Part shown: positions 1-64,000 of the stretch, in pieces
Layout: every line of letters starts with the position of its first letter
Numbering within the stretch: position 1 is the first letter of the stretch
Assembly: GCA_964445765.1 (NCBI GenBank)
Contig: CAYULD010000002.1
Coordinates: forward strand, 296,844 to 360,843
Reading direction: 5' to 3'
Length of the DNA stretch: 64,000 bases
Origin: an uncultured Rickettsiales bacterium
GTDB lineage: Bacteria; Pseudomonadota; Alphaproteobacteria; Rickettsiales; UBA8987
Notes under the pieces: generated by a model
The model's database searches: none
What the model was told of the DNA's origin: nothing
What the model saw: the letters and a program-made list of their open reading frames with translations, nothing else
Made by a program: the position numbers and the translations under genes

Positions 1-144
1 TTCATAAATATGGATTTTTGAATTTTTTAATGCGTTAATTTTTTCTAAATCATTATCAACGCAAGTAACTGAATTTCCGATTTCCGCAAGGCAAGTGCCT
101 GATACTAAGCCAACATAGCCTGTTCCAACAAAAACAATTTTCAT
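1..144 (-). CDS. ugd: UDP-glucose 6-dehydrogenase, N-terminal part (runs off window edge)
   Basis: Manual translation from ATG at 144: [48 protein letters not shown]; Rossmann GxGYVG motif typical of the UDP-glucose/GDP-mannose dehydrogenase family. Confidence 0.85.
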
Positions 145-228
145 AATGGTAGCATTCAAATTTAATATTTTTGAAAATAGATATTTTTAATTAAAAGAAA
201 ACCCTATATTTTCAAATATTTATTCATT

Positions 229-290
229 GTCATTCCAGCGAAAGCGGTAATCTAAGACGGTTTTTGGATCTCCGCTTTCGCGGAGATGAC
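229..290. repeat. Short palindromic repeat, GTCAT...ATGAC (CGTC/RPE-like) family
   Basis: GTCATTCCAGCGAAAGCGGTAATC...GATCTCCGCTTTCGCGGAGATGAC: two hairpin halves in inverted orientation. Confidence 0.75.
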
Positions 291-326
291 GACTTAAAAA
301 GATTTTAATTTTCACCAAAATTAAAA

Positions 327-1934
327 CTAATTATCAAGCAGGTTAATTGGCACAGCAACTGAGAGAACGGTGCGATAAACAAGCTCCATAACATTTCTAG
401 CGATGGTTAAATTATCCATTTTAATTTCAGGTAGGATAATAATTTCATCACCAGCTTCTATTTTTGTTGAGCCTTCTGTTACAGTATCACCATTTTGTTT
501 AACTATAATTATACCATCTTCTTTCGCCCTTAAACTAAAGCCGCCAGCCCTGTTTATGTAGTCATCTAAATCATAATTTTTATCAAAAACCACTGCACTT
601 GGAACATTAACTTCACCTGTAACCATTACTATATTTGAAATTGAGGGGATAATTATTCTATCGCCATCTCTAACTTTTATATCTTCAATTTTGCCATCTC
701 TAGCAATTACAACTGTGCCTTTGGGCTTAATTTGCTTAGCGTTTTTAATAAAATTTTGCACCATTTGTAATTCTTGTTGCTTGATTTGGGCTTCTTGCCT
801 ATCATTTGAATTATTAACCAAAACGGCTTCTTCTAAGCGTTTTAAGGAGTTTTCTAGCGAGGCTTTTTGCCTTTTTGCAACCTCAGCCCTTTCTAAGCGA
901 ACTGCTTTATAATTTGATAAATCAGGATTAATTTTTACTTGCGCTAAAATTTCTAAAATTGAGGAATCATTAGGTGCAACCACAACATCTGGCCCTAAAT
1001 GCTCGCCTTCAACAAAAATTTTGATTTTATCTGCAATAGTTGCGGAATTAAACAAAACTGCATCACCATTTTGTAGCTGGAATTTTCTAAAATCTGTGAG
1101 GCTTAAATATTTTGCAAATGGCTTGCCAGCTCTAAAACCGCTGATAGAAACATTAGTTGCTTTATTTGTAGGCTTTGCGAAATTTATAATTTCTTGCCCA
1201 AATATAGGAGATGTTTTGAATTCAAAGATATTTTTATTGCCAACTTCACCATCAGCAGAGATGGTAAAACCCTTTTTATCAACCAAAATTACATCATTAT
1301 CTTTAAGCTGAAAAGCTGGAATTTGACCATTAATAAGAAATTGGTAAATATCAAAAGATTCAATAGTTTTTTTATCTCTAATAATATTAATTTTTCTAAA
1401 ACTGCCTGTATCAAAATTTATTCCTTGTGCTTGATCTATAAAGTTAAGTAGCGTATCTTTCGCCATTCCTGCGTATCTGCCCGGCCTATTAATGCCACCA
1501 GTAACAAAAACTGAAAGCGGTTTAGTGCCGTTTAATGTAGTATAAATTTCAACTTCGCTTGGATAAATTTTTCTAACTTCTGCCTTAACTTTGTTATTAA
1601 GCTGAGAATTAGCAACGCCTGAAACTTTAATTGGCCCAATTTGAGGGATAAAAATATTGCCTTGATTATCAACCTTTAGGGTTTCCTTAAATTCAAATAA
1701 GCCCCATATTGCGATGGTTATTTCATCACCAACTTGAATTAAATAATTTGAGTTAAGCCCACCAGTTTTATCAGCGCCAAATTGACCAGTGAAAAGGTTT
1801 TCACCAAAGGGTTTGAGGGTGTTATCATCATCAGCAAAATCAATCTTTTCAAAATTATAACTAGCTATTGCATTAACTTCTGCAATTAGGGTTACGATAA
1901 TTAATATTGCTATTATTTGAAATATTTTCTTCAT
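327..1934 (-). CDS. kpsD: Capsular polysaccharide export protein (KpsD/Wza family, Poly_export + SLBB domains)
   Basis: Signal peptide; PFGENLF, YLIQVGDEITIAIWG, VDNQGNIFIPQIGPIKVSG and repeated SLBB motifs; near kpsC/kpsS. Confidence 0.85.
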   Translation of the reverse strand: MKKIFQIIAILIIVTLIAEVNAIASYNFEKIDFADDDNTLKPFGENLFTGQFGADKTGGLNSNYLIQVGDEITIAIWGLFEFKETLKVDNQGNIFIPQIGPIKVSGVANSQLNNKVKAEVRKIYPSEVEIYTTLNGTKPLSVFVTGGINRPGRYAGMAKDTLLNFIDQAQGINFDTGSFRKINIIRDKKTIESFDIYQFLINGQIPAFQLKDNDVILVDKKGFTISADGEVGNKNIFEFKTSPIFGQEIINFAKPTNKATNVSISGFRAGKPFAKYLSLTDFRKFQLQNGDAVLFNSATIADKIKIFVEGEHLGPDVVVAPNDSSILEILAQVKINPDLSNYKAVRLERAEVAKRQKASLENSLKRLEEAVLVNNSNDRQEAQIKQQELQMVQNFIKNAKQIKPKGTVVIARDGKIEDIKVRDGDRIIIPSISNIVMVTGEVNVPSAVVFDKNYDLDDYINRAGGFSLRAKEDGIIIVKQNGDTVTEGSTKIEAGDEIIILPEIKMDNLTIARNVMELVYRTVLSVAVPINLLDN

Positions 1935-2206
1935 TAGGCACTGTTAGCAAAGTTTTATAAAATTTGTTATGTGTCAAAAATTGTTATATACAAGGCAGAA
2001 AGTGAGGGTAATAGTTATTCATATTACCGAGCTTTCTAACGAAGTAGATAGCAATTTTTGTCATAACCTAAAAGGCAATTATTAATTTTGGCATATAACA
2101 GCGATAAATTTTTTGAAATATGGATAACTATTCCTTCAAAATTTATCTTGTTCTCTGCCAAAATTAATCAAATTGCAAATTTATAAAACTTTGCTAACAG
2201 TGCCTA
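1935..2206. mobile_element. ~272-bp structured palindromic element (MITE/REPIN-like), copy 1
   Basis: 27-bp perfect terminal inverted repeat TAGGCACTGTTAGCAAAGTTTTATAAA; two internal hairpin arms; homologous in opposite orientation to 13811-14085 and 36713-36983. Confidence 0.8.
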
Positions 2207-2209
2207 AAA

Positions 2210-2584
2210 CTATAATGTTAAATCGTTATAGTGAATTTCTTTACCATTGGCAAATTGGCATTTTACAGAGCCTTCCAGCTTATTATTAACCATATTTCTA
2301 ACTCTAGTGCATTTAGCACCTATTGCGGAGATGTAGTTTTCCCTTAAAACCTCTTTAATTGCAGAATTTTCGCCATTATGTTGGTAAGAGGTTGAATTAT
2401 TGCCTATAACTCTTTTTTGGCTTCTAACTTCATTTTGATAATCCTGCCACGCAGATTGCCCTTCATATCCGCCATTTTCATCTTCAGAGCAGGCAGAAAG
2501 GAGCAAAAATATTAATCCACAGGATATAAATAACTCTTTCACAATAAATATATTGATTAATTTAGGGGTATAAGTTTTACTCAA
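2210..2584 (-). CDS. Hypothetical lipoprotein in capsule locus
   Basis: Lipobox LSAC after a hydrophobic stretch; start uncertain; upstream of kpsD. Confidence 0.55.
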   Translation of the reverse strand: MSKTYTPKLINIFIVKELFISCGLIFLLLSACSEDENGGYEGQSAWQDYQNEVRSQKRVIGNNSTSYQHNGENSAIKEVLRENYISAIGAKCTRVRNMVNNKLEGSVKCQFANGKEIHYNDLTL

Positions 2585-2608
2585 AATATATAATCAAGTC
2601 ATCAAATA

Positions 2609-4669
2609 GTGATAAATTTTGCTGAAAATACGCAATTTTCTTCCGCAGGTGTGTATACAAAAGGACTATACAGGAAAATCAGTACGCTAAAATCATTCCT
2701 TCCAGAGATTGAAAATATCAAATTTTTTGAGAAAAAACCCGAAGTAATTCTTGGTTGGGGTAAGAAAAATAGCTCAATGCCAGCGAGATTAATTTCAAAA
2801 TACTCCCAAAAGCCATATATTGCACTTGAAGATGGTTTTATAAGATCCGTTGGGCTTGGAAGCCATAACTGGCCGGCACTTTCAATGATTATTGATAAGA
2901 AATCAATTTACTATGATTGCTATAACCCCTCTGATTTAGATATTTTATTACAAAAAACTGAATTCACACCAGAGCTTATAAAAAGGGCAAAAACTAATAT
3001 TGATTTTATAAAAGAAAATAAAATCACCAAATATAATACAGGCGTTAATTATGAAGAATCAAATTTCAGATTTAAGCATAGTAAAAATATTTTATTGATA
3101 GATCAAACTTTCAATGATGCTTCTGTAAAATTATCAGGGGCGGGTGAGGAAGATTTTGATAAGATGCTTAGTTTTGCTCGCAAAATTTATCCAAATCACA
3201 ATTTAGTTATAAAATCTCATCCTGAAATTATCTCTGGCAAAAAGAAGGGTTATCTTAGAAAATATTATGCTGATAAAAACTTCCAAATTATTAGTGAAGA
3301 TATAAATATTTATTCATTAATAGATTATGTTGAGGCGGTTTTTACCGTTTGCTCAACCACAGGGTTTGAAGCGTTAATTGCAGGGGCGAATGTTTATACA
3401 ATCGGCAGAAGTTTTTATAGTGGCTGGGGCTTAACAAAAGATAACAGAAAGCCCTTGAAAGAAAGAAAAAACCTAATTTTAGAAGAATTATTTGCAGTTA
3501 CTTATTTAATTTATCCTAGATATATCAACCCTTATGAAAGGAAGCTCACAACCCCAGAATATGTTTTTGATTTGATAAAATGGCTTAGAGATAAATATAA
3601 ATTTCATTCAAAATCGTATCATTGCATTGGCTTTACTTACTGGAAACAGAATTTTGTATCAGATTTTCTTAAAACGCCTTTTAATCAAGTAAATTTTTAT
3701 AAAAGTGAAAATCAAGCAATTAAAAATGCTAAAAAAGATAATGGCGATATCATAGTTTGGAGTTCAAAAGAAAGTGAGAGCCTAAAAGAAAAAGCAAAAT
3801 CTGAAAATCTGCCAATTAAAAGAATGGAAGATGGCTTTATAAGATCAATCGGGCTTGGCTCAAACTTAATTCCAGCCTCTTCATTAGTGGTTGATAGTTT
3901 AGGGATTTATTATAACTCAGAAAACCCATCAGATTTAGAAAATATTATAAATAATCTAAGGCTAACTAGAGAAAAGAAAAACCAAGCTAGAGATTTAATA
4001 AATTTGATCACTGAAAATAATATTACTAAATATAATTTTAAGGTGAATGACCTTAAATATTATCTGCCAAAAAATAAGAAAATAGTTTTAGTAATAGGGC
4101 AGGTTGAAGATGATGCCTCTGTAAAAGCAAGCAAAGGACAGGTGAAAACCAATCTTAAATTGCTAGAAGAGGCAAGAAAGCAAGAGCCATTTTCATATAT
4201 AATTTATAAACCCCACCCAGATGTTGTTGCTGGCAATCGGGTGGGGCATATTCCAAAAATTATAGCACAACAATATGCTGATTTAGTTGTTGAAACCGCA
4301 AGCATCACTAATTTGGTTAAAAGATGTGATGTTGTATATACAATTTCTTCATTTGTTGGCTTTGAAGCATTGCTTGCTAGAAAGCAGGTAAAAACTTTTG
4401 GTGCACCATTTTATGCAGGTTGGGGGCTTACTGAAGATATTTTATTCTTTATTAATCGCAGTCGCAGAATATCACTTGAGCATTTAGTTTATGCCACCTT
4501 GATTGAATATCCGCTTTATTTTGATTTAGAGGCAAAATTACCCTGCACCGCTGAAATAATTATAAATAAATTTATCAATAAGCCGTTTGAAATATCAAAA
4601 ACTGAGTTAAATAGTAAAAAATTAGGTTTAATAAGATTCATCAAAAAACATTTTTTTAATGAACGCTAA
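2609..4669 (+). CDS. kpsC: Capsular polysaccharide beta-Kdo transferase KpsC/LipA
   Basis: Two tandem domains, each with EDGFIRS.GLG, TKYN, K.HP and FY.GWGLT.D motifs. Confidence 0.9.
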   Translation: MINFAENTQFSSAGVYTKGLYRKISTLKSFLPEIENIKFFEKKPEVILGWGKKNSSMPARLISKYSQKPYIALEDGFIRSVGLGSHNWPALSMIIDKKSIYYDCYNPSDLDILLQKTEFTPELIKRAKTNIDFIKENKITKYNTGVNYEESNFRFKHSKNILLIDQTFNDASVKLSGAGEEDFDKMLSFARKIYPNHNLVIKSHPEIISGKKKGYLRKYYADKNFQIISEDINIYSLIDYVEAVFTVCSTTGFEALIAGANVYTIGRSFYSGWGLTKDNRKPLKERKNLILEELFAVTYLIYPRYINPYERKLTTPEYVFDLIKWLRDKYKFHSKSYHCIGFTYWKQNFVSDFLKTPFNQVNFYKSENQAIKNAKKDNGDIIVWSSKESESLKEKAKSENLPIKRMEDGFIRSIGLGSNLIPASSLVVDSLGIYYNSENPSDLENIINNLRLTREKKNQARDLINLITENNITKYNFKVNDLKYYLPKNKKIVLVIGQVEDDASVKASKGQVKTNLKLLEEARKQEPFSYIIYKPHPDVVAGNRVGHIPKIIAQQYADLVVETASITNLVKRCDVVYTISSFVGFEALLARKQVKTFGAPFYAGWGLTEDILFFINRSRRISLEHLVYATLIEYPLYFDLEAKLPCTAEIIINKFINKPFEISKTELNSKKLGLIRFIKKHFFNER

Positions 4670-5855
4670 CAATAGAAATTTTTTACTTCTGCAAGGCCCT
4701 ATGAGTTATTTTTTTAGGGAGGTTTATTTTCATCTAAAATCTAAAAATTATAATGTTAAAAAAATTTGTTTTAACGGTGGTGATTTATTTTTATCATCTG
4801 GCATTGAAACTATAAAATATACTGAAAAAGCACAAAATTTCATAGAATTTTTAGAAAAATTAGACGCTGGAAATAATTTTACTGATGTTGTTTTTTATAA
4901 TGATTGCAGGTTTTATCACTCAGAAGCTAAAAGGTTTTTTGCTAATAAAAATGTAAAATTCCACATCTTTGAAGAAGGCTATTTCAGGCCATATTGGGTT
5001 ACTTATGAAAATATTGGGGTGAATAATTTTTCTAATATTCCGAGGGATAAAAATTTTTATGAAAATCTAAAACCTTATGATGAAGAAAATCATATTTTCA
5101 AAAAATTCAAATCAACTTTTGCGAAGAAAATTTTATATACTTATATTTACTATGTTTTTAGAACTTATTTTGAAAAATCAGATTTTAAGTTTTATATTCC
5201 ACACAGAACAACCCCGCCAGAGATTGAGGCAAATGGCTGGTTTAAGAAGTTGTTACTTCACAAAATAAAATCTATATTTAACAATAAAAGACAAAAGAAA
5301 TTTCTTTCATTAGGCAAAAAATTTTTTCTGATTGCTTTGCAATTATGCTCAGATAGCCAAATTCAATTTCATTCTGATTATAAAGATATGAAAGATTTTC
5401 TTGTTAATGTTATTAAAGATTTTGCAGAAAATTCTCCAGAAGATACTTATCTTGTTGTAAAATCTCACCCAGAAGATAACGGCGTTGCAGAGCTTGAAAA
5501 ATTTGTGCTAGAAATAGCAGAAAAACATAATCTAAAAGAAAGAATATATTATTTTGATGGCGGCAATATGCCAAAATTTTTAGATGCAATGCTAGCAATG
5601 GTAACCATAAATTCAACCGCTGGAATTTCAGCTTTGCATCATAATAAGCCAGTGAAATTAATGGGCAGAGCTTTTTATAATTTTGCAGGGCTTACTGATC
5701 AAAAAAATTTGGCAGAATTTTGGCATAATCAAGAAAAGCCAGATGAATTATTGTTCCAAAAATTTAAGAATTACATAATGCAAAAAACACAAATTAACGG
5801 CTCATTTTACTCCAAGGAAGGTATAAATTTAATTCTGAATAATATTAGGTTTTAA
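4659..5855 (+). CDS. kpsS: Capsular polysaccharide biosynthesis protein KpsS/LipB
   Basis: LLLQGP, FEEGYFRP.W.T.E..GVN, LQ...DSQI, KSHP, TINST.G motifs; overlaps the kpsC stop. Confidence 0.9.
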   Translation: MNANNRNFLLLQGPMSYFFREVYFHLKSKNYNVKKICFNGGDLFLSSGIETIKYTEKAQNFIEFLEKLDAGNNFTDVVFYNDCRFYHSEAKRFFANKNVKFHIFEEGYFRPYWVTYENIGVNNFSNIPRDKNFYENLKPYDEENHIFKKFKSTFAKKILYTYIYYVFRTYFEKSDFKFYIPHRTTPPEIEANGWFKKLLLHKIKSIFNNKRQKKFLSLGKKFFLIALQLCSDSQIQFHSDYKDMKDFLVNVIKDFAENSPEDTYLVVKSHPEDNGVAELEKFVLEIAEKHNLKERIYYFDGGNMPKFLDAMLAMVTINSTAGISALHHNKPVKLMGRAFYNFAGLTDQKNLAEFWHNQEKPDELLFQKFKNYIMQKTQINGSFYSKEGINLILNNIRF

Positions 5856-5895
5856 TTTAAGTCTTCATTTTCTCAAATCTAGAACCAAAAATATT

Positions 5896-7740
5896 CTAAT
5901 CTGCACTATTACTTACTTTTCTAGCTTTTTCAACGGCGTCTTTTGCTTTAGGGGAGAGCTGAATATTAAGCTCACGAAGCTGTTTTTCTTCCACAAAGCA
6001 AGGGGCGTTCATCAGTAAATCTTCAGCATTTTGATTAAGTGGGAAGGCTATAATCTCACGAATATTTGGCTCATCCGCAAGTAACATCACCATTCTATCA
6101 ACGCCGGGGGCAATACCACCGTGAGGGGGGGCGCCATACTTAAATGCACGAATCATACCACCGAATTTTTCATCAACCACTTCTTTGCCGTAACCTGCAA
6201 TTTCAAATGCTTTATACATTAATTCTGGCTTATGATTTCTTATCGCACCGCTTGAAAGCTCAATTCCATTGCATACAATATCATATTGGAAGGCTTTAAT
6301 TGCGAGTAAATCTTCCTTAGTTTTAGCATTTTCTAGGGCTTCAATTCCACCTTGTGGCATTGAAAATGGATTATGCGAGAAGATGATTTTGTTTTCTTCT
6401 TCATCCCATTCATAATAAGGGAAATCAGTAATCCAGCAGAATTTGAAACAATCTTTTTCAAGTAGATTTAATTCTTCACCAATAATTTTGCGGAATTCAC
6501 CTGCCTGTTTAGCAGCTTTATCTTTCACACCACAAGCAAAGAATAAGCCATCACCAGCTTTGATATTATTTTGAGTTTTAAGTTTTTCAATTTGCTCTGG
6601 AGTTAAATTTTTTGCTATTGGGCCTTTGGCTTCCCCAGTTGCTTCATCAAATATGATATAGCCTAAGCCAGCATAGCCAAGCTCTTTCGCAAGATCATTC
6701 TTTCTATCAAAAAAGCCACGACCTAATTTTGCAGTTTGCGGGGCAGGTATCGCACGAACTATCGCACCGCTTTCAATTTGTTTCGCAAAAATTCCAAAAT
6801 TAGAATTTCGGAAAACCTCAGTTGCATCAGAAATAATCAGCGGATTGCGTAAATCTGGCTTATCAGAGCCATATTTTAGCATTGCTTCATCATATTTAAT
6901 ATGCGGAAATGGATTTGCAGTAACCTTCTTACCATTTCCGAATTTTGTGAATAAATGCGTCATTAATGGCTCAACGGCTGCGAAAACATCGTCTTGTGTA
7001 ACGAAGCTCATCTCCATATCTAGTTGATAAAACTCACCGGGAGAGCGGTCTGCACGAGCATCTTCATCACGGAAGCAAGGTGCAATTTGGAAATATCTAT
7101 CAAAGCCACTTATCATAAGAAGCTGCTTGAATTGTTGTGGCGCTTGTGGAAGTGCGTAAAATTTACCCGGATTTAAGCGGCTTGGAACCAAGAAATCCCT
7201 AGCACCTTCAGGTGAAGAAGCGGTTAGAATAGGGGTTTGAAACTCTATAAAGCCTTGCCCTGTCATAAAATGGCGTATTTCTGAAATAACCTGTGAGCGA
7301 AGAACTATATTTTTATGAATTTTTTCACGACGCAAATCTAGGAAACGATATTTTAGACGGGTATTTTCAGGAAATTCTTTATCAGTATTCACTTGCACTG
7401 GAAGTTGCTCATCTTCAACGAGGCTTTCAGCAATTAAATCTTCAACCACAACTTCAATTTCACCGGTTGCCATTTTATTATTCACTGCCTCTGCCGCCCT
7501 TTCAATTACTTTACCAGTGATAGTAATAACAGATTCAAAGCGGATTTTATCAGCCTCTTCAGGGCTTATTTTACCACCTTGAGGAAAAACTAATTGGGTA
7601 ATGCCATAATGATCACGCAGATCAATAAATAAAACGCCACCGTGATCGCGTTTTCTATGCACCCAGCCAGATAGGCGAGTCTGCTTGCCAGCGTCTGATT
7701 TTTTAAGCTGATTACAATTATGTGTTCTATATTTATGCAT
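5896..7740 (-). CDS. aspS: Aspartate-tRNA ligase
   Basis: MHKYRTHNC start, [39 protein letters not shown]; start reassigned to ATG at 7740. Confidence 0.97.
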
Positions 7741-7749
7741 CTTAATAGA

Positions 7750-7778
7750 AGTTAGAGATTGGGGTTTAGGGATTAGCA
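7750..7778. repeat. Degenerate heptamer tandem repeat upstream of aspS
   Basis: GTTAGAG-ATTGGGG-TTTAGGG-ATTAGC, 7-nt period. Confidence 0.5.
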
Positions 7779-7858
7779 ATTTTTATGCTTTTCTAATTCC
7801 TAGACACTGCAAACTTATTGAGTATATTACTCTGAAAATCAAGAATTTTATAAGATAA

Positions 7859-8653
7859 ATGCGTTTAGAAAAGAAATTTCAAGAATTATCAGCAAGTAAT
7901 AAAAAGGCTTTTATTTGCTATTTAATGGCTTGCGATCCAGCGGAAGAATTTACTAATAATATCTTACCTAAAATGGCTGAAACTGGCTGTGATATTATTG
8001 AGTTAGGTATTCCATTTTCTGACCCAATGGCAGAAGGGCAAATTATTCAAGATGCAACAAAAAGAGCATTAAAAAATAATTGCGACATTAATAAAGTTTT
8101 TGAAATTGCATCAAATTTTAGAAAAAAAAATAATCATACGCCAATAATTTTAATGGGCTATTATAACCCTGTTTTGAAATATGGTATTCAAGAATTTCTT
8201 GAAAAATCAAAAGTTTCAGGGGTTGATGGCTTTATAATCGTTGATTTGCCTTTTGAAGAAGAAAATGAATTCACCAAATTTAGTGATGAATATAACCTCC
8301 CTTTAATAAGGCTTACTACCCCAACCACTGATGAAAATCGTGCTGAGAAAATTCTAAAAACCGCTAAAGGTTTTGTTTATCACATCACCGTTGCAGGCGT
8401 AACAGGGCAGAAGGAAGCCATTGCTGATTTAGTTTCTTCTGGAATTAAGAAAATTAAAAAATATACAAGCCTTCCAGTTTGTGCAGGTTTTGGTATTAAA
8501 ACACCTGAGCAAGCAGAAGCAGTTGCAAAAAATGCTGATGGCATTGTTATTGGCTCCGCACTTATAAAAATGATTGAAGAAAATCTTACTAACCTAAAAA
8601 TTGCAGAAGAAAAAATATTAGAATTTATCAGAAATGTGAGAGCTAAAATTTGA
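7859..8653 (+). CDS. trpA: Tryptophan synthase alpha subunit
   Basis: IELGIPFSDPMAEG, LMGYYNP, GVTG, GFGIKTPEQ, DGIVIGSA. Confidence 0.95.
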   Translation: MRLEKKFQELSASNKKAFICYLMACDPAEEFTNNILPKMAETGCDIIELGIPFSDPMAEGQIIQDATKRALKNNCDINKVFEIASNFRKKNNHTPIILMGYYNPVLKYGIQEFLEKSKVSGVDGFIIVDLPFEEENEFTKFSDEYNLPLIRLTTPTTDENRAEKILKTAKGFVYHITVAGVTGQKEAIADLVSSGIKKIKKYTSLPVCAGFGIKTPEQAEAVAKNADGIVIGSALIKMIEENLTNLKIAEEKILEFIRNVRAKI

Positions 8654-8666
8654 TTACACTATTTAC

Positions 8667-9770
8667 CTATAGCTCAATAAATTCTATATTATTTAGGCCG
8701 GTGAAATTGGTTTTTTCTGTTCCAGTAAGCCAAGTTTGGCAATCAACTTCTTTAATGAAATTAAATAATTTGCCCCTTTTTTCTTCATCTAAATGTGCAA
8801 TTACTTCATCTAATAACAACACAGGAAAAAACCCCGTTTGGCTTTTTTTAGCAATAACTGATGCTATAGTTATTGAGAGTAAAATCGCCTTTTGCTCCCC
8901 CTGAGAGCATAATTCCGCTGGCATATTTTTTACGCTATGAATGGCTCTAAAATCTGTTTTATGAATTCCAAAATTTGTCTTTTTAGAATTTGCATCTAGA
9001 TGGCGGTTTTCTCTAAGTTTTTCCTTGAAATAATTTTCTACTAAAATTGCTTTTTTATTTTGTGAAATATAATTTTCTACCTCCCCAATTAAGCTCAAAT
9101 TAGCAATCGGAAAGCCTGAATCATAAGCATTTTTCATAGAGTTATTAAGCCTTTCACATAACTCAAGGCGGGCATAAGTTATTGCAATAGCTTTTTCAGC
9201 CATTTTTTGCTCAAGGCTGGTTAGCCAATAATCATCAAAATTATTTGTGATAAGTAATTTTCTTCTCTCTGATTTCGCCAGATTATAAACTATTAGTAAA
9301 TCTGAATAATCAGAAAAAAATAACTCACATAAATTATCTAAATAATCCCTTCTGGAAGTTAAACCTTGAGAGAAAACTTGATCTTGCATAGGCGTTAATG
9401 CCGTGTAATTAAAATGCTCTGAAAGCTCTTTGGGTGATCTAACCTCTTGCTGGTTAATTCTCACCCTGCGTTTTTCCTTTCCTGATTGCGTATAATCAAG
9501 GCTTGTGCCAATTTGTGCTTCACCTTCTAACCCAAAAATTTCAGCGTATATAACAAAATTTTCAGATGGATTTTTGATATTTTTAATCTCTTGCAGTTTT
9601 GCATTTCTTAAGCCTTTACCACTATAGAGCAATGAGATTGCCTCAAGAATATTGGTTTTTCCAACGCCATTTTTACCAATGATTGCAATATTTTTTGCCT
9701 GCGGTGAATATTCAAAATTCAGATGATTTCTATAATTAGATAAGGCTATTTTATTAATTTTTATATTCAC
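8667..9770 (-). CDS. recF: DNA replication/repair protein RecF
   Basis: Walker A GKNGVGKTNILEAIS, CSQGEQK, LLLDEVIAHLD. Confidence 0.93.
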   Translation of the reverse strand: MNIKINKIALSNYRNHLNFEYSPQAKNIAIIGKNGVGKTNILEAISLLYSGKGLRNAKLQEIKNIKNPSENFVIYAEIFGLEGEAQIGTSLDYTQSGKEKRRVRINQQEVRSPKELSEHFNYTALTPMQDQVFSQGLTSRRDYLDNLCELFFSDYSDLLIVYNLAKSERRKLLITNNFDDYWLTSLEQKMAEKAIAITYARLELCERLNNSMKNAYDSGFPIANLSLIGEVENYISQNKKAILVENYFKEKLRENRHLDANSKKTNFGIHKTDFRAIHSVKNMPAELCSQGEQKAILLSITIASVIAKKSQTGFFPVLLLDEVIAHLDEEKRGKLFNFIKEVDCQTWLTGTEKTNFTGLNNIEFIEL

Positions 9771-9820
9771 AAAAATATATGTCAGATTATAATCAGCACT
9801 AGAAATATATATAAAATAAA

Positions 9821-10702
9821 ATGAAAAAAGTTAAAACTGCAATCTTTCCAGTTGGGGGGCTAGGCACAAGGTTTTTGCCTGCAACTAAGGCTTTACCCAA
9901 AGAGATGCTAACAATTGTTGATAAGCCAATTATCCAATATGCTTTTGAAGAAGCAAAAAATTCAGGAATAGAAAAATTTATTTTTATAACCGGTAGAAAT
10001 AAAAATGTTATCTCAAATCATTTTGATCATGTTTTTGAATTACAAAAAGTGCTTGAAGATAAACAAAAAAGTGAGGTTCTTGCACTTACTAAAGATTGGT
10101 TGCCACCGGCTGGAAGCATTGCATTTATTAGGCAACAACAGCCATTGGGTCTAGGACACGCAGTGTTATGCGCAAGAAATTTTCTTCAAAATGATGAGCC
10201 TTTTGCAGTTTTGCTCGCTGATGAATTATTCTATAACCCAGCTAAGCCAGTTCTCTCGCAAATGATTGATATTTGGAACAAAAAACAAGGCGGAAATATT
10301 ATCGCTGTAAGAGAAGTTGAAAAGCACAAAACTAGCTCTTATGGTGTTATAAAGCCAGCTTCAGAAAAGCAGGATAATTTTATAAAAATTGCTGAGATGG
10401 TTGAAAAGCCTAAATCTGAAGAGGCTCCTTCAAATTTTGCTATCGTTGGCAGATATATTTTAAGCCCTGAAATTTTCTCATATTTAGATAAAACTAACGC
10501 TGATAAAAATGGTGAAATTCAACTTACATCTGCCCTTGATGCAATGGCTAAAGGTGGGATTAATAGTTACGGTGCATTAGTTGAAGGTGAAAGATTTGAT
10601 TGTGGTGCTAGAAGAGGTTTTGTTGAAGCAAATATCGCCCTTGCCCTGCACAACCCAGAAATGCGAGAAGATATTCTTAAATTAGTAAAAAGATATAGTT
10701 AA
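9821..10702 (+). CDS. galU: UTP-glucose-1-phosphate uridylyltransferase
   Basis: PVGGLGTRFLPATKALPKEML, QPLGLGHAV, VEKP, GEIQLT. Confidence 0.95.
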   Translation: MKKVKTAIFPVGGLGTRFLPATKALPKEMLTIVDKPIIQYAFEEAKNSGIEKFIFITGRNKNVISNHFDHVFELQKVLEDKQKSEVLALTKDWLPPAGSIAFIRQQQPLGLGHAVLCARNFLQNDEPFAVLLADELFYNPAKPVLSQMIDIWNKKQGGNIIAVREVEKHKTSSYGVIKPASEKQDNFIKIAEMVEKPKSEEAPSNFAIVGRYILSPEIFSYLDKTNADKNGEIQLTSALDAMAKGGINSYGALVEGERFDCGARRGFVEANIALALHNPEMREDILKLVKRYS

Positions 10703-10745
10703 TCTAAGTTTTTGTTATTAGAACTAGTTAAATTTTGCTCAAGAA

Positions 10746-12539
10746 CTAATAAACATCACGCTGATAGCGGTTTTCTTTCTTGAGTTTAAGAACATATTCT
10801 CTCGCAAAATCATCACCCTTGCCTGAAACTTCAGAAATTACTTGATGAAGGGTTTTATCAACATCTTTTGCCATACGCTTTTCATCACCGCAAACATAAA
10901 AATATGCACCTGCTTCTAGCCAGTCAAAAAATTCTTTTTTACGAGCATAAATTTTATGCTGAACATAAACTTTTTTCAGGCCATCACGAGAAAACGCCGC
11001 ATCAAAATTAGTGAGCAAACCTTTTTTGAAATAATCTTGCCAATCAAGTTGATATAAGAAATCATAATTATAGCGTTGCTCACCAAAGAAAAGCCAGTTT
11101 TTACCTTTTGCATTTATTGCGTCGCGTTCTTGCATAAAAGCACGAAATGGCGCAATGCCAGTGCCGGGGCCAACCATTATAATTGGCTTATCTGCATCTG
11201 GTAATCTAAAATTTTTATTGGGCTTAAGATAAATTTTTATTTTATCATTTTTATTTATGTCATCAGCTAAAAAGCCAGAAGAAACACCATTTCTAGCCAT
11301 ATTAAAGCTATTATATCTAACAGTTGCAACGGTTAAATGAACTTCATCACCAACAATTTTTTGCGATGAGGCAATAGAATATAAACGAGGGGGGATTTTT
11401 CTTAAAACCTTAACAAAATCTTCTGCCTTGATGTTTTTAATTGGATAATCTTTGATTAAATCTATTAAAAATCTGCCGTAAATATATTCAGAAATTTCAG
11501 GCTTTTGAGATTTTTCTAAAAGTTTTTTATCCCCAATAAGCTCTGCATAATTTTTAATTAAGAACGCTGAAAGTGAGGTTATTTCATAATCTTCAGTAAG
11601 TAACTGGCTTAATTTTTTGCCTTCAATTATTTCATCACCGCTAAAACCAAGTGCTTTAAGGGTTTCAGCGACTAGGCTTTGGTTATTTTGAGGGATAATG
11701 CCAAGTGCATCACCAACTTCATATTTTATGCCTGAATTTTCAAGGGAAATAGCGTAGTGATAAGTTTCTTTTTCTGAGCCTTTTTCGCTTAGTAGAACCT
11801 TATCTGCAAGCTCAGCAATAAATGGCTCAGAAGGGCTATATTCCTTACCGCCTGCACCGAATAAGAGAGAAAAATCAACTGCGTTGGTAGCATTTTTAAT
11901 ATCTATTTTAGTAGAGGCATCAACGCCATTTGTCTCTAAAAATTTATTTAGGGCTTTTTCTATCCATTCATTCGCGGGCTTTTCAAAATCAACATCGCAA
12001 TCAATTCTATCATAAATTCTTTTTGCACCAAGATTTTCAAGCTTTTCATCAACATCTTTGCCAGCACCACAAAATTTAACATATGATCTATCGCCTAAGG
12101 CACAAACGGCAAAATTTAATTCACTAGATAATTTGGGAGCATCATTTTTAAGAAGGTTTTTATAAAATTCTGTTGCCCTTTCTGGTGGGTCGCCCTCCCC
12201 CCAAGTGCTAAGAAAAACAAGCAGATTTTTATGCTCAGTTAATTTTGCAACTTCGGTGTTGAACATATCTGCAATAACTGGCTTAAAGCCTTTTGCCTTG
12301 GCAATTTTAGCAGCTTTTGCGGCCAACCCTTCTGAGTTGCCAGATTCTGAGCCATAAATTATAAAAATTGGGATAGCTTTTGCATTAGGTGCTTCTGTAA
12401 TTTCGCCCGAATTATTAAGTGCATAATTGCCCAAAAACGCCCCTAGATATAAAGATTGCTCTTTAGTAAGGCTTGGGATTAGGCTTTCAATAAGCTTTTT
12501 CTGCTCATTAGAAAAATTAGGTGTGTTGCTTTCTGCCAA
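10746..12539 (-). CDS. cysJ: Sulfite reductase (NADPH) flavoprotein subunit
   Basis: Flavodoxin YGSESGNSE/STWGEGDPP, RLYSIASS, GPGTGIAPFR, C-terminal RYQRDVY; TTG start. Confidence 0.9.
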   Translation of the reverse strand: MAESNTPNFSNEQKKLIESLIPSLTKEQSLYLGAFLGNYALNNSGEITEAPNAKAIPIFIIYGSESGNSEGLAAKAAKIAKAKGFKPVIADMFNTEVAKLTEHKNLLVFLSTWGEGDPPERATEFYKNLLKNDAPKLSSELNFAVCALGDRSYVKFCGAGKDVDEKLENLGAKRIYDRIDCDVDFEKPANEWIEKALNKFLETNGVDASTKIDIKNATNAVDFSLLFGAGGKEYSPSEPFIAELADKVLLSEKGSEKETYHYAISLENSGIKYEVGDALGIIPQNNQSLVAETLKALGFSGDEIIEGKKLSQLLTEDYEITSLSAFLIKNYAELIGDKKLLEKSQKPEISEYIYGRFLIDLIKDYPIKNIKAEDFVKVLRKIPPRLYSIASSQKIVGDEVHLTVATVRYNSFNMARNGVSSGFLADDINKNDKIKIYLKPNKNFRLPDADKPIIMVGPGTGIAPFRAFMQERDAINAKGKNWLFFGEQRYNYDFLYQLDWQDYFKKGLLTNFDAAFSRDGLKKVYVQHKIYARKKEFFDWLEAGAYFYVCGDEKRMAKDVDKTLHQVISEVSGKGDDFAREYVLKLKKENRYQRDVY

Positions 12540-12696
12540 TTTATTAAATAATTAGTTTGCGTCTTGTTACTAAAATTGTGGATATTTTTCAACATTATTT
12601 TAATTAAATTGCTTTTAGGCGATAGAATTCGCCTTAAAATTTGCCTTGCATCATCAAAATTATTACAATCACAATCCGAATTAAACAAATTAATCT

Positions 12697-13431
12697 ATGA
12701 AGAAACTAGCATTTTTAGCTACAGCAATAATTTTTACGCCTATGTTAGCAGAGGCACAAAGCTACAATTATCCAGCTTCTATGAAGCATAAATTAAGCGT
12801 TGATGGTGGCTTAATGTTCGCAAGTGGTAATACTAAGGTGGAAAATCTTAACGCCAATTTCAATTTAGCATCTTCTAAAGGTAAAATTTCTAATACATTA
12901 ATGGGAAGGGCGATTAACTTGCAACAAGGTGGGCAAAGGGCTGATGAAGATTATTTGCTTAATAATAAACTTAAATATGATATTAACGAGAAATTATACG
13001 GCTTTGGTGAGCTTGAATATTTTAATGATAGATTTGCAGGTTTTGAACACAGAATGCACGAGCTTGCTGGTTTAGGTTATTACATCAGAAATGATGAGAA
13101 AGTTAAGTTATCAGTTGAAACAGGTGCAGGTGCTAGGCAAACTAATTTCACTGGCAATAAGGAAGATATAAACGAATTTACCGCTAAAGCTGGTGGTGAT
13201 TTGAATTATAAGCTAAATGAGAATGTAGAATTTAACCAAAATGTTGGTTATTATTGGGGTTCTGATTTACAAGTTACAAGGGCACAATCAGCACTTAAAG
13301 CTGGCTTAACTGATGATATTTATTTCAAAGCTGGCTATATAATTGAAAATAATTCCGAAGTTCCAATTGGCAGAAAAAACAATGACCAACTAACAACTAT
13401 TGGCATTGGTTATGAATTTGATAATGAGTAG
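12697..13431 (+). CDS. Outer-membrane beta-barrel protein, DUF481/YdiY-like
   Basis: Signal peptide; SGNT, DRFAG, G.GY, C-terminal IGYEF pattern. Confidence 0.75.
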   Translation: MKKLAFLATAIIFTPMLAEAQSYNYPASMKHKLSVDGGLMFASGNTKVENLNANFNLASSKGKISNTLMGRAINLQQGGQRADEDYLLNNKLKYDINEKLYGFGELEYFNDRFAGFEHRMHELAGLGYYIRNDEKVKLSVETGAGARQTNFTGNKEDINEFTAKAGGDLNYKLNENVEFNQNVGYYWGSDLQVTRAQSALKAGLTDDIYFKAGYIIENNSEVPIGRKNNDQLTTIGIGYEFDNE

Positions 13432-13460
13432 TATTATTCTGAGTTTAGAAGATATTTTCT

Positions 13461-13524
13461 AAAAGCTAGGGGGCTTTTGCGGTGTCACCGCTTTTGCCCC
13501 TTTCGCCCCTCGGTAGCCTTTTTC
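13461..13524. terminator. Probable bidirectional intrinsic terminator
   Basis: GC-rich nested stem GGGGC-TTTT-GCGGT-GTC-ACCGC-TTTT-GCCCC flanked by A- and T-tracts, between convergent units. Confidence 0.55.
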
Positions 13525-13560
13525 AGCAACTAAGTAACTGCATAACTACCGTAACAAATG

Positions 13561-13635
13561 TTAAGCTATAAAACCTAAAGCTGTAACCCTTGCTAATTGT
13601 GGTAGTTTGCAGTTAAATATACACGAAGTAGACAT
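13561..13635 (-). CDS. Putative 24-aa small ORF (MSTSCIFNCKLPQLARVTALGFIA) within a structured RNA, with an extended SD
   Basis: AAAGGAGGTAATCCA directly before ATG; long hairpin over the ORF; terminator downstream; not in the ORF track. Confidence 0.5.
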   Translation of the reverse strand: MSTSCIFNCKLPQLARVTALGFIA

Positions 13636-13810
13636 TGGATTACCTCCTTTACATTGCGTAAAAACTCTAAAAAATTAGAGATTACTAACCTATAAACTAA
13701 TAAATTCGGCTATTTATAAAATAAAAATAGTTTAAGAAATGCTATATTTTCAAAAAAATTTAAGCAAGAAAAGTTTTTATAATTTTTAGTAATTCAAATT
13801 TTATAATAAT

Positions 13811-14085
13811 TATAGTTAGTTGTGTTAAGTTTAAGAGTATTTGCAACAAGATAATTTTGCTTTAGAGCAAAGGAAAAATGAGCGAGATAGTTACTCATAT
13901 CTGCGAGATTTTTTCTGTAGCAATAAAGCAAAATTAGCAGTTGCCCTTTGGGTTGCTGCAAAAATTAAAAAATAGTTCGTTAAAAAGCTCGGAGATATGA
14001 ATAACTATCTCGCTCGCTTTTTGCCTGCTATTTTTTAATTTTTGACCGGCAACAAATGCTCTTAAACTTAACGCAACTAACTATA
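13811..14085. mobile_element. ~275-bp structured palindromic element, copy 2
   Basis: 33-bp terminal inverted repeat TATAGTTAGTTGTGTTAAGTTTAAGAGTATTTG (2 mismatches); two arms with loop GATAGTTAYTCATATC; central CCCTTTGGG. Confidence 0.8.
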
Positions 14086-14086
14086 G

Positions 14087-15406
14087 CTAAGAATGCGTAA
14101 TACTTGCACCAAGATTAAGCATTAAATCTTTGAAGCTCGGGAAGGAAGTTGCAATCATTTCAGGCTTATCAACAGAAATAGGTTTTCTAGAGGCAAGCCC
14201 TGCAATAAGAAAACTCATTGCAATTCGGTGATCACCATGCGTTGGAATTAAATTACCACCCTCAATTTGCCCGCCCTTAACAGCTAAACTATCATCTGAG
14301 CCGATTTTTGCCTCAACACCAGATAGCTCAAGCCCTTTTCTAATAGCTTCTAGGCGATTACTTTCTTTTACTTTAAGCTCCCCAAGCCCTCTCATAATGG
14401 TTTCACCCTTTGCTTTTGCTGCCACGATTGAGAGAATTGGATATTCATCAATCATAGAAGGGGCGCGTTCTGCCGGCACTTCAACCGCCTTTAAGTTTGG
14501 AGAATATTTTGCAGTAATATCTGCAACTTCTTCACCGGCCTCAACCCTTATATTGGTAAATTCAATATTTGCCCCCATCTCTTGCAGGGTTTGATATAAA
14601 CCAATTCTGGTAGGGTTAATTAAAACATTTTGAATTGTAACCGCAGAGCCTTCCGTAATAATTGCCGCAACTAATGGAAATGCCGCAGAAGAGGGATCAG
14701 CAGGCACTATAACATCTTTAGGTGTAAAATTTTGTTGCCCCAAATATTTTATAATATTTAAGCCATTTTCTTGAGTAATAGAAATCTCACCACCGAAATG
14801 TTTAATCATCATTTCTGTGTGATCTCTAGTTTTTTCCTTCTCAATTATTGTGGTTATTCCGGGGGTATTTAATGCAGAAAGTAATATCGCAGATTTAACT
14901 TGTGCCGATGCAACTGGAAGCTCATATTCAATGGGTAACATTTCATCAGCACCTTTAACCATAAGGGGTAAAAAATTTTCTTCTCTGGCTTCAAAATGAG
15001 CACCCATTAATTGCAGTGGCACTGTAACACGACGCATAGGCCTGCCACGCAAACTTTCATCACCGGTAAAGAATGTGCGAAAATTATAGGGTGCAACTAA
15101 GCCCATTAACAGCCTGCAACCAGTGCCAGAATTACCGCAATCTAAGGAATCTGAAGGCTCACTGAGGCCACCAACCCCAACGCCATCAACAATATAATCA
15201 GAATTTATTTTATTAATTTTAACCCCAAGTTTTTGCAGGCAGGCTTTTGTATTAAGAACATCTTCACTTTCAAGGAGGCCTGAAATTTTTGTTTTACCAA
15301 TTGCTTGTGATGCAAAAATTAACGCACGATGTGAAATTGATTTATCACCCGGAACGGAAATTTTACCTTTGAGATTATTAGAATTATTTGCCGTTAGAAT
15401 ATTCAT
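14087..15406 (-). CDS. aroA: 3-phosphoshikimate 1-carboxyvinyltransferase (EPSP synthase)
   Basis: VPGDKSISHRAL, GNSGTGCRL, ASAQVKS, RDHTE, KESNR, DHRIAMS; start reassigned to ATG at 15406. Confidence 0.95.
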   Translation of the reverse strand: MNILTANNSNNLKGKISVPGDKSISHRALIFASQAIGKTKISGLLESEDVLNTKACLQKLGVKINKINSDYIVDGVGVGGLSEPSDSLDCGNSGTGCRLLMGLVAPYNFRTFFTGDESLRGRPMRRVTVPLQLMGAHFEAREENFLPLMVKGADEMLPIEYELPVASAQVKSAILLSALNTPGITTIIEKEKTRDHTEMMIKHFGGEISITQENGLNIIKYLGQQNFTPKDVIVPADPSSAAFPLVAAIITEGSAVTIQNVLINPTRIGLYQTLQEMGANIEFTNIRVEAGEEVADITAKYSPNLKAVEVPAERAPSMIDEYPILSIVAAKAKGETIMRGLGELKVKESNRLEAIRKGLELSGVEAKIGSDDSLAVKGGQIEGGNLIPTHGDHRIAMSFLIAGLASRKPISVDKPEMIATSFPSFKDLMLNLGASITHS

Positions 15407-15855
15407 TAAAATTCCTCTTCCTTCCAACGCATACCACCGAATATATATTTAACTTCATTATCACCTTTGCGAGCAGTTAGCGGAAATAATTTTTGGCGAT
15501 ATTTAACAATAGAATAGATGCTACTTTCAAATTCGCCTTCATCAATAAGCTCTTTCTTATTGGAAATTACATCAGAAAATTTGCGAGCCATTTTGTGATT
15601 TGTAGGAAGTATCATTCCAGTAAAAGGGGTATCAAATTTTTCATCTCTAACAACTTTTAGCAAATTTTCACCGAGGTAAGAAAAGCGATAAGGCTCTTCA
15701 GCTTTAAGTAAGAAACAATCACTCGCAACTTTTTCAATCGCTGAAAAGACAATTTGTTCCTCCGCGGCTATTTCAGAATTTGCTTTTTCCTTCAAATCTT
15801 TGAAGTAATTATCAAGAAAATCAGCCAGCCTCATTCTTCTAAACTCAAACCCCAT
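15406..15855 (-). CDS. PAS-domain-like protein (alphaproteobacterial PAS_5 type)
   Basis: FSYLGENL...YRQKLFPL...VKYIFGGMRWK pattern; TAATG overlap with aroA. Confidence 0.55.
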   Translation of the reverse strand: MGFEFRRMRLADFLDNYFKDLKEKANSEIAAEEQIVFSAIEKVASDCFLLKAEEPYRFSYLGENLLKVVRDEKFDTPFTGMILPTNHKMARKFSDVISNKKELIDEGEFESSIYSIVKYRQKLFPLTARKGDNEVKYIFGGMRWKEEEF

Positions 15856-15866
15856 AAAATATTTTT

Positions 15867-16298
15867 TTAGATATTTTTTATTACATTTTCAAAATTGTAT
15901 ATAAAATATACATAATATATTGCCCTGTAGATACACATTATTATAAGTGTTTTCAACCATTTAGTTTTTAGAAAACCAGAAAAAAACGGAAAGAGAATAT
16001 TAATTTCAGGAAATACCAAAACTGCCCCAAAAAGATACAAAAATTTATTGGTGTAATGTGCTAGATTTCTGTAATTGTAATTGTCAAAGAATTTTGAAAG
16101 AAGTTTGGCAAGATAAAAACAAATTATATAAGATAAAAATAACCCAGCCATAGAGCCAAAAAAAGCCGTAATTACAGCAAGGTTTTTATTTTCATAATTA
16201 TCAAAATAAAATAGCATTGGCAAAGCAAGCTCTTTACTAAAACTTAGTAAGAAATTTGCTTTTAGCGAATCAATAAAAATTTCTAGTAATATTTCCAT
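15867..16298 (-). CDS. Small membrane protein, YqaA/DedA-like
   Basis: Four hydrophobic segments; F.DS..AN.LL...E and GS.AG motifs. Confidence 0.5.
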   Translation of the reverse strand: MEILLEIFIDSLKANFLLSFSKELALPMLFYFDNYENKNLAVITAFFGSMAGLFLSYIICFYLAKLLSKFFDNYNYRNLAHYTNKFLYLFGAVLVFPEINILFPFFSGFLKTKWLKTLIIMCIYRAIYYVYFIYNFENVIKNI

Positions 16299-16308
16299 AG
16301 TTTTTTCG

Positions 16309-16366
16309 CGTATCGTTTATCGTTCATCGTATAGCGATTAACCATTAACGATAAACGATATACGAA
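16309..16366. repeat. Inverted heptamer array forming a hairpin after hisF
   Basis: TATCGTT TATCGTT CATCGTA ... TAACGAT AAACGAT ATACGAA; 14-bp perfect inverted repeat. Confidence 0.65.
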
Positions 16367-16367
16367 C

Positions 16368-17129
16368 CTAAACCCTAACTTCAACGCCATTTGCCATCAT
16401 ATAATCTTTAACTTGTTTTATGGTAAATTGCCCAAAGTGAAAAACACTTGCCGCCAAAACAGCATCTGCCTTACCTTTGATAACACCTTCTACAAAGTGA
16501 TGCAACGCCCCAACGCCGCCTGATGCAATAATTGGTATTTCTAAATTTGAACTTATTAGAGAAGTTAGCTCACAATTAAAGCCTTGTTTTGTGCCGTCTC
16601 TATCCATAGAGGTAAGTAAAATTTCACCTGCACCAAACTCTTGCATTTTTTTAGCCCAAGCAAGAGCTTCAAGCCCAGTTTCTTTTTTACCGCCGTGGGT
16701 ATAAATTTCATATCTATTTTTAGCTTCATTAAATTTTGCATCTATAGCAACTACTATACATTGCTTGCCAAATTTTTCTGAGGCTTTTTTAACAATTTCA
16801 GGGTTTGTAACCGCTGCACTATTGATTGAAACTTTATCCGCACCACTATTTAAGAGTTTTCTGATATGCTCAACATTCTTAACGCCACCCCCAACTGTTA
16901 ACGGCATAAAACAGTTTTCTGCCACTTGCTCAACAATATGATAAATATTTTCACGATTTTCACCAGATGCAGTAATATCAAGAAAGCATAATTCATCAGC
17001 ACCTTGATCTTCATAGATTTTGGCTTGTGTTACGGGGTCGCCGGCATCAATCAGATTAACAAAATTAACGCCTTTAACAACTCTGCCATCTTTAACATCA
17101 AGGCAGGGGATTATTCTTTTCTTTAACAT
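16368..17129 (-). CDS. hisF: Imidazole glycerol phosphate synthase cyclase subunit
   Basis: [41 protein letters not shown]. Confidence 0.97.
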
Positions 17130-17183
17130 ATTGTAACTTATAACTCTATAAAACTGAACTATTATATGATATTATAAAAAATT

Positions 17184-17651
17184 ATGAAAAAACTATATTT
17201 CGCATTATTTTTACTATTCCTAACTATTTTGATTGGTAATTCAACTTTTTCTAAAAATGAGGTGAAAATGGCAGAGGAAAATTACAAAGGTCTTATTAAA
17301 AAACTTTCTAAAGAGCAACATAATGTTATGTTCTGTGAAGCAACCGAAAAGCCATTTTCAAGCGAGTTACTAAATGAAAAACGCAAGGGTAAATTTGCTT
17401 GTGCGGCTTGTGGGCAAATTATTTTTGATTCAAATACAAAGTTTGAAAGTGGAACTGGCTGGCCAAGTTTTTATGATGCGATTAGTGGCAGTGTTGATTT
17501 CAAAATAGATAAAAAATATGGAATGATTAGAACAGAATTTCATTGCTCAAGGTGCAAAGCACATTTTGGCCATATATTTGATGATGGCCCAGCCCCAACT
17601 GGCAAAAGATATTGCACTAATGGTTTAGCTTTAGAATTTATTGCAGATTAG
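17184..17651 (+). CDS. msrB: Peptide-methionine (R)-S-oxide reductase with predicted signal peptide
   Basis: TEKPF, CAAC, SGTGWPSF, HFGHIFDDGP, RYCTNG. Confidence 0.93.
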   Translation: MKKLYFALFLLFLTILIGNSTFSKNEVKMAEENYKGLIKKLSKEQHNVMFCEATEKPFSSELLNEKRKGKFACAACGQIIFDSNTKFESGTGWPSFYDAISGSVDFKIDKKYGMIRTEFHCSRCKAHFGHIFDDGPAPTGKRYCTNGLALEFIAD

Positions 17652-17658
17652 GAAAATT

Positions 17659-18699
17659 ATGGCAGGAAGTGAAGTTAGTATAATCTATGCCCCTTTAGGC
17701 AGCAGATATTATCCATTAAATTCTGGGAAAGGTGAATATGAGCACCCGCATCTAAAATATAGGCCGGAAGAAATTGCTATAGAAATAAAAGAGTTTTTTG
17801 AAGAAGGCTTAATAAGTCAAGTTCACTTGCATGGAAGAAACCCAGAAAATGGCTTTCCAACCGGAAAACCTGAACATTATAACTTGCTTTTACAAAGTTT
17901 GCACAGAAATTTAAGTGAAATAGAATATTATTTAAGTATTACAACTACAGATAATAATATTCCCCAGCAAGACAAAGAAATATATGGTGATATGGCAAGG
18001 GCTGCAATATTAAAAAGCTCTTATGAATTATTACAGCCAAATAAAATTCCATTAATTGATTCACTTGCTGCTTCACTTCAAGCCAAAAATACTAACAGGC
18101 CAGAAATTGCAGAACAATTTAATGATTTTATAGATAATTGTTTGGCTATAATGGATACAAAAAATATTGGTTTTGAAATTGAAATCCCTAAGGATGATTT
18201 GTTTGAGGTCGCTAAAAAATTTTTAAAGGGAATGAGAGGAAGATTATTACGAAATGAGTTTAATTCTCCAAACTTAATTGCTAGTATAAATGCCCCAGTA
18301 ATTCAAATGCTTTATGGAGCAAGACCCTATATGCCAAGCACAGAAGAATTTATTAGGAAATCAATAGATAAGGTTCATAATGAATTATCACCAAGGGTGG
18401 TTCAAGTTGCTTTTAGACATAATAGAGATCAATTTAATCCAGATATTGCAAGGTATTTAATTAGTCTTGCAAAACAAGGAAAAATTCAAGGTATAAGAAT
18501 TGGCATTGAAGATACCCCAAAAAATATGGCAGGCGAATTTGTAAGCAATCAATGGCTTGTTGAACAGATAAATCAAATTGCTAAAAAAGAGGGTGTATCT
18601 ATAAGAAAGCCAAAAGATGCACTAGCATTAATAGTGGATAATAAGGTTGAGATATCTAATGTTTACCCCCAAAAAAATGTGATTAATAAAACAAAATGA
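17659..18699 (+). CDS. Divergent beta-keto acid cleavage enzyme family protein (BKACE/DUF849)
   Basis: IIYAPLG, PEEIA.E, VHLHGRNP, GIRIGIEDT, SN..LVE...IA...G motifs; start taken at ATG 17659. Confidence 0.65.
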   Translation: MAGSEVSIIYAPLGSRYYPLNSGKGEYEHPHLKYRPEEIAIEIKEFFEEGLISQVHLHGRNPENGFPTGKPEHYNLLLQSLHRNLSEIEYYLSITTTDNNIPQQDKEIYGDMARAAILKSSYELLQPNKIPLIDSLAASLQAKNTNRPEIAEQFNDFIDNCLAIMDTKNIGFEIEIPKDDLFEVAKKFLKGMRGRLLRNEFNSPNLIASINAPVIQMLYGARPYMPSTEEFIRKSIDKVHNELSPRVVQVAFRHNRDQFNPDIARYLISLAKQGKIQGIRIGIEDTPKNMAGEFVSNQWLVEQINQIAKKEGVSIRKPKDALALIVDNKVEISNVYPQKNVINKTK

Positions 18700-19331
18700 A
18701 AAACTTTATAAAAATTATAATTTTAACATTAACAATTATGTATTCATCTCTAGCATCTGCAAATTCTGAAAATTTAGAAAAGGCAACTTTTGCAGGTGGG
18801 TGTTTTTGGTGTATGCAACCTATTTTTGATGAGTTAGATGGCGTTATTAAAACTGAAGTTGGCTATAGTGGCGGGCATACTGAAAACCCTAGTTATGATG
18901 AGGTAATTTCTGGAGAAACAGGGCATCAGGAAGTTATACAAATTACTTTTAACCCTGAAAAAATCTCATATGAATTTCTGCTAGATAAATTTATGAGGAA
19001 TATTGACCCCCTAGACCCATTAGGGCAGTTTTATGATAAGGGTTTGCAATATGTTACTTCAGTTTTTTATCATAATGATAATCAAAGAAAAATTACTGAA
19101 GAATATTTTACAAAACTGAAAGAATCTGCTATTCTCAAGGGCGAGGTGGTGGTTACTATAAAAGCTTTTCAGGCTTTTTATAAAGCGGAAGATTATCACC
19201 AAAAATATTATCAAAAAAACCCTATAAGATATAATGCTTATAAAAAAGGCAGTGGAAGGGAAGAAAAAATAAAGCAAATATGGGGCAAGGAACATCAACA
19301 GATCAACCCAAATATTCTAAAGAGCAATTAG
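18696..19331 (+). CDS. msrA: Peptide-methionine (S)-S-oxide reductase with predicted signal peptide
   Basis: ATFAGGCFWC, GYSGG, AEDYHQKYY. Confidence 0.93.
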   Translation: MKNFIKIIILTLTIMYSSLASANSENLEKATFAGGCFWCMQPIFDELDGVIKTEVGYSGGHTENPSYDEVISGETGHQEVIQITFNPEKISYEFLLDKFMRNIDPLDPLGQFYDKGLQYVTSVFYHNDNQRKITEEYFTKLKESAILKGEVVVTIKAFQAFYKAEDYHQKYYQKNPIRYNAYKKGSGREEKIKQIWGKEHQQINPNILKSN

Positions 19332-20566
19332 AAAGATATCAATATTGCCATAATTTTTTAACAGAAAATTATAGAAATAAAGCAGAAGAAACAAAAAGAA
19401 CAGAAGCAAAGAAAATTGATGAGAAAAAAGTTTTCTCTGATGAAAGGCTTGGTTGGAGTTATGAAAAGCCCGTTTATATACATAATTTTATTTCAGAAGT
19501 GGTAACTAAAGTTCACGCTTGGCCAGATAGAATGAATAGACCGCAATATAATCATATAATAGCGGTTTATGCTCAAACATTACTTCAGGGCAGAAAACTT
19601 TTAGAACTAACCGCAGAAAAACTATTAGAGGGTAATTTAGAAAATTTATCAGATGAACAGATTTCTTCAATTATTCCGGAAGGCAAAAAAATAAGGAACA
19701 TAAAAAAATTCAAAGAGGATAGGTGTAGCCTTACTGAAAATGAATTAAACTCTATAAAAGAAACTCTAAAACCTTTATTATTAAACTCAGTAATAAAAGG
19801 AAAATTTAAGTATATTGAGGAACAAGAAAATAAATTCTTCACCTATGATGATTATAAAACAATGCAATTTTTAGCTTTAATGCACGATATGGTTGAAGAT
19901 AAACACTTAACCATAGAACAACTAGAAAGAATTGCTAAAAGTGGCGGTAAAGAAAATAAATATATGCTTCGTGCAATTAAATTATTATCATATCTTGATA
20001 AAAATAATTATACTGATAAGCTTGGAAATTTTACTCTTACAGAGGATAAAATAAGTAAATCAATAAATGAAGTTGCAGAATATTATAGGGATATAAATTT
20101 TAATTATTCACATCGCGAGGGATACAAATATGACATTGCAAAATTAGATTATGCAGAGATTGTTCAATATAAAGCAGGCTATTGCACTGAGATGTTAGAA
20201 AAAATGCTAGCTGAAAATTTACCTGAAAAAAATATTTTTATAACCACAAAGGTAAAATTATTTGATATGGATAATAATAAAAGCATTTATCGCAACCCTG
20301 AATCAACGCCAAAAGGCAGAACAAATATTGTTAAATATGAAATATGCTCACAAGCACTAGAGGGTTTTTTAGAAAAATTGGAATTATGTAAATCTTATAA
20401 ATTTGAATTTTCACCAAACCCACATTTTTATGGTTATTCAACAAATGTTGGTGGATATGGCTATCATAAAAAACTTAAAGATTACGGCAAAGGTGATGGA
20501 AATTTTACAGATAAAATTGCGTTCGCTCGGCAACAAACAAATCCAGAAAATAATGGGCGTGTTTAA
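19280..20566 (+). CDS. Hypothetical HD-domain protein (SpoT/Mesh1-hydrolase-like motifs)
   Basis: R..R.QY.H, LALMHDMVED, KVKLFDMDNN motifs. Confidence 0.5.
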   Translation: MGQGTSTDQPKYSKEQLERYQYCHNFLTENYRNKAEETKRTEAKKIDEKKVFSDERLGWSYEKPVYIHNFISEVVTKVHAWPDRMNRPQYNHIIAVYAQTLLQGRKLLELTAEKLLEGNLENLSDEQISSIIPEGKKIRNIKKFKEDRCSLTENELNSIKETLKPLLLNSVIKGKFKYIEEQENKFFTYDDYKTMQFLALMHDMVEDKHLTIEQLERIAKSGGKENKYMLRAIKLLSYLDKNNYTDKLGNFTLTEDKISKSINEVAEYYRDINFNYSHREGYKYDIAKLDYAEIVQYKAGYCTEMLEKMLAENLPEKNIFITTKVKLFDMDNNKSIYRNPESTPKGRTNIVKYEICSQALEGFLEKLELCKSYKFEFSPNPHFYGYSTNVGGYGYHKKLKDYGKGDGNFTDKIAFARQQTNPENNGRV

Positions 20567-20616
20567 TAAATAATAATTTTATTTGAGGATTAGAAGAAAA
20601 TAAAGCATAGTGAATT

Positions 20617-21252
20617 ATGCTTCCTTCACTGCACAAAAATATTTCTGAATTTTATATACCTCAACATCATATTAACTCCGCGATTGAGGCAAATTCCTTT
20701 GCACTTAACCATTATGCACTTGCGATAAGTGGTAAATTATGTAGCATAGATGAGGAAATAAATCTCGCAGAAAAGTGGGCTTTCTTAGCGTTATTTCCAT
20801 ATTTCGGGTCAAATGGTATTGAGCTTTTGCATAGTTTTAATGATAACTCAATTTCAACTTATCACGCTTGCAAAAGATTTTTGAAATTTAGTGCTAATGA
20901 TAAAAATATTTCCGCCAAATTATATGCAAGATTATTCAAATTGGCTGGCTGTGATGATGTTCTTAATACTCTTGAAATCTCATTTTTAGAAAAAATTTCA
21001 CCAATGTTAGGGCTTAATTTGAACTATTTAGAAAAAGCCCTAGAATTTTATTTTCTCAAAAATTTGGAGTTTAAGCCAGCATTACCAAAGCATGAGGTTA
21101 GGAGATTTTACATCGGTCAAATAGCAAAATTGCACCCAGATAACTTTTTACACAATGATAATCTTAGCAAAAGAATAAAATCAACTATCGTAACACTTGC
21201 TAATGAAAGAGCAAAAATCTTAAATGAAAATTACAAAAATTCCATCTCCTAA
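20617..21252 (+). CDS. TerB/DjlA-like protein with degenerate C-terminal J domain
   Basis: TerB-like LFKLA..D..LN..E..FL; LHPD followed by ANERAKILNENY. Confidence 0.55.
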   Translation: MLPSLHKNISEFYIPQHHINSAIEANSFALNHYALAISGKLCSIDEEINLAEKWAFLALFPYFGSNGIELLHSFNDNSISTYHACKRFLKFSANDKNISAKLYARLFKLAGCDDVLNTLEISFLEKISPMLGLNLNYLEKALEFYFLKNLEFKPALPKHEVRRFYIGQIAKLHPDNFLHNDNLSKRIKSTIVTLANERAKILNENYKNSIS

Positions 21253-22012
21253 TTTTTCTAATCGGCCTGAAAATTCAAGCATAGATTGTATTATTCTGCA
21301 TTATACGGGAATGAAATCTACCAAAGAGGCTCTAAAAAGAATGTGTGATACTGAGGCTGAAGTGAGTTGCCATTATTTAATTGCTGAGAATGGCGAGATT
21401 ATTCAGCTAGTTGATGATGAATTTAAGGCTTGGCACGCAGGAAAAAGTTTCTGGCAGGGCAGGGAGAACTTAAATAATAATTCTATCGGTATTGAAATTT
21501 CAAATTTTGGGCATCAATGGGGCTATAAACCCTTTGAAGAGGAGCAAATAGAAGCCGTAATTGAATTATGCAAACATCTAATTGAAAATTATAATATCAA
21601 ACCGCAAAATATTTTGGGTCATAGTGATATTGCCCCATCTAGAAAAGAAGATCCGGGTGAATTATTCCCTTGGAAATTACTTGCAGATGAAGGCATTGGG
21701 CTTTGGTATGATTTTGAAATTGGTAAGGCTAATTACAAAAAGCAAATAGAATTAACTAAAGATTTAGAAAATCTAAAGAAAGAAGACGTAATTTTAATTC
21801 AAGAAAAATTATCAAAAATTGGTTATAAAATAGGCAAAAAATCTATTCTTGATGAGCAGACTTTGAAAGCAATTATAGCATTTTATAGAAGGTTTATTCC
21901 ACAAAGAATATTAATGTGTAATAATAAACAACACCCTGAATATATCGGTTGGGATGAACTTTCAAACACGGTTGCTGATAATCTAATTAATAAAATTACT
22001 ATAGCTAAATGA
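21224..22012 (+). CDS. N-acetylmuramoyl-L-alanine amidase (Amidase_2, AmiD/AmpD-like)
   Basis: SPNF..R, ILHYT, VSCHYLI, AWHAG, SIGIEI, GHSDIAP.RK.DPG. Confidence 0.9.
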   Translation: MKITKIPSPNFSNRPENSSIDCIILHYTGMKSTKEALKRMCDTEAEVSCHYLIAENGEIIQLVDDEFKAWHAGKSFWQGRENLNNNSIGIEISNFGHQWGYKPFEEEQIEAVIELCKHLIENYNIKPQNILGHSDIAPSRKEDPGELFPWKLLADEGIGLWYDFEIGKANYKKQIELTKDLENLKKEDVILIQEKLSKIGYKIGKKSILDEQTLKAIIAFYRRFIPQRILMCNNKQHPEYIGWDELSNTVADNLINKITIAK

Positions 22013-22096
22013 ATATAAATCATTTAGCTATAGATAGAAATTGATTGCTATAGCTAAATAAGTATAAATCATTTTAGAAAATAAAGGCTAAATTTT

Positions 22097-22966
22097 ATGG
22101 TATCATTTCAAGAAATTATTCTTAGGCTTCAGAATTTCTGGGCAAAACAAGGTTGTGTTATTCTGCAACCTTATGATGTTGAAATGGGTGCAGGCACTTT
22201 TCACCCCGCAACAACCTTGCGTGCATTAACTACAAAACCTTGGAAGGCAGCTTATGTTCAGCCATCTCGCAGGCCAAAAGATGGCAGATATGGTGAAAAT
22301 CCGAATAGGCTTCAGCATTATTATCAATTTCAAGTTATTCTAAAACCATCACCTGATAATATTCAAGAATTATATCTTGAAAGCCTTGCAGAGCTTGGAA
22401 TTAATGTGAAAGATCACGATATAAGATTCGTTGAAGATGACTGGGAAAGCCCAACCCTTGGTGCTTGGGGGCTTGGCTGGGAAGTTTGGTGCGATGGAAT
22501 GGAAGTTACACAATTCACTTATTTTCAGCAAGTTGGTGGCTTTGATTGTCAGCCAGTGGCAGGTGAAATAACTTACGGGCTAGAAAGGCTTGCAATGTAT
22601 ATTCAGAACAAAGAAAATGTTTATGATTTAGATTTTAACGGCGGTAAAGGTAAAAATAAAGTTTCATATGGTGAAGTTTTTTTACAAAATGAGAGAGAGT
22701 TTTCCGCGTTTAATTTAGAATATGCTAACACAGAAAAAATTCTAAAAAATTTCAATGAATGTGAAGAAGAATGTTTCGCTTTACTAGAACAACGCTTGGT
22801 TTTACCAGCTTATGATCAATGTATAAAAGCCTCTCATAATTTTAACTTGCTTGATGCAAGGGGCGTTATAAGCGTTAGCCAGCGTGCATCTTATATTGCT
22901 AGGGTTCGTGAAATGGCTCGCAAATGCTGTGCCTCCTATATTGAATCACAAGGTGAAATGTTATAG
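22097..22966 (+). CDS. glyQ: Glycine-tRNA ligase alpha subunit
   Basis: [40 protein letters not shown]. Confidence 0.97.
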
Positions 22967-22970
22967 TAAA

Positions 22971-24437
22971 ATGTTTCTTGATTATAAAAATAACCTTAAA
23001 AATTTTATCTTAATTGCTATTGCTATAACTTTGTTAAGGTTGGTTTTTCTATATTACAGCAAATTTCCATTATGGGTTGATGAATCACAATATTGGTTTT
23101 GGTCTAAATTTTTAGATGCAGGCTATTATTCAAAGCCGCCTGCTATTGCTTGGATAATAAATTTCACTACAGAATATTTCGGTGATAAAGAATTTTTTAT
23201 ACGCCTTGCAAGCCCGCTAATTCATTTATTTACGGCTATATATATTTATCTAATTGCGGATAAATTATATGATGAAAAAATCTCTTTTTATGCAGGCTTA
23301 TTATATTTATTAATGCCAGCAACTAGCCTTTCTAGCAATTTTATTTCCGCAGATGCACCACTTGCTTTATGCTGGGCAGGGGCGGTGTTTCACTTAATAA
23401 CCGCTATGGAATTCAAAGATGAAAGCAGATTTTTCAGTTGGCTTTTATTTTCAATTTGGCTAGGGCTTGGTTTTTTGAGTAAATATACTATTATTATTTT
23501 ACTAGGTGGGCTTACAATTTATGTTTTATTCGCTAGGTTTTCGCATTTTTTCTCAGCGAATTTTATATTTTCCTTAGTTTTTGCAGGCTTCATTTTTCTT
23601 CCAAATATTCTGTGGAATTATAATAATGACTTTGTAAGTTTTAGCCATACGCAAGAAAATTTACTCAATTCTAAAAACCCTAAAAATTTTATTGAACAAT
23701 TTAATAGCTTAAATTTTAAGGGTTTTGCTGAATTTTTGTTGGCACAATTTGCGGTTTTTGGTTTCCTAATAATTTTCATTTTTTCTGCATTATATCGCAG
23801 GGTAAAAACTGATATTTTACTTATTGCAGAAGAAAAAGATGCAAGGCTATTATTATTTTGGATATCACTTCCAACATTAATTGCAGGCTTGTTATTAAGC
23901 CTTATAGCATCTGCACAGGCACATTGGTCTGCACCAGCTTATATTGGCTTATCAATTTTAATAACTTGGTATTTAGTTAGAAAAAATAAAGAATTCTATC
24001 TTAAACTATGGCTTGCTATAGCCTTTACTTTATTTTTGGTTTTGAGTGTAATTTCAACAAAACCAACATTAATTACCAACTTAAACCTCAAGAAAAATCC
24101 ACTTGAAAGGCTATATATTTGGTATGAGCCAGCTAATAAAATTAAAGAATATCAAGAATTATACCCTAGTGCATTAATCGCCAGTGATGAAAGGAAAATA
24201 ATTGCCCCACTAACTTATGCTTTAAGAAACGGCAAAAATCCGCAGATAATTTATAAATTAAAATTATCTGGCGGTGTTAATGATCATTTTGATTTGAAAT
24301 ATAAACTGCCAAATGATGCTAAAGAAATTATTTTTATCACAAGAAGTTTAACCGAAGAAAATCTTAAAAAATATAATTACAAAGTGAATTTACTAGCAAG
24401 CAAAGATATATTTAGAATATATTTTCTAACAAAATAA
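22971..24437 (+). CDS. ArnT/PMT-family (GT-C) membrane glycosyltransferase
   Basis: DESQYW.WS..LD.GYYSKPP, multiple TM helices, LSKYT; start reassigned to ATG 22971. Confidence 0.8.
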   Translation: MFLDYKNNLKNFILIAIAITLLRLVFLYYSKFPLWVDESQYWFWSKFLDAGYYSKPPAIAWIINFTTEYFGDKEFFIRLASPLIHLFTAIYIYLIADKLYDEKISFYAGLLYLLMPATSLSSNFISADAPLALCWAGAVFHLITAMEFKDESRFFSWLLFSIWLGLGFLSKYTIIILLGGLTIYVLFARFSHFFSANFIFSLVFAGFIFLPNILWNYNNDFVSFSHTQENLLNSKNPKNFIEQFNSLNFKGFAEFLLAQFAVFGFLIIFIFSALYRRVKTDILLIAEEKDARLLLFWISLPTLIAGLLLSLIASAQAHWSAPAYIGLSILITWYLVRKNKEFYLKLWLAIAFTLFLVLSVISTKPTLITNLNLKKNPLERLYIWYEPANKIKEYQELYPSALIASDERKIIAPLTYALRNGKNPQIIYKLKLSGGVNDHFDLKYKLPNDAKEIIFITRSLTEENLKKYNYKVNLLASKDIFRIYFLTK

Positions 24438-24490
24438 TTTGTAAATCTTTTACAACTCTGTATCAATTTTGTATAATCTTTTAATTACCT

Positions 24491-26002
24491 ATGGTTGCAC
24501 ATATCAACACATTTTCATTTAATGGAATTGAAACAATTCCGGTTGATGTGCAATGTCAAATATCTTCTGGAATGGTGAATTTTTCTGTGGTTGGCTTGCC
24601 AGATAAATCCGTTGCGGAATCTCGTGAAAGAATTAGAGCCTGCTTTTCATCATTGGGTTTGAGCTTCCCTGCTAAAAGGGTGGTAGTAAATTTATCCCCA
24701 GCAGATGTTCATAAAGAAGGTAGCCATTATGATTTGCCAATTATACTCTGCTTACTAACACAGATGAATTTATTACCGCAAAATGAAATGATAAAATATT
24801 TTGCACTGGGTGAAATTTCTCTTGATGCAAGAATTATTGGCGTGAATGGTGTTTTACCCTCAGCCATTTCTGCACAAGGTGAAAATAAGGGGCTAATTTG
24901 CCCAAAAGAAAACGCCGAAGAGGCCTGCTGGGCAGGGGAAGATTTAGATATATTAGCTGTTTCTAATATTACTGAAATTCTTAATCATTTTAAGGGAGCA
25001 CAAATTATCCCTCGCCCAATATTTAAGCCAGAGCTTGAAAATAACAAAATAAATTACCCTGATTTTGCAGATATTAGAGGTCAAGAAAATGCTAAAAGAG
25101 CCGCCGAAATTGCAGCATCTGGCGGGCATAATATGTTGATGAGTGGCCCACCCGGCTCAGGAAAATCAATGATAGCAAGCAGAATACCCGGTATTTTGCC
25201 AGAGCTTGAACCCAAAGAAATTTTAGAAACAAGTATGATACATTCTATCGCTGGAAATATAAAAGGCGGTAGTTTAGTTACAAATAGGCCGTTTAGATCA
25301 CCCCATCATAATTGTTCAATGCCGGCAATGATAGGCGGTGGCACAAGGGCAAAACCGGGTGAGGTTTCACTCTCACATAATGGTGTTTTATTTCTTGATG
25401 AATTTCCTGAATTTCCAAGACAAGTTTTAGATTCTCTAAGGCAACCATTAGAAGCTAGAGAAGTTAGTATTTCAAGGGTTAATTCTCATATAACTTACCC
25501 TGCTAAATTTCAGCTAATTGCAGCAATGAACCCTTGTAAATGCGGTTATTTAGATGAGCCTGCAAAAGCCTGCTCCAGAGCACCAAAATGTGCTAATGAA
25601 TATCAGGCAAAAATCTCAGGCCCTTTACTTGATAGATTTGATATTTACATAGAAGTTTCTCAGCAAAATGCCCATAATGCATTTAATTTAAGCAATGGTG
25701 AAAATTCTGATACTATCAAGGCAAGAGTTCTAAAATGTAGGGAGCTTCAGAAGGAAAGATATAGAGATACAAACTATAATTCAAACGCTGATTTACAAGG
25801 CAATGATATTGAAAAATTTTGCGTTATTACTGATGAAGCTAAAAATATTTTACAAAAAGGGGCGGAAGCCCTTAATCTTTCAATGCGAGGTTATACAAGG
25901 GTTTTAAGAACTGCTCGCACTATTGCTGATATGGAAGCGAAAGAAATTATTGAAAAGCCCCACATCGCGGAAGCCCTATCTTACAGGCAGAGGAATTATT
26001 GA
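24491..26002 (+). CDS. comM: YifB/ComM family Mg-chelatase-like AAA+ ATPase
   Basis: VGLPDK.V.ESRER, KEGSHYDLPI, GPPGSGKSM, RPFRSPHH, GVLFLDE. Confidence 0.9.
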   Translation: MVAHINTFSFNGIETIPVDVQCQISSGMVNFSVVGLPDKSVAESRERIRACFSSLGLSFPAKRVVVNLSPADVHKEGSHYDLPIILCLLTQMNLLPQNEMIKYFALGEISLDARIIGVNGVLPSAISAQGENKGLICPKENAEEACWAGEDLDILAVSNITEILNHFKGAQIIPRPIFKPELENNKINYPDFADIRGQENAKRAAEIAASGGHNMLMSGPPGSGKSMIASRIPGILPELEPKEILETSMIHSIAGNIKGGSLVTNRPFRSPHHNCSMPAMIGGGTRAKPGEVSLSHNGVLFLDEFPEFPRQVLDSLRQPLEAREVSISRVNSHITYPAKFQLIAAMNPCKCGYLDEPAKACSRAPKCANEYQAKISGPLLDRFDIYIEVSQQNAHNAFNLSNGENSDTIKARVLKCRELQKERYRDTNYNSNADLQGNDIEKFCVITDEAKNILQKGAEALNLSMRGYTRVLRTARTIADMEAKEIIEKPHIAEALSYRQRNY

Positions 26003-26964
26003 TGCCTAAACCAACTCGTAAATTTTTCTAAACCTACTTCTATTGAAGTTTGGGGGTTATAATTAAAATCATTTTGAGATTCTTTAATATCGGCAAAGGT
26101 TTTATAAACATCACCTTTTTGCATAGGGGCTAATTCAATTATCGCTTTTTTGCCAAGATTTTTTTCTAAAATCTCAACAAAATATTTTAATTTTACCGGC
26201 TTATTATTGCCAAGATTATAAATTCTATGTTTTTTATTTTGGTTATTTGAAAGCTTTATAACACCTAAAATGCCATTTATTATATCATCAATATAGGTAA
26301 AATCACGCTCTAAATTGCCCTCATTAAATAATTTAATTGGTTTGTTTTCCAAAATATTTTGAGAAAAACTCCAATAAGCCATATCTGGCCTGCCATATTC
26401 ACCATAAACTGTGAAAAACCTTAAACCAATTGAATTAATATTATGAGTATGAGAAAAACTCTCAGCAACTAATTCACAAGATTTTTTAGTGGCCGCATAT
26501 AGTGAAACAGGGTTATCAACATTATCTGTAATGCTAAAAGGCGTTTTTTGTTGATTACCATATACAGAGCTTGAGCTTGCATAAATTATTTTTGATAAAT
26601 TACTGAGAAATTTATTCGCATTATTAAATATCACCACCTGCCCAAGTAAATTGCTGTTAGCATAAGCAAGCGGGTTTTCAAGGCTATATCTAACGCCAGC
26701 TTGTGCGCCTAAGTGAATAACTAGCTCCGCATTTTTATGAGCAGAAAAAATCTCAGATATAATTTTATCATCTGAGAAATCTGCTTTATAAAAAGTAAAA
26801 TTTTTTGAAATATTATTTAGAATTTCAAGGCGATTTTCTTTTAATTTCGTTGAGTAATAATTATTTATATTATCAATGCCAATTATTTCATAACCTTCAT
26901 TAAGCAAGGCTTTTGAGAGATGAAAACCAATAAAACCCGCAACGCCTGTAACAATAATTTTCAT
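25996..26964 (-). CDS. NAD-dependent epimerase (UDP-glucuronate 4-epimerase-like)
   Basis: TGVAGFIG, AQAGVRYSLENP, YAATK, RFFTVYG..GRPDMA. Confidence 0.9.
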   Translation of the reverse strand: MKIIVTGVAGFIGFHLSKALLNEGYEIIGIDNINNYYSTKLKENRLEILNNISKNFTFYKADFSDDKIISEIFSAHKNAELVIHLGAQAGVRYSLENPLAYANSNLLGQVVIFNNANKFLSNLSKIIYASSSSVYGNQQKTPFSITDNVDNPVSLYAATKKSCELVAESFSHTHNINSIGLRFFTVYGEYGRPDMAYWSFSQNILENKPIKLFNEGNLERDFTYIDDIINGILGVIKLSNNQNKKHRIYNLGNNKPVKLKYFVEILEKNLGKKAIIELAPMQKGDVYKTFADIKESQNDFNYNPQTSIEVGLEKFTSWFRHQ

Positions 26965-26976
26965 AAATTGTGTTAT

Positions 26977-28551
26977 CTAATATTCTTCTGCGTAATCAGT
27001 GAATTGAGTAGTATTTTTATCAAAATAAAGATTTACACTTCCAATCGGGCCGTTTCTATTTTTTGCAACAATTATTTCTGAGATGTTATCAATCTTTTCC
27101 ATTTTATCTCGCCAAGCATTAAATTCATTTGAGCTTTCTTCAGAAGGCTTTTTTCGCTCTTCATAATAAGCCTCACGATAGATAAACATAACAATATCTG
27201 CATCTTGCTCTATTGAGCCAGATTCCCTTAAATCAGCAAGTTGGGGCTTTTTATCAGTTCTTTCTTCTACTTTTCTTGATAATTGAGAGAGGGCTAAAAC
27301 TGGAATATTAAGCTCTTTCGCAATAGCCTTTAAGCCCATTGAAATTTCTGAAATCTCTTGCACTCTACTTTCTTGAGATTTTTTATTTGTGCCGTGAATT
27401 AATTGTAAATAATCTACAATTAAAAATTCTAAATTATGCTTTCTTTTAAGCCTTCTAGCCCTTGTGCGAACTGCTGAAATTGAAAGGGCGGGAGTATCAT
27501 CAATAAATATTGGAAGATTTTGTAAATCTTGAGATGCCTTAATAAGTTTATTAAATTCATCATTTTCAATATTATCTGATTTTTTAAGATGCCCCCTTCT
27601 AATATTAAAAGCATTTATGCCAGTTTTAATTGAAAGAAACCTTGTAGCAAGTTGTTCAGCCGACATTTCAAGAGAAATAACGCCAACCGCCCCTTGTGTT
27701 GGCTCAGTAATGCCAGAGGGGTTTTTGCGAAATTGCTCAATATTTTTGAGAAAATTTTGCTTTAAGAAACCTGCAACATTTAATGCGAAATTAAGTGCCA
27801 GAGCCGTTTTACCCATTGAAGGCCTAGCCGCAAGTATTATTAAATCAGATTTATTAAAGCCACCAATTAAATCATCCATTGATTTGAAGCTAGTAGTAAC
27901 ACCACCATCAAAACCACCTTTTGATGCAACATCAGCAAATTTTACTGCACTTGAGATTGCATTTTTAGCGTGAGAAAAACCAGTATCACCAAAACCTTCT
28001 GATGCTAATTGAAATAACTTACTTTCAGGTGTTTCAATTTGCTTGCTTGCGGTTTCATCACCGGTTGCATTGTAAGAATCTTCAAGGGTTTCATTAGCAA
28101 TATTAATTAATTGGCGACTAATGTGAAGGTTATAAATTAGCAAGCCGTAATCTCTAATATTTGTAATGCCTGCGCCAAGCCCACTAAGTTTTAACAAGTA
28201 AGAAACACCGCCAAAAAACTCTATTGCCTCATTACCTTGAAAATGATTTTTAAGAGTAACTGCATTGGCAATTATCCCTTTATCACTAAGGCTTAAAATT
28301 GTTTGATAAATTTTTTGATGTAGTGGCTCATAAAAATTTTCAGCCTGCAAAAAATCACCAACACGATTAATATATTCGTTATTATTCATCAAAGCACCAA
28401 GCAAATATTGCTCTGCCTCAATATTGTTAGGAAGCTCTTTTGCCTTATCATTAAGTGAGGAGTTTTGAGAATTAGCCTGATTTTCAGCAAGCCCATTTGT
28501 TGCCCCAGAAGTTGCTTTAATTGCAATTATTTTTTGCTCATTTTCTGCCAT
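26977..28551 (-). CDS. dnaB: Replicative DNA helicase
   Basis: P.NIEAEQ.LLG, AARPSMGKT, SLEMSAEQL, VDYLQL, LSQLSR, DLRESGSIEQDAD; start reassigned to ATG 28551. Confidence 0.95.
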   Translation of the reverse strand: MAENEQKIIAIKATSGATNGLAENQANSQNSSLNDKAKELPNNIEAEQYLLGALMNNNEYINRVGDFLQAENFYEPLHQKIYQTILSLSDKGIIANAVTLKNHFQGNEAIEFFGGVSYLLKLSGLGAGITNIRDYGLLIYNLHISRQLINIANETLEDSYNATGDETASKQIETPESKLFQLASEGFGDTGFSHAKNAISSAVKFADVASKGGFDGGVTTSFKSMDDLIGGFNKSDLIILAARPSMGKTALALNFALNVAGFLKQNFLKNIEQFRKNPSGITEPTQGAVGVISLEMSAEQLATRFLSIKTGINAFNIRRGHLKKSDNIENDEFNKLIKASQDLQNLPIFIDDTPALSISAVRTRARRLKRKHNLEFLIVDYLQLIHGTNKKSQESRVQEISEISMGLKAIAKELNIPVLALSQLSRKVEERTDKKPQLADLRESGSIEQDADIVMFIYREAYYEERKKPSEESSNEFNAWRDKMEKIDNISEIIVAKNRNGPIGSVNLYFDKNTTQFTDYAEEY

Positions 28552-28555
28552 ATAG

Positions 28556-30313
28556 CTAAGCGATATCCTTATGGAAATTATTGCCAGCGGTGGTGGCTTT
28601 AACATAATTTTTGCGGATTGTGAAATCCCCGAAATGTTCACCTTTATTACGATTTTGAGCAAAATCTCTAATGATTGGTGATAAAATTTCTGGCACTTTA
28701 ACCCCCTCAACATCTTTTTTGAATAATTTATTTAAGCGAGAGCCATCAAACCCAGCACCTAAATATAAATTATATCGCCCCGGGTTTGTTCCAACCAAGC
28801 CAATTTCAGCAAGGTAAGGCCTTGCACAGCCATTTGGGCAACCTGTCATTCTGATAACTATATCTTCTTCACGAATACCATTTTTCTCAAATTCTTTTTC
28901 AATTTCTGTAACTAAATCAGGCAGATATCTCTCACTTTCAGCAAGGGCAAGCCCGCAAGTTGGAAGTGCCACGCAAGCCATAGAATTTCTGCGAAGGCCA
29001 GATTGATTGAATTTATCAAGATTATATTCTGTAAGTAGCTTTTCAATTTTAGATTTATCTTTTTCTGCAACGCTTGCAATTATAACATTTTGATTGCAAG
29101 TTAAGCGAAAATCACCTTGATGAATTTTTGCAATTTCTGCCAAGCCTTGTTTTTGCTTACCAAAAAGCCTGCCATTTTGAATGAAAAGCGTGCAATGCCA
29201 TTTTTTATCATATCCTTGCACCCAACCATATCTATCACCGGTATTTTCAAATTTGAAAGGCTTTGCAGGTTGCAATTTATAGCCAAGCCTTTTTTCTACT
29301 TCTTCTCTAAATTTATTAATGCCGAGTGTTTCAACGGTATATTTCAAGCGTGCGTGTTTGCGAACATCACGATTTCCTAAATCTCTTTGTGCGATAACAA
29401 CTTTCTCAGCAACATCAACGGCTTGTGCAGGCGTGCAGAAACCCATAACATCAGCAGTTCTAGGAAATGTTGTATCATCGCCGTGTGTCATACCCATTCC
29501 ACCGCCAACGGTAACATTATATCCGATAATTTTATTATCTTCTATTATTGCAATAAAGCCTAGACAATGTGCGAATATATCAACATCATTTGAAGGCGGA
29601 ATAGCAACCACAGTTTTGAATTTGCGAGGCAGATAGGTTTTGCCGTAAATTGGCTCTTCCTCAGAGGCCTCAGGCTTTTTAGAATTTATTGGTGAATCAC
29701 ATTTGGTTTTTCTTGCACCTGAGGGAAGCTCATCTTCACCCTTGTTACCTGCAACAAGCTCATCATCAAGCCAAATTTCGTGATAAGCAGAAGTGCGAGG
29801 GGTAAGGTGGTTGCTTATATCGGTTGCTAGTTTTAATGCCTCTGCGTGATGCTCAGATTGATAAGGGTTTGGGTTGCACATCACATTTCTATTAACATCA
29901 CCGCAAGCAGCTAAAGTATCAAGGCAAACTTGATTAACTTCTGCAATAGCAGTTTTGAGATTTGTTTTAATTATACCGTGGAATTGGAAGGCTTGGCGAG
30001 TGGTTAATTTTAGTGTTCCATTAGCATAATTATCGGCTATCCAATCCATATGAAGCCATTGTGAAGGTGAACAAACACCACCCGGAACACGCACACGAGC
30101 CATAAAGCTATAGGCTTTATCAAGAAATTTTGCCCTTCTTTCCGCTCTTAAATCTCTATCATCTTGCTGATAAATGCCGTGAAATTTAGTAAGAATAGTA
30201 TCACTTTCTGCAAGTGAGCCTTCAATAATATGCTCAAGCCCCTGCTTAATGCCACCACGCAGATAGTTACTTTCTGTTTTTATACCTTCATTTGGTGCTT
30301 TACCTGTTGCCAT
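28556..30313 (-). CDS. cysI: Sulfite reductase hemoprotein subunit
   Basis: KFHGIYQQDDRD, LTTRQAFQFHG, LPRKFK, ACVALPTCGLA, GCPNGCARP. Confidence 0.93.
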   Translation of the reverse strand: MATGKAPNEGIKTESNYLRGGIKQGLEHIIEGSLAESDTILTKFHGIYQQDDRDLRAERRAKFLDKAYSFMARVRVPGGVCSPSQWLHMDWIADNYANGTLKLTTRQAFQFHGIIKTNLKTAIAEVNQVCLDTLAACGDVNRNVMCNPNPYQSEHHAEALKLATDISNHLTPRTSAYHEIWLDDELVAGNKGEDELPSGARKTKCDSPINSKKPEASEEEPIYGKTYLPRKFKTVVAIPPSNDVDIFAHCLGFIAIIEDNKIIGYNVTVGGGMGMTHGDDTTFPRTADVMGFCTPAQAVDVAEKVVIAQRDLGNRDVRKHARLKYTVETLGINKFREEVEKRLGYKLQPAKPFKFENTGDRYGWVQGYDKKWHCTLFIQNGRLFGKQKQGLAEIAKIHQGDFRLTCNQNVIIASVAEKDKSKIEKLLTEYNLDKFNQSGLRRNSMACVALPTCGLALAESERYLPDLVTEIEKEFEKNGIREEDIVIRMTGCPNGCARPYLAEIGLVGTNPGRYNLYLGAGFDGSRLNKLFKKDVEGVKVPEILSPIIRDFAQNRNKGEHFGDFTIRKNYVKATTAGNNFHKDIA

Positions 30314-30372
30314 ATATTATATAGTTTTTTAGTATTTATTATATGTATTAAATAGTAGATTATATTGAAGTC

Positions 30373-30427
30373 TGTCATGTTGAGCGTAGCGAAACATCTA
30401 AAGATCCTTCGCTTTGCTCAGGATGAC
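30373..30427. repeat. GTCAT...ATGAC palindromic repeat
   Basis: TGTCATGTTGAGCGTAGCGAAACATCT..GATCCTTCGCTTTGCTCAGGATGAC; related copies at 36566 and 38697. Confidence 0.75.
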
Positions 30428-30450
30428 TATCACACCTAAACATAAATTAC

Positions 30451-30545
30451 TATAGTGTTAACTATTCCCATCCCCTCACCCTTACCCTCTCCCCTTATAA
30501 AAGGGGAGAGGGGATTTTAGAGACATTATTTTTTAATACACTATA
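30451..30545. repeat. CCCCTCACCC...GGGGAGAGGGG hairpin repeat inside short TATAGTGT/ACACTATA inverted ends
   Basis: TCCCCTCACCCTTACCCTCTCCCCTTATAAAAGGGGAGAGGGGA at 30471-30515. Confidence 0.65.
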
Positions 30546-30592
30546 ACTTTATTCTCTAGCTCCCTAAAACCTAGCCTCTAGAACCTAGCCCC

Positions 30593-33421
30593 TTAATCAC
30601 CCTCACCAGTAACTTCAGTAATATTTTCTGAAGCCTCTGTATTTTCATTTTCATCACCAGTAATTCTTGCGGCTGAAACAATTTTTTCATTACCTTCAAT
30701 TCTGAAAATTGTAACACCAGTTGCGTTTCTGCCAGTTATTCTAATGCCATCAACAGGGCAACGAATTAGCTTACCTGTATCAGTTACAAGTAAAATTTGA
30801 TCTTTATCAGTAACTGCAAAACTACCGCAGACATTGCCATTTTTCTCACCAGTTTTAACATTGGTAACACCCTTGCCACCTCTATTTGTAATACGATATT
30901 CAAAGGCACTAGTGCGTTTGCCAAAGCCCCTTTCTGTGATGGTTAAAATAAATTCTTCATTGCGAGCATAATCAATTGCGGTATCAAAATTTATTTGACA
31001 ATTTGCTTCATTAAGAATTTTTTCTAATTTCTCTGCAACCTCTTCATTTCCAGTGCTTCTGAGTTGCTCAAGAGTGATTTTTCTATCAAAATGGAGTGAG
31101 CTTTCCTCCTTCAATTCGTGATCTTGTGAATACATTGAAGGCAGAATTTTAGCGATTGCAAGCCTTGATTCTACTGGTAAATCAAGATATTCATCTCTAA
31201 TTTGAGTGTTAACTTCAGTTCCATTGATAATAGTTAGGGAGATTACTTTATCTTGCCCATCAAGCCTAATACCCCTTACACCTGAAGAATCCCTACCCTT
31301 GAATACGCGAACCGCCTCAACTGGGCATCTTAGAGCGTTACCTTCAGCACTTGCAAGTAAAATGTGATCAGAAGGTTTTGCAGTTGAAACACCAATTAAA
31401 CTATCATTATCTTCTAAACGAATTGCAATTTTGCCGTTTGCTCTAATGGATTCAAAATCAGAAAGTTTATTTCTTCTAATATTGCCAAGTGCAGTTGCAA
31501 AGATTATATCCAATTCCTCCCAAGAAGAAGTATCCTCCGGAACAGGCAGAATAACATTGATTTTTTCATCTTGATCAAGTGGGAAAATGTTTACTAAACT
31601 TCTGCCACGAGATTGCGGATTTCCAAGTGGTAATTTATAAGTTTTTAGCTTATAAACCTTACCTTTGGTTGAGAAGAACATCATCGGTGTATGAGTATTT
31701 GCGATGAATGCTTGTGTGGTTACATCTTCTTCTTTAAGGTCAATACCGCTTCTGCCTTTACCACCCCTTTTTTGTGCGCGATAAGTTGAAAGTGGCGTGC
31801 GTTTAATATAACCGCCTAAAGTAACGGTTACCACCATATCTTCACGAGCAATTAAATCTTCAATATCATCATCAAGATTTTGTGCTTCAATGGAAGTTAG
31901 GCGAGGAGTTGCAAAATTTTCTTTAATTTCTAGAAGCTCATCTTTAATAATTTTGAAAATTTTTGCTTCATCAGCTAGAATTGAAAGATATTCTTCAATG
32001 GCTTTTGCAAGCTCATTTAATTCAGCTGTTAGTTTTTCCTGCTCTAAGCCGGTTAATCTAGCGAGCCTCATTTCTAAAATTGCTTTTGCTTGATCTTCCG
32101 TAAATTTACACCTGCCGTTGATTACCACATTAAATTCGTCATCAACTAATTTAATTAATGGTTCAACGCTTGTGGCGTTCCAATCTTTTTCCATAAGTGC
32201 GGCTTTAGCGATTGCAACATCAGCTGAGCCTCTAATTATCGCAATTACTTCATCAATATTTGCAACGGCTAATGATAAACCAACTAAAATATGCGCTCTT
32301 TCACGAGCTTTACGAAGTTCAAAAGCAGTTCTTCTAGTAACAACTTCTTTTCTAAATTTTATGAAAGAAGAAAGGACATCTTTAATATTCATCTGGCGTG
32401 GCCTGCCGTGATCAAGTGCCAAAATATTGTAGCCAAAACTTGTTTGAAGTGGTGTAAATTTATATAATTGATTTAGAACGACTGAGCCAACTGCATCTCT
32501 TTTTAATTCAATTACAACTCTAACGCCTTGTTTATCTGATTCATCACGAAGCTCTGATATTCCTTCTATTTTCTTTTCCCTAACTAGCAGGGCGATTTTC
32601 TCAACCATTAACGCTTTGTTTACTTGATAAGGAACTTCAGAAATAATAATCATTTCCCTGCCGTTGTTATCAACAATTTCAGCCTTACCACGAATCACCA
32701 CTGATCCCCTACCCTCTTGAAGCGCATTAATAGCAGGGGTTCTGCCCATTATAATGCCACCCGTTGGAAAATCAGGCCCCGGAACAATATTTGTTAATTC
32801 ATCAAGTGATGCTTCAGAATTTTCAATCAAGAATATTGTAGCATCTATCATCTCACCTAAATTATGAGGCGGAATATTAGTTGCCATACCAACGGCAATA
32901 CCGCTTGTGCCATTAACTAATAAATTAGGAAATCTAGCTGGAAGAACAGTAGGCTCTTTCTCACTACCATCATAATTATCTTGCCAGTCAATGGTTTCTT
33001 TGTCCAAATCTTCAGTAAGTTTATGTGCAATTTTTGCCATTCTAGATTCAGTATAACGCATTGCCGCAGGGTTATCCCCATCCATTGAGCCAAAGTTACC
33101 TTGCCCATCTACAAGTGGCACACGCATTGAAAATGGCTGAGCCATACGAACTAATGAATCATAAATCGCTGTATCACCATGTGGGTGATATTTACCCATT
33201 ACATCACCGACAATACGAGCAGATTTTCTATAAGGCTTGCCATAATGCGCCCCCGTATCTTGCATTGAATAGATAATTCTTCTATGAACTGGCTTTAAGC
33301 CATCACGAGCATCAGGGATAGCACGGCTAACTATAACGCTCATTGCGTAATCTAGGTAGCTTGATTCCATCTCTTTCTTAATGGAAATAGGAATAATTTC
33401 AGCGATATTTGAAATAGACAT
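30593..33421 (-). CDS. gyrA: DNA gyrase subunit A
   Basis: [27 protein letters not shown], GyrA box QKRGGKG. Confidence 0.97.
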
Positions 33422-33563
33422 ATATAAAGCAATTAAAACTAATAAATTTTCTAATGGTTTTATAGATTAATTGAGGCTTTATAGCAACCTTTTTAGTTAG
33501 GAATTTTTTGTCTGGCTTTCGGGGTGTTAAGAGGGAATTTTTTAAGGTAGAAAATTTGTAATT

Positions 33564-34778
33564 CTACCACTCGCCATCTTGTCTATCAATGTGTTTTTTA
33601 ACAATTGAAATGAAGCTAGAGAGGTTTTTGATTTTCTTACCGCGAGATAAACTAATAATTTTCTTAATATATTCGTGTAAATCTTCTTTTGCTTTTGGCG
33701 TTCCAAATTTTTCAGATTCAATATCCATTTGGTTAATTACCCAGATTGAAAATCTCACAGCTTCAAATAATGCATCAGGTAAATTTGCCCTATCATAAAG
33801 GGCTTTTAAGCCGTGATCTAAATCTGTAACTAATTTTCTAATATTTGAAAATTTAACGCCTGCAAGCCTCGCCATACAAATTTCAAACATAGTTTTATTG
33901 CCAAGTGCTATCGCAGAAATTGGCACAAACTGCCCTATAGGCTCAAAATCATTTAAAATAAATGTTAACTTGCCGTGGATAGGCTCAAGTGCTTGCTCAA
34001 GCTGATTATTGCTTTCAAGCATATTAATAAGCTCTATTAAATCTTCACCAAAGATTTTCATATTACCAAAGCGGAATGCCGCAATTTCACCAGAATCTTT
34101 GAATAGAGAATTTATTTTATCAAAGTTACAACTATATTTCTTTTCAAGTTTTGTTCTAATAACTTCAGAAACTTTTTTAGTAATACTAACAACTATATGT
34201 GATGGAATAGAGCCACGCGTAATTAGTGATTCAATAATCTCTTCTTTATTAGAATGGCTATCTGCGATATTTTCATAATCTTTTTCACTGATTTGAGCAG
34301 TAGTGTTTTGTAATAGGCTTGCAATTACATCTTCATTGTTAACCTCAACCAAAGCACCAGAAACATTCTCAGATAAACCTTCCCTGCGGGATATAGCAAT
34401 TTGCTTTTCTGTGCTGTTAGATGTTTTAATAATCTCAACTAAATCTTCATCAGTTAAAATTTGTGAGAATTCAAGAATTGGGCGAGATACATCATCAATA
34501 TCTTTTGCTAAAGTAAGCAGAACATCCCTCGGCACAGAATCTGTGTTCATAAGGTTTTCAGCGAGAGATTTTCTAACCCCTACTTCCGCAAATTTAAGGA
34601 GTAACCTAAAAATTTCTTCAGCTAAACCCTTTTCTTTATCTGAGAAGCCTTTAGTAGCATATTGCCCTGAGATTTTATCAACAACTTTGATTTTAGTTTC
34701 TAGGTTGCCTTGCTGAGTTAGCATTTTAACATCATCAGTGGATAATTTATCTGGTTCATTCATTCTTATAAAAGCCAT
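33564..34778 (-). CDS. DUF2336 family protein
   Basis: AEEIFRLL, VR..LAE.L, LA.D...VS.PILE.S..L.DEDL, AI.RR..LS..V. Confidence 0.75.
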   Translation of the reverse strand: MAFIRMNEPDKLSTDDVKMLTQQGNLETKIKVVDKISGQYATKGFSDKEKGLAEEIFRLLLKFAEVGVRKSLAENLMNTDSVPRDVLLTLAKDIDDVSRPILEFSQILTDEDLVEIIKTSNSTEKQIAISRREGLSENVSGALVEVNNEDVIASLLQNTTAQISEKDYENIADSHSNKEEIIESLITRGSIPSHIVVSITKKVSEVIRTKLEKKYSCNFDKINSLFKDSGEIAAFRFGNMKIFGEDLIELINMLESNNQLEQALEPIHGKLTFILNDFEPIGQFVPISAIALGNKTMFEICMARLAGVKFSNIRKLVTDLDHGLKALYDRANLPDALFEAVRFSIWVINQMDIESEKFGTPKAKEDLHEYIKKIISLSRGKKIKNLSSFISIVKKHIDRQDGEW

Positions 34779-35002
34779 TTTAGATAAATTTATTGTTAGA
34801 TTTTATTACAATATAATCAACAAATTATTTCAAAAAAAGAGGTTTTAAGGTGTTATTGCTCAAAGTTTAATTTAATTTATTATATTAAAACAACAAATTA
34901 AGCCTAAAAACATTTTTGCTTGCAATTTATTTATCTTAACATATTGAATTAAATAAGGTAAATTAAAATTTGTTAAAATTGCAACATAGCGAAAAAAATT
35001 GG

Positions 35003-35037
35003 TTGCAATTAGGTTTAATCTAGCTATTATCCGCCCC
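35003..35037 (+). promoter_or_regulatory. Putative sigma70 promoter with GC-rich discriminator for the rpsF operon
   Basis: TTGCAA-16-TATTAT followed by CCGCCCC. Confidence 0.45.
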
Positions 35038-35060
35038 TCTAAAAGTTTAATTTATAATTT

Positions 35061-35384
35061 ATGCCACTATACGAAACTACATTTATTGTTCGCCCTGAGC
35101 TTGCACCTGCAGATGTTGAAAAGGTTGCTTCTAGCTTTGAAGAAGTTATCACTACAGCTGGTGATAAACTTGTTAAAAAAGAATTTTGGGGCCTAAGAGA
35201 CCTTGCTTACAAAATTAAAAAAAGTAAGAAAGGGCATTATGTTCACTTTGGTATTGATGCTAAAGCATCCACTGTATCTGAGCTTAGAAGAAAGCTTGGC
35301 ATCAGTGAAGATGTTATTAGAGATTTAACTATTAAAGTTGAAAAAATCTCTAACGATAACACAAACTTAAACAGCGAAGATTAA
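35061..35384 (+). CDS. rpsF: 30S ribosomal protein S6
   Basis: MPLYETTFIVRP, WGLRDLAYKIKK..KGHY. Confidence 0.97.
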   Translation: MPLYETTFIVRPELAPADVEKVASSFEEVITTAGDKLVKKEFWGLRDLAYKIKKSKKGHYVHFGIDAKASTVSELRRKLGISEDVIRDLTIKVEKISNDNTNLNSED

Positions 35385-35394
35385 TTGAGGATTT

Positions 35395-35685
35395 ATGGCT
35401 TATAAAAAAGATAAAAAGAAATTTGACGAATCAAAATTTCAAATCAACCCTGCAATGTTGCCTCAGGTTTTCTCTAAGAGAGAGAGGGAATGCCCACTTT
35501 CTGGTGAAAACGCACCTATTGTTAATTACAAAAATGTTTCATTGTTGAAAAAATTCATTTCTGAAAGGGGTAAAATTCTTCCTAGAAGAATTACTTCTAT
35601 TACTGCTAAAAAGCAAAGGGAGCTTGCAGAATCAATTAAACTTGCAAGAAATATCGCTTTATTGCCTTATGTTAGCAATCAATAA
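35395..35685 (+). CDS. rpsR: 30S ribosomal protein S18
   Basis: [22 protein letters not shown]...KKQRELA..IK.AR..ALLPY. Confidence 0.97.
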
Positions 35686-35714
35686 TTTATATAGAAAATT
35701 TTAATAGTAATTTT

Positions 35715-36308
35715 ATGAAAGTTATACTTCTTGAAAAATTCAAAAATCTTGGTGAAGTTGGTGAGCTGGTTGAAGTTAAATCTGGCTATGCTAGAAATTT
35801 CCTTATTCCTAATCGCAAGGCGGTTTTTGCAACTAAGCAAAATATTGTAGATTTTGAATCTAAAAAAGCTGAGCTTCAAGAGCAATCTAAGAAAAGAGAA
35901 GCGGAAGCAAATAAAATTGCTGATAAAATTAGAAATAAAATTCTTGCGGTTATTAAGCAAGCTGGTGATGATGGCAGGCTTTATGGTGCAGTTAACTCAA
36001 GTGATGTAGTTATTGAGCTCAAGAAAGAGACAAATATTGAAATTGATAGAAAGCAAGTTACAATTTCAACTGCAATAAAATTTGTTGGTTTTTACCAAGT
36101 TTATGTTGATTTAGGTGAAGGTGTTTCTGCACAAATTTATGTGAATGTTGCAAGGGGTGAAGCGGAAGCAGAAGAACAAAAAAATAAATTCCTTACTGGT
36201 AAAATTAAGTTAGGCTCTTCTTCATCTGCTGAAGCAGAAGTTACAACCTCTAAGAAAGAACAAAATAAAGAAGCTGAAAAGCCTGCTTCAGAAGCTACAC
36301 AGGCTTAA
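35715..36308 (+). CDS. rplI: 50S ribosomal protein L9
   Basis: MKVILLE...LG..G..V.VKSGYARNFLIP, GRLYGAV. Confidence 0.97.
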   Translation: MKVILLEKFKNLGEVGELVEVKSGYARNFLIPNRKAVFATKQNIVDFESKKAELQEQSKKREAEANKIADKIRNKILAVIKQAGDDGRLYGAVNSSDVVIELKKETNIEIDRKQVTISTAIKFVGFYQVYVDLGEGVSAQIYVNVARGEAEAEEQKNKFLTGKIKLGSSSSAEAEVTTSKKEQNKEAEKPASEATQA

Positions 36309-36313
36309 TAATA

Positions 36314-36479
36314 AGGAAGTGTTCACTATCCATAGGTATATCTGTCATTACCCGAATTTTTATAAAGATATCAATCTTTAGAAAAATTATAGGGTAATCT
36401 AAATCAATAGGTTAATGGATCGCCCTATAGTTGCTTCGCAACTCGGGCGATGACAATCTATACATATTGAACACTTCCT
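36314..36479. repeat. Composite palindromic element: GTCAT...ATGAC repeat nested in a 12-bp inverted repeat
   Basis: Outer AGGAAGTGTTCA/TGAACACTTCCT; inner TGTCATTACCCGA...TCGGGCGATGACA. Confidence 0.7.
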
Positions 36480-36565
36480 AATATTATATTTTTTTGTTAG
36501 AAAATAGCAATTTAGGCAAGCAATTTATCTTTAGTTTTTTTATTAAAATATTTTATATCTAGCTA

Positions 36566-36627
36566 TGTCATGTTGAGCTTAGCGAAATATCTACAGATTT
36601 TGCCCTTTCGTTTTGCTTTAGAATCAT
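36566..36627. repeat. Degenerate GTCAT-family repeat
   Basis: TGTCATGTTGAGCTTAGCGAAATATCT nearly identical to the start of the 30373 copy. Confidence 0.6.
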
Positions 36628-36712
36628 ATGAATACTCTCTATATTAAGTAATCACTTACAAATATGTTTCTTAAATCTATTGACATTGCAATAAAATAAA
36701 ATAGATAGATTT

Positions 36713-36983
36713 ATAGTAAAATGCATTTGAATTAATTGGTTTGCAACAAGATAATTTTGCTTAATAACAAGAAAAAATCAAGTGAGATACTTATTGATAT
36801 CTCCGCAGATTTTTTCGCAGTTAGAAGGCAAAATTATCAGTTGCCCTGTGGGTTGTGAGTAAAAAATAAAAATTATTTCGTTAAAAAGCTCGTAGATATG
36901 AATAACTATCTCGCTCGCTTTTTGCCTGCTAATTTTTATTTTTTACTCACAACAAACTAACTAATTCAAATTCATTTTACTAT
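36713..36983. mobile_element. ~271-bp structured palindromic element, copy 3
   Basis: 31-bp terminal inverted repeat ATAGTAAAATGCATTTGAATTAATTGGTTTG (3 mismatches); core near-identical in places to copy 2 (TTCGTTAAAAAGCTCG.AGATATGAATAACTATCTCGCTCGCTTTTTGCCTGCTA). Confidence 0.8.
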
Positions 36984-36994
36984 CACTTTCACAT

Positions 36995-37071
36995 GCCGTC
37001 TTAGCTCAGCTGGCCAGAGCGGCTGATTTGTAATCAGCGGGTCGGGGGTTCGAATCCCTCAGACGGCACCA
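36995..37071 (+). tRNA. tRNA-Thr (TGT)
   Basis: GCCGTCT acceptor stem, GCTGA-TTTGTAA-TCAGC anticodon arm, GTTCGAATC T-loop, encoded CCA. Confidence 0.96.
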
Positions 37072-37152
37072 CTTTCTAATTCTAATAGTCTATCTTCTCA
37101 ATTAATTAATTTTGATTCTAAGGATATTCGAAGGATTATAACTATTTTATTT

Positions 37153-37188
37153 ATTCCTATTGACATTATAGGAATTAAACTATATAAT
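37153..37188 (+). promoter_or_regulatory. Consensus sigma70 promoter with a palindromic operator over the -35
   Basis: TTGACA (37160-37165)-17-TATAAT (37183-37188); ATTCCTAT-N7-ATAGGAAT palindrome. Confidence 0.75.
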
Positions 37189-37276
37189 ACCGATATGAAT
37201 AGTTTGATTCCCTGTTTCTTGAATGAATTCATATTCTAGGCTATTCAAAATAAATTATAAGATTAATTAGATTAAT

Positions 37277-38683
37277 ATGAGAAAAAAAACTGAAAAATTA
37301 AAATTTTTATCTTTCTTGGGTATATTTTTGCTATCAAGCAATAATTTTGCCTATGCAGATGAAGCTAAAAATTATTACATTGAACCTAAATCATATGCAA
37401 CTAAGAGGGAAACTGACCCACCGCGTTATGTGAAAACTTTGGGTAAAACCACCTTTGAGCAATATAAGGATATAAATTGGCTTGATGTTGGCTTTGAAAA
37501 TAGAACTCGTTATGAATATCGTGATAAAGATGTTAGAAGAAATGTTATAACGCTGGATCAGCCAATATTAAATAGAACAAGGGTTTATTTTGGAGTTAAA
37601 GAGATTTTAGATCCATTCAGGTTTGTAATTGAACTTCAAGATTCAAGGGTGAATAATAGTAAATTCCCTCGTGATGATAGAGATGTAAATGAATTTGAAA
37701 TTTTACAGGTTTATAATGAACTTCTTTATCAAAATGCGTTTGGGGATGAAAAACCTTTTCGTGTAAGGCTTGGCAGGCAGGCTTTTGAGTTTCTTGATAG
37801 AAGATTAATAGCAAGAAATGAATGGCGAAATACTACCAATAATTTTGAAGGGCTTTATGCAACATTAGGGCAAGAGAAAAACCCTTATCAGCTTGATATA
37901 TTAGCACTTCAACCAGTGAGAAGGTTGCTTACTGAGTTTGATCAAAGAAATGAAAATATTTGGTTTTATGGCGGTATTGGGCATATCAGAAAGTGGAATG
38001 ATATTATTACTCTAGAGCCATATTATTTAGGGCTTGATCAAGAGCAATCAGTAAACACAACAAATAGGCAAATAAACTCATATGGTTTAAGGGGTTATGG
38101 ATTATTTGGAAATAGTGGCTTTGATTATGATTTTGATGTTGTTTTACAAAGGGGTAGAGATAATAAAAGAAAAAATGATGCATTAGGTTATACAACTGAA
38201 ATTGGCTATAGTTTTAACCATAATTGGAAACCAAGAGTAAGCCTAAATTACGGCTTTGGTAGCGGTGATGAAAACCCTAATGATTTAGAGAATAATAGAT
38301 TTGAGAGATTTTACGGGTTTGCAAGGCCTTGGTCTAATAATGATTATTTTCAGTGGGAAAATTTGCACGCACCAAAATTTAGGGTTGAATTAACCCCAGA
38401 TGATAAAAATAGGATAGATTTTGGCTATAATGGCTATTGGCTTGCAAGTGATAGGGATAGATGGAATATAGCAAATGTAAGGGATACAAGCGGTAATAGT
38501 GGTAATTTCTTAGGGCATGAATTTGATATTAGGTATAGAAGTAGCATTACACCTTTAATTAATACAAATATTGGTTACTCAGTATTTACGCCGGGTGAAT
38601 TTACCAAGAATATGAAGAGCCAAGATACATCGCAATTCTTTTACTTTGAACTGAGTTTGTATCTGTTTGAAGATAAAAAGTAG
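37277..38683 (+). CDS. Alginate-export-family outer-membrane porin, probably sulfate-uptake associated
   Basis: Signal peptide; R.RYEYR, ELQDSR, RLGRQ, RRLIARN.WRN..N.F.G motifs; directly upstream of sbp-cysTWA. Confidence 0.75.
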   Translation: MRKKTEKLKFLSFLGIFLLSSNNFAYADEAKNYYIEPKSYATKRETDPPRYVKTLGKTTFEQYKDINWLDVGFENRTRYEYRDKDVRRNVITLDQPILNRTRVYFGVKEILDPFRFVIELQDSRVNNSKFPRDDRDVNEFEILQVYNELLYQNAFGDEKPFRVRLGRQAFEFLDRRLIARNEWRNTTNNFEGLYATLGQEKNPYQLDILALQPVRRLLTEFDQRNENIWFYGGIGHIRKWNDIITLEPYYLGLDQEQSVNTTNRQINSYGLRGYGLFGNSGFDYDFDVVLQRGRDNKRKNDALGYTTEIGYSFNHNWKPRVSLNYGFGSGDENPNDLENNRFERFYGFARPWSNNDYFQWENLHAPKFRVELTPDDKNRIDFGYNGYWLASDRDRWNIANVRDTSGNSGNFLGHEFDIRYRSSITPLINTNIGYSVFTPGEFTKNMKSQDTSQFFYFELSLYLFEDKK

Positions 38684-38696
38684 AAATTACTGCATA

Positions 38697-38783
38697 TTTG
38701 TCATCTTGAGCAAAGCGAAAGATCTAATAATCAAAAATTTAGATTCTTCCCCTTCGCTTCGCTCTAGGGGTCAGAATGACAAA
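38697..38783. repeat. GTCAT...ATGAC palindromic repeat
   Basis: TTTGTCATCTTGAGCAAAGCGAAAGATCT...AGATTCTTC...TCAGAATGACAAA. Confidence 0.7.
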
Positions 38784-38850
38784 AATATGAAAGTAAAAAG
38801 ATAAAGTAGAAATTTAACAATTTTAATATATATAAAAAAAGGGAGAATTT

Positions 38851-39870
38851 ATGAAAAGATTATTTTTAATATCAACTATTGCGTTAAGCATTTTTAATTC
38901 TGCAATAACAGAAAATAACTTTGCTAAAGCAGAAGATAAAAAAATTGAAATTCTTAATGTTTCTTACGATCCAACTAGAGAATTTTATGAAGATTATAAT
39001 AAAGTTTTCGCAAAATATTGGAAGGATACAAAAAACCAAAAACTAAAAATAGTTCAATCTCACGGCGGTTCTGGCAAGCAAGCACGCTCAGTAATTGATG
39101 GTTTAGAGGCTGATATTGTTACCCTCGCACTTGCTTATGATATTGATGTAATTTTTGAAAAGGCTGGCTTAGTTGCAAAAGATTGGGAGAATAAATTTCC
39201 TAATTATAGTGCCCCTTATACTTCAACTATCGTGTTTTTGGTTAAGAAAAATAACCCTAAAAATATTAAAGATTGGGCTGATTTAGTAAAAGAAAATGTA
39301 AAAGTTATCACCCCTAACCCTAAAACATCTGGTGGTGCAAGGTGGAATTATATTGCAGCTTATGCTTATGCCCTAAAAGAATTTAATAATGATGAGGCCA
39401 AAGCAAAAGATTTCTTAAATAAATTATTTAGAAATGTGCCTGTGCTTGATGCAGGGGCTAGGGGTTCAACCACTACTTTTGCACAAAGGGGCATTGGTGA
39501 TGTTCTAATAACTTGGGAAAATGAAGCTCACCTTGCAAAAGAGGAGTTTGGCGGTGATAGATTTGAAATAATCTACCCTTCAATTTCTATATTAGCTGAG
39601 CCACCAGTTGCAGTTGTTGAAAAAATTGCCAAGAAAAGAGGCACAGAAGCTGTTGCAACTGAGTATCTAAAATTTTTATATAATGAAGAATCGCAAAGAA
39701 TTATTGCAAAACATCATTTTAGACCTTACGAGAAAAAAATTGCTGAGGAATTTTCAGAAAAATTTCCAGCAATTGAGTTAGTTACCATTAGAGATTTCGG
39801 CGGTTGGAATGATGTTCAGAAGAAACATTTTGACGATGGTGGCATCTTTGATGAAATTATGAAAAGGTAA
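38851..39870 (+). CDS. sbp: Sulfate ABC transporter substrate-binding protein
   Basis: [43 protein letters not shown]. Confidence 0.93.
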
Positions 39871-39883
39871 AATATATTTATTA

Positions 39884-40729
39884 ATGTTAGCGAGTAAGAA
39901 AATAAGACTTAAAAAACCAAGCGTTATACCGGGCTTTGGCATTACAATGGGCTTCACAATCTTCTATTTGGGGCTTATTGTGATAATTCCACTCTCTGGG
40001 TTATTTTTCAAAACTGCACAAATGACCTTTGAACAGTTTTGGAACACCGTTACTGACGAAAGAGTTGTAAGTGCATATAAAATTAGCTTTGGCTGCTCAT
40101 TAGTTGCTGCTCTAATCAATGTAGTTTTTGGCACAATGCTGGCTTGGACGCTCACTCGCTATGATTTTCCTCTGAAAAAGCTGATTGATGCTATTGTAGA
40201 TTTACCTTTCGCCTTGCCAACTGCGGTTGCAGGTATTGCCTTAACCGCTTTATATGCCCCAAATGGTTGGATAGGAAGGTATTTTGAGCCTTATGATATT
40301 ATGCTTGCATTTAATCAAACTGGTATAATCATTGCACTAAGTTTTATAGGCTTGCCTTTTGTGGTTAGAACTGTGCAACCTGTTCTTGAAGATCTCAACC
40401 AAGAAATTGAAGAAGCTGCAAGCTCTTTAGGTGCAACTAGGTTTCAAACTTTTACTAAAATAATCCTACCTCATATCACGCCTGCACTTTTAACAGGTTT
40501 TGCAATGGCGTTTGCTAGGGCATTGGGTGAATATGGCTCAGTAATTTTCATCGCTGGCAATATGCCTATGGTTTCAGAAATTGTGCCATTATTAATTGTT
40601 ATAAAACTTGAGCAATATGATTATACAGGTGCAACTGCAATAGCGGTTGTTATGTTGTTGGCATCTTTTATAATGCTGTTTGTAATTAACCAATTACAAC
40701 GCTTAGAACAAAAAAAATTAGATAAATAA
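39884..40729 (+). CDS. cysT: Sulfate ABC transporter permease CysT
   Basis: PGFG.T.G, DLPFALPTAVAGI, EEAA.SLGA, ARALGEYGSV. Confidence 0.93.
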   Translation: MLASKKIRLKKPSVIPGFGITMGFTIFYLGLIVIIPLSGLFFKTAQMTFEQFWNTVTDERVVSAYKISFGCSLVAALINVVFGTMLAWTLTRYDFPLKKLIDAIVDLPFALPTAVAGIALTALYAPNGWIGRYFEPYDIMLAFNQTGIIIALSFIGLPFVVRTVQPVLEDLNQEIEEAASSLGATRFQTFTKIILPHITPALLTGFAMAFARALGEYGSVIFIAGNMPMVSEIVPLLIVIKLEQYDYTGATAIAVVMLLASFIMLFVINQLQRLEQKKLDK

Positions 40730-40733
40730 TAAA

Positions 40734-41576
40734 ATGCTAATCAAACCAATTACATCAGTTAGCGAAACAGGAATTGTGAGATTTTTAATCACGCTAATTT
40801 CTGTTTCATTCTTATTTTTACTTATTGGCTTGCCTGTTGCTGCGGTTTTTATTGAGGCATTTCGTAAAGGCTTTGAAGGTTATGTTGAAGGGATAAACCA
40901 AGATGATGCACTTTCAGCCATAAAACTAACATTACTGGTTGCGGTTATTTCTGTGCCTATAAATATAATCTTTGGAATTATTGCAAGCTGGGCTATTGCT
41001 AAATTTGATTTCGTTGGAAAACAACTTTTAATAACCTTTATTGATTTACCATTTTCAGTATCGCCAGTAATTTCTGGGGTGATTTATATTCTTTTATTCG
41101 GTGCACATTCCGCCTTTGGGCAATGGCTAATTGAAAATGATTATAGAATTATATTCGCTTTGCCGGGCTTGGTAATAGCAACTATTTTTGTAACATTCCC
41201 CTTCGTTGCAAGAGAGCTTATCCCTCTAATGCAAGAGCAAGGAACTGAAGAGGAAGAGGCATCAATTTTACTAGGTGCATCAGGTTTGCAAACTTTTTTA
41301 AGAGTTACTTTGCCAAATATTAAATGGGGCTTACTTTATGGTGTATTGCTATGTAACGCAAGGGCAATGGGGGAATTCGGTGCGGTTTCAGTGGTATCAG
41401 GACATATAAAAGGTAAAACCACTACAATTCCGCTATATGTAGAAATTTTATATAATGAATATAATTTTGTTGCGGCTTTTGCGGTTGCTTCAATTTTAAC
41501 TTTGTTAGCACTTGTAACGCTTGTTCTAAAATATTTACTAGAAGGTAAATATGAACGCGCAACTAACAAACATTAA
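40734..41576 (+). CDS. cysW: Sulfate ABC transporter permease CysW
   Basis: DLPFSVSPVISG, TFPFVAREL, ARAMGEFGAVSVVSG. Confidence 0.93.
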   Translation: MLIKPITSVSETGIVRFLITLISVSFLFLLIGLPVAAVFIEAFRKGFEGYVEGINQDDALSAIKLTLLVAVISVPINIIFGIIASWAIAKFDFVGKQLLITFIDLPFSVSPVISGVIYILLFGAHSAFGQWLIENDYRIIFALPGLVIATIFVTFPFVARELIPLMQEQGTEEEEASILLGASGLQTFLRVTLPNIKWGLLYGVLLCNARAMGEFGAVSVVSGHIKGKTTTIPLYVEILYNEYNFVAAFAVASILTLLALVTLVLKYLLEGKYERATNKH

Positions 41577-41602
41577 AAAATATAACAAGATAATAAATTT
41601 TT

Positions 41603-42772
41603 ATGAGCATAGTTGTTAAATCAGTTAGTAAAAAATTTAAGAATAATTTTATCGCTTTAGATAATGTTACGCTTAAAGTTGAACCGGGAGAGTTAGTTGC
41701 ACTTCTTGGCCCTTCTGGCTCTGGCAAAACTACCCTACTTAGAATTATCTCTGGCTTAGAATTTCCAGATTTTGGAACTATTGTTCTTGATGGTAAAGAA
41801 GCTCACGATCAATCAGTTAAAGAAAGAAATGTTGGCTTTGTATTCCAACATTATGCTTTGTTTAAGCATATGACAGTTTTTGAAAATGTTGCCTTTGGCT
41901 TAACCGTTAAGCCTAAAAAGGAACGCCCAAGTAAAGAAGAAATTCAAGAAAAAGTTTTATCACTTCTTAGGCTTGTTCATCTTGATGCTTTTCACGATAG
42001 ATACCCAAGCCAATTATCTGGTGGGCAAAGGCAAAGGGTTGCACTTGCTAGAGCTTTAGCGGTTGAGCCTAAAGTTCTTCTGCTTGATGAGCCATTTGGT
42101 GCATTAGATGCAAAAGTTCGTAAAGAGCTTCGCAGATGGATGAGAAAACTTCACGATGAAATTCACATAACATCAGTTTTCGTAACTCACGATCAAGAAG
42201 AAGCAATGGAAGTTGCTGATAAAATTGTGGTGATGAATAAAGGAAGAATTGAACAAGTTGGCTCCCCAGAGGAGGTTTATAATAATCCTGCTAATTCATT
42301 TGTTTATGATTTCTTAGGCAATTACAACGAATTTACAGGCTGGCGTGATGATGAAGGAAACATTCATTTTCTTGATAGCGAAGTTAGAAAAACTACTACA
42401 GTTATTGAAGAATCAACGACCAAAAATATCATTGATTTTATCTCCAAAAAAGTTTTTGGCAAAAAAGAAGATGAAATTATAGTTGAAACTAAAATACCCA
42501 CAAAAGCTAGACCAAAAAATATCAAAGAAATCAAAATTTATTGCAGGCCTCACGAGCTTTTTGTTAGCAAAAATAAAGCACCTGAGGAATATATTAAAGC
42601 CAAAATTACTCATATAAATAAAGCGGGCTCAATGATAAAGCTTGAGATGGAGGATAAAACCGGCAAGCTATTATTCGCAGAAATTGGTAGGCAAGTTCAA
42701 GAAGATGAAAAATTTAGTAAGGGTGATGAAGTTTTTCTCTATCCAAAAAATGTAAAAATTTTTAATCAGTAA
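41603..42772 (+). CDS. cysA: Sulfate ABC transporter ATP-binding protein
   Basis: [36 protein letters not shown]; TOBE-like C-terminus. Confidence 0.93.
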
Positions 42773-42787
42773 TCAAAATAAAATTTA

Positions 42788-43609
42788 ATGCGTCTTTTAT
42801 TTTTAGGTGATGTAGTTGGCAAAGCTGGCAGAGATGTTGTTGCAAATCATTTATATCGCTTAAAAAAAGAATTAAGCATAGATTTTTGCGTTGTAAATGG
42901 TGAAAACGCCGCTAATGGCTTTGGTGTTAATGAGAAAATAATTGATAGCTTTATATCACAAGGTGCAAATGTTGTTACTTGTGGTGATCACACTTTTGAT
43001 CAAAAAGAAACCAAGTTTTTTATAAATAATCGCTATGAAATGTTAAGGCCACTAAATATGCCAACACAACTGCCGGGCAGGGGTTTTAATTTATATTCTG
43101 TGCAAGATAATAAAAAAATTTTAGTAGTGCATTTAATGTGCCAATTATTTATGAGATTCCAAGTAAATTGCCCTTTTGAAGCTATAACAAACCTTCTTTC
43201 AAAATACCAATTAGGCAAAGATGTAAATTATATTTTTGTAGATTTGCACGGTGAGGCAACCTCAGAAAAAATGGCAATGGGGCAATATCTTGATGGTAAA
43301 GTATCTGCGGTTTTTGGCTCTCATACTCATATTCCAACCTCAGATGTGCAAATATTACCAAAAGGAACGGCTTATCAAACAGATGCTGGAATGTGCGGTG
43401 ATTATGATTCTGTTATAGGTTTTAGAAAAGATATTTCTGTTCCAAATTTTTTGAATAAAATTAGGGGTGAAAATAAAATGCAACCTGCTGAAGGTGATGG
43501 CACTTTATGTGGCACTTTCGTTGAGTTAGATGAAAAATCAGGCCTTGCCCTGCGTTCTGATTATATTAGAGTTGGCGGCAGACTCCGCCCTCATATACCT
43601 GTTTTGTAG
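42788..43609 (+). CDS. YmdB-like metallophosphoesterase (TIGR00282)
   Basis: LGDVVG..GR, NGENAA.G, DLHGEATSEK, GSHTH.PT.D, TDAGMCG. Confidence 0.9.
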   Translation: MRLLFLGDVVGKAGRDVVANHLYRLKKELSIDFCVVNGENAANGFGVNEKIIDSFISQGANVVTCGDHTFDQKETKFFINNRYEMLRPLNMPTQLPGRGFNLYSVQDNKKILVVHLMCQLFMRFQVNCPFEAITNLLSKYQLGKDVNYIFVDLHGEATSEKMAMGQYLDGKVSAVFGSHTHIPTSDVQILPKGTAYQTDAGMCGDYDSVIGFRKDISVPNFLNKIRGENKMQPAEGDGTLCGTFVELDEKSGLALRSDYIRVGGRLRPHIPVL

Positions 43610-43617
43610 ATTTATTG

Positions 43618-45378
43618 TTAGCGCTCATATGAATTTTTATTAACCTTGCCTGTTATATAGTCGTATGTAATATGAGTAGTTTCACCTGTTTTAATATTTT
43701 TTATAAAAATATCCTTGCTATTTATATCTAAACAAGAGCCGTCTGATAATTTAATTTGACTAAGGGCTTTTATTTCTTCTTCTGTAAAACCATTTTTGGC
43801 AAATTCTAATGCAATTTCTACTATCTCATTATGGTTAGCTTTTTTTTCTGTATTAGTAATTAAATTAACCTTTTTGTTATTTGAATCATCCTTAAAAACA
43901 AATCCTGATTTAGAGTAAAACCCCTTTATTCTAATAAGGTTATTTTCTTTATTTATTTCAGTATCAATCTTGAATTCGTTTTTAAGAAAAGTTTGTAATT
44001 CTTCAAGTTTTTTTAACTCTGGTGAAGATATGAACCCATTTTTGGTTAATTCGTCTATAAGTTGTCTAGCTTTAGATAGTTCAACATCCATATCAAAGCC
44101 GTTTTTGTTAATATCAAAAACCTCATTCCAATATGAGGCCATTTGATAATTAAAATCCTTTTCACTTCTTAGAGTCGCTTTCATTTGAGAATGTGTATTT
44201 TTTTGATGGTATTGTTTATGGTTGTCAGAATAAACAATAACATTAGCACCCTTTAGATGGGACTCGGTAGTAACATATGAATCCCTATATATTTCTCTTC
44301 CAATTGAATTTAAGTATAAATTTTCTATATCAACTGAATGAGACTCACTGGGCAAATTAACTCTTAATGCTGGATCTAGCATAAAGGAAAAGATTCCTGT
44401 GTAAGCTTTATGAAATTTAGGGTCAATTTCATATATAGATTTCATTTCACTTAAATATTCCTTTCTTATTTCAACTTTTTTAAACTTTGCCTCTGGTGTG
44501 TTGTTAATGGCACTTATAACTAAGTTGCTTGCATATATATCCGGAGAATTTCTCATACTGACTGGTAGATAATCTAGTTTCTTTCCTTCAACTTCATCTA
44601 AAGACTCAATAATTTTATATAAATCATCGTAACTTAAATCTTTAGACTTGAGTTTTTTTATATCTGCTTTTTCTAAGCTACTTGAGTAGGCATCTAATAA
44701 TACTTTTATAACTTCTTCTCTTAATGGTCCTTTCCAAATTTTATGGAAATGCTCTCTCCTGAAATCTTCATTTTCGTATGAGTTACTAATTTCAGTTATT
44801 CTTTTTCTAGAAGTTTCAAATACATCTTTAATGTTAGGGCTATCTTTATTTTGTTTATAATAAGCGTACAGTTCATCAAATTTTTCAAAGTTTGAAATGC
44901 CATCATCTATTCTATTATCTCCTACCTTATCTTTTGTATGATATTCATAAACTATATGAGCTATTTCGTGAACTATAGTAAGGTCTAGTGATTGTGAAAA
45001 TGAGCTGTAAGGAGATATTATTATTCTAGGTTCGGTGCCTTCAGGTATTGCTTCGTTAACATTACCAAATAGTATTTTAATTTTTTGCCCTTCAGGAAGA
45101 TTAGGATCTTCTGATATAAATTTTTCAAGAAGCATTAGTTGTTCCTGAAAAACCCCATTTTTTTCAAGTTTATCTAATTCATATTCGAAAGTAGGATTAA
45201 ATGGTATTTTATTATCTGGGTAATATTTTTTAGAGTCTTTTAAGAATTCTTTAGGTAAAGGTTCATCTGAATATTCGCTTAAATCAAGTACACTCCTCCA
45301 GCTACAGAAGTTTTTATCTGCATTTTGAAGCTGAGATTGCAAGATTACTTGTATTAAAAACCCTATAACTTCCCCCAT
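43618..45378 (-). CDS. Hypothetical protein with HEXXH zinc-binding motif
   Basis: 586-aa open frame; TIVHEIAHIVYE; no other recognisable family. Confidence 0.6.
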   Translation of the reverse strand: MGEVIGFLIQVILQSQLQNADKNFCSWRSVLDLSEYSDEPLPKEFLKDSKKYYPDNKIPFNPTFEYELDKLEKNGVFQEQLMLLEKFISEDPNLPEGQKIKILFGNVNEAIPEGTEPRIIISPYSSFSQSLDLTIVHEIAHIVYEYHTKDKVGDNRIDDGISNFEKFDELYAYYKQNKDSPNIKDVFETSRKRITEISNSYENEDFRREHFHKIWKGPLREEVIKVLLDAYSSSLEKADIKKLKSKDLSYDDLYKIIESLDEVEGKKLDYLPVSMRNSPDIYASNLVISAINNTPEAKFKKVEIRKEYLSEMKSIYEIDPKFHKAYTGIFSFMLDPALRVNLPSESHSVDIENLYLNSIGREIYRDSYVTTESHLKGANVIVYSDNHKQYHQKNTHSQMKATLRSEKDFNYQMASYWNEVFDINKNGFDMDVELSKARQLIDELTKNGFISSPELKKLEELQTFLKNEFKIDTEINKENNLIRIKGFYSKSGFVFKDDSNNKKVNLITNTEKKANHNEIVEIALEFAKNGFTEEEIKALSQIKLSDGSCLDINSKDIFIKNIKTGETTHITYDYITGKVNKNSYER

Positions 45379-45824
45379 AAACTATAATTATAAATAATAG
45401 CTCAAAAAGGTTAATTTTTAATTAATATTAATTGATTATGTAGAATATAATTCAGACTTGAGAGTTTATATTAAAAAAGATTAGATAATAATTAAAATAT
45501 TATGCCTTTATCAAAGATATCCCGTTCGCATATCTGAAAAAAAATAAAAAGCCCCAACCTAAATATTTTTCAACAATAATTAAGCAAAAAAGCCAAATTA
45601 TTTAAATCTATATAAAATGCTTTAATTTCTGGCTGAAGAGCTTTTAATTACTTTTCTGTTAGAGATATTTTAGGGGGATATTTTTTGTTACAATGAATTT
45701 TTACCCCTAAATATCCCCCCCATAAAATTTGGATAACATAAGACGGCATAAAATCATTTTGGATTAAAATAACTGCTTTGAGCCTAATTACAAGCACTTT
45801 TGAGAACAATATAAAACTCTAAAA

Positions 45825-45900
45825 TGGTGCTACAGATGGGAATCGAACCCACGACCCCTGCATTACCAATGCAGTGCAACTACCCCTGTGCTACTGTAGC
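45825..45900 (-). tRNA. tRNA-Thr (GGT)
   Basis: GCTACAG acceptor stem, CTGCA-TTGGTAA-TGCAG anticodon arm, GTTCGATTC T-loop, encoded CCA. Confidence 0.93.
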
Positions 45901-46008
45901 CTAATTCTAAATTTTATGATTTATATAAATAAATTTTTTATTTTCAAACTTAAATATTTCTCTATTGTAGAAGCTCTAGTTTGAATATCTAAAAATAATT
46001 TTTACTTA

Positions 46009-48234
46009 ATGGCAAAAAAAGCATCAGAAGAAATTTTAATTCAAGGTAATTTTTCTGATATTCTCTCAGAAAAATATCTCGCATATGCACTTTCTACCAT
46101 AACTTCTCGCTCTTTGCCTGATGTTAGAGATGGCTTAAAGCCTGTGCATAGGCGTATTTTATGGGCAATGCACCAACTTAAGCTTGATCCCAAATCGGGC
46201 TATAAAAAATGTGCAAGGGTGGTTGGTGATGTTATTGGTAAATATCACCCACATGGTGATGTTGCGGTTTATGATGCACTTGTAAGGCTTGCTCAAAATT
46301 TCTCAGTTCGCTATCCACTGGTTGATGGGCAAGGTAATTTTGGCTCAATAGATGGTGATAATGCTGCTGCAATGCGTTACACAGAAGCCCGTATGACAGA
46401 AGTTGCAACCCTAATGTTGCAAGATATTGAAAATGAAACCGTTGGTTTTAAGCCAACTTATGATGGCTTAGATGAAGAGCCACTCGTTCTGCCAGCTTAC
46501 TTTCCAAATTTACTTGCAAATGGCAGTGAAGGAATTGCCGTTGGTATGGCAACTGCAATACCCCCACATAATGTTGATGAAATCTGTGATGCTTTACTAC
46601 ATTTAATTAAGCACCCAAATGCTGATATAAAAACTTTAGTGGGATATGTTAAAGCCCCTGATTTTCCTACAGGTGGTGAGATTATAGAAACCGAAGAAAG
46701 CATTATATTATCATATGAAAAAGGGCGTGGGGCTTTTCGTTTAAGAAGCAAGTGGGAAAAGGAAGATTTAGGGCGTGGGGGTTATCAAATAGTTATTACG
46801 GAAATCCCTTATCAAGTTCAGAAATCTAAACTTCTTGAAAAGCTGGCAGAAAGTTTAGAAAATAAAAAAATCCCATTAGTTGGTAATATTAAAGATGAAT
46901 CAGCGGAAAATATCCGCATTATAATTGAGCCTAAAAATCGCACGATAGACCCTGAAATTCTAATGGAATCTCTATTTCGCTCAAGTGATTTAGAAATTCG
47001 TTATAATATGAATCTTAATGCACTTGATGCAAATGGCTTGCCAAGGGTGATGAGCTTAAAGGATATACTTCTAGCTTTTTTAGAGCATAGAAAAGATGTT
47101 CTTATCAAAAAATCAAATTATCGCTTGGGTAAAATTGAGGCTCGCCTTGAAATTTTAGCAGGCTTCTTAATTGCTTATCTTAACCTAGATGAAATCATCA
47201 GAATTATTAGGGAAGAAGACCACCCAAAAGAAGTTATGATGAAAAAATTTAAGCTAACGGATAACCAAGCAGAGGCAATTCTTAATATGAGATTACGCTC
47301 CCTTAGAAAATTAGAGGAGATGGAAATCAAGCAAGAAAACAAATCTCTCAAGGAAGAAAAAGCTAGACTTCTAGAAATTCTTAAAAACCCTGAAGAGCAG
47401 AAAAAGGAAATTGCCAATAACATAAAAGAAATTAAAAAATTATTCTCTGCAAAAACAGAAATTGGCAAAAGACGCACAATAGTAACTCATAAATTACTTG
47501 CAAATAATGTTATTTCTATTGAAGCATTTGTTGAAAAAGAGCCTGTAACAATAGTTCTCTCAAAATTAAATTGGATTAGAAGTTTTAAGGGTCATAACCT
47601 TGATGCATCAACGATTAAATATAAAGAAGGCGATGAAGAGGGCTTGATAATTAAAGCTCAAACAACTGATAAAATAGTTTTCTTCACTTCATTTGGTAAA
47701 TCTTTTACCCTTAACGCAGATAAAATACCCGGTGGTAAAGGTTTTGGTGATCCGCTTTCGCTTCTTCTAGATATTGCCCCAGAGGAAGAAATAATTGCTA
47801 AATTTGCCTATGAAGAAAATGCAAAATATATTCTTGCAACCAAGTTAGGCAAGGGCTTTGTGGTTGAGGCTTTTGACCTTATTGCAAGCACCAAAACGGG
47901 TAAGCAAATAATGAATCTTAAGGAAAAAGATAAAGTTATAATCTGCAAAAAAATTACTGCAAATTTAGTTGCAACCATTGGCGAAAATAGAAAAATTATC
48001 ATATTCCCTATAGAGCAAATTCCAGTGATGAAAAAAGGGCAAGGCGTTGGCCTGCAAAAATTCAAAGATGGCGGTTTAAGTGATGTTACCTTTGTAGATG
48101 AAAAAATAGGTTTAGAATATTATAAAGGTGAGAGAAAATTTGTGGTTGATAATTTCAAATATTGGCTTTCAAATCGTGCCGATGCTGGTAAGCTCGCCCC
48201 AGAAGGCTTCCCAAGAAATAATAAATTTAGTTAA
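46009..48234 (+). CDS. parC: DNA topoisomerase IV subunit A
   Basis: [40 protein letters not shown]; no GyrA box. Confidence 0.95.
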   Translation: MAKKASEEILIQGNFSDILSEKYLAYALSTITSRSLPDVRDGLKPVHRRILWAMHQLKLDPKSGYKKCARVVGDVIGKYHPHGDVAVYDALVRLAQNFSVRYPLVDGQGNFGSIDGDNAAAMRYTEARMTEVATLMLQDIENETVGFKPTYDGLDEEPLVLPAYFPNLLANGSEGIAVGMATAIPPHNVDEICDALLHLIKHPNADIKTLVGYVKAPDFPTGGEIIETEESIILSYEKGRGAFRLRSKWEKEDLGRGGYQIVITEIPYQVQKSKLLEKLAESLENKKIPLVGNIKDESAENIRIIIEPKNRTIDPEILMESLFRSSDLEIRYNMNLNALDANGLPRVMSLKDILLAFLEHRKDVLIKKSNYRLGKIEARLEILAGFLIAYLNLDEIIRIIREEDHPKEVMMKKFKLTDNQAEAILNMRLRSLRKLEEMEIKQENKSLKEEKARLLEILKNPEEQKKEIANNIKEIKKLFSAKTEIGKRRTIVTHKLLANNVISIEAFVEKEPVTIVLSKLNWIRSFKGHNLDASTIKYKEGDEEGLIIKAQTTDKIVFFTSFGKSFTLNADKIPGGKGFGDPLSLLLDIAPEEEIIAKFAYEENAKYILATKLGKGFVVEAFDLIASTKTGKQIMNLKEKDKVIICKKITANLVATIGENRKIIIFPIEQIPVMKKGQGVGLQKFKDGGLSDVTFVDEKIGLEYYKGERKFVVDNFKYWLSNRADAGKLAPEGFPRNNKFS

Positions 48235-48236
48235 AC

Positions 48237-50198
48237 TTATTCTGCAGATTTAATTATAGCTTCTTTGGTGATGCCGAAATGAGTAAAAAGTTTTTCAGCG
48301 GGTGCTGATGCACCGAAGGAATTCATACCAATAAATTTACCTTTTCTGCCGATATAACGCTCCCAGCCTAGTTTTGAGCCTGCTTCAACGGCGATAATTT
48401 TTGCAGAGCTACCTTCACCTAAAATATAATTTTTATATTCTTGGTTTTGTTTTTCAAATAATTCCCAAGATATAAAAGAAACCACTCTAACTTTTTTACC
48501 TTTAGAAATTAAATCTTTTGCAGCTTCAACAGCAAGGCTAACTTCTGAGCCAGTTGCGAGGATAATTACATCAGGGTTTTTCTCTTGCATAATTTCATAA
48601 GCACCTTTCTTAGAAAGATTTTCTGAAATATTTTCACCCCTTAAATTTGGTAAATTTTGACGAGTTAAAACCAACACCGAAGGCGTGTTTTCGCTTTCAA
48701 GTGCAATCTGCCAGCTTTCCGCCGTTTCTACAGCATCAGCAGGGCGAAGAATTTGTAAATTTGGAACCGCCCTAAGTGCAGCAAGATGCTCTATTGGCTG
48801 GTGGGTTGGCCCATCTTCTCCAAGCCCAATGGAATCGTGAGTCATAACAAATATAACCCTCTGCTTCATAAGGGCGGCAAGCCTTATTGCCGGCTTGCAG
48901 TAATCAGTAAATACGAAGAAAGTGCCACCATAAGGTATAAAGCCACCGTGAAGGGCAATGCCATTCATTGCGGCACACATTGCGTGTTCTCTCACGCCAT
49001 AATAAATATATCTGCCAGAATAATCAGAGCTTGTGAAAGGTTTTAGCGTTTTAGTTTTGGTTAAGTTTGAGCCTGTTAAATCCGCAGAGCCACCAATTAA
49101 TTCAGGGAGTGCATCAACTAAATATTCAAGCGTCATACCAGATGATTTTCTAGTTGCCATTGGCGTTGATTTAGAAAATGCAATTTTTGCTTCATTAATT
49201 TTTTCAGAAAAATTTGCAGGAAGTTTTCCAGATATAACCCTTTCAAATTCTGATTTTTTATCTGATTTTTTGAGCCTTTCATTCCAAGAATTATATTCTG
49301 CTTGGCTTCTATTGCCTGCATCACGCCATAAATTCAAAATTTCATTGGGGATTTCAAACGCAGGATAATCCCATCCAAGATTTTTTCTTGCACCTTCTAT
49401 TTCAGCTTTACCAAGTGGTGAGCCGTGCGAATCAGAAGTCCCAGCTTTAGTTGGTGCACCTTTTGCGATAATTGTTCTGCACGCAATTAATGTTGGTTTA
49501 TCTGACTTTTGGGCTTTTGATATTGCTTGTTCAATTTGTTCAAAATTATGCCCATCTATTGAAATAGTATTCCAGCCTGATGCTTCAAACCTCTTTATTT
49601 GATCTTCTGAAGTGGCAAGGGAAGTTGGCCCATCTATTGATATTTGGTTATCATCAAATAGCACGATTAATTTATTTAATTTAAGATGCCCCGCTAAGGA
49701 AATTGCCTCTTGTGAAATACCTTCCATTAAGCAACCATCACCTGCAATTACATAAGTATAATGATTAACTAAGTCATTACCAAATCTAGCATTTAAGCCC
49801 CTTTCTGCGATTGCAAAGCCGACAGAATTTGCGATACCTTGCCCAAGTGGCCCTGTGGTTGTTTCAATGCCACCTGCTTCACCAAATTCAGGATGACCAC
49901 AAGTTTTTGAGTGTAATTGTCTAAAATTTTTTATTTCATCTAGGGTAATTTCTGCATAGCCTGTTAAATATAGCAATGAATATAGCAACATTGAGCCATG
50001 CCCTGCAGAAAGAATAAATCTATCTCTATCAGCCCAATTCGGATTTTTAGGATTAAATTTTAAGAATTTTGAAAATAGAATTGTGGCAACATCTGCCATA
50101 CCCATTGGCATTCCGGGGTGGCCAGAATTGGCTTTTTCTACGGCATCCATTGATAAAGCACGAATCGCATTAGCCATATTTTGAAGTGAAGATGTCAT
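48237..50198 (-). CDS. tkt: Transketolase
   Basis: SGHPGMPMG, DRDRFILSAGHGS, GDGCLMEG, GEDGPTHQP. Confidence 0.97.
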   Translation of the reverse strand: MTSSLQNMANAIRALSMDAVEKANSGHPGMPMGMADVATILFSKFLKFNPKNPNWADRDRFILSAGHGSMLLYSLLYLTGYAEITLDEIKNFRQLHSKTCGHPEFGEAGGIETTTGPLGQGIANSVGFAIAERGLNARFGNDLVNHYTYVIAGDGCLMEGISQEAISLAGHLKLNKLIVLFDDNQISIDGPTSLATSEDQIKRFEASGWNTISIDGHNFEQIEQAISKAQKSDKPTLIACRTIIAKGAPTKAGTSDSHGSPLGKAEIEGARKNLGWDYPAFEIPNEILNLWRDAGNRSQAEYNSWNERLKKSDKKSEFERVISGKLPANFSEKINEAKIAFSKSTPMATRKSSGMTLEYLVDALPELIGGSADLTGSNLTKTKTLKPFTSSDYSGRYIYYGVREHAMCAAMNGIALHGGFIPYGGTFFVFTDYCKPAIRLAALMKQRVIFVMTHDSIGLGEDGPTHQPIEHLAALRAVPNLQILRPADAVETAESWQIALESENTPSVLVLTRQNLPNLRGENISENLSKKGAYEIMQEKNPDVIILATGSEVSLAVEAAKDLISKGKKVRVVSFISWELFEKQNQEYKNYILGEGSSAKIIAVEAGSKLGWERYIGRKGKFIGMNSFGASAPAEKLFTHFGITKEAIIKSAE

Positions 50199-50206
50199 AA
50201 GAAAAA

Positions 50207-50827
50207 TTATTCTATAGTTAAAACAAAGTTTAGTAGCTCAAATTCTTTTGCTATGAAAAAGAATATAAAAAATGTGATAGCGGTATATATTCCCGCGATA
50301 ATATCATCAAGCATTATTCCAAGCCCACCTTTAATATTTTTATCAGCATAACCTATGTGAAGTGGCTTTGAAATATCAAATATTCTGAATAAAATAAAAA
50401 TTATTGGAAAAAACCAGCCAGCTAAAGAAAAATAAATTAAATATTCTTTTGGGTTTATAAAATATAAAAATGCAAAAAAATCTGCAATTAATGAGGTTGC
50501 AACAAAAATTCCCGCAACTTCATCTATTACAATTTGTTTTGGATCAGATATTTTTATTTTTTGAGAGTAAATTTCTGAAGTATAAACCCCAAGAGTACAA
50601 AATAAAATTGCTAAAATATTTATTAATGGAATTATTAAGTTGCTTGGAATATAACCAGCACCAAGCCTAAAATTAAGCCCTGTTTCATCATAATAAAAAT
50701 TACTTGGCTGATAGAAAATTATAGCAACTAAAATAGTTGCTAATAGGCTAGCAAAAGTGCCTTGTGCAAATGGAAATTTGCCAGTATAGAAAAAAGTGGA
50801 AAATATTTCAGAAAATTTTTCTTTCAT
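50207..50827 (-). CDS. pgpA: Phosphatidylglycerophosphatase A
   Basis: G..P.A.GT..S, DP..IVIDEVAG, FRIFDI.KP, GG.GIMLDD. Confidence 0.9.
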   Translation of the reverse strand: MKEKFSEIFSTFFYTGKFPFAQGTFASLLATILVAIIFYQPSNFYYDETGLNFRLGAGYIPSNLIIPLINILAILFCTLGVYTSEIYSQKIKISDPKQIVIDEVAGIFVATSLIADFFAFLYFINPKEYLIYFSLAGWFFPIIFILFRIFDISKPLHIGYADKNIKGGLGIMLDDIIAGIYTAITFFIFFFIAKEFELLNFVLTIE

Positions 50828-50830
50828 TCT

Positions 50831-50864
50831 TTAGGGGTTAGGGGTTAGGTTTTAGGGTTCAGTT
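50831..50864. repeat. Heptamer tandem repeat (TTAGGGG-like) upstream of pgpA
   Basis: TTAGGGG TTAGGGG TTAGGTT TTAGGGT TCAGTT. Confidence 0.65.
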
Positions 50865-50972
50865 TGTATACCAAGGATTTTTTCAGAAGAAAAAATTCAG
50901 GCAATGAAATGACTCTTTTGAGTTAACTTATAGACAATAAGAAATAAAAAACTTTACTAAAATTGCCTAGCC

Positions 50973-51650
50973 TCAAGCTAAAATACTTTGAAAGATTATT
51001 TTACCATCAATACCACCAGTATAGGCATCACAATGCCTTTCTGGGTGAGGCATAAGCCCTAAAACATTCTTATTTTTATTATAAACCCCAGCGATATTTT
51101 CTACTGAGCCATTAGGGTTTGCAGTTTCAGTAACATCACCACCAGCATTACAATATTTGAAGGCGATTTGATTATTATCATTTAGTGCTTTAAGCTCATC
51201 TTCAGAGGCAAAATAATTGCCATCGTGATGTGCTATAGAAATTTTAAGAGGCTTATCTGATTTATATTTTTTAATAAATACAGCATCACTATTTTCTGGG
51301 CGAAGATAAACTTCTTTACAGATAAATTTTAGATTTTTGTTTCTCATCAAAACGCCGGGTAATAAACCAGCTTCAGTAAGAATTTGAAAGCCATTACAAA
51401 TTCCCAATACATAACCGCCATTATCTGCAAACTTTTTAACTTCTTTCATAATATTTGAATGGGCAGAAATCGCACCGCATCTAAGGTAATCCCCATAAGA
51501 AAAGCCACCCGGAACACATACTAAATCTAATTTTGGGAGTTCTGTTTGCTTATGCCATATCATCTCAACCTTAAAACCACTAGATTTTAAGGCAACCGCA
51601 AGATCTCTATCGCAATTTGAACCGGGAAATACTAAAACACCTGCTTTCAT
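50973..51650 (-). CDS. purQ: Phosphoribosylformylglycinamidine synthase subunit PurQ
   Basis: [31 protein letters not shown]. Confidence 0.96.
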
Positions 51651-51653
51651 ATA

Positions 51654-51690
51654 TTTGGGGGTTAAGGGTTGGGGGTTAGAAATGGTTGAG
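51654..51690. repeat. Heptamer tandem repeat upstream of purQ
   Basis: TTGGGGG TTAAGGG TTGGGGG TTAGAAA. Confidence 0.55.
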
Positions 51691-51724
51691 AAATCATAAA
51701 AATCCGTAAATACTAAACTCTAGT

Positions 51725-51967
51725 TTATGCCGCTATTTCAAATTTATAATTTTCAATAACTGTGTTTGCTAAAAGCTCTTTGCACATTTTTTCTAGTTGA
51801 TCTTTTGCTTTTTCTTTATCAGTTTCTGTAAGTTCAACTTCAATGAATTTTCCCTGCCTAACATCTTTAACTGATTTATAGCCAAGTGAATTTAAGCTCT
51901 CAGAAATTGCCTTTCCTTGTGGGTCAAGAACGCCATTTTTAAGAGTTACGAATATTTTTGCTTTCAT
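51725..51967 (-). CDS. purS: Phosphoribosylformylglycinamidine synthase subunit PurS
   Basis: VTLK.GVLDPQG, VRQGK, LLANTVIENY. Confidence 0.96.
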   Translation of the reverse strand: MKAKIFVTLKNGVLDPQGKAISESLNSLGYKSVKDVRQGKFIEVELTETDKEKAKDQLEKMCKELLANTVIENYKFEIAA

Positions 51968-52001
51968 AAAATCATATTATTACTTATTTTAATTTTGCCT
52001 T

Positions 52002-52035
52002 AACCTTACCCTTCCCAGAACCTTACCCTTCCCAG
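52002..52035. repeat. 17-bp tandem duplication
   Basis: AACCTTACCCTTCCCAG twice; resembles a decayed copy of the 30471 repeat. Confidence 0.6.
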
Positions 52036-52053
52036 TGTGAGATGGGTATGATT

Positions 52054-52857
52054 TTATTTCTTAGTTTTATCTTTTGTAGTTGGTTTAGTTTCAAAAGAAA
52101 CAACATTCTCATCTTCCAAACCTTTAAGAACTCCAAGGCGTTTGGCAACTTCCCTATAGGCTTCTAAAACACCACCCATATTTTTTCTAAATCTATCTTT
52201 ATCAAGAATATTGCCAGTTTCAATATCCCATAACCTGCAAGAATCAGGGCTAATTTCATCAGCAACTAGAAGGTAGACATTGCCTTCTTCATCATAAACC
52301 CTGCCAAATTCTAGTTTGAGATCAACTAATTTTATACCAACCGCGTGGAAAACACCGCATAAAAAATCATTAATGCGAAGCGAAATCCCTTTCATAGCTT
52401 CAATTTCCTCTGGTAATGCCCAGCCAAATACATTAATATGTTCATCAGTGATAAAGGGATCCCCAAGTTTATCGCTTTTTAAGCACATTTCAATCATAGG
52501 GTGATATAAATTCATACCAATATCCAGAGCGAACCTTTTAGATAAACTGCCTGCCGTAACATTGCGAACAATAATTTCAATTGGAATCATTTCACAGGCT
52601 TTTATAAGTTGCTCCCTCATATTAAGCCTTTTGATGAAATGAGTATGAATGCCCACATCTTCAAGTTTTTGGAATAAATATTCAGAAATTCTGTTATTTA
52701 TAACGCCTTTACCAGATAAAACTTCTAACTTTTCACCATTAAAAGCACTTGTATCATCTTTGAAATATTGTATTAGCGTTCCAGCCTCTGGCCCTTCGTA
52801 AAGAATTTTTGCTTTGCCTTCGTATAATAATTTTTTACTAACTTTATTTTTTGCCAT
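52054..52857 (-). CDS. purC: SAICAR synthetase
   Basis: [43 protein letters not shown]. Confidence 0.96.
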
Positions 52858-52944
52858 TTTTAACCTTTTTTCATATAAAACTTGATAAATTTATATTAGA
52901 ATTTAATAATTTGGCAAATATTTTGATTAATTTTTTTATAATTT

Positions 52945-53262
52945 ATGTCTGAAATTGATAATAGAAAAAAAGCCTTTGAAAATAAATTTGCTCATGATGA
53001 AGAGTTAAAGTTCAAAATTGCCTCCAGAAGAAGGAAAATGCTTGGGCTTTGGGCTGGTGAGGTTATGCAACTTGATGATGATGAATCACTAGAATACGCA
53101 ATGGGGATTGTTAATTATGGTCTAGATAACAAAAATGCAGGGGCAGTAATTAAGAAAATATTTGATGATATGAAATCAAAAAATATTACTATCACTGAGC
53201 AAGAAATTAGGCTTAAAAATGATGAATTTGAGGAATTAGCAACAAGGCAAATAACTAGTTAG
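52945..53262 (+). CDS. DUF1476 / F1Fo ATPase inhibitor zeta subunit-like protein
   Basis: R.KAFENKFAHDEEL.FK...RR.K.LGLWA motif. Confidence 0.85.
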   Translation: MSEIDNRKKAFENKFAHDEELKFKIASRRRKMLGLWAGEVMQLDDDESLEYAMGIVNYGLDNKNAGAVIKKIFDDMKSKNITITEQEIRLKNDEFEELATRQITS

Positions 53263-53265
53263 GCA

Positions 53266-53751
53266 ATGTTAGCAAAATTTTATAAAATTTCCTTTATAGT
53301 AATTCTATTATTCGCTTTTAATTCTTCGGCTCAAAATTCTGATGATTTTGTTAATATTCCAATAAAAATAAATAATGAAAATTATAAATTAGCTGATTTT
53401 CAGGGTAAATTTGTGCTGCTACAATTTTGGGCAACTTGGTGCCCATATTGTGAAAAACAAATGCCAGATTTAGTAAAACTTCAAGCAAGATATAAAGAAA
53501 ATCCAAAACTTATAATTTTACCAGTTTCTATTGATGAAGAGGGGCAAAATGCCGTTGCAAATTTTTATAAATCAAGAGGTTATAATAGCTTGCCAGTAGT
53601 TTTAGATGAAAATAAAAATCTTTATAGAAGTTTTGGCTTAAGAGGCGTGCCAACCTCTATCTTAATTTCTGATAAAGGCAAAATTATTGAGATATTTAAC
53701 TCTATCTCGCAATTAGATTTAGAAATTTTTGATCAAATTCTGCAAAATTAA
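53266..53751 (+). CDS. TlpA/ResA-family thiol-disulfide oxidoreductase, exported
   Basis: Signal peptide; FWATWCPYC..MP, GVPTS.LI. Confidence 0.88.
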   Translation: MLAKFYKISFIVILLFAFNSSAQNSDDFVNIPIKINNENYKLADFQGKFVLLQFWATWCPYCEKQMPDLVKLQARYKENPKLIILPVSIDEEGQNAVANFYKSRGYNSLPVVLDENKNLYRSFGLRGVPTSILISDKGKIIEIFNSISQLDLEIFDQILQN

Positions 53752-53772
53752 TTTATCTATTATAGCTATAAA

Positions 53773-54537
53773 ATGAAGATAATTAATATTAAAAATCAGG
53801 GCTTTTCTTTAATTGAGCTAACGGCGGTTGTAATAATAATTTCTTTTATAGTTAGTGCGATTGTTTTTACCACTCAAGCAAGGCTAGATGCTTCTAGAAT
53901 TTATGTTACCAAAGAGAGAATGCAAACTATAACAGATGCAATTGATAGATATGTAGAGAATTATGGTCATATCCCATGCCCTGCAAACCCTGCTATTGCA
54001 AGAACTAACCCAAATTATGGCTGGGGGACTGGCACAAATTCTACCCCTGCTAACTGCCCGCAGGCTTCAACTTTTTTTGCAAGTGGAAGTGGAACTTATG
54101 GTGATATTGTTATTGGAATGGTGCCTTTCAAAACGCTTGTGCCACCTCTTGATCCATCAGTTGCAGTAGATGGCTGGGGTAATAGATTTTCTTATTTCGT
54201 AACAGAAATGTATACTAATAGAACTAATTATAAATTGGCTTCTGGTGCGGGGGGTAATTATTATATTTCTAATATTCCAAATGGCACAGGTTCAAATTAT
54301 GTTGATAGCACCAATGGCGATATAACTTATATTTTATTAAGCCACGGCCCCAATGGTGATTATGCTTATCGTGATAAAGATGGTGTTCAAATTTCTCTGG
54401 CAACGCATTTAGTTTCAGATACTGAAAATGGTGTTGCAGGTGATGCTCAGTTTGTTTGTTCAATGCCAAATGCGTTGAATGATGATATAGTTTTATATAA
54501 AAATAAATGGCAACTTCCCAAATTTATTAATGATTAG
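53773..54537 (+). CDS. Type IV pilin/pseudopilin-like protein 1
   Basis: GFSLIEL prepilin cleavage/methylation motif plus hydrophobic helix; IPCPA, GMVP, DGWGNRFSY, SHG.NG, DDIV. Confidence 0.8.
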   Translation: MKIINIKNQGFSLIELTAVVIIISFIVSAIVFTTQARLDASRIYVTKERMQTITDAIDRYVENYGHIPCPANPAIARTNPNYGWGTGTNSTPANCPQASTFFASGSGTYGDIVIGMVPFKTLVPPLDPSVAVDGWGNRFSYFVTEMYTNRTNYKLASGAGGNYYISNIPNGTGSNYVDSTNGDITYILLSHGPNGDYAYRDKDGVQISLATHLVSDTENGVAGDAQFVCSMPNALNDDIVLYKNKWQLPKFIND

Positions 54538-55222
54538 GAAAAATAAAATATTAGGTTTCTCGCTTTTGGAAATGTCAATAGTAATTGCCATAGTTGGAAT
54601 GACTATTGGGCTTGGAATTTTAAGTTTTAATCAGTTTAGTAGAGCCTCTAAAACAGAATTGACCAAAGAAAGAATGAAGGTAATTCTTAGAGCAATTAAT
54701 GATTATGCTGATAAATTTAATCGCCTTCCCTGCCCTGCAAATGGAACACAGGCTTTTGATGATAGTTTATATGGGGTCGGTTCAATCTCAGCGGATGTAT
54801 GCACTAACCACAATTCACTAGTTGCAGACACTTATTTTGGAATGGTACCAGTTAATACTTTAAATATATTTCCTTCTTATGCTGTTGATGGATGGGGAAA
54901 TAGGTTTTCTTATGCTGTTAAAGTTACGGGTGTTGCTTCAGGTGGTGTTAGCGATACAAATTCTCAAATTAATCTTAAAAATTATGCAGATGATGTTAGA
55001 TTTTATAATGTTGTAGTATTAATTATTAGCCATGGTGAAAATGGTTTTGGTGCTTGGAAAGGCAATGGTGGAAGTAAAAATGCAACCAGTGTAAATGGAA
55101 GAGAAGCTAGAAATAGCAATGTTAGTGTTGATGGCTTTCATACATCACTACCATTAGTAGGCTTTGATGATATAGTATATTTTTTAACAAATATTCAAAT
55201 TACTGATGAAAGCTTTGAATAA
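54530..55222 (+). CDS. Type IV pilin/pseudopilin-like protein 2
   Basis: GFSLLEM; LPCPA, GMVP, DGWGNRFSY, SHGENG, FDDIV. Confidence 0.8.
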   Translation: MIRKNKILGFSLLEMSIVIAIVGMTIGLGILSFNQFSRASKTELTKERMKVILRAINDYADKFNRLPCPANGTQAFDDSLYGVGSISADVCTNHNSLVADTYFGMVPVNTLNIFPSYAVDGWGNRFSYAVKVTGVASGGVSDTNSQINLKNYADDVRFYNVVVLIISHGENGFGAWKGNGGSKNATSVNGREARNSNVSVDGFHTSLPLVGFDDIVYFLTNIQITDESFE

Positions 55223-56576
55223 ATATAAAAATTTTGCTTTTAGTTTAATTGAGCTTTCAATTGTAGTGCTTATTTTATCAGTGGTTGTCTCATCTTCATT
55301 AAATGTGATAGGCGATAAAAAAATTTCAGAAACTAATATAAAAACTGAAGAAAAGTTAAAGCATATTGCTAAAGCTCTTAAAATTTATGCTAAAGAAAAT
55401 GATAGATTACCTTGTCCGATGAATATTGGCTTAACGCCAACCTCTACCAGTTTTGGTGATGAAGCAGTAGGTGGTACACCAGCAGAATGTGCAGGTGCAT
55501 ATGATAATAACTTAGGAACATTTGTTGGGTTTATTCCAGTAGCAGAAATTGGTTTACCACCAGATTATTTATATGATGAATGGGGTAGGCTTATTTCATA
55601 TTATATGGACGAATCAATGGCTTCCTCAATGACAACTTCAACAAATATTCCAAATATTGATGTAAGAAATATAACCTCTTCAGGCAGTGAAAGCACTATT
55701 ATGTGGCGTTATGCACTTCCTAGCGAAGTTGGAACAAATGTTTCGGATTGTAGAGATGGTGGAACTTCTACAATTTCTGCAACAAGCACAAATATCCAAA
55801 TTCCAATTTGTGCAGCATATGTATTAGTTAGCCACGGGGCTAACGGCTATAAATCAATAAATTTTGCTGGCACTGAATTAAGTGGTGCTTTAGGTGGCAC
55901 TAGAGAAGCTAATAACGCCCCAAAAACTCACGATGGTAGCAACCAACACATAAAAATATTCTCATTACCATTTAATAATTCTCCGGCAAGCTCATATGCT
56001 AACTATTTTGATGATATTGTAAATTTTATGTCTAAAGAAGCTATTTTAGATATTCAATTTGGTAGCACCTCAACTAGCACCTCTACCACTTCATCAAGTA
56101 CAAGCACCTCTTCTTCAACATCAAGTGGTTCTTGCACACCTTTAACAGTTAACTTAGGTGAAGCTTGCGATGAAGAGTGCTTTTTATGTAATACAGGCTT
56201 AGCTTGTTCATCAGGAACATGCATTTGCTCCCCCATTGTTTATAGTGAAACAGGAGGACCATGTGACGATGGTTGTAATCAATGTAGCGGAGATGATGTA
56301 TGCATAGATGGCATTTGTAGTTTATCAACTTGTGTAATTGAAGGTGAGGTTTGTATTTCTAATGCTGATTGCTGTGGAACGTTAAATTGTTTAGCAGGAT
56401 ATTGCAAGCCAGATGACTGTTCCGATATTGGAGAATCTTGTGGTGTATGTTGTTCTCCTTTTTCTTGTAATGGCTCTACTTGTGAATGTGTTCCTGAGGG
56501 TGAGCCTTGCTCTAGCGACTCACAATGCTGTTCAAATTATTGTGATGAAGGAGCTAGTGTATGTAAAAATCTTTAA
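55206..56576 (+). CDS. Type IV pilin-like protein 3 with Ser/Thr linker and Cys-rich C-terminal repeats
   Basis: AFSLIEL; LPCP, DEWGR.ISY, SHGANG, FDDIV; STSTSTSTT linker; 30 Cys in the last ~147 aa. Confidence 0.8.
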   Translation: MKALNKYKNFAFSLIELSIVVLILSVVVSSSLNVIGDKKISETNIKTEEKLKHIAKALKIYAKENDRLPCPMNIGLTPTSTSFGDEAVGGTPAECAGAYDNNLGTFVGFIPVAEIGLPPDYLYDEWGRLISYYMDESMASSMTTSTNIPNIDVRNITSSGSESTIMWRYALPSEVGTNVSDCRDGGTSTISATSTNIQIPICAAYVLVSHGANGYKSINFAGTELSGALGGTREANNAPKTHDGSNQHIKIFSLPFNNSPASSYANYFDDIVNFMSKEAILDIQFGSTSTSTSTTSSSTSTSSSTSSGSCTPLTVNLGEACDEECFLCNTGLACSSGTCICSPIVYSETGGPCDDGCNQCSGDDVCIDGICSLSTCVIEGEVCISNADCCGTLNCLAGYCKPDDCSDIGESCGVCCSPFSCNGSTCECVPEGEPCSSDSQCCSNYCDEGASVCKNL

Positions 56577-56579
56577 ATT

Positions 56580-57014
56580 ATGAATAAGAATCACAAAATA
56601 TCCATCGCCTCTGATCACGCAGGTTTTGAGCTTAAAGAATTTCTTACAGCTAAACTTAATTCTGAAAATTTTAGTATTATTGATTTAGGCACTGATAGCT
56701 TAAATTCAGTTGATTACCCAGATTACGCCAATAAAATTGCTTCAAATATTGAAAATAAAATTTCTGAATTTGGAATTTTAATTTGTGGCTCTGGCGTTGG
56801 TATTTCAATTGCAGCTAATAGAAATAAATCTGTGCGGGCGGCACTTTGCTATAGTGATGAAATAGCCAAACTCGCCCGCCAACATAATAACGCAAATGTA
56901 ATTTGCCTTGGTGCAAGATTTACAAATAATGAAGATGCACTTAAGATGGTTAAAACTTTCCTTTCAACTGAATTTGAAGGGGGAAGGCACGCTAACAGAG
57001 TTGCTAAACTATAG
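56580..57014 (+). CDS. rpiB: Ribose-5-phosphate isomerase B
   Basis: ASDHAG, DYPD, ICGSG.G.SIAAN, HNNAN, FEGGRH..RV. Confidence 0.96.
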   Translation: MNKNHKISIASDHAGFELKEFLTAKLNSENFSIIDLGTDSLNSVDYPDYANKIASNIENKISEFGILICGSGVGISIAANRNKSVRAALCYSDEIAKLARQHNNANVICLGARFTNNEDALKMVKTFLSTEFEGGRHANRVAKL

Positions 57015-57015
57015 C

Positions 57016-57058
57016 TAGGGCGTGTCGCTTGCAACGAATTAAATGTCAACACGCCCTA
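57016..57058. repeat. Minimal inverted-repeat element (MITE remnant-like)
   Basis: TAGGGCGTGT...ACACGCCCTA 10-bp perfect inverted repeat between rpiB and the ETF-QO gene. Confidence 0.55.
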
Positions 57059-57074
57059 AACACTAAATAAATTT

Positions 57075-58703
57075 ATGCAAAGAGAAATAATGGAATTTGA
57101 TATTGTAATAGTTGGTGCGGGGCCTGCTGGCTTATCTTCTGCAATAAAACTTGCTCAAATTTCAGCCGAAAAAAATCTTAACTTAAATATTTGCGTTATT
57201 GAAAAAGGCTCTGAAGTTGGGGCTCATATTCTTTCAGGAAATGTATTTGAAACTAAAGCTCTTGATGAATTAATTCCAGATTGGAAGCAAAAAAACGCCC
57301 CTCTGAATACTGAGGCAAAAGAGGATTATTTTCTATTTCTAACTAAGAAAAAACATTTTAGGCTTCCAACGCCCCCACAAATGCATAATAAGGGTAATTA
57401 TATAATTTCACTCGGTAATTTATGTAGGTGGCTTGCAGAGCAAGCACAGAATTTAGGTGTTCAGATATTTCCCGGTTTTGCTGGTAGTGAAGTTATATTT
57501 GATGAAACTGAAACAAAAGTTTTGGGAATTATTACTGGTGATTTTGGCATTGCAAAAAATGGTGAGCATAAAGAATCATATCAAGCAGGGGTAGAAATTA
57601 GGGCAAAATATACCATATTTGCTGAGGGTTGTAGGGGTAGCCTAACTAAAAAATTAGAAAAGAAATTTAACCTTCGTGATAATAATAATCCACAAACTTA
57701 CGCAATAGGAATAAAGGAGTTGTGGCGTATCAAAAAAGAAAAGCATCAAGCTGGAAAAATCATTCATAGTGTTGGCTGGCCAATGGATTCTAAAACTTAT
57801 GGTGGCAGTTTTATTTATCACCTTGATGATGATTTAATCTCAATCGGCTATGTTATCGGGCTTGATTATAAAAACACTTATCTAAACCCTTTCAAAGAAT
57901 TTCAGCGTTTTAAGCATCACCCTTATGTTGAAAAAATTTTAGAAGGCGGTGAAAGAATTTGTTATGGTGCAAGGGCGTTAAATGAAGGTGGTTTGCAGGC
58001 TATACCAAAACTTACATTTAATGGTGGTTGCTTAATTGGTTGCACGGCTGGTTTCTTAAATGTTCCAAAAATCAAAGGCACACATACCGCAATGAAATCT
58101 GGAATGCTTGCCGCAGAAGCTATAATTGAAGCGTTAGAAAATAATTCTAGCGATATTTCATCTTATGAAGAAAAAATCCAAAATTCTTGGATATATGAAG
58201 AGCTTTACAAGGCAAGAAATATACGCCCTGCCTTTAAGTTTGGTTTATGGTTTGGTTTAATTTATTCCGCGATAGATACTTATATATTTCGTGGTAAAGT
58301 CCCTTGGACATTCAAACATCACGCAGATTATAAGCAAACCAGAACCAAAGATAAATGCAAAATTATTGAATATCCAAAACCTGATAATAAAATTAGCTTT
58401 GATTTGCTTTCCTCTGTTTTTCTTTCAGGCACTAACCACGAGGAAGATCAGCCAGCACATCTGAAATTAACTGATATTTCAAAAGCGGTTGAATATAATC
58501 TTAAACATTATGATGCACCAGAGCAAAGATATTGCCCAGCTGGCGTTTATGAGTTTATAAAAGATGAGCAAGGCAATGATAAATTGCAAATAAATGCTCA
58601 AAATTGTGTGCATTGCAAAACTTGCGATATTAAAGATGTTACCCAAAATATAAATTGGCACACCCCTGAAGGCGGTGGCGGCCCTAATTATCCAAATATG
58701 TAG
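57075..58703 (+). CDS. Electron transfer flavoprotein-ubiquinone oxidoreductase
   Basis: VGAGPAG, EKGSEVGAHILSG, KIKGTHTAMKSG, CPAGVYE, CVHCKTCDIKD, PEGGGGPNY. Confidence 0.95.
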   Translation: MQREIMEFDIVIVGAGPAGLSSAIKLAQISAEKNLNLNICVIEKGSEVGAHILSGNVFETKALDELIPDWKQKNAPLNTEAKEDYFLFLTKKKHFRLPTPPQMHNKGNYIISLGNLCRWLAEQAQNLGVQIFPGFAGSEVIFDETETKVLGIITGDFGIAKNGEHKESYQAGVEIRAKYTIFAEGCRGSLTKKLEKKFNLRDNNNPQTYAIGIKELWRIKKEKHQAGKIIHSVGWPMDSKTYGGSFIYHLDDDLISIGYVIGLDYKNTYLNPFKEFQRFKHHPYVEKILEGGERICYGARALNEGGLQAIPKLTFNGGCLIGCTAGFLNVPKIKGTHTAMKSGMLAAEAIIEALENNSSDISSYEEKIQNSWIYEELYKARNIRPAFKFGLWFGLIYSAIDTYIFRGKVPWTFKHHADYKQTRTKDKCKIIEYPKPDNKISFDLLSSVFLSGTNHEEDQPAHLKLTDISKAVEYNLKHYDAPEQRYCPAGVYEFIKDEQGNDKLQINAQNCVHCKTCDIKDVTQNINWHTPEGGGGPNYPNM

Positions 58704-58706
58704 TTT

Positions 58707-59696
58707 TCAATTAGCTTTTTCTATTGCTGTGAGAATTGATTTTATATCTTTAGGGTAGGGTGCTTGAAAACTTAGCCTTTCTAATGTTTCTGGGTGATCA
58801 AATGATATTTCATAAGCGTGTAAAAACTGCCTATTGAAGCTCTCAAATTTTTCTAAAATTTTGGTAGGTATTGAGCCAATCTTCTTTTGGTTTTGATTGC
58901 CACTATAAACTTTATCGCCAATGACGGGCATTCCGAGATGCTCCATATGAACACGAATTTGGTGGGTTCTGCCAGTTTCTAGTGTAACTTCTAGCAATGA
59001 AATTGCCCCATCAAAAAAGCTATTTAGCAATTTATATTTTGTAATTGCAACTTTGCCAGATGTCTTAAAAACTGCTCTTTTTTTGCGATCTACAGGGTGC
59101 CTGCCGATATTGGTTTGCAAATTTCCTGCTATCATTTTTGGCTTATTCCATACTAGCGTATGATAAATTCTTTTGGCGGTTCGCTCTTTAATTTGGTTAG
59201 CAAGCTCACGATGTGTGTAATCATCTTTTGCAATAAGTAAAACGCCGGTTGTATCTCTATCCAAGCGATGCACAATTCCAGCCCTCGCTTTGCCATTTAG
59301 CATAGATAAATTATTTTTATATTTATGAATTAAGGCGTTAACCAAAGTATCTTTATGATTGCCAGCCCCGGGGTGAATGGTTAAGCCGGCTTGTTTATTA
59401 ATAACTAATAAAAAATCATCTTCATATAAAATATTAATTTTTATATCTGAATTTGGCTCAATTTTATTATGGTTATTTTCACTTGATGGAATTTTACTAT
59501 CTACAGAAATTTCAATAAAATCGCCAGTTTTTAGCTTTTCAGAGATATTATCACAAACTTTCCCATTAAGATTTAATTGCAAATTTTTGATAATTTTTTG
59601 TGCTAGACTTCTTGAAATTCTAGGGTTTATAAGGCTAATTGCTTTATCAAGCCTTAAGCCATTATGGGTTTCTTCTATGTAAAATTGATTTTGCAT
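58707..59696 (-). CDS. rluD: RluA-family 23S rRNA pseudouridine synthase (RluD-like)
   Basis: S4 domain RLDK, NK.AG..IHPG.G, GIVHRLDRDTTG, TGRTHQIRVH. Confidence 0.85.
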   Translation of the reverse strand: MQNQFYIEETHNGLRLDKAISLINPRISRSLAQKIIKNLQLNLNGKVCDNISEKLKTGDFIEISVDSKIPSSENNHNKIEPNSDIKINILYEDDFLLVINKQAGLTIHPGAGNHKDTLVNALIHKYKNNLSMLNGKARAGIVHRLDRDTTGVLLIAKDDYTHRELANQIKERTAKRIYHTLVWNKPKMIAGNLQTNIGRHPVDRKKRAVFKTSGKVAITKYKLLNSFFDGAISLLEVTLETGRTHQIRVHMEHLGMPVIGDKVYSGNQNQKKIGSIPTKILEKFESFNRQFLHAYEISFDHPETLERLSFQAPYPKDIKSILTAIEKAN

Positions 59697-59755
59697 TTAT
59701 ATTGCGACACTTAAAAATCTAATCTATATAATCATTTCAAAACAAAAGTTAAAAA

Positions 59756-62527
59756 ATGTTTTCTAGTTTATTAAAATCTATTTTTGGCACTTCTAACGAA
59801 AGATATTTGAAATCATTATCAAATATCGTTGAGAAAATAAACTCTTTTGAGCCCGATTTGCAAATTCTTTCTGATGAACAGCTTGCTAATAAAACTATTT
59901 ACTTCAAAGAAAAACTGGCAGAAGGGCATAGCCTTGATGATATTCTGCCGGAGGTTTTTGCAGTTGTTCGTGAAACTTCCAAAAGGGTTCTAGGGCAAAG
60001 GCATTATGATGTTCAGTTAATAGGTGGCATAGTTTTACATCAAGGAAAAATTGCTGAAATGCGAACCGGTGAAGGCAAAACCCTTGTTGCAACGCTCGCA
60101 ACTTACTTAAATGCATTATCTGGTAAAGGTGTTCACATTGTAACGGTGAATGATTATCTTGCAAAGAGAGATGCAGAGTGGATGGGGAAAATCTATAGGT
60201 TTCTTGGGCTTTCTGTGGGTGTAATTATTCACGGGCAGACTGATAATGAGAAAAAACAAGCCTATAATTGCGATATAACTTATGGCACGAATAATGAATA
60301 TGGGTTTGATTATCTGCGTGATAATATGAAATTTTCACTAGATGAAATGGTGCAACGCCCTTTTAATTTCGCAATTATTGATGAAGTTGATAGTATTTTA
60401 ATTGATGAAGCAAGAACACCTTTAATAATCTCAGGCCCTGTAGAAGATAGAAGTGATTTATACCAAAAAATAAATAAATATATCCCTAAACTAGAAGAAA
60501 AAGATTTTGAAAAAGATGAAAAAAACCATTCAATAGTTTTAACTGAAGAAGGCAATAATAAATTAGAAATTTTATTCAGGGAAGATGGGATTATAAGGCA
60601 GGCTTCAACCCTATATGATGTTGAGAATTTAAGCGTTGTCCATCACGCAAACCAAGCCCTAAAAGCCCATAAATTATTCACTCGTGATAAAGATTATTTA
60701 GTTAAAGAAGGCAAAATTTTAATCATTGATGAATTTACTGGCAGGGTGCTTGAAGGTAGAAGATATTCTGACGGTTTGCATCAAGCGATTGAAGCTAAAG
60801 AAAATGTTAAAATTCAGAGTGAAAACCAAACGCTTGCTTCAATAACTTTCCAAAATTATTTTAGGTTATACCCAAAACTTGGCGGTATGACAGGCACTGC
60901 AAGCACTGAAGCGGCAGAGTTTCAAGATATTTATAATTTAGAAGTTATTGAAATTCCAACCAATAAACCTGTTGCTAGAATTGATGATGAAGATAATATT
61001 TATCGCACTGAGCAAGAAAAATTTGAAGCAATAACAAAATTAATTATTGAGGCAAATAAGAAAAATCAGCCAGTTTTAGCTGGAACAGCAAGTGTTGAAA
61101 AATCAGAGCTTCTTTCAAAGCATCTCAAAAAAGCTGGCATAAAACATTATATTCTAAATGCAAAACAGCACGAAAAAGAAGCCTATGTTATCGCACAAGC
61201 AGGCAGGCCCGCTGCGGTAATGGTTGCAACTAATATGGCAGGCAGAGGCACAGATATTCAGCTAGGTGGCAACCCAGATTTACTAATTGAAGAAAAAATT
61301 CTACAACTTAAGCAATCAGGCATTACAGATACAAAAATTTTTGAAGATGCCGCAAATAAAATCAAATCAGAAGTTGAGAGGGATAAAGAAATTGTAAAAC
61401 AAGCAGGTGGGCTTTGTGTTATAGGAACAGAAAGGCACGAAAGCAGAAGAATAGATAATCAGCTTCGTGGAAGATCTGGCAGACAGGGCGACCCTGGCTA
61501 TTCAAAGTTTTTCTTATCAGCAGAAGATGATTTAATCAGAATTTTTGGTGCAGATAAAAAAATGGATTGGGTGCTTGGTAAAATGGGAACACCGGGTGAG
61601 CCAATAGAACATCCGCTAATTACCAGAATGATGGAAAAAGCCCAAGGCAGGGTAGAAGCTAGAAACTATGAAATCCGAAAAAATCTTCTTAAATTTGATG
61701 ATGTAATGAACGAGCAACGCAAAGTTATTTATGATCAACGCATAAATATTATGCGATCAGAAAATGTTCGTGAAAAAGTTACTGAAATTATTGATGCAAG
61801 CCTTGATAAAATTGTAAGTAATTATATCCCTAAAAATTCATATAAAGAGCAATGGCAAATTGATTCTCTAAAAATTGATGTAAACAGAATTTTTGGCTTT
61901 AACCCTGATGTTTCAAAATGGTTGCAAGATGATGAAATTGATGATGAAAAAATCTTTAATTTAATTTTTGATGAGTTAGAGAATTTTATCAAAAATAGAG
62001 ATAAAGAATTTTCTCAAGAATCAATGTTTGACTTGGAAAAACGCATTATGCTATTTAGTTTAGATGAAGTTTGGAAGGAGCATCTGCACTTTTTAGATAT
62101 GCTAAGGCAGGGTATTAATTTAAGATCATACGCACAAAAAGATCCTCTTAATGAATATAAGCAAGAAGCATTTGAGGCTTTTGGCTTAATGATTGAAAGT
62201 TTTAACGAAAAGTTTTTAACAAGGCTTTTCCATATTCATATTCAAAATGATGAGGAAATTGCTGAGGAATTTAGGAGGTTGCAAGAGCAGAAAAACCAAA
62301 AAATTCACGCCACCCATATTGATCCAAATAGCAAATTTGGCTTTTCAGGCTCACAAATAAACACCAGTGAAAATGCTTCAAGACAAGCACAAATTACTAT
62401 TCGCACGCATATTAAAGCGGAAGATAGAAACCCATCTGACCCAAGCACTTGGGGTAAAGTATCAAGAAATGAACCTTGCCCTTGTGGAAGTGGCTTAAAA
62501 TATAAAAACTGCCACGGAAAAGTGTAA
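59756..62527 (+). CDS. secA: Preprotein translocase ATPase SecA
   Basis: MRTGEGKT, DEVDSILIDEARTP, TNMAGRGTDI, QLRGRSGRQGDPG, CPCGSG.KYK.CHG. Confidence 0.98.
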   Translation: MFSSLLKSIFGTSNERYLKSLSNIVEKINSFEPDLQILSDEQLANKTIYFKEKLAEGHSLDDILPEVFAVVRETSKRVLGQRHYDVQLIGGIVLHQGKIAEMRTGEGKTLVATLATYLNALSGKGVHIVTVNDYLAKRDAEWMGKIYRFLGLSVGVIIHGQTDNEKKQAYNCDITYGTNNEYGFDYLRDNMKFSLDEMVQRPFNFAIIDEVDSILIDEARTPLIISGPVEDRSDLYQKINKYIPKLEEKDFEKDEKNHSIVLTEEGNNKLEILFREDGIIRQASTLYDVENLSVVHHANQALKAHKLFTRDKDYLVKEGKILIIDEFTGRVLEGRRYSDGLHQAIEAKENVKIQSENQTLASITFQNYFRLYPKLGGMTGTASTEAAEFQDIYNLEVIEIPTNKPVARIDDEDNIYRTEQEKFEAITKLIIEANKKNQPVLAGTASVEKSELLSKHLKKAGIKHYILNAKQHEKEAYVIAQAGRPAAVMVATNMAGRGTDIQLGGNPDLLIEEKILQLKQSGITDTKIFEDAANKIKSEVERDKEIVKQAGGLCVIGTERHESRRIDNQLRGRSGRQGDPGYSKFFLSAEDDLIRIFGADKKMDWVLGKMGTPGEPIEHPLITRMMEKAQGRVEARNYEIRKNLLKFDDVMNEQRKVIYDQRINIMRSENVREKVTEIIDASLDKIVSNYIPKNSYKEQWQIDSLKIDVNRIFGFNPDVSKWLQDDEIDDEKIFNLIFDELENFIKNRDKEFSQESMFDLEKRIMLFSLDEVWKEHLHFLDMLRQGINLRSYAQKDPLNEYKQEAFEAFGLMIESFNEKFLTRLFHIHIQNDEEIAEEFRRLQEQKNQKIHATHIDPNSKFGFSGSQINTSENASRQAQITIRTHIKAEDRNPSDPSTWGKVSRNEPCPCGSGLKYKNCHGKV

Positions 62528-62556
62528 ATTGTTTTTACTGTTTGAAAAAAATTTAA

Positions 62557-63009
62557 TTAATAAGTTGTAGAAACTTGGTCTGTCCAGAAAACTTCTAGTT
62601 TTTTCATAACTGCAAAAGATGCTTCAATCTCAGCTTTACTGATGTTAAATTCAGATATCTTTTTAAGATTATCATCAAATAACTCATCAATTACTTTACA
62701 AAGCTCAACGCCTTTATCAGATAACCTAATTTTGATTGTTCTTTTATCGTGTGGTGATCTTTCTTGTAAAACATAACCTGTTTCAACAAGTTTTTTAAGA
62801 TTATATGAAACATTTGAACCTAAATAATAACCCCTATTTGTAAGCTCACCAATAGTGAGAATAGTATCACCAATATTGTAAAGAATAAGAGTTTGAACGT
62901 TGTTTATTTCTTCAATGCCTTTTCTATCAAGTTTGCTTTTAACTACATCAAGAAACCTTCTGTGAAGTCTTTCAATTGATAAAATTAGGGATAAATATTC
63001 TTGCTTCAT
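62557..63009 (-). CDS. ldtR: MarR-family regulator, LdtR-like
   Basis: ERLHRR.LDVVK, NNVQ.L.LYNIG, ELT.RGYYLGSNVSYNLKKL. Confidence 0.8.
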   Translation of the reverse strand: MKQEYLSLILSIERLHRRFLDVVKSKLDRKGIEEINNVQTLILYNIGDTILTIGELTNRGYYLGSNVSYNLKKLVETGYVLQERSPHDKRTIKIRLSDKGVELCKVIDELFDDNLKKISEFNISKAEIEASFAVMKKLEVFWTDQVSTTY

Positions 63010-63175
63010 AAATTTGCGTTTGGTTTATTAATTTTTTAAGCGTTACAAAACACACTTATTTTTTCAGCAAACTAATACTAATAAAATTCTTCTGCAACAA
63101 TAAAAATTAAAATCTAAAATATATTAACTATAAATTTAGCATTTATGATAATAATTTGGCTATATAGCAACATTA

Positions 63176-64000
63176 TTATTTAATAAACATTTCAGCTAAA
63201 TAATGGTAAAAAGGTATTCCAAAAATTAGATTAAATGGAAATGTAATACATAAGCTCATAGTTATATAATAAGCAGGGTTGGCTTGTGGCAGTGCAATTT
63301 TTAATGCCGCAGGAACTGCTATGTAAGATGCACTTGCACATAAAACGGCTAGTAAAACTGAGTTGCCAAAATCAAAACCAAAAATACTACTTATTAAAAG
63401 TGATAAGCTGGCAGATATTACAGGCATATATATTCCAAATATTACCAAAGAGGGCGTAAATGAAGATATATTTTTTAATTGCTTTGAAGAAACCAAGCCA
63501 AGCTCAAGTAAAAATAGGCATAATATACCATAAAATGGGTCAACTAAATAAGGCTTAACAACCGCTATGCCATTAGGGTTCGCAGTTATACCAATTATAA
63601 CGCCACCAACTAATAATAATATTGAGCCATTCAGGAAAACTTCTTTCAAGATTTTAGAAGAAAGTAGCCTTTCTTTTTGTTCACCAGCAAGCCTTTGGCT
63701 TCTTTTAGCTAAGATTAATGCAGATACGATAGCTGGGGATTCCATAAGGGCAGCAAGCGATAATACATAGCCATCAAAATGAATATTTTTGCTTTTCAAA
63801 AAACCCATTCCAACACTAAATGTAACCATACTAATTGAGCCATAATGTGCAGAAACCGCGGATGCATCAAGCCTAGAAAGTTTAGTGGTTTTTCTTAAGA
63901 AAAAATATGCTAAAAATGGGATAAGAAAACCCAAGCCAACGCCAACAATTAATATGGTTATAATTTCTGTGAAAGGGGTTTTACTATTATTAATTTCCAT
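63176..64000 (-). CDS. Sodium-dependent bicarbonate transporter SbtA-family permease (5' end probably outside window)
   Basis: AHYGSIS.VTF, A.MESPAI, LFLL.LG, ASASYIA.PAA, TFPFN. Confidence 0.85.
   Translation of the reverse strand: MEINNSKTPFTEIITILIVGVGLGFLIPFLAYFFLRKTTKLSRLDASAVSAHYGSISMVTFSVGMGFLKSKNIHFDGYVLSLAALMESPAIVSALILAKRSQRLAGEQKERLLSSKILKEVFLNGSILLLVGGVIIGITANPNGIAVVKPYLVDPFYGILCLFLLELGLVSSKQLKNISSFTPSLVIFGIYMPVISASLSLLISSIFGFDFGNSVLLAVLCASASYIAVPAALKIALPQANPAYYITMSLCITFPFNLIFGIPFYHYLAEMFIK

Follow-up and report, generated by a model that had tools for sequence, protein, structure and literature searches.

Double-hairpin repeats in a Rickettsiales-labelled genome: probable orphaned type II MITEs of IS5-family transposases

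Three repeats of 271 to 275 bp, designated e1, e2 and e3, occur in the 64,000-nucleotide stretch of DNA analysed here (the window), which comes from an uncultured Rickettsiales bacterium (genome G000). These repeats are probably type II MITEs that have been moved in trans by IS5-family (IS427-group-like) DDE transposases and are orphaned in this genome, a reading to which we assign a probability of about 0.7.

RESULTS

All three elements were found where the first-pass annotation had placed them and had the architecture that it described. The order of parts is a terminal stem, TTTG, a hairpin arm of 88 to 89 nt, CCY-N3/4-RGG, a second arm on the other strand, CAAA and the terminal stem again, with inverted repeats of 27 to 32 bp at both termini. 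No internal ORF of at least 80 amino acids was detected in e1, e2 or e3, indicating a lack of coding capacity. The arms of the window copies are AT-rich (24% to 33% G+C), and the first arm is invariably on the plus strand and the second on the minus strand. The annotation had read these as one arm carried twice in inverted orientation; the opposite strands were confirmed, but the arms are of two distinct types, one of each per element: the R type has AGGC / AACGAA and the loop GTTATTCA, and the L type has GAACAAG-like / CGnnGT-like sequences with the loop GTTACTCA or CTTATTGA. Likewise, the unpaired loops reported as fixed are so within an arm type but not between the R and L types. The features of the window are as follows.

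1935 to 2206, no strand: element e1, end type T1 (TAGGCACTGTTAGCAAAG...), occupying the entire spacer between two minus-strand genes, with gaps of 0 and 3 nt
1935 to 1965, plus strand: left terminal inverted repeat of e1, partner at 2177 to 2206, resembling IS5-family IS ends
1974 to 2061, plus strand: R-type hairpin arm of e1, AGGC / AACGAA loops, apex GTTATTCA, 88.9 bits
2067 to 2075, no strand: central mini-hairpin of e1, CCT-AAA-AGG
2081 to 2169, minus strand: L-type hairpin arm of e1, 78.2 bits
13811 to 14085, no strand: element e2, end type T2 (TATAGTTAGTTG...), right end 1 nt away from a minus-strand gene's stop codon
13850 to 13938, plus strand: L-type arm of e2, 90.2 bits
13937 to 13959, no strand: central hairpin of e2, GCAGTTGCCC-TTT-GGGTTGCTGC
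13958 to 14045, minus strand: R-type arm of e2, 96.4 bits
21999 to 22077, no strand: two short copies of T4-type terminal sequence, the first a 35-nt palindrome
36713 to 36983, no strand: element e3, end type T3 ((T)ATAGTAAAATGC...), located 11 nt upstream of a tRNA gene
36750 to 36838, plus strand: L-type arm of e3, apex CTTATTGA, 87.1 bits
36859 to 36946, minus strand: R-type arm of e3, 97 bits
53260 to 53290, plus strand: solo T1-type terminal repeat, in which a C>A change creates the ATG that starts an ORF at 53266 to 53751
57017 to 57058, no strand: what is left of a T5-type element after internal deletion (left end of 10 nt, right end of 33 nt)

The window also carries another, shorter palindromic repeat family (D2).

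The family is larger than the three elements first described. G000 contains 17 full two-arm copies of five end types (eight of the e1 type, four of the e2 type, two of the e3 type, and one and two of two further types) together with about 15 fragments, three of which are in the window. Full copies sit at unrelated loci, and the dispersed copies are mostly intergenic. Identity within types was 96.0% to 98.5% for six T1-major copies, 95.3% to 98.9% for T2 and 100% for the two T3 copies, one of which is e3 and the other of which lies elsewhere on the same contig. The description of the elements as non-autonomous was upheld, and they are multi-copy. Their terminal repeats had been called unrelated; there are indeed five end types, but e2 and e3 both start with TATAGT, and every type occurs in multiple copies of conserved sequence. 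TA is present at both ends in all end types. Short end-to-end palindromes of 53, 35 and 22 bp that lack the core were also detected. Several copies span whole operon spacers and hence must be transcribed. The neighbouring genes of 19 copies were tandem, convergent or divergent in 13, 5 and 1 cases, and crude ORF calls gave 942, 246 and 245 for the whole genome; an orientation bias of insertion sites was rejected as there was no clear departure from the genome-wide counts. In Rickettsiales-like MAGs, these repeats break assemblies and supply start and stop codons.

Folding of the three elements as single strands gave -71.1, -67.2 and -64.7 kcal/mol against shuffle means of -27.5, -21.0 and -23.0, with z scores of -12.1, -13.7 and -11.7 and none of 200 shuffles folding as well. 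The compensatory changes claimed for the arm stems (GGTAATA/TATTACC versus GAGATA/TATCTC, plus the outer stems) were present, and the arm fold exhibited real covariation, with double changes at 28 of 28 pairs. In the arm alignment (A3), which had been fitted to the model, 91% of cells were paired, compared to 66% after shuffling and 41% to 52% on sliding. Conservation at unpaired arm positions was 76% to 98%. G.T exceeded A.C in arm pairs (66 versus 32), an excess that may partly reflect alignment bias. In young copies, 21 of 40 substitutions fell in the unpaired positions, which make up 21% of the total, and paired positions were avoided about 4-fold.

The evidence for a DDE transposase came from the e1 ends. 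The annotation had recognised that a match of each terminal-repeat type to the ends of a different known autonomous IS would make these elements ordinary MITEs. This holds for the e1 type, as T1 ends agree at about 19 of 21 positions with those of IS5-family ISs of 835 to 844 bp in related genomes; no IS with T2-, T3- or T4-type ends was found. Across genera, the e1-type repeat keeps the sequence of its outermost 14 to 20 or so bases, and TAGRCACTGTTAGC with at most one mismatch occurred 31, 16, 15 and 7 times in G003, G009, G004 and G001, compared to 0 to 2 times for reversed-pattern controls. G003 carries a MITE of about 273 bp (three sampled copies 99.3% to 99.6% identical; 9 or 10 copies with identical model scores), and its first 23 bases equal the end of a contig-breaking IS that terminates in a DDE_Tnp_1_2 ORF (E value of 8.9e-9). 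The IS of G008 is 835 bp long with ends TAGGCACTGTTAACAAAGGTA; that of G013 is 844 bp long, with six compared copies being 99.9% to 100% identical and TA at both ends of six copies. Both have overlapping DUF4096 and DDE_Tnp_1 ORFs and match NCBIfam transpos_IS5_3. One further locus (L090) is an IS with an internal deletion and the same ends. Hairpin arms were not found in the IS copies. Among 18 genomes of the family, arms were found in 11 and DDE_Tnp_1_2 in 4, with both in G003 and G013 only; G002 and G008 have the IS and lack arms. ISs are often lost from draft assemblies, and this poor co-occurrence is therefore weak evidence. The size, 2-bp repeat and two-ORF layout agree with the IS427-group features tabulated in PMC3281130.

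The annotation reported no mobilising enzyme in the window, and this extends to the whole G000 assembly (99% complete, six contigs) for the five families tested: DDE_Tnp_1 (PF01609), DDE_Tnp_1_2 (PF13586), DUF4096 (PF13340), DDE_3 and Y1_Tnp had no matches, with four Y1_Tnp candidates scored and none passing. No repeats of at least 500 bp and no end pairs spaced at IS distance were detected in G000, arguing against an autonomous copy, and visual inspection of the small contigs C5 and C6 detected no transposase-like ORF. A family-wide pattern search for a partner IS with T4-type ends returned MITE or solo sites in genus g1 and nothing else. The 19-mer of the T2-type ends had thirteen metagenome matches, all of which diverged straight after it and revealed neither an element nor an IS. 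An IS630/Tc1-type partner, an idea taken from the TA flanks, was rejected as DDE_3 is absent from G000; this domain occurs in 2 of the 18 family genomes, as fragments, and neither genome carries arms by BLAST. In the literature searched, the end sequences matched unrelated primers only and no description of the family was found.

Comparison with other species indicated that ends and core arrive together, as one unit. In the syntenic region of G001, from the same genus, the e2 site is empty and lacks the repeats too. Synteny was checked for four G001 elements; two of these, both T1 copies (L016 and L050), have both flanks at one element-free G000 site each, with no palindrome present. Landing of the core in pre-existing palindromes may occur, but no palindrome was seen at the empty sites. 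The annotation had suggested comparing empty sites for a TA duplication. The three usable sites confirmed the absence of element and repeats, but their divergence (75% to 87% identity around the junction, with small indels) prevents the exact junction from being drawn, and TA is not separable there from the terminal repeat. The G001 counterpart of the e1 site is occupied by other GC-rich repeats, and in both G001 and G002 the surroundings of e3 have undergone rearrangement. Contigs from four DNA runs, compared with positions 1 to 20000 of the window, break at the elements, and none spans a site that lacks e1 or e2.

The e3 core is identical at 215 of 215 positions to the core of a T4-ended copy with unrelated ends, identity falling sharply at TTG...CAA, and the inner parts of arms have been reshuffled among elements of the T1 and T5 types. 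Exchange of cores has taken place among the end types. Of 151 genomes from the order, 15 match the arm model and show the same plan, in 8 families and with about a dozen end types, and the double hairpin recurs in other alphaproteobacterial MAGs. The core is conserved more deeply than the ends, and an ordinary MITE is not the whole story. A core without flanking repeats was not seen.

DISCUSSION

We propose that the terminal inverted repeats would serve as binding and cleavage sites for IS5-family DDE transposases supplied in trans. Insertion at TA, as a putative target duplication, would explain why every copy reads TA-G...C-TA. IS5-type partners may likewise have existed for the e2 and e3 end types. 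The interior of about 215 bp would not derive from the IS; it would be an old conserved module, composed of L-type and R-type 88-nt hairpins that flank a CCC-N3-GGG centre, each reading inward from its own end and on its own strand. This module would have persisted while ends diverged or were replaced, with recombination swapping whole cores and half-arms between end types. The G000 copies would be orphans because no matching transposase is left in the genome; either they lost it recently or they owe their movement to a source that is not in the assembly. A matching transposase in the same cell is present in G003 and missing in G000, which lowers the case for current mobility here and not that for a MITE. 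Several observations run counter to a trans-mobilised MITE. G000 holds two 100% identical T3 copies without a transposase or IS-sized repeats, arms and ISs co-occur poorly in the family, no IS with T2-, T3- or T4-type ends was found, and TA is not separable from the repeat. The interior of a passive MITE is expected to decay, yet this one retains its fold and unpaired motifs order-wide, and more than half of the substitutions in young copies are at unpaired positions.

An alternative is that the double-hairpin core is itself the persistent unit. Selection would act on it as a module of ssDNA or RNA with a strand-specific fold, which might enhance transposition, bind a host factor or, as RNA, be tolerated within operons regardless of orientation, and which repeatedly gains new IS-type ends or lands in short end-to-end palindromes. 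The single plan and arm model with many end types, the pairing and double changes, the conserved unpaired positions, the G.T excess and the avoidance of paired positions in young copies are all as expected for such a unit, as are the identical e3 and T4-ended cores, the T1/T5 shuffling, the core-less palindromes and the transcribed copies in operon spacers. However, the joint arrival of ends and core at the empty sites and the lack of a core without repeats argue against it. The short palindromes could equally be internal deletions, some of which retain core remnants, gene conversion could yield identical cores, and repair templated by the hairpins could keep the stems intact even if they had no function, with the pairing figures and G.T excess also subject to the model fitting and alignment bias mentioned above. 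We consider this alternative unlikely. A wider proposal, which we regard as less likely than not, is that the double hairpin is a functional module with a strand-specific fold and the true long-lived replicator, recruiting whichever IS5-type ends suit the host. Selection might keep it as a booster of trans-mobilisation (a protein- or host-factor-binding "enhancer" that helps an element without genes to compete for transposase) or as a means of making operon insertions harmless in either orientation. The heritable function of such a MITE would reside in its interior and not in its ends.

Recognition of the hairpins as ssDNA by a Y1/HUH enzyme, as in REPIN or IS200/IS605, with the terminal stems mattering only structurally, is close to the inference of the first-pass annotation (recognition by ssDNA or RNA structure) and has been largely refuted. 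Two inverted hairpins with conserved loops do resemble a REPIN, and subterminal parts of the end stems vary in sequence yet remain paired. Against this, Y1_Tnp was not matched in G000, the e1 ends keep their sequence across genera, which equals that of DDE IS ends, TA flanks the elements, the whole unit is present or absent, and the hairpins lie on opposite strands; we regard this explanation as highly improbable. A family of genes for structured non-coding RNAs, in which the terminal stems belong to the RNA, is a similarly improbable explanation. The strong fold and covariation would fit, but no Rfam family reached threshold in gathering or E-value mode (generic miRNA-precursor hairpins matched at 9.5 to 25.5 bits, with cut-offs of at least 35), promoter and terminator counts inside e2 and e3 were at or below shuffle expectation, the arms are "sense" on opposite strands, and copies are insertion polymorphic between species.

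Of known systems, the REPIN/RAYT system (PMC3337134) has two inverted palindromic units forming a larger hairpin, is non-autonomous and depends on a Y1 (RAYT) transposase, with GC-rich REPs of 20 to 40 nt. The present elements share the two inverted palindromic units and the non-autonomous state, but differ in their 88-nt AT-rich arms, the lack of a Y1 gene and true terminal repeats matching a DDE IS. They also differ from IS200/IS605-derived miniatures, which have no terminal inverted repeats and same-strand end hairpins, in having such repeats and arms on the plus and then the minus strand. The Rickettsia palindromic elements RPE-1 to RPE-7 are about 100 to 150 bp long and often in frame within genes; they resemble our elements as palindromic repeats in a Rickettsiales-labelled lineage and are set apart, by description, by size and in-gene location. 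Correia elements of Neisseria are orphan TA-flanked MITEs of about 100 to 155 bp with repeats of about 26 bp, confined to one genus and often cotranscribed with their neighbours, the transcripts folding as a long hairpin. The likeness, again by description, lies in these orphan, TA-flanked, cotranscribed and hairpin-forming features; Correia elements are not known to have paired subterminal hairpins with conserved loops.

The closest match is with type II MITEs (defined in PMC10969869) of the IS5/IS427 group: the elements are small and gene-less, their T1 repeats equal IS ends, only the ends are common with the IS, TA at both ends fits the 2-bp repeat of the IS427 group, and copies are dispersed. 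The arm model (R1) provides a ready annotation marker for these repeats in Rickettsiales-like MAGs. The mechanism of IS427-group transposition has been little studied, and if the hairpins matter for mobilisation, they represent a testable cis-acting requirement; if they matter at the RNA level, they show mobile DNA sitting in the tight operons of a reduced genome. MITE families are usually recognised by their termini, and within a genus they do not last long. Unlike type II MITEs, the present elements have two distinct structured hairpins, a host genome without a transposase and an order-wide interior conserved more deeply than their dozen or so end types, such that the interior is here the conserved part, across at least eight families of the order and with many IS5-type ends.

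Architecture and copies of the elements

The three elements lie exactly where the first-pass annotation had placed them in the window:

1935-2206, element e1 (end type T1)
13811-14085, element e2 (end type T2)
36713-36983, element e3 (end type T3)

Each consists of a terminal inverted repeat of 27 to 32 bp, TTTG, a hairpin arm of 88 to 89 nt, a CCY-N3/4-RGG centre, a second arm, CAAA, and the partner repeat. Folded as single strands, the three were much more stable than shuffled sequence (z values of -12.1, -13.7, and -11.7), and 0 of 200 shuffles were as good. The annotation had described the same arm twice in inverted orientation; the second arm does belong to the same hairpin family and is read on the other strand, but the two differ in their unpaired motifs, and every element has one L-type arm (GAACAAG-like and CGnnGT-like) and one R-type arm (AGGC and AACGAA). 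Because the arms invariably run arm(+) and then arm(-), the architecture is two-fold and yet no simple fold-back.

A BLAST search of the source genome, G000 (1.69 Mb, 6 contigs, 32.6% G+C; the window is C2:296844-360843), with the three elements detected 32 merged intervals, namely, 17 full two-arm copies and 15 fragments (21 to 113 bp). The full copies sorted into five end types; beside them were a T5 copy with a single arm, copies with internal deletions, and solo ends. All types had TA at both ends, and flanking sequence was different for each copy. Identity within types was 96.0 to 98.5% for T1-major (n = 6), 95.3 to 98.9% for T2, and 100% for T3; between types it was 46 to 85%.

End types of full copies in G000 (type; terminal sequence; number of copies)
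T1 (e1); TAGGCACTGTTAGCAAAG; 8
T2 (e2); TATAGTTAGTTG; 4
T3 (e3); (T)ATAGTAAAATGC; 2
T4; TATAGCTAAATGATTATAAATAG; 1
T5; TAGGGCGTGTTGAYATTTAATT; 2

At the apex of the e2 R arm, a double change at window positions 13999 and 14005 turns the loop's closing pair from G...C (GTTATTC) into C...G (CTTATTG). This swap distinguishes e2 copies that are otherwise 98 to 99% identical (C2:391467-391554 and C2:277157-277244), and paired variants at both places were likewise present in contigs of DNA runs. Contigs C5 (3,090 bp) and C6 (1,748 bp) have an ORF of ParA-like partition type and others resembling surface proteins; they may not be chromosomal but pieces of a plasmid or of foreign DNA.

Empty sites and genomic context

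At the orthologous e2 site in the same-genus genome G001, the element was absent together with its repeats. Synteny was examined for four G001 elements: two T1 copies (L016 and L050) each matched one G000 site on both sides, and this site lacked the element and any palindrome, while the flanks of the other two were on separate G000 contigs. The terminal repeats are part of the mobile unit. Junctions were too diverged for an exact reading of TA duplication, and the e1 spacer of G001 was occupied by other, GC-rich repeats.

Gene neighbours of 19 copies, from crude ORF calls, were tandem in 13, convergent in 5, and divergent in 1 (genome-wide, 942, 246, and 245). Several copies occupied an entire spacer, with gaps of 0 and 3 nt to the neighbours of e1. 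In three copies the upstream ORF used the terminal TAG as its stop (open frames of 352, 172, and 500 aa), and three T1 copies directly adjoined the ATG of the next ORF (212 to 535 aa), indicating that elements replace whole operon spacers. Such copies must be transcribed together with their operons.

Terminal-TAG or ATG-adjoining element sites
G000 C1:506349
G000 C2:435154
G000 C3:125534
Window 1932-1934

A solo T1-type terminal repeat at window 53260-53290 contains the stop of an upstream ORF (52945..53262). Through one C>A change it also provides the ATG of a 161-aa ORF (53266..53751), along with the first ~8 codons; by eye this ORF resembles a secreted thioredoxin-fold protein (WCPYC). The e3 terminus is 11 nt upstream of a tRNA (window 36995-37068), and the outer 11 bases of the T3-type end recur as a perfect 22-nt palindrome at C1:622708-622729, 4 nt ahead of a second tRNA gene; TACTAT so placed could also serve as a -10 box. 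Short palindromes of a separate repeat family, TGTCATGTTGAGC...GCTCAGGATGACA-like, were present at window 30360-30415, 36553-36608, and 38686-38741, with one copy immediately left of e3.

Conservation and spread of the double-hairpin core

A covariance model of the arm, R1, was built from six window arms (alignment A2). At the family level it detected paired arms in 7 of 13 genera, or 11 genomes among 18, and at the order level in 15 of 151 genomes, from eight families. The first-pass observation was borne out and extended. When all GTDB species genomes were scanned for T1 ends separated by 235 to 260 bp, 13 stretches emerged; the MAGs that hold them are labelled Rickettsiales, Azospirillum, Micavibrio, Alphaproteobacteria, and Pseudomonadaceae. 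R1 was applied to seven of the 13 stretches and found arms in five; a sixth, L097, had a GC-rich version of the same plan by reading and folding. The plan also occurred elsewhere with other ends (TAGAGCATAT, TAGGCTCTGTTGTG, ATGACACTGTTATT, TAGGTTCAATCGGCATG, AGGTCCTGCAGA, TAGAACCTATCTCAC, and TATAGTTGATTAAGG), nearly all starting with TAG and several being T1 variants. At locus L100 (G043:C3:134800-137700), two 278-bp copies of another end type, 98.6% identical, lie either side of a single 310-aa ORF resembling porphobilinogen deaminase by eye, a layout like that of a composite transposon with a housekeeping gene inside.

The compensatory changes noted in the stems held in a larger alignment of 55 arms (51 distinct rows, 11 genomes), with both-side changes in 28 of 28 base pairs. 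Pairing held for 91.0% of cells, compared with 66.0% for shuffles (none of 500 reached 91.0%) and 41 to 52% with partners slid; these figures are biased towards structure because the rows were aligned to the model. After removal of 6 opposite-strand rows, 46 distinct rows showed 76 to 98% conservation of unpaired positions and a G.T-to-A.C ratio of 66 to 32, possibly inflated through alignment bias. Of 40 substitutions among young copies of T1-major and T2, 21 were in unpaired positions (113 of 547), where ~8 were expected; of the 19 at paired positions, 11 broke a pair, 5 produced G.T, 2 formed one compensated pair, and 1 restored a pair. The core is conserved far beyond the expectation for a passive interior, and interest centres on what it does.

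Cores and ends were found in different combinations. The e3 core was identical to that of the single T4 copy (215 of 215) with unrelated ends, T4-type copies of G001 had e3-like cores (84% identity), and the T1 L arm had two alternative inner parts, one of which reappeared inverted as the T5 R arm. It is possible that the core moves independently of the ends; recombination or gene conversion among elements is the simplest account of this mosaicism.

Probable partner insertion sequences

The first 14 bases of T1, TAGRCACTGTTAGC (≤1 mismatch), were abundant in 4 of 5 related genomes (reversed-pattern controls, 0 to 2 per genome). In one of these relatives, G003, a ~273-bp two-arm element had three sampled copies 99.3 to 99.6% identical and identical model scores for 9 to 10 copies. 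Its first 23 bases were common to an element at contig ends whose last ORF was the C terminus of a DDE_Tnp_1_2 transposase. Complete insertion sequences with near-identical ends were present in two further genomes, G008 (835 bp; ends TAGGCACTGTTAACAAAGGTA) and G013 (844 bp; 99.9 to 100% identity over six compared copies), both with overlapping DUF4096 and DDE_Tnp_1 ORFs matching NCBIfam transpos_IS5_3. Locus L090 was not a two-arm element but an insertion sequence with these ends and an internal deletion.

Recognition through single-stranded DNA or RNA structure, in the manner of HUH-mobilised REPINs, had been proposed for the elements. This was not supported, as G000 had no match to PF01797 (Y1_Tnp) and the T1 ends match those of insertion sequences with IS5-type ORFs. 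Several results count against a simple MITE story: profile searches of G000 for PF01609 (DDE_Tnp_1), PF13586 (DDE_Tnp_1_2), PF13340 (DUF4096), and PF13358 (DDE_3) gave no match, and no IS-sized repeats were found there, despite the presence of identical T3 copies; of the 18 genomes in the family survey, 11 had arms and 4 had DDE_Tnp_1_2, with both in only two; and searches for insertion sequences bounded by T2-, T3-, or T4-type ends found none. The elements are nevertheless best read as a family of MITEs with IS5/IS427-like insertion sequences as partners and orphaned in G000. Since the interior is not insertion sequence, they would be type II MITEs as defined in PMC10969869. The G008 and G013 insertion sequences agree with the IS5-family IS427 group tabulated for Paracoccus (PMC3281130) in size, in their overlapping pair of ORFs, and in an apparent 2-bp repeat.

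Follow-up and report, generated by a model that had tools for sequence, protein, structure and literature searches.

The minus strand of the window (the whole 64,000-nt stretch of DNA that was analyzed) carries a compact locus in which a complement of the 16S rRNA 3' tail runs directly into a short open reading frame (ORF). Its parts, some of which were delimited by comparison of the host genome (G000) with a second genome of the same genus (G001), are given here in 5' to 3' order.

13739..13767, minus strand: candidate sigma-70-type promoter, TTGCTT-17-TAGCAT (sequence; hexamers kept in G001)
13651..13731, minus strand: possible 5' leader (alignment with G001)
13636..13650, minus strand: putative 16S-tail docking block AAAGGAGGTAATCCA, directly upstream of the ATG (sequence and predicted pairing)
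13561..13635, minus strand: short ORF of ATG, 23 codons and TAA, MSTSCIFNCKLPQLARVTALGFIA* (sequence and ORF list)
13535..13615, minus strand: long hairpin around codons 8-24 and the stop, with inner stems (predicted fold)
13505..13550, minus strand: conserved 3' block, GGTAGTT.TGCAGTTACTT.GTTGCTGAAAAAGGCTACCGAGGGGC (identity between G000 and G001)
13461..13509, minus strand: interrupted GC-rich terminator-like hairpin, then CTAGC TTTT (sequence and predicted fold)

The sequence and the ORF list bear out the arrangement described in an earlier note on this DNA, namely that AAAGGAGGTAATCCA at 13650-13636 abuts the ATG of a 24-codon ORF. That ATG occupies 13635-13633, 7 nt after GGAGG, and is followed by UCU as the second codon. 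The note also placed most of the ORF inside one long hairpin, and this structure was recovered both in the minimum-free-energy fold of a 281-nt stretch (z = -3.5) and in the G000/G001 consensus fold, where TAACTGCA-AACTACC (13615-13601) is predicted to pair with GGTAGTT-A-TGCAGTTA (13550-13535) over 15 bp with one bulged A. The plus strand of the locus also folds well (z = -3.55). The GC-rich terminator of the note is present as a hairpin (GGGGC / AAAA / GCGGTGACACCGC / AAAA / GCCCC) with a following TTTT, but it was not called by a simple terminator scan (0 found). A similar hairpin tip, TTGGTGACACCAA, occurs in the terminator of the copy in G062. The proposed promoter stood only in part: its hexamers (TTGCTT, 13767-13762; TAGCAT, 13744-13739) and 17-nt spacer are there, and G001 retains both of them at equal spacing (TTGCCC-17-TAACAT) with a diverged sequence in between, but it scored below the threshold of a simple promoter scan, which picked TTGAAA-18-TATTTT at 13753-13724 instead. 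The possible leader contains a block conserved in G001, ..ATAGCC.AATTT.TTAGTTTATAGGTTAGTAA.., as well as a small hairpin, CTCTAATTTTTTAGAG (13680-13665), found in G000 only, and TTACGCAAT immediately ahead of the SD block. Elsewhere in the family, 5' ends that were mapped or modelled fall only ~9 nt ahead of the block, and the leader in the window is thus putative. The downstream neighbour in the window is a convergent DUF481 gene. A repeat element was considered and rejected, as a genome-wide BLAST with the 351-nt locus returned only the locus itself (next E = 0.011, an AT-rich stretch), which makes it single-copy in its host. The sequencing runs listed for the organism are DNA runs only, with hot-springs or aquatic metagenome as their labels.

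The host's own 16S 3' end, read from a truncated gene at the start of contig C1, is ..GCGGCTGGATTACCTCCTTAAAG with the tail TGGATTACCTCCTT, and positions 13649-13636 are a perfect 14-nt complement of UGGAUUACCUCCUU within it, in agreement with the T-variant tail that the earlier note had given. Of the 15 bases in the docking block, 14 are Watson-Crick partners of the 16S gene end, the first A standing opposite A; the bases that flank the 14-bp duplex are A/A and A/C. The predicted duplex between block and 16S tail has an energy of -23.3 kcal/mol over these 14 bp, compared with -14.4 kcal/mol for the strongest and -2.7 kcal/mol for the median of 1062 long-ORF starts. An SD core of as little as 4 nt is present at only 71 of these starts (6.7%), which upholds the note's remark that most genes here lack an SD, and GGAGGTAATCC was found just twice in the 1.69-Mb genome, at this locus and in the 16S gene. 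The rarity of GGAGGTAATCC, the duplex energy and the scarcity of SD sequences place the 16S match beyond chance.

Comparison within the genus revealed conservation at both ends of the locus. The docking block is identical in G001, and the leader region retains 80-90% identity in windows, with a 12-nt indel that deletes the small leader hairpin from G001. The ORF of G001 has 22 codons, of which the first 11 are identical to those of G000 at the DNA level, with zero synonymous change, and the two peptides differ after residue 11. In the long hairpin, two C-to-U changes are retained as G.U pairs, the apical stem shows one A-U to U-A double change, and no pair is broken. The 3' block has 93-97% identity in windows, in contrast to 59% at third codon positions of aroA, and the longest run identical between the two genomes is 46 nt at the locus versus 29 nt in aroA. 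The outer stem of the terminator-like hairpin varies, with one double change, and the tip GCGGTGACACCGC is kept. At the level of these alignments, the comparison shows that the 5' block and the 3' block are under purifying selection within the genus.

The 5' block is shared with the Rfam family RF01867 (Caulobacter sRNA CC2171), whose consensus begins cAAcaAucGAAAGGAGGUGAUCCAGUGUCU. The source study of CC2171 is reportedly that of Landt et al. 2008. The 5' features of the family (a CAA-rich lead, GAAAGGAGGUGAUCC, R, a start codon and UCU) are all present in the window as ..CGCAAUGUAAAGGAGGUAAUCCAAUGUCU. The Rfam check suggested in the earlier note gave a divided answer: a family with the same 5' block exists, but the window copy itself matched RF01867 neither at the gathering score (threshold 75 bits) nor at E <= 10 or E <= 5, and a permissive Rfam scan returned only chance-level miRNA/snoRNA matches near the locus. 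Other loci that bear the block score just 24-50 bits against RF01867, under the gathering threshold, with a full-length match of 25-49 bits in 9 of 11 of them, and five of the seven copies found in other genera within the host's order matched at E < 0.01. We also used a model, R1, whose source sequences came from that order and did not include the window. Its top match in the window was the locus, at 23.0 bits (E ~4e-6), and the runner-up reached 9.2 bits. In this alignment the 5' block alone aligns, the internal helices are deleted and the R1 terminator falls on the ORF hairpin of the window.

The block is widespread. At least 120 loci were found in a species collection in which ~4 would be expected by chance (our own arithmetic), and of 401 genomes from the host's class 76 carry it, almost always as a single copy, with 0 matches for the reversed control. 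The GAAAGGAGGTGATCC(A/G)ATGTCT motif that the earlier note mentioned for other Alphaproteobacteria is therefore real, as both the collection and the class scans contain it. Neighboring genes vary among the order-level loci. A broad model could not be derived from an alignment of 42 diverse members, because the interior varies too much to be aligned by sequence; MAFFT with RNAalifold recovered only a small GGA/UCC hairpin and 4 terminator pairs. Two candidate features of the family were rejected. A GGAG-loop-CYUC hairpin, considered as a family-wide SD:anti-SD mimic, proved to be clade-specific (24 of 122 loci versus ~5% in shuffled sequences) and is missing from the window, and the base preceding the start codon is not a conserved pairing position, since all four bases are found there class-wide. 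The 14th pair of the window is for this reason not a family constraint. CCAG forms lengthen the pairing with 16S rRNA, according to passages of Hahn et al. 2016 (PMC5711450). Closer to the host, G002 (same genus) gave no BLAST, pattern or R1 match and 14 of 18 genomes of the host's family gave no R1 match, from which we conclude that the element is dispensable or fast-evolving. The sequence evidence shows the 5' block to be homologous to that of the family comprising CC2171 and the rre genes (rreB of Bradyrhizobiaceae and rreR of Rhodobacterales; passages of PMC5711450), and, judged by the same comparisons, the locus is a divergent copy of this already described alphaproteobacterial class of small RNA.

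The block also differs from other members in having A where they have G, which matches a C-to-U change in the 16S tail of the order: GGATTACC is the sequence of all 10 16S ends that were recovered from the host's order, and GGATCACC that of all 5 recovered outside it. A search for co-variation of the block with the host anti-SD, as the note had proposed, found the A form in U-tail hosts only (G000, G001, G003 and G062). By this pattern of substitutions the docking block is shown to co-vary with the 16S tail, and the co-variation amounts to natural compensatory evidence, at a position outside the classical SD core, for the tail as the partner of the block. The G/A versus C/U pairing further provides a ready-made genetic test of the interaction.

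We consider it probable (roughly 0.7) that the locus is a divergent homolog of the rre/CC2171 (CCNA_R0051) small mRNA, that is, a single-copy, independently transcribed RNA of ~190-270 nt whose output is ribosome engagement. The 5' block would pair with the entire single-stranded 16S 3' tail, over 14 bp here, and the pairing would set the AUG 7 nt behind GGAGG; the 24-codon frame would come next, mostly locked in a stable hairpin, and the RNA unit would end at its own terminator-like hairpin. A 30S subunit may thus be captured through its tail, and initiation into the structured frame would probably be inefficient and be followed by ribosome-dependent turnover. The functional output would then be ribosome engagement rather than the peptide, and the RNA could act as a reporter or modulator of ribosome status. 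Among the three readings offered in the earlier note, a 30S-binding or 30S-sensing RNA appears to fit best, given the shared 5' block and, by analogy, the co-sedimentation of rreB with 30S subunits that passages of PMC5711450 describe.

The frame within this RNA is constrained in ways that its peptide is not. Among 80 class-wide matches the start codon is ATG in 43, GTG in 29, TTG in 6 and CTG in 2 (our own tally), so that 78 of 80 have ATG, GTG or TTG. Frame 0 contains no stop before codon 15 and spans 15-26 codons in 110 of 117 loci, versus stops before codon 15 in 38 of 117 loci for frame +1 and 51 of 114 for frame +2. Codon 2 was UCN in all nine order-level matches whose search pattern left it free. 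In the 18-, 23- and 26-codon groups, 3-nt periodicity was absent and third positions were no more variable than first or second ones, and between clades peptide similarity is limited to Met-Ser. As far as these alignments tell, start codon and frame length are conserved and the peptide is not.

These data bear on the strongest competitor, a micro-protein gene whose 24-residue product would be the effector, with the extended SD serving just to adjust how much of it is made. A retained ATG/GTG/TTG start and an open, bounded frame are what such a gene would have, and the same block also precedes frames of 95 and 59-60 residues with hydrophobic, signal-like starts (G003; Azospirillum-labelled loci). 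RreB and RreR peptides are conserved inside their own clades, according to passages of PMC5711450, and the Caulobacter homolog is annotated as translated: passages of Schrader et al. 2014 (PMC4117421) identify sRNA CC2171 as CCNA_R0051 with the sORF CCNA_03965, list it as 'Translated CCNA_03965' and give ribosome profiling values of 2049 RPKM in M2G and 0 in PYE, i.e., in minimal but not rich medium. Those footprints could reflect SD-tethered ribosomes instead of elongation. The lack of cross-clade similarity past Met-Ser, third positions that do not vary more than the others, and the divergence of the G000 and G001 peptides after 11 codons without synonymous change all argue against a peptide effector. 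The passages of PMC5711450 also describe synthetic RreB and RreR as unstructured and report no effect on growth from a construct that should have overproduced RreB. On balance, a micro-protein gene seems an improbable account of the locus. The pentapeptides MSSDF, MSSEF and MSSGF are absent from one supplementary file of an S. meliloti Ribo-seq study (PMC10117765), the main-text passages of which do not mention the RNA. Among the papers listed by a literature search for sequence strings, only the 14-nt AAAGGAGGTGATCC, the complement of which begins the 16S gene end, occurred and no string extended into ATG; these occurrences are presumably 16S primer sequences.

Less probable again is a base-pairing sRNA that is not meant for translation. 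Its exposed, GGAGG-rich 5' end would pair with CCUCC-type sequences in other RNAs and might, for instance, soak up anti-SD-type sRNAs like a sponge. The family entered Rfam originally as a non-coding sRNA (RF01867), its highly structured body has compensatory changes in long-range helices, and some clades carry the internal GGAG-loop-CYUC hairpin noted above. Conservation nevertheless reaches GAUCC, a specific match to the 16S tail, where the variable position becomes A only in hosts whose 16S has U; one of the three bacterial start codons is retained at constant spacing; and rreB travels with 30S subunits (passages of PMC5711450). An attenuator, in which translation of the short frame as a leader peptide is coupled to termination and controls a downstream gene, would share the layout of short frame, alternative helices and terminator, and G001 does have an acetolactate-synthase-like gene downstream on the same strand. 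At several sphingomonad loci the downstream N-terminus presumably belongs to a branched-chain aminotransferase, a resemblance seen by eye and without confirmation by Pfam, which we also counted for this alternative. It is nonetheless very unlikely: the next gene in the window is convergent, the neighbors of order-level loci vary, Pfam matched only 3 of 68 downstream fragments (all different, with flanks of just ~400 nt), the peptides have no runs of regulatory codons, and the genomic context of rre is not conserved beyond Bradyrhizobiaceae, according to passages of PMC5711450. The type I toxin-like mRNA and the plus-strand anti-SD sRNA of the earlier note, for which a small frame within a strongly folded mRNA and the stable fold of the plus strand could be cited, can practically be dismissed, as the peptides MSTSCIFNCKLPQLARVTALGFIA and MSTSCIFNCKLSKMDRVTAFGF have K, R and D mid-sequence with no membrane-spanning stretch (by inspection) and diverge within the genus at a single-copy locus, and as the T-run follows the hairpin on the minus strand only and the homologous Caulobacter transcript, with its profiled ORF, maps to the SD-bearing strand (passages of PMC4117421).

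Ribosome engagement by an rre/CC2171-type RNA may extend into a more specific function. We tentatively propose, as a possibility that we hold to be rather doubtful at present, that these RNAs are dedicated, co-evolving partners of the 16S tail, in which G.U was tolerated first, once the tail of this order had changed from C to U, and A-U was then fixed in some lineages, the present one among them, and that they are strongly selected for tail occupancy. Such occupancy might, for example, sense free 30S subunits or ribosome status, or protect or mark the tail; the function would be independent of the peptide and of ordinary gene expression, in a 1.7-Mb genome poor in SD sequences. A simple ribosome-sponge role is without support, because overexpression of rreB left growth unchanged.

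The novelty that the earlier note implied has to be given up on its own terms, as Rfam and the literature already contain the class: its members are conserved across the Alphaproteobacteria and have borne the name rre since 2016, and 30S binding is known from rreB (passages of PMC5711450). The present analysis links the rre genes with Rfam CC2171 and Caulobacter R0051, two literatures without mutual citation in the texts searched, and adds sphingomonads and a Rickettsiales-like order to the range of the class. Three points may be new, namely the copy in a Rickettsiales-like lineage, which is absent from the main text of the rre paper (PMC5711450), a copy missed by the Rfam model in which the 5' block alone is alignable, and the A-for-G change that matches the U tail. 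We regard this as a useful extension and not a surprise; nothing is overturned.

Among known systems, ordinary extended SD sites of protein genes, such as those reported for S. aureus (PMC13009471), resemble the locus in that pairing continues past the GGAGG core, but they serve normal long ORFs. Chance-level cases of this kind among the block matches (Facklamia L041, two copies in G562, G655) differ in their second codons and lack a short bounded frame. RF01867 is closer: its 5' consensus ..CAAnnGAAAGGAGGUGAUCC-R-(A/G)UG-UCU equals the window block except for the G-to-A change, and CC2171 is also a single-copy RNA with a short frame inside it and with its own promoter. The RF01867 closing helix, which encloses internal hairpins, begins at codons 3-5 and extends almost to the terminator, whereas the long helix in the window begins at codon 8 and stops 34 nt short of the terminator-like hairpin, and the window copy gets no score against the covariance model. 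The rre genes, as described in passages of Hahn et al. 2016 (PMC5711450), offer the best-studied parallel. In Bradyrhizobium, rreB binds strongly to and co-sediments with 30S subunits, is weakly translated and held down by its extended SD, has a stability and decay that depend on the start codon, and gives no growth phenotype when overexpressed. The window differs from rre in having an ATG rather than a GTG start, an A rather than a G in the block, facing U in the host's 16S rRNA, and possibly an extra 80-nt leader. Its uninterrupted complementarity is 14 nt against the host 16S gene end, where the rre hallmark is 16-17 nt (at least 16) and a 14-nt match in E. coli gave weak ribosome association. 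The shared plan is otherwise extensive: a small RNA that stands alone in rre and putatively does so in the window (with promoter and terminator candidates of its own, neither of them picked out by the simple scans), an extended SD that spans the entire single-stranded 16S tail, a start codon that abuts or overlaps the complementarity (in the window, ATG directly after ..ATCCA), a very short sORF (14-18 codons in rre, 24 in the window), and a structured body with a terminator, or terminator-like hairpin, in a variable genomic context within Alphaproteobacteria.

The minus-strand locus at 13650-13461 combines a block complementary to the 16S rRNA 3' tail with a short frame and hairpins, and our reading is that it is a divergent small mRNA of the rre/CC2171 type. 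Inspection of the sequence confirmed the minus-strand layout described in the earlier note (block, ATG, 24-codon frame, hairpin, and GC-rich terminator-like element).

Features of the locus and its flanking genes
13650-13636, minus strand: 16S-tail docking block AAAGGAGGTAATCCA, as the earlier note described it
13635-13633, minus strand: start codon ATG of the 24-codon frame, also in the ORF listing
13563-13561, minus strand: stop codon TAA of the 24-codon frame
13615-13601 with 13550-13535, minus strand: long hairpin, TAACTGCA-AACTACC pairing with GGTAGTT-A-TGCAGTTA
Ending at 13461, the end of the unit, minus strand: interrupted GC-rich hairpin GGGGC / GCGGTGACACCGC / GCCCC, then TTTT
14087-15427, minus strand: EPSP-synthase gene (aroA), 3' end toward the element
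12697-13431, plus strand: DUF481 gene, convergent to the element

The ATG is positioned 7 nt after GGAGG, and a conserved stretch of ~80 nt upstream of the block is a candidate leader. A 281-nt minus-strand stretch was predicted to be more stable than 200 of 200 shuffles (z = -3.5), but folding energy does not decide the strand because the plus strand likewise beats its shuffles. The proposed GC-rich terminator possesses the hairpin and TTTT, but a simple terminator scan called none at the element. Similarly, the proposed promoter TTGCTT-17-TAGCAT was absent from the list of a simple promoter scan, its first hexamer matching at only 3 of 6 positions, but the same-genus genome G001, whose intervening spacer has diverged, retains both hexamers and the distance between them. 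A permissive Rfam search, through a chance-level mir-548 match, pointed to a nearly perfect inverted repeat of ~134 nt (13881-14014; AGCGAGATAGTTACTCATATCTGCGAGATTTTT ... AAAAAGCTCGGAGATATGAATAACTATCTCGCT) that separates the aroA stop from the element; as one possible identity, it could be the aroA terminator.

The Rfam 16S (SSU) model reported no 16S gene in the host assembly. A scripted search recovered a truncated 16S 3' end (..GTCGTAACAAGGTAGCCGTTTCGGAAGGAGCGGCTGGATTACCTCCTTAAAG) at the start of contig C1, where, outside the window, the first ~210 bases include the last ~60 nt of the 16S at the contig edge, missed by the SSU model. Because this end reads GTCGTAACAAGGTAGCCGTTTCGGAAGGAGCGGCTGGATTACCTCCTTAAAG, 14 nt of the block form uninterrupted Watson-Crick pairs with the host tail UGGAUUACCUCCUU, and the fifteenth base faces A; the T-variant tail named in the earlier note is thus the host's own. 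The block:tail duplex has a predicted energy of -23.3 kcal/mol, compared with a median of -2.7 and a minimum of -14.4 kcal/mol for 1062 long-ORF starts against the same tail. Besides the element, a single site genome-wide reaches -20 kcal/mol or lower, the complement of the 16S gene itself (-24.6), and GGAGGTAATCC occurs twice in the 1.69-Mb genome, at the element and in the 16S gene. The second-strongest predicted partner after the element is AGGGAGAGGGAGGTAGTCATAATCA (-19.6 kcal/mol; contig C2, minus-strand index 493736). SD sequences are rare in this genome, as had been noticed: the 4-mer core is present at 71 of 1062 starts (6.7%), and none of these starts matches the 15-mer over more than 8 nt.

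The homolog in G001 is 79% identical by BLAST; in G002, a second genome of the genus, neither BLAST nor the pattern matched the locus and the covariance model R1 (see below) gave no hit. The element is not one of the palindromic repeats of the host genome. Pairwise alignment of the host and G001 revealed identity running from TTACGCAAT to the end of codon 11, a diverged mid-frame, and a nearly identical 3' block of ~45 nt; the two frames encode MSTSCIFNCKLPQLARVTALGFIA and MSTSCIFNCKLSKMDRVTAFGF. Identical runs reach 46 nt at the element versus 29 nt in the neighboring aroA, which is 80.6% identical overall and 59% at third positions. A consensus fold computed for the pair of sequences retains 53 of 53 base pairs, with two double compensatory and five one-sided changes, and this covariation is consistent with the predicted fold, as weak support given n = 2. 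The consensus fold also predicts a local hairpin in the window copy that pairs GAGGUA with UACUUC.

The motif that the earlier note mentioned for other alphaproteobacterial intergenic regions proved to be the 5' consensus of RF01867 (CC2171 in Rfam), which begins cAAcaAucGAAAGGAGGUGAUCCAGUGUCUCAU. The pattern AAAGGAGGTRATCCRATGTC, run against a single genome for each species, returned at least 120 stretches, with ~4 expected by chance (arithmetic from collection size). Among the matches listed, titles were mostly alphaproteobacterial (Sphingomonadales, Rhizobiales, Hyphomonadaceae, Paracoccaceae, Rhodospirillales, and others), with a few gammaproteobacterial names and one Facklamia protein gene (L041); a short frame followed the block in 119 of 120 loci, L041 being the exception, and CAACAA-like sequence was common upstream. 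The class-wide scan, less biased than the AAAGGAGGTRATCCRATGTC scan, used AAGGAGGTNATCCNNTG with three positions free and matched in 76 of 401 genomes (reversed-pattern control, 0), with one match in 72 and two in 4. Over its 80 rows, the variable SD position was G in 76, A in 3, and C in 1, and all four bases occurred before the start codon. Within the host's order, AAGGAGGTRATCCRRTG was found in 9 of 301 genomes (reversed control, 1 hit).

At gathering thresholds (75 bits for RF01867), Rfam recognized 0 of 20 block-bearing loci. In permissive mode, 9 of 11 loci matched RF01867 over the full model (25-49 bits, E 6.5e-8 to 0.04), the two missed being a Pseudohongiella-labelled locus and G001. 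Among copies from other genera of the host's order, five of seven matched RF01867 at E < 0.01 (33-50 bits) and those of G003 and G062 matched weakly; the window copy and G001 gave no match at E <= 5. Six of the nine order-level genomes carry compact units of ~130-210 nt with frames of 21-24 codons and terminators, and in the compact copies two long-range helices have changed in compensatory fashion (AGUCA/UGACU versus GUGAA/UUCAC; GCCUGCG/CGCAGGC versus GCCUACG/CGUAGGC). R1, built from these six with the window and G001 excluded, placed the window locus at the top of its matches in the 64-kb window (23.0 bits, rough E 4e-6; next, 9.2 bits), scored 23.9 bits on G001, and matched in 4 of 18 genomes of the host's family, one marginally. 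The score of the window copy came from the 5' block; internal helices were deleted and the model terminator was placed on the ORF hairpin. The terminator tip of G062, TTGGTGACACCAA, resembles the window tip GCGGTGACACCGC. We read the docking module and layout (block, start, short helix-held frame, own terminator, single copy) as probably common by descent with the family, and the body of the window copy as having diverged past alignment or been replaced. The weak second R1 match (55473-55572, minus strand; E about 0.1), on GGTGGTAAACCAATTTCT, is probably chance.

The block also co-varies with the host anti-SD, as the earlier note had proposed to examine. All ten 16S 3' ends recovered in the host's order (G000, G001, G002, G010, G027, G163, G205, G239, G003, and G062) read GGATTACCTCCTT (U-tail), and all five recovered outside it (G301-G304 and G562) read GGATCACCTCCTT; G305 has no assembled 16S and so lies outside the comparison. 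For Caulobacter, PMC4117421 gives the tail as CACCUCCU. The A form of the family block occurs only in G000 (the host), G001, G003, and G062, all U-tail hosts, and the G form, making a G.U pair, occurs in the U-tail hosts G027, G163, G205, and G239 as well as in G036 (tail not recovered). All C-tail hosts in the sample have the G form: G occupies the facing position in 119 of 119 non-Firmicute loci among the matches listed in the species scan and in all family-type class-wide rows except the host's own; the other A/C matches belong to ordinary long genes whose second codon differs (224 residues, two G562 copies; >74, G655; 162, G667). Since the variable position lies in the loop of the sole hairpin that Rfam draws over the block, intramolecular structure does not explain the A/G pattern and 16S pairing does, in a sample with perhaps two independent lineages of A forms and with C-type tails verified in only five genomes. 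In G301-G304 (hosts of L061, L079, L056, and L072), the 13-mer GGATCACCTCCTT occurs only in rRNA operons and, as complement, in the rre/CC2171 locus.

Experimental background comes from two sets of records. Hahn et al. (2016; PMC5711450) describe rreB of Bradyrhizobiaceae as a 165-nt mRNA with a 14-codon sORF and a stretch of 17 nt whose complementarity to the 16S 3' end is perfect, taking in the first base of its GTG start. It is found full-length in the ribosome pellet, co-sediments with 30S subunits, and requires the 5' extension of the SD for ribosome localization; overexpression left growth unaffected, and function was called elusive (PMC5711450). They also named the 18-codon rhodobacterial rreR and reported a plasmid-borne Azospirillum rre gene with an ATG start (PMC5711450). 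A literature search listed no later work on rreB/rreR in this sense among the best 15 of 1,105 matches. The CC2171_CC2172 probe corresponds to CCNA_R0051 (2404309-2404501, plus strand), conserved and with a mapped TSS, annotated 'Translated CCNA_03965' for a new 87-nt CDS (2404323-2404409) from ribosome profiling (Schrader et al. 2014, PMC4117421). In Caulobacter NA1000, sORF profiling gave 2049 RPKM in M2G minimal and 0 in PYE rich medium, whereas RNA-seq (1696 and 1334 RPKM) indicated abundance in both (PMC4117421). The contrast reflects strong condition dependence or technical dropout, and we found no discussion of it in the literature. Two tables give R0051 its own promoter, 4.4-fold nonspecific induction by mitomycin C, and a peak in G1. 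A Methylorubrum preprint confirmed CC2171 by Northern blot and states that no condition affecting it was identified; our search found no other discussion of CC2171 by name, and the RNA appears as a bare entry in two Rfam 15 texts and a Mesorhizobium survey.

Several constraints provide sequence-level evidence that translation of the frame is under selection: start-codon type (ATG, GTG, or TTG in 78 of 80 class-wide rows, at 43, 29, and 6; CTG in 2), spacing, codon 2 (UCN in 9 of 9 order-level matches where the pattern left it free), and a bounded frame. Among the matches listed (119 unique loci), frame 0 had no stop before codon 15 and a stop by codon 26 in 110 of 117; stops before codon 15 occurred in 38 of 117 for frame +1 and 51 of 114 for frame +2, which stayed open up to 119 and 131 codons, although these counts overstate independence, the loci being related and 59 being 18-codon sphingomonad forms. 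Where the species-scan pattern imposed TC, the codon-2 wobble base was T in 91, G in 23, A in 4, and C in 1 of the matches listed. There is likewise evidence, again from comparison of copies, that the peptide itself is not under selection: no similarity between clades extends past Met-Ser among the matches listed, and positional entropy detected no excess third-position variability in the 18-codon (n = 52; 0.97/1.03/0.79), 23-codon (n = 10; 1.47/1.37/1.48), or 26-codon group (n = 16; 1.43/1.51/1.49). These frame constraints and the lack of peptide selection, together with the rreB experiments and Caulobacter footprints, fit a frame that needs ribosome entry and whose product matters little.

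Some loci have further features. Among the matches listed, 24 of 122 unique loci, versus about 5% of shuffles, have an internal hairpin of GGAG(G) with (C)CUCC or CYUC ~50-60 nt past the start (L133, L134, L138-L140, and many species-scan loci), an intramolecular SD:anti-SD look-alike often read Glu-Gln-Pro; it is clade-specific, and the window copy lacks it. Longer frames that begin with hydrophobic, signal-like sequence also follow the block: 95 residues in G003, a genome of the host's family (VSKPSYITKLATAAVIGLMSVAGTAGTALA..; around 1500 in L135), and 59-60 in the Azospirillum-labelled L047, L064, and L098. Branched-chain amino-acid genes adjoin the element in several lineages, which may be coincidence: an acetolactate-synthase-like gene in G001 (L009, 1930 onward), what we take to be an ilvE-like N-terminus, unconfirmed by Pfam, in sphingomonad loci L021, L043, L055, L077, and L105, and the convergent Caulobacter CC_2172 (isovaleryl-CoA dehydrogenase).

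The window copy offers a predicted maximal-affinity docking site, correct start spacing, and a frame within stable structure, with selection acting on all three, and its block co-varies with the 16S tail; studies of homologs add binding to 30S subunits, weak translation, decay that depends on ribosomes, and footprints that vary with the medium (PMC5711450, PMC4117421). The RNA would act by engaging the ribosome, either to sense or modulate ribosome status or to mark the tail, and 30S binding may open the predicted GAGGUA/UACUUC hairpin, as Hahn et al. propose for rreB. Of the interpretations in the earlier note, a 30S-binding or sensing RNA fits best, given the 5' block shared with the rre/CC2171 family and the 30S binding known from rreB.

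The phenomenon is already known, rre having been published in 2016 and CC2171 catalogued in Rfam. Because the RF01867 consensus 17-mer GAAAGGAGGUGAUCCAG is what the description of rre by Hahn et al. implies, we infer that rre and CC2171/R0051 are one class, a link that we found stated in neither source; the words Rickettsiales, Sphingomonadales, Rfam, covariation, and compensatory are absent from the main text of PMC5711450. The window copy has 14 nt of complementarity, compared with at least 16 nt in the strict rre criterion, and lies below the Rfam score criterion for RF01867, so we file it as a variant of the rre/CC2171 kind. Its interest lies in its divergence and invisibility to Rfam within a reduced, Rickettsiales-like genome poor in SD sequences, in the natural compensatory change between block and 16S tail, and in the linking of the rre records with those of CC2171/R0051.
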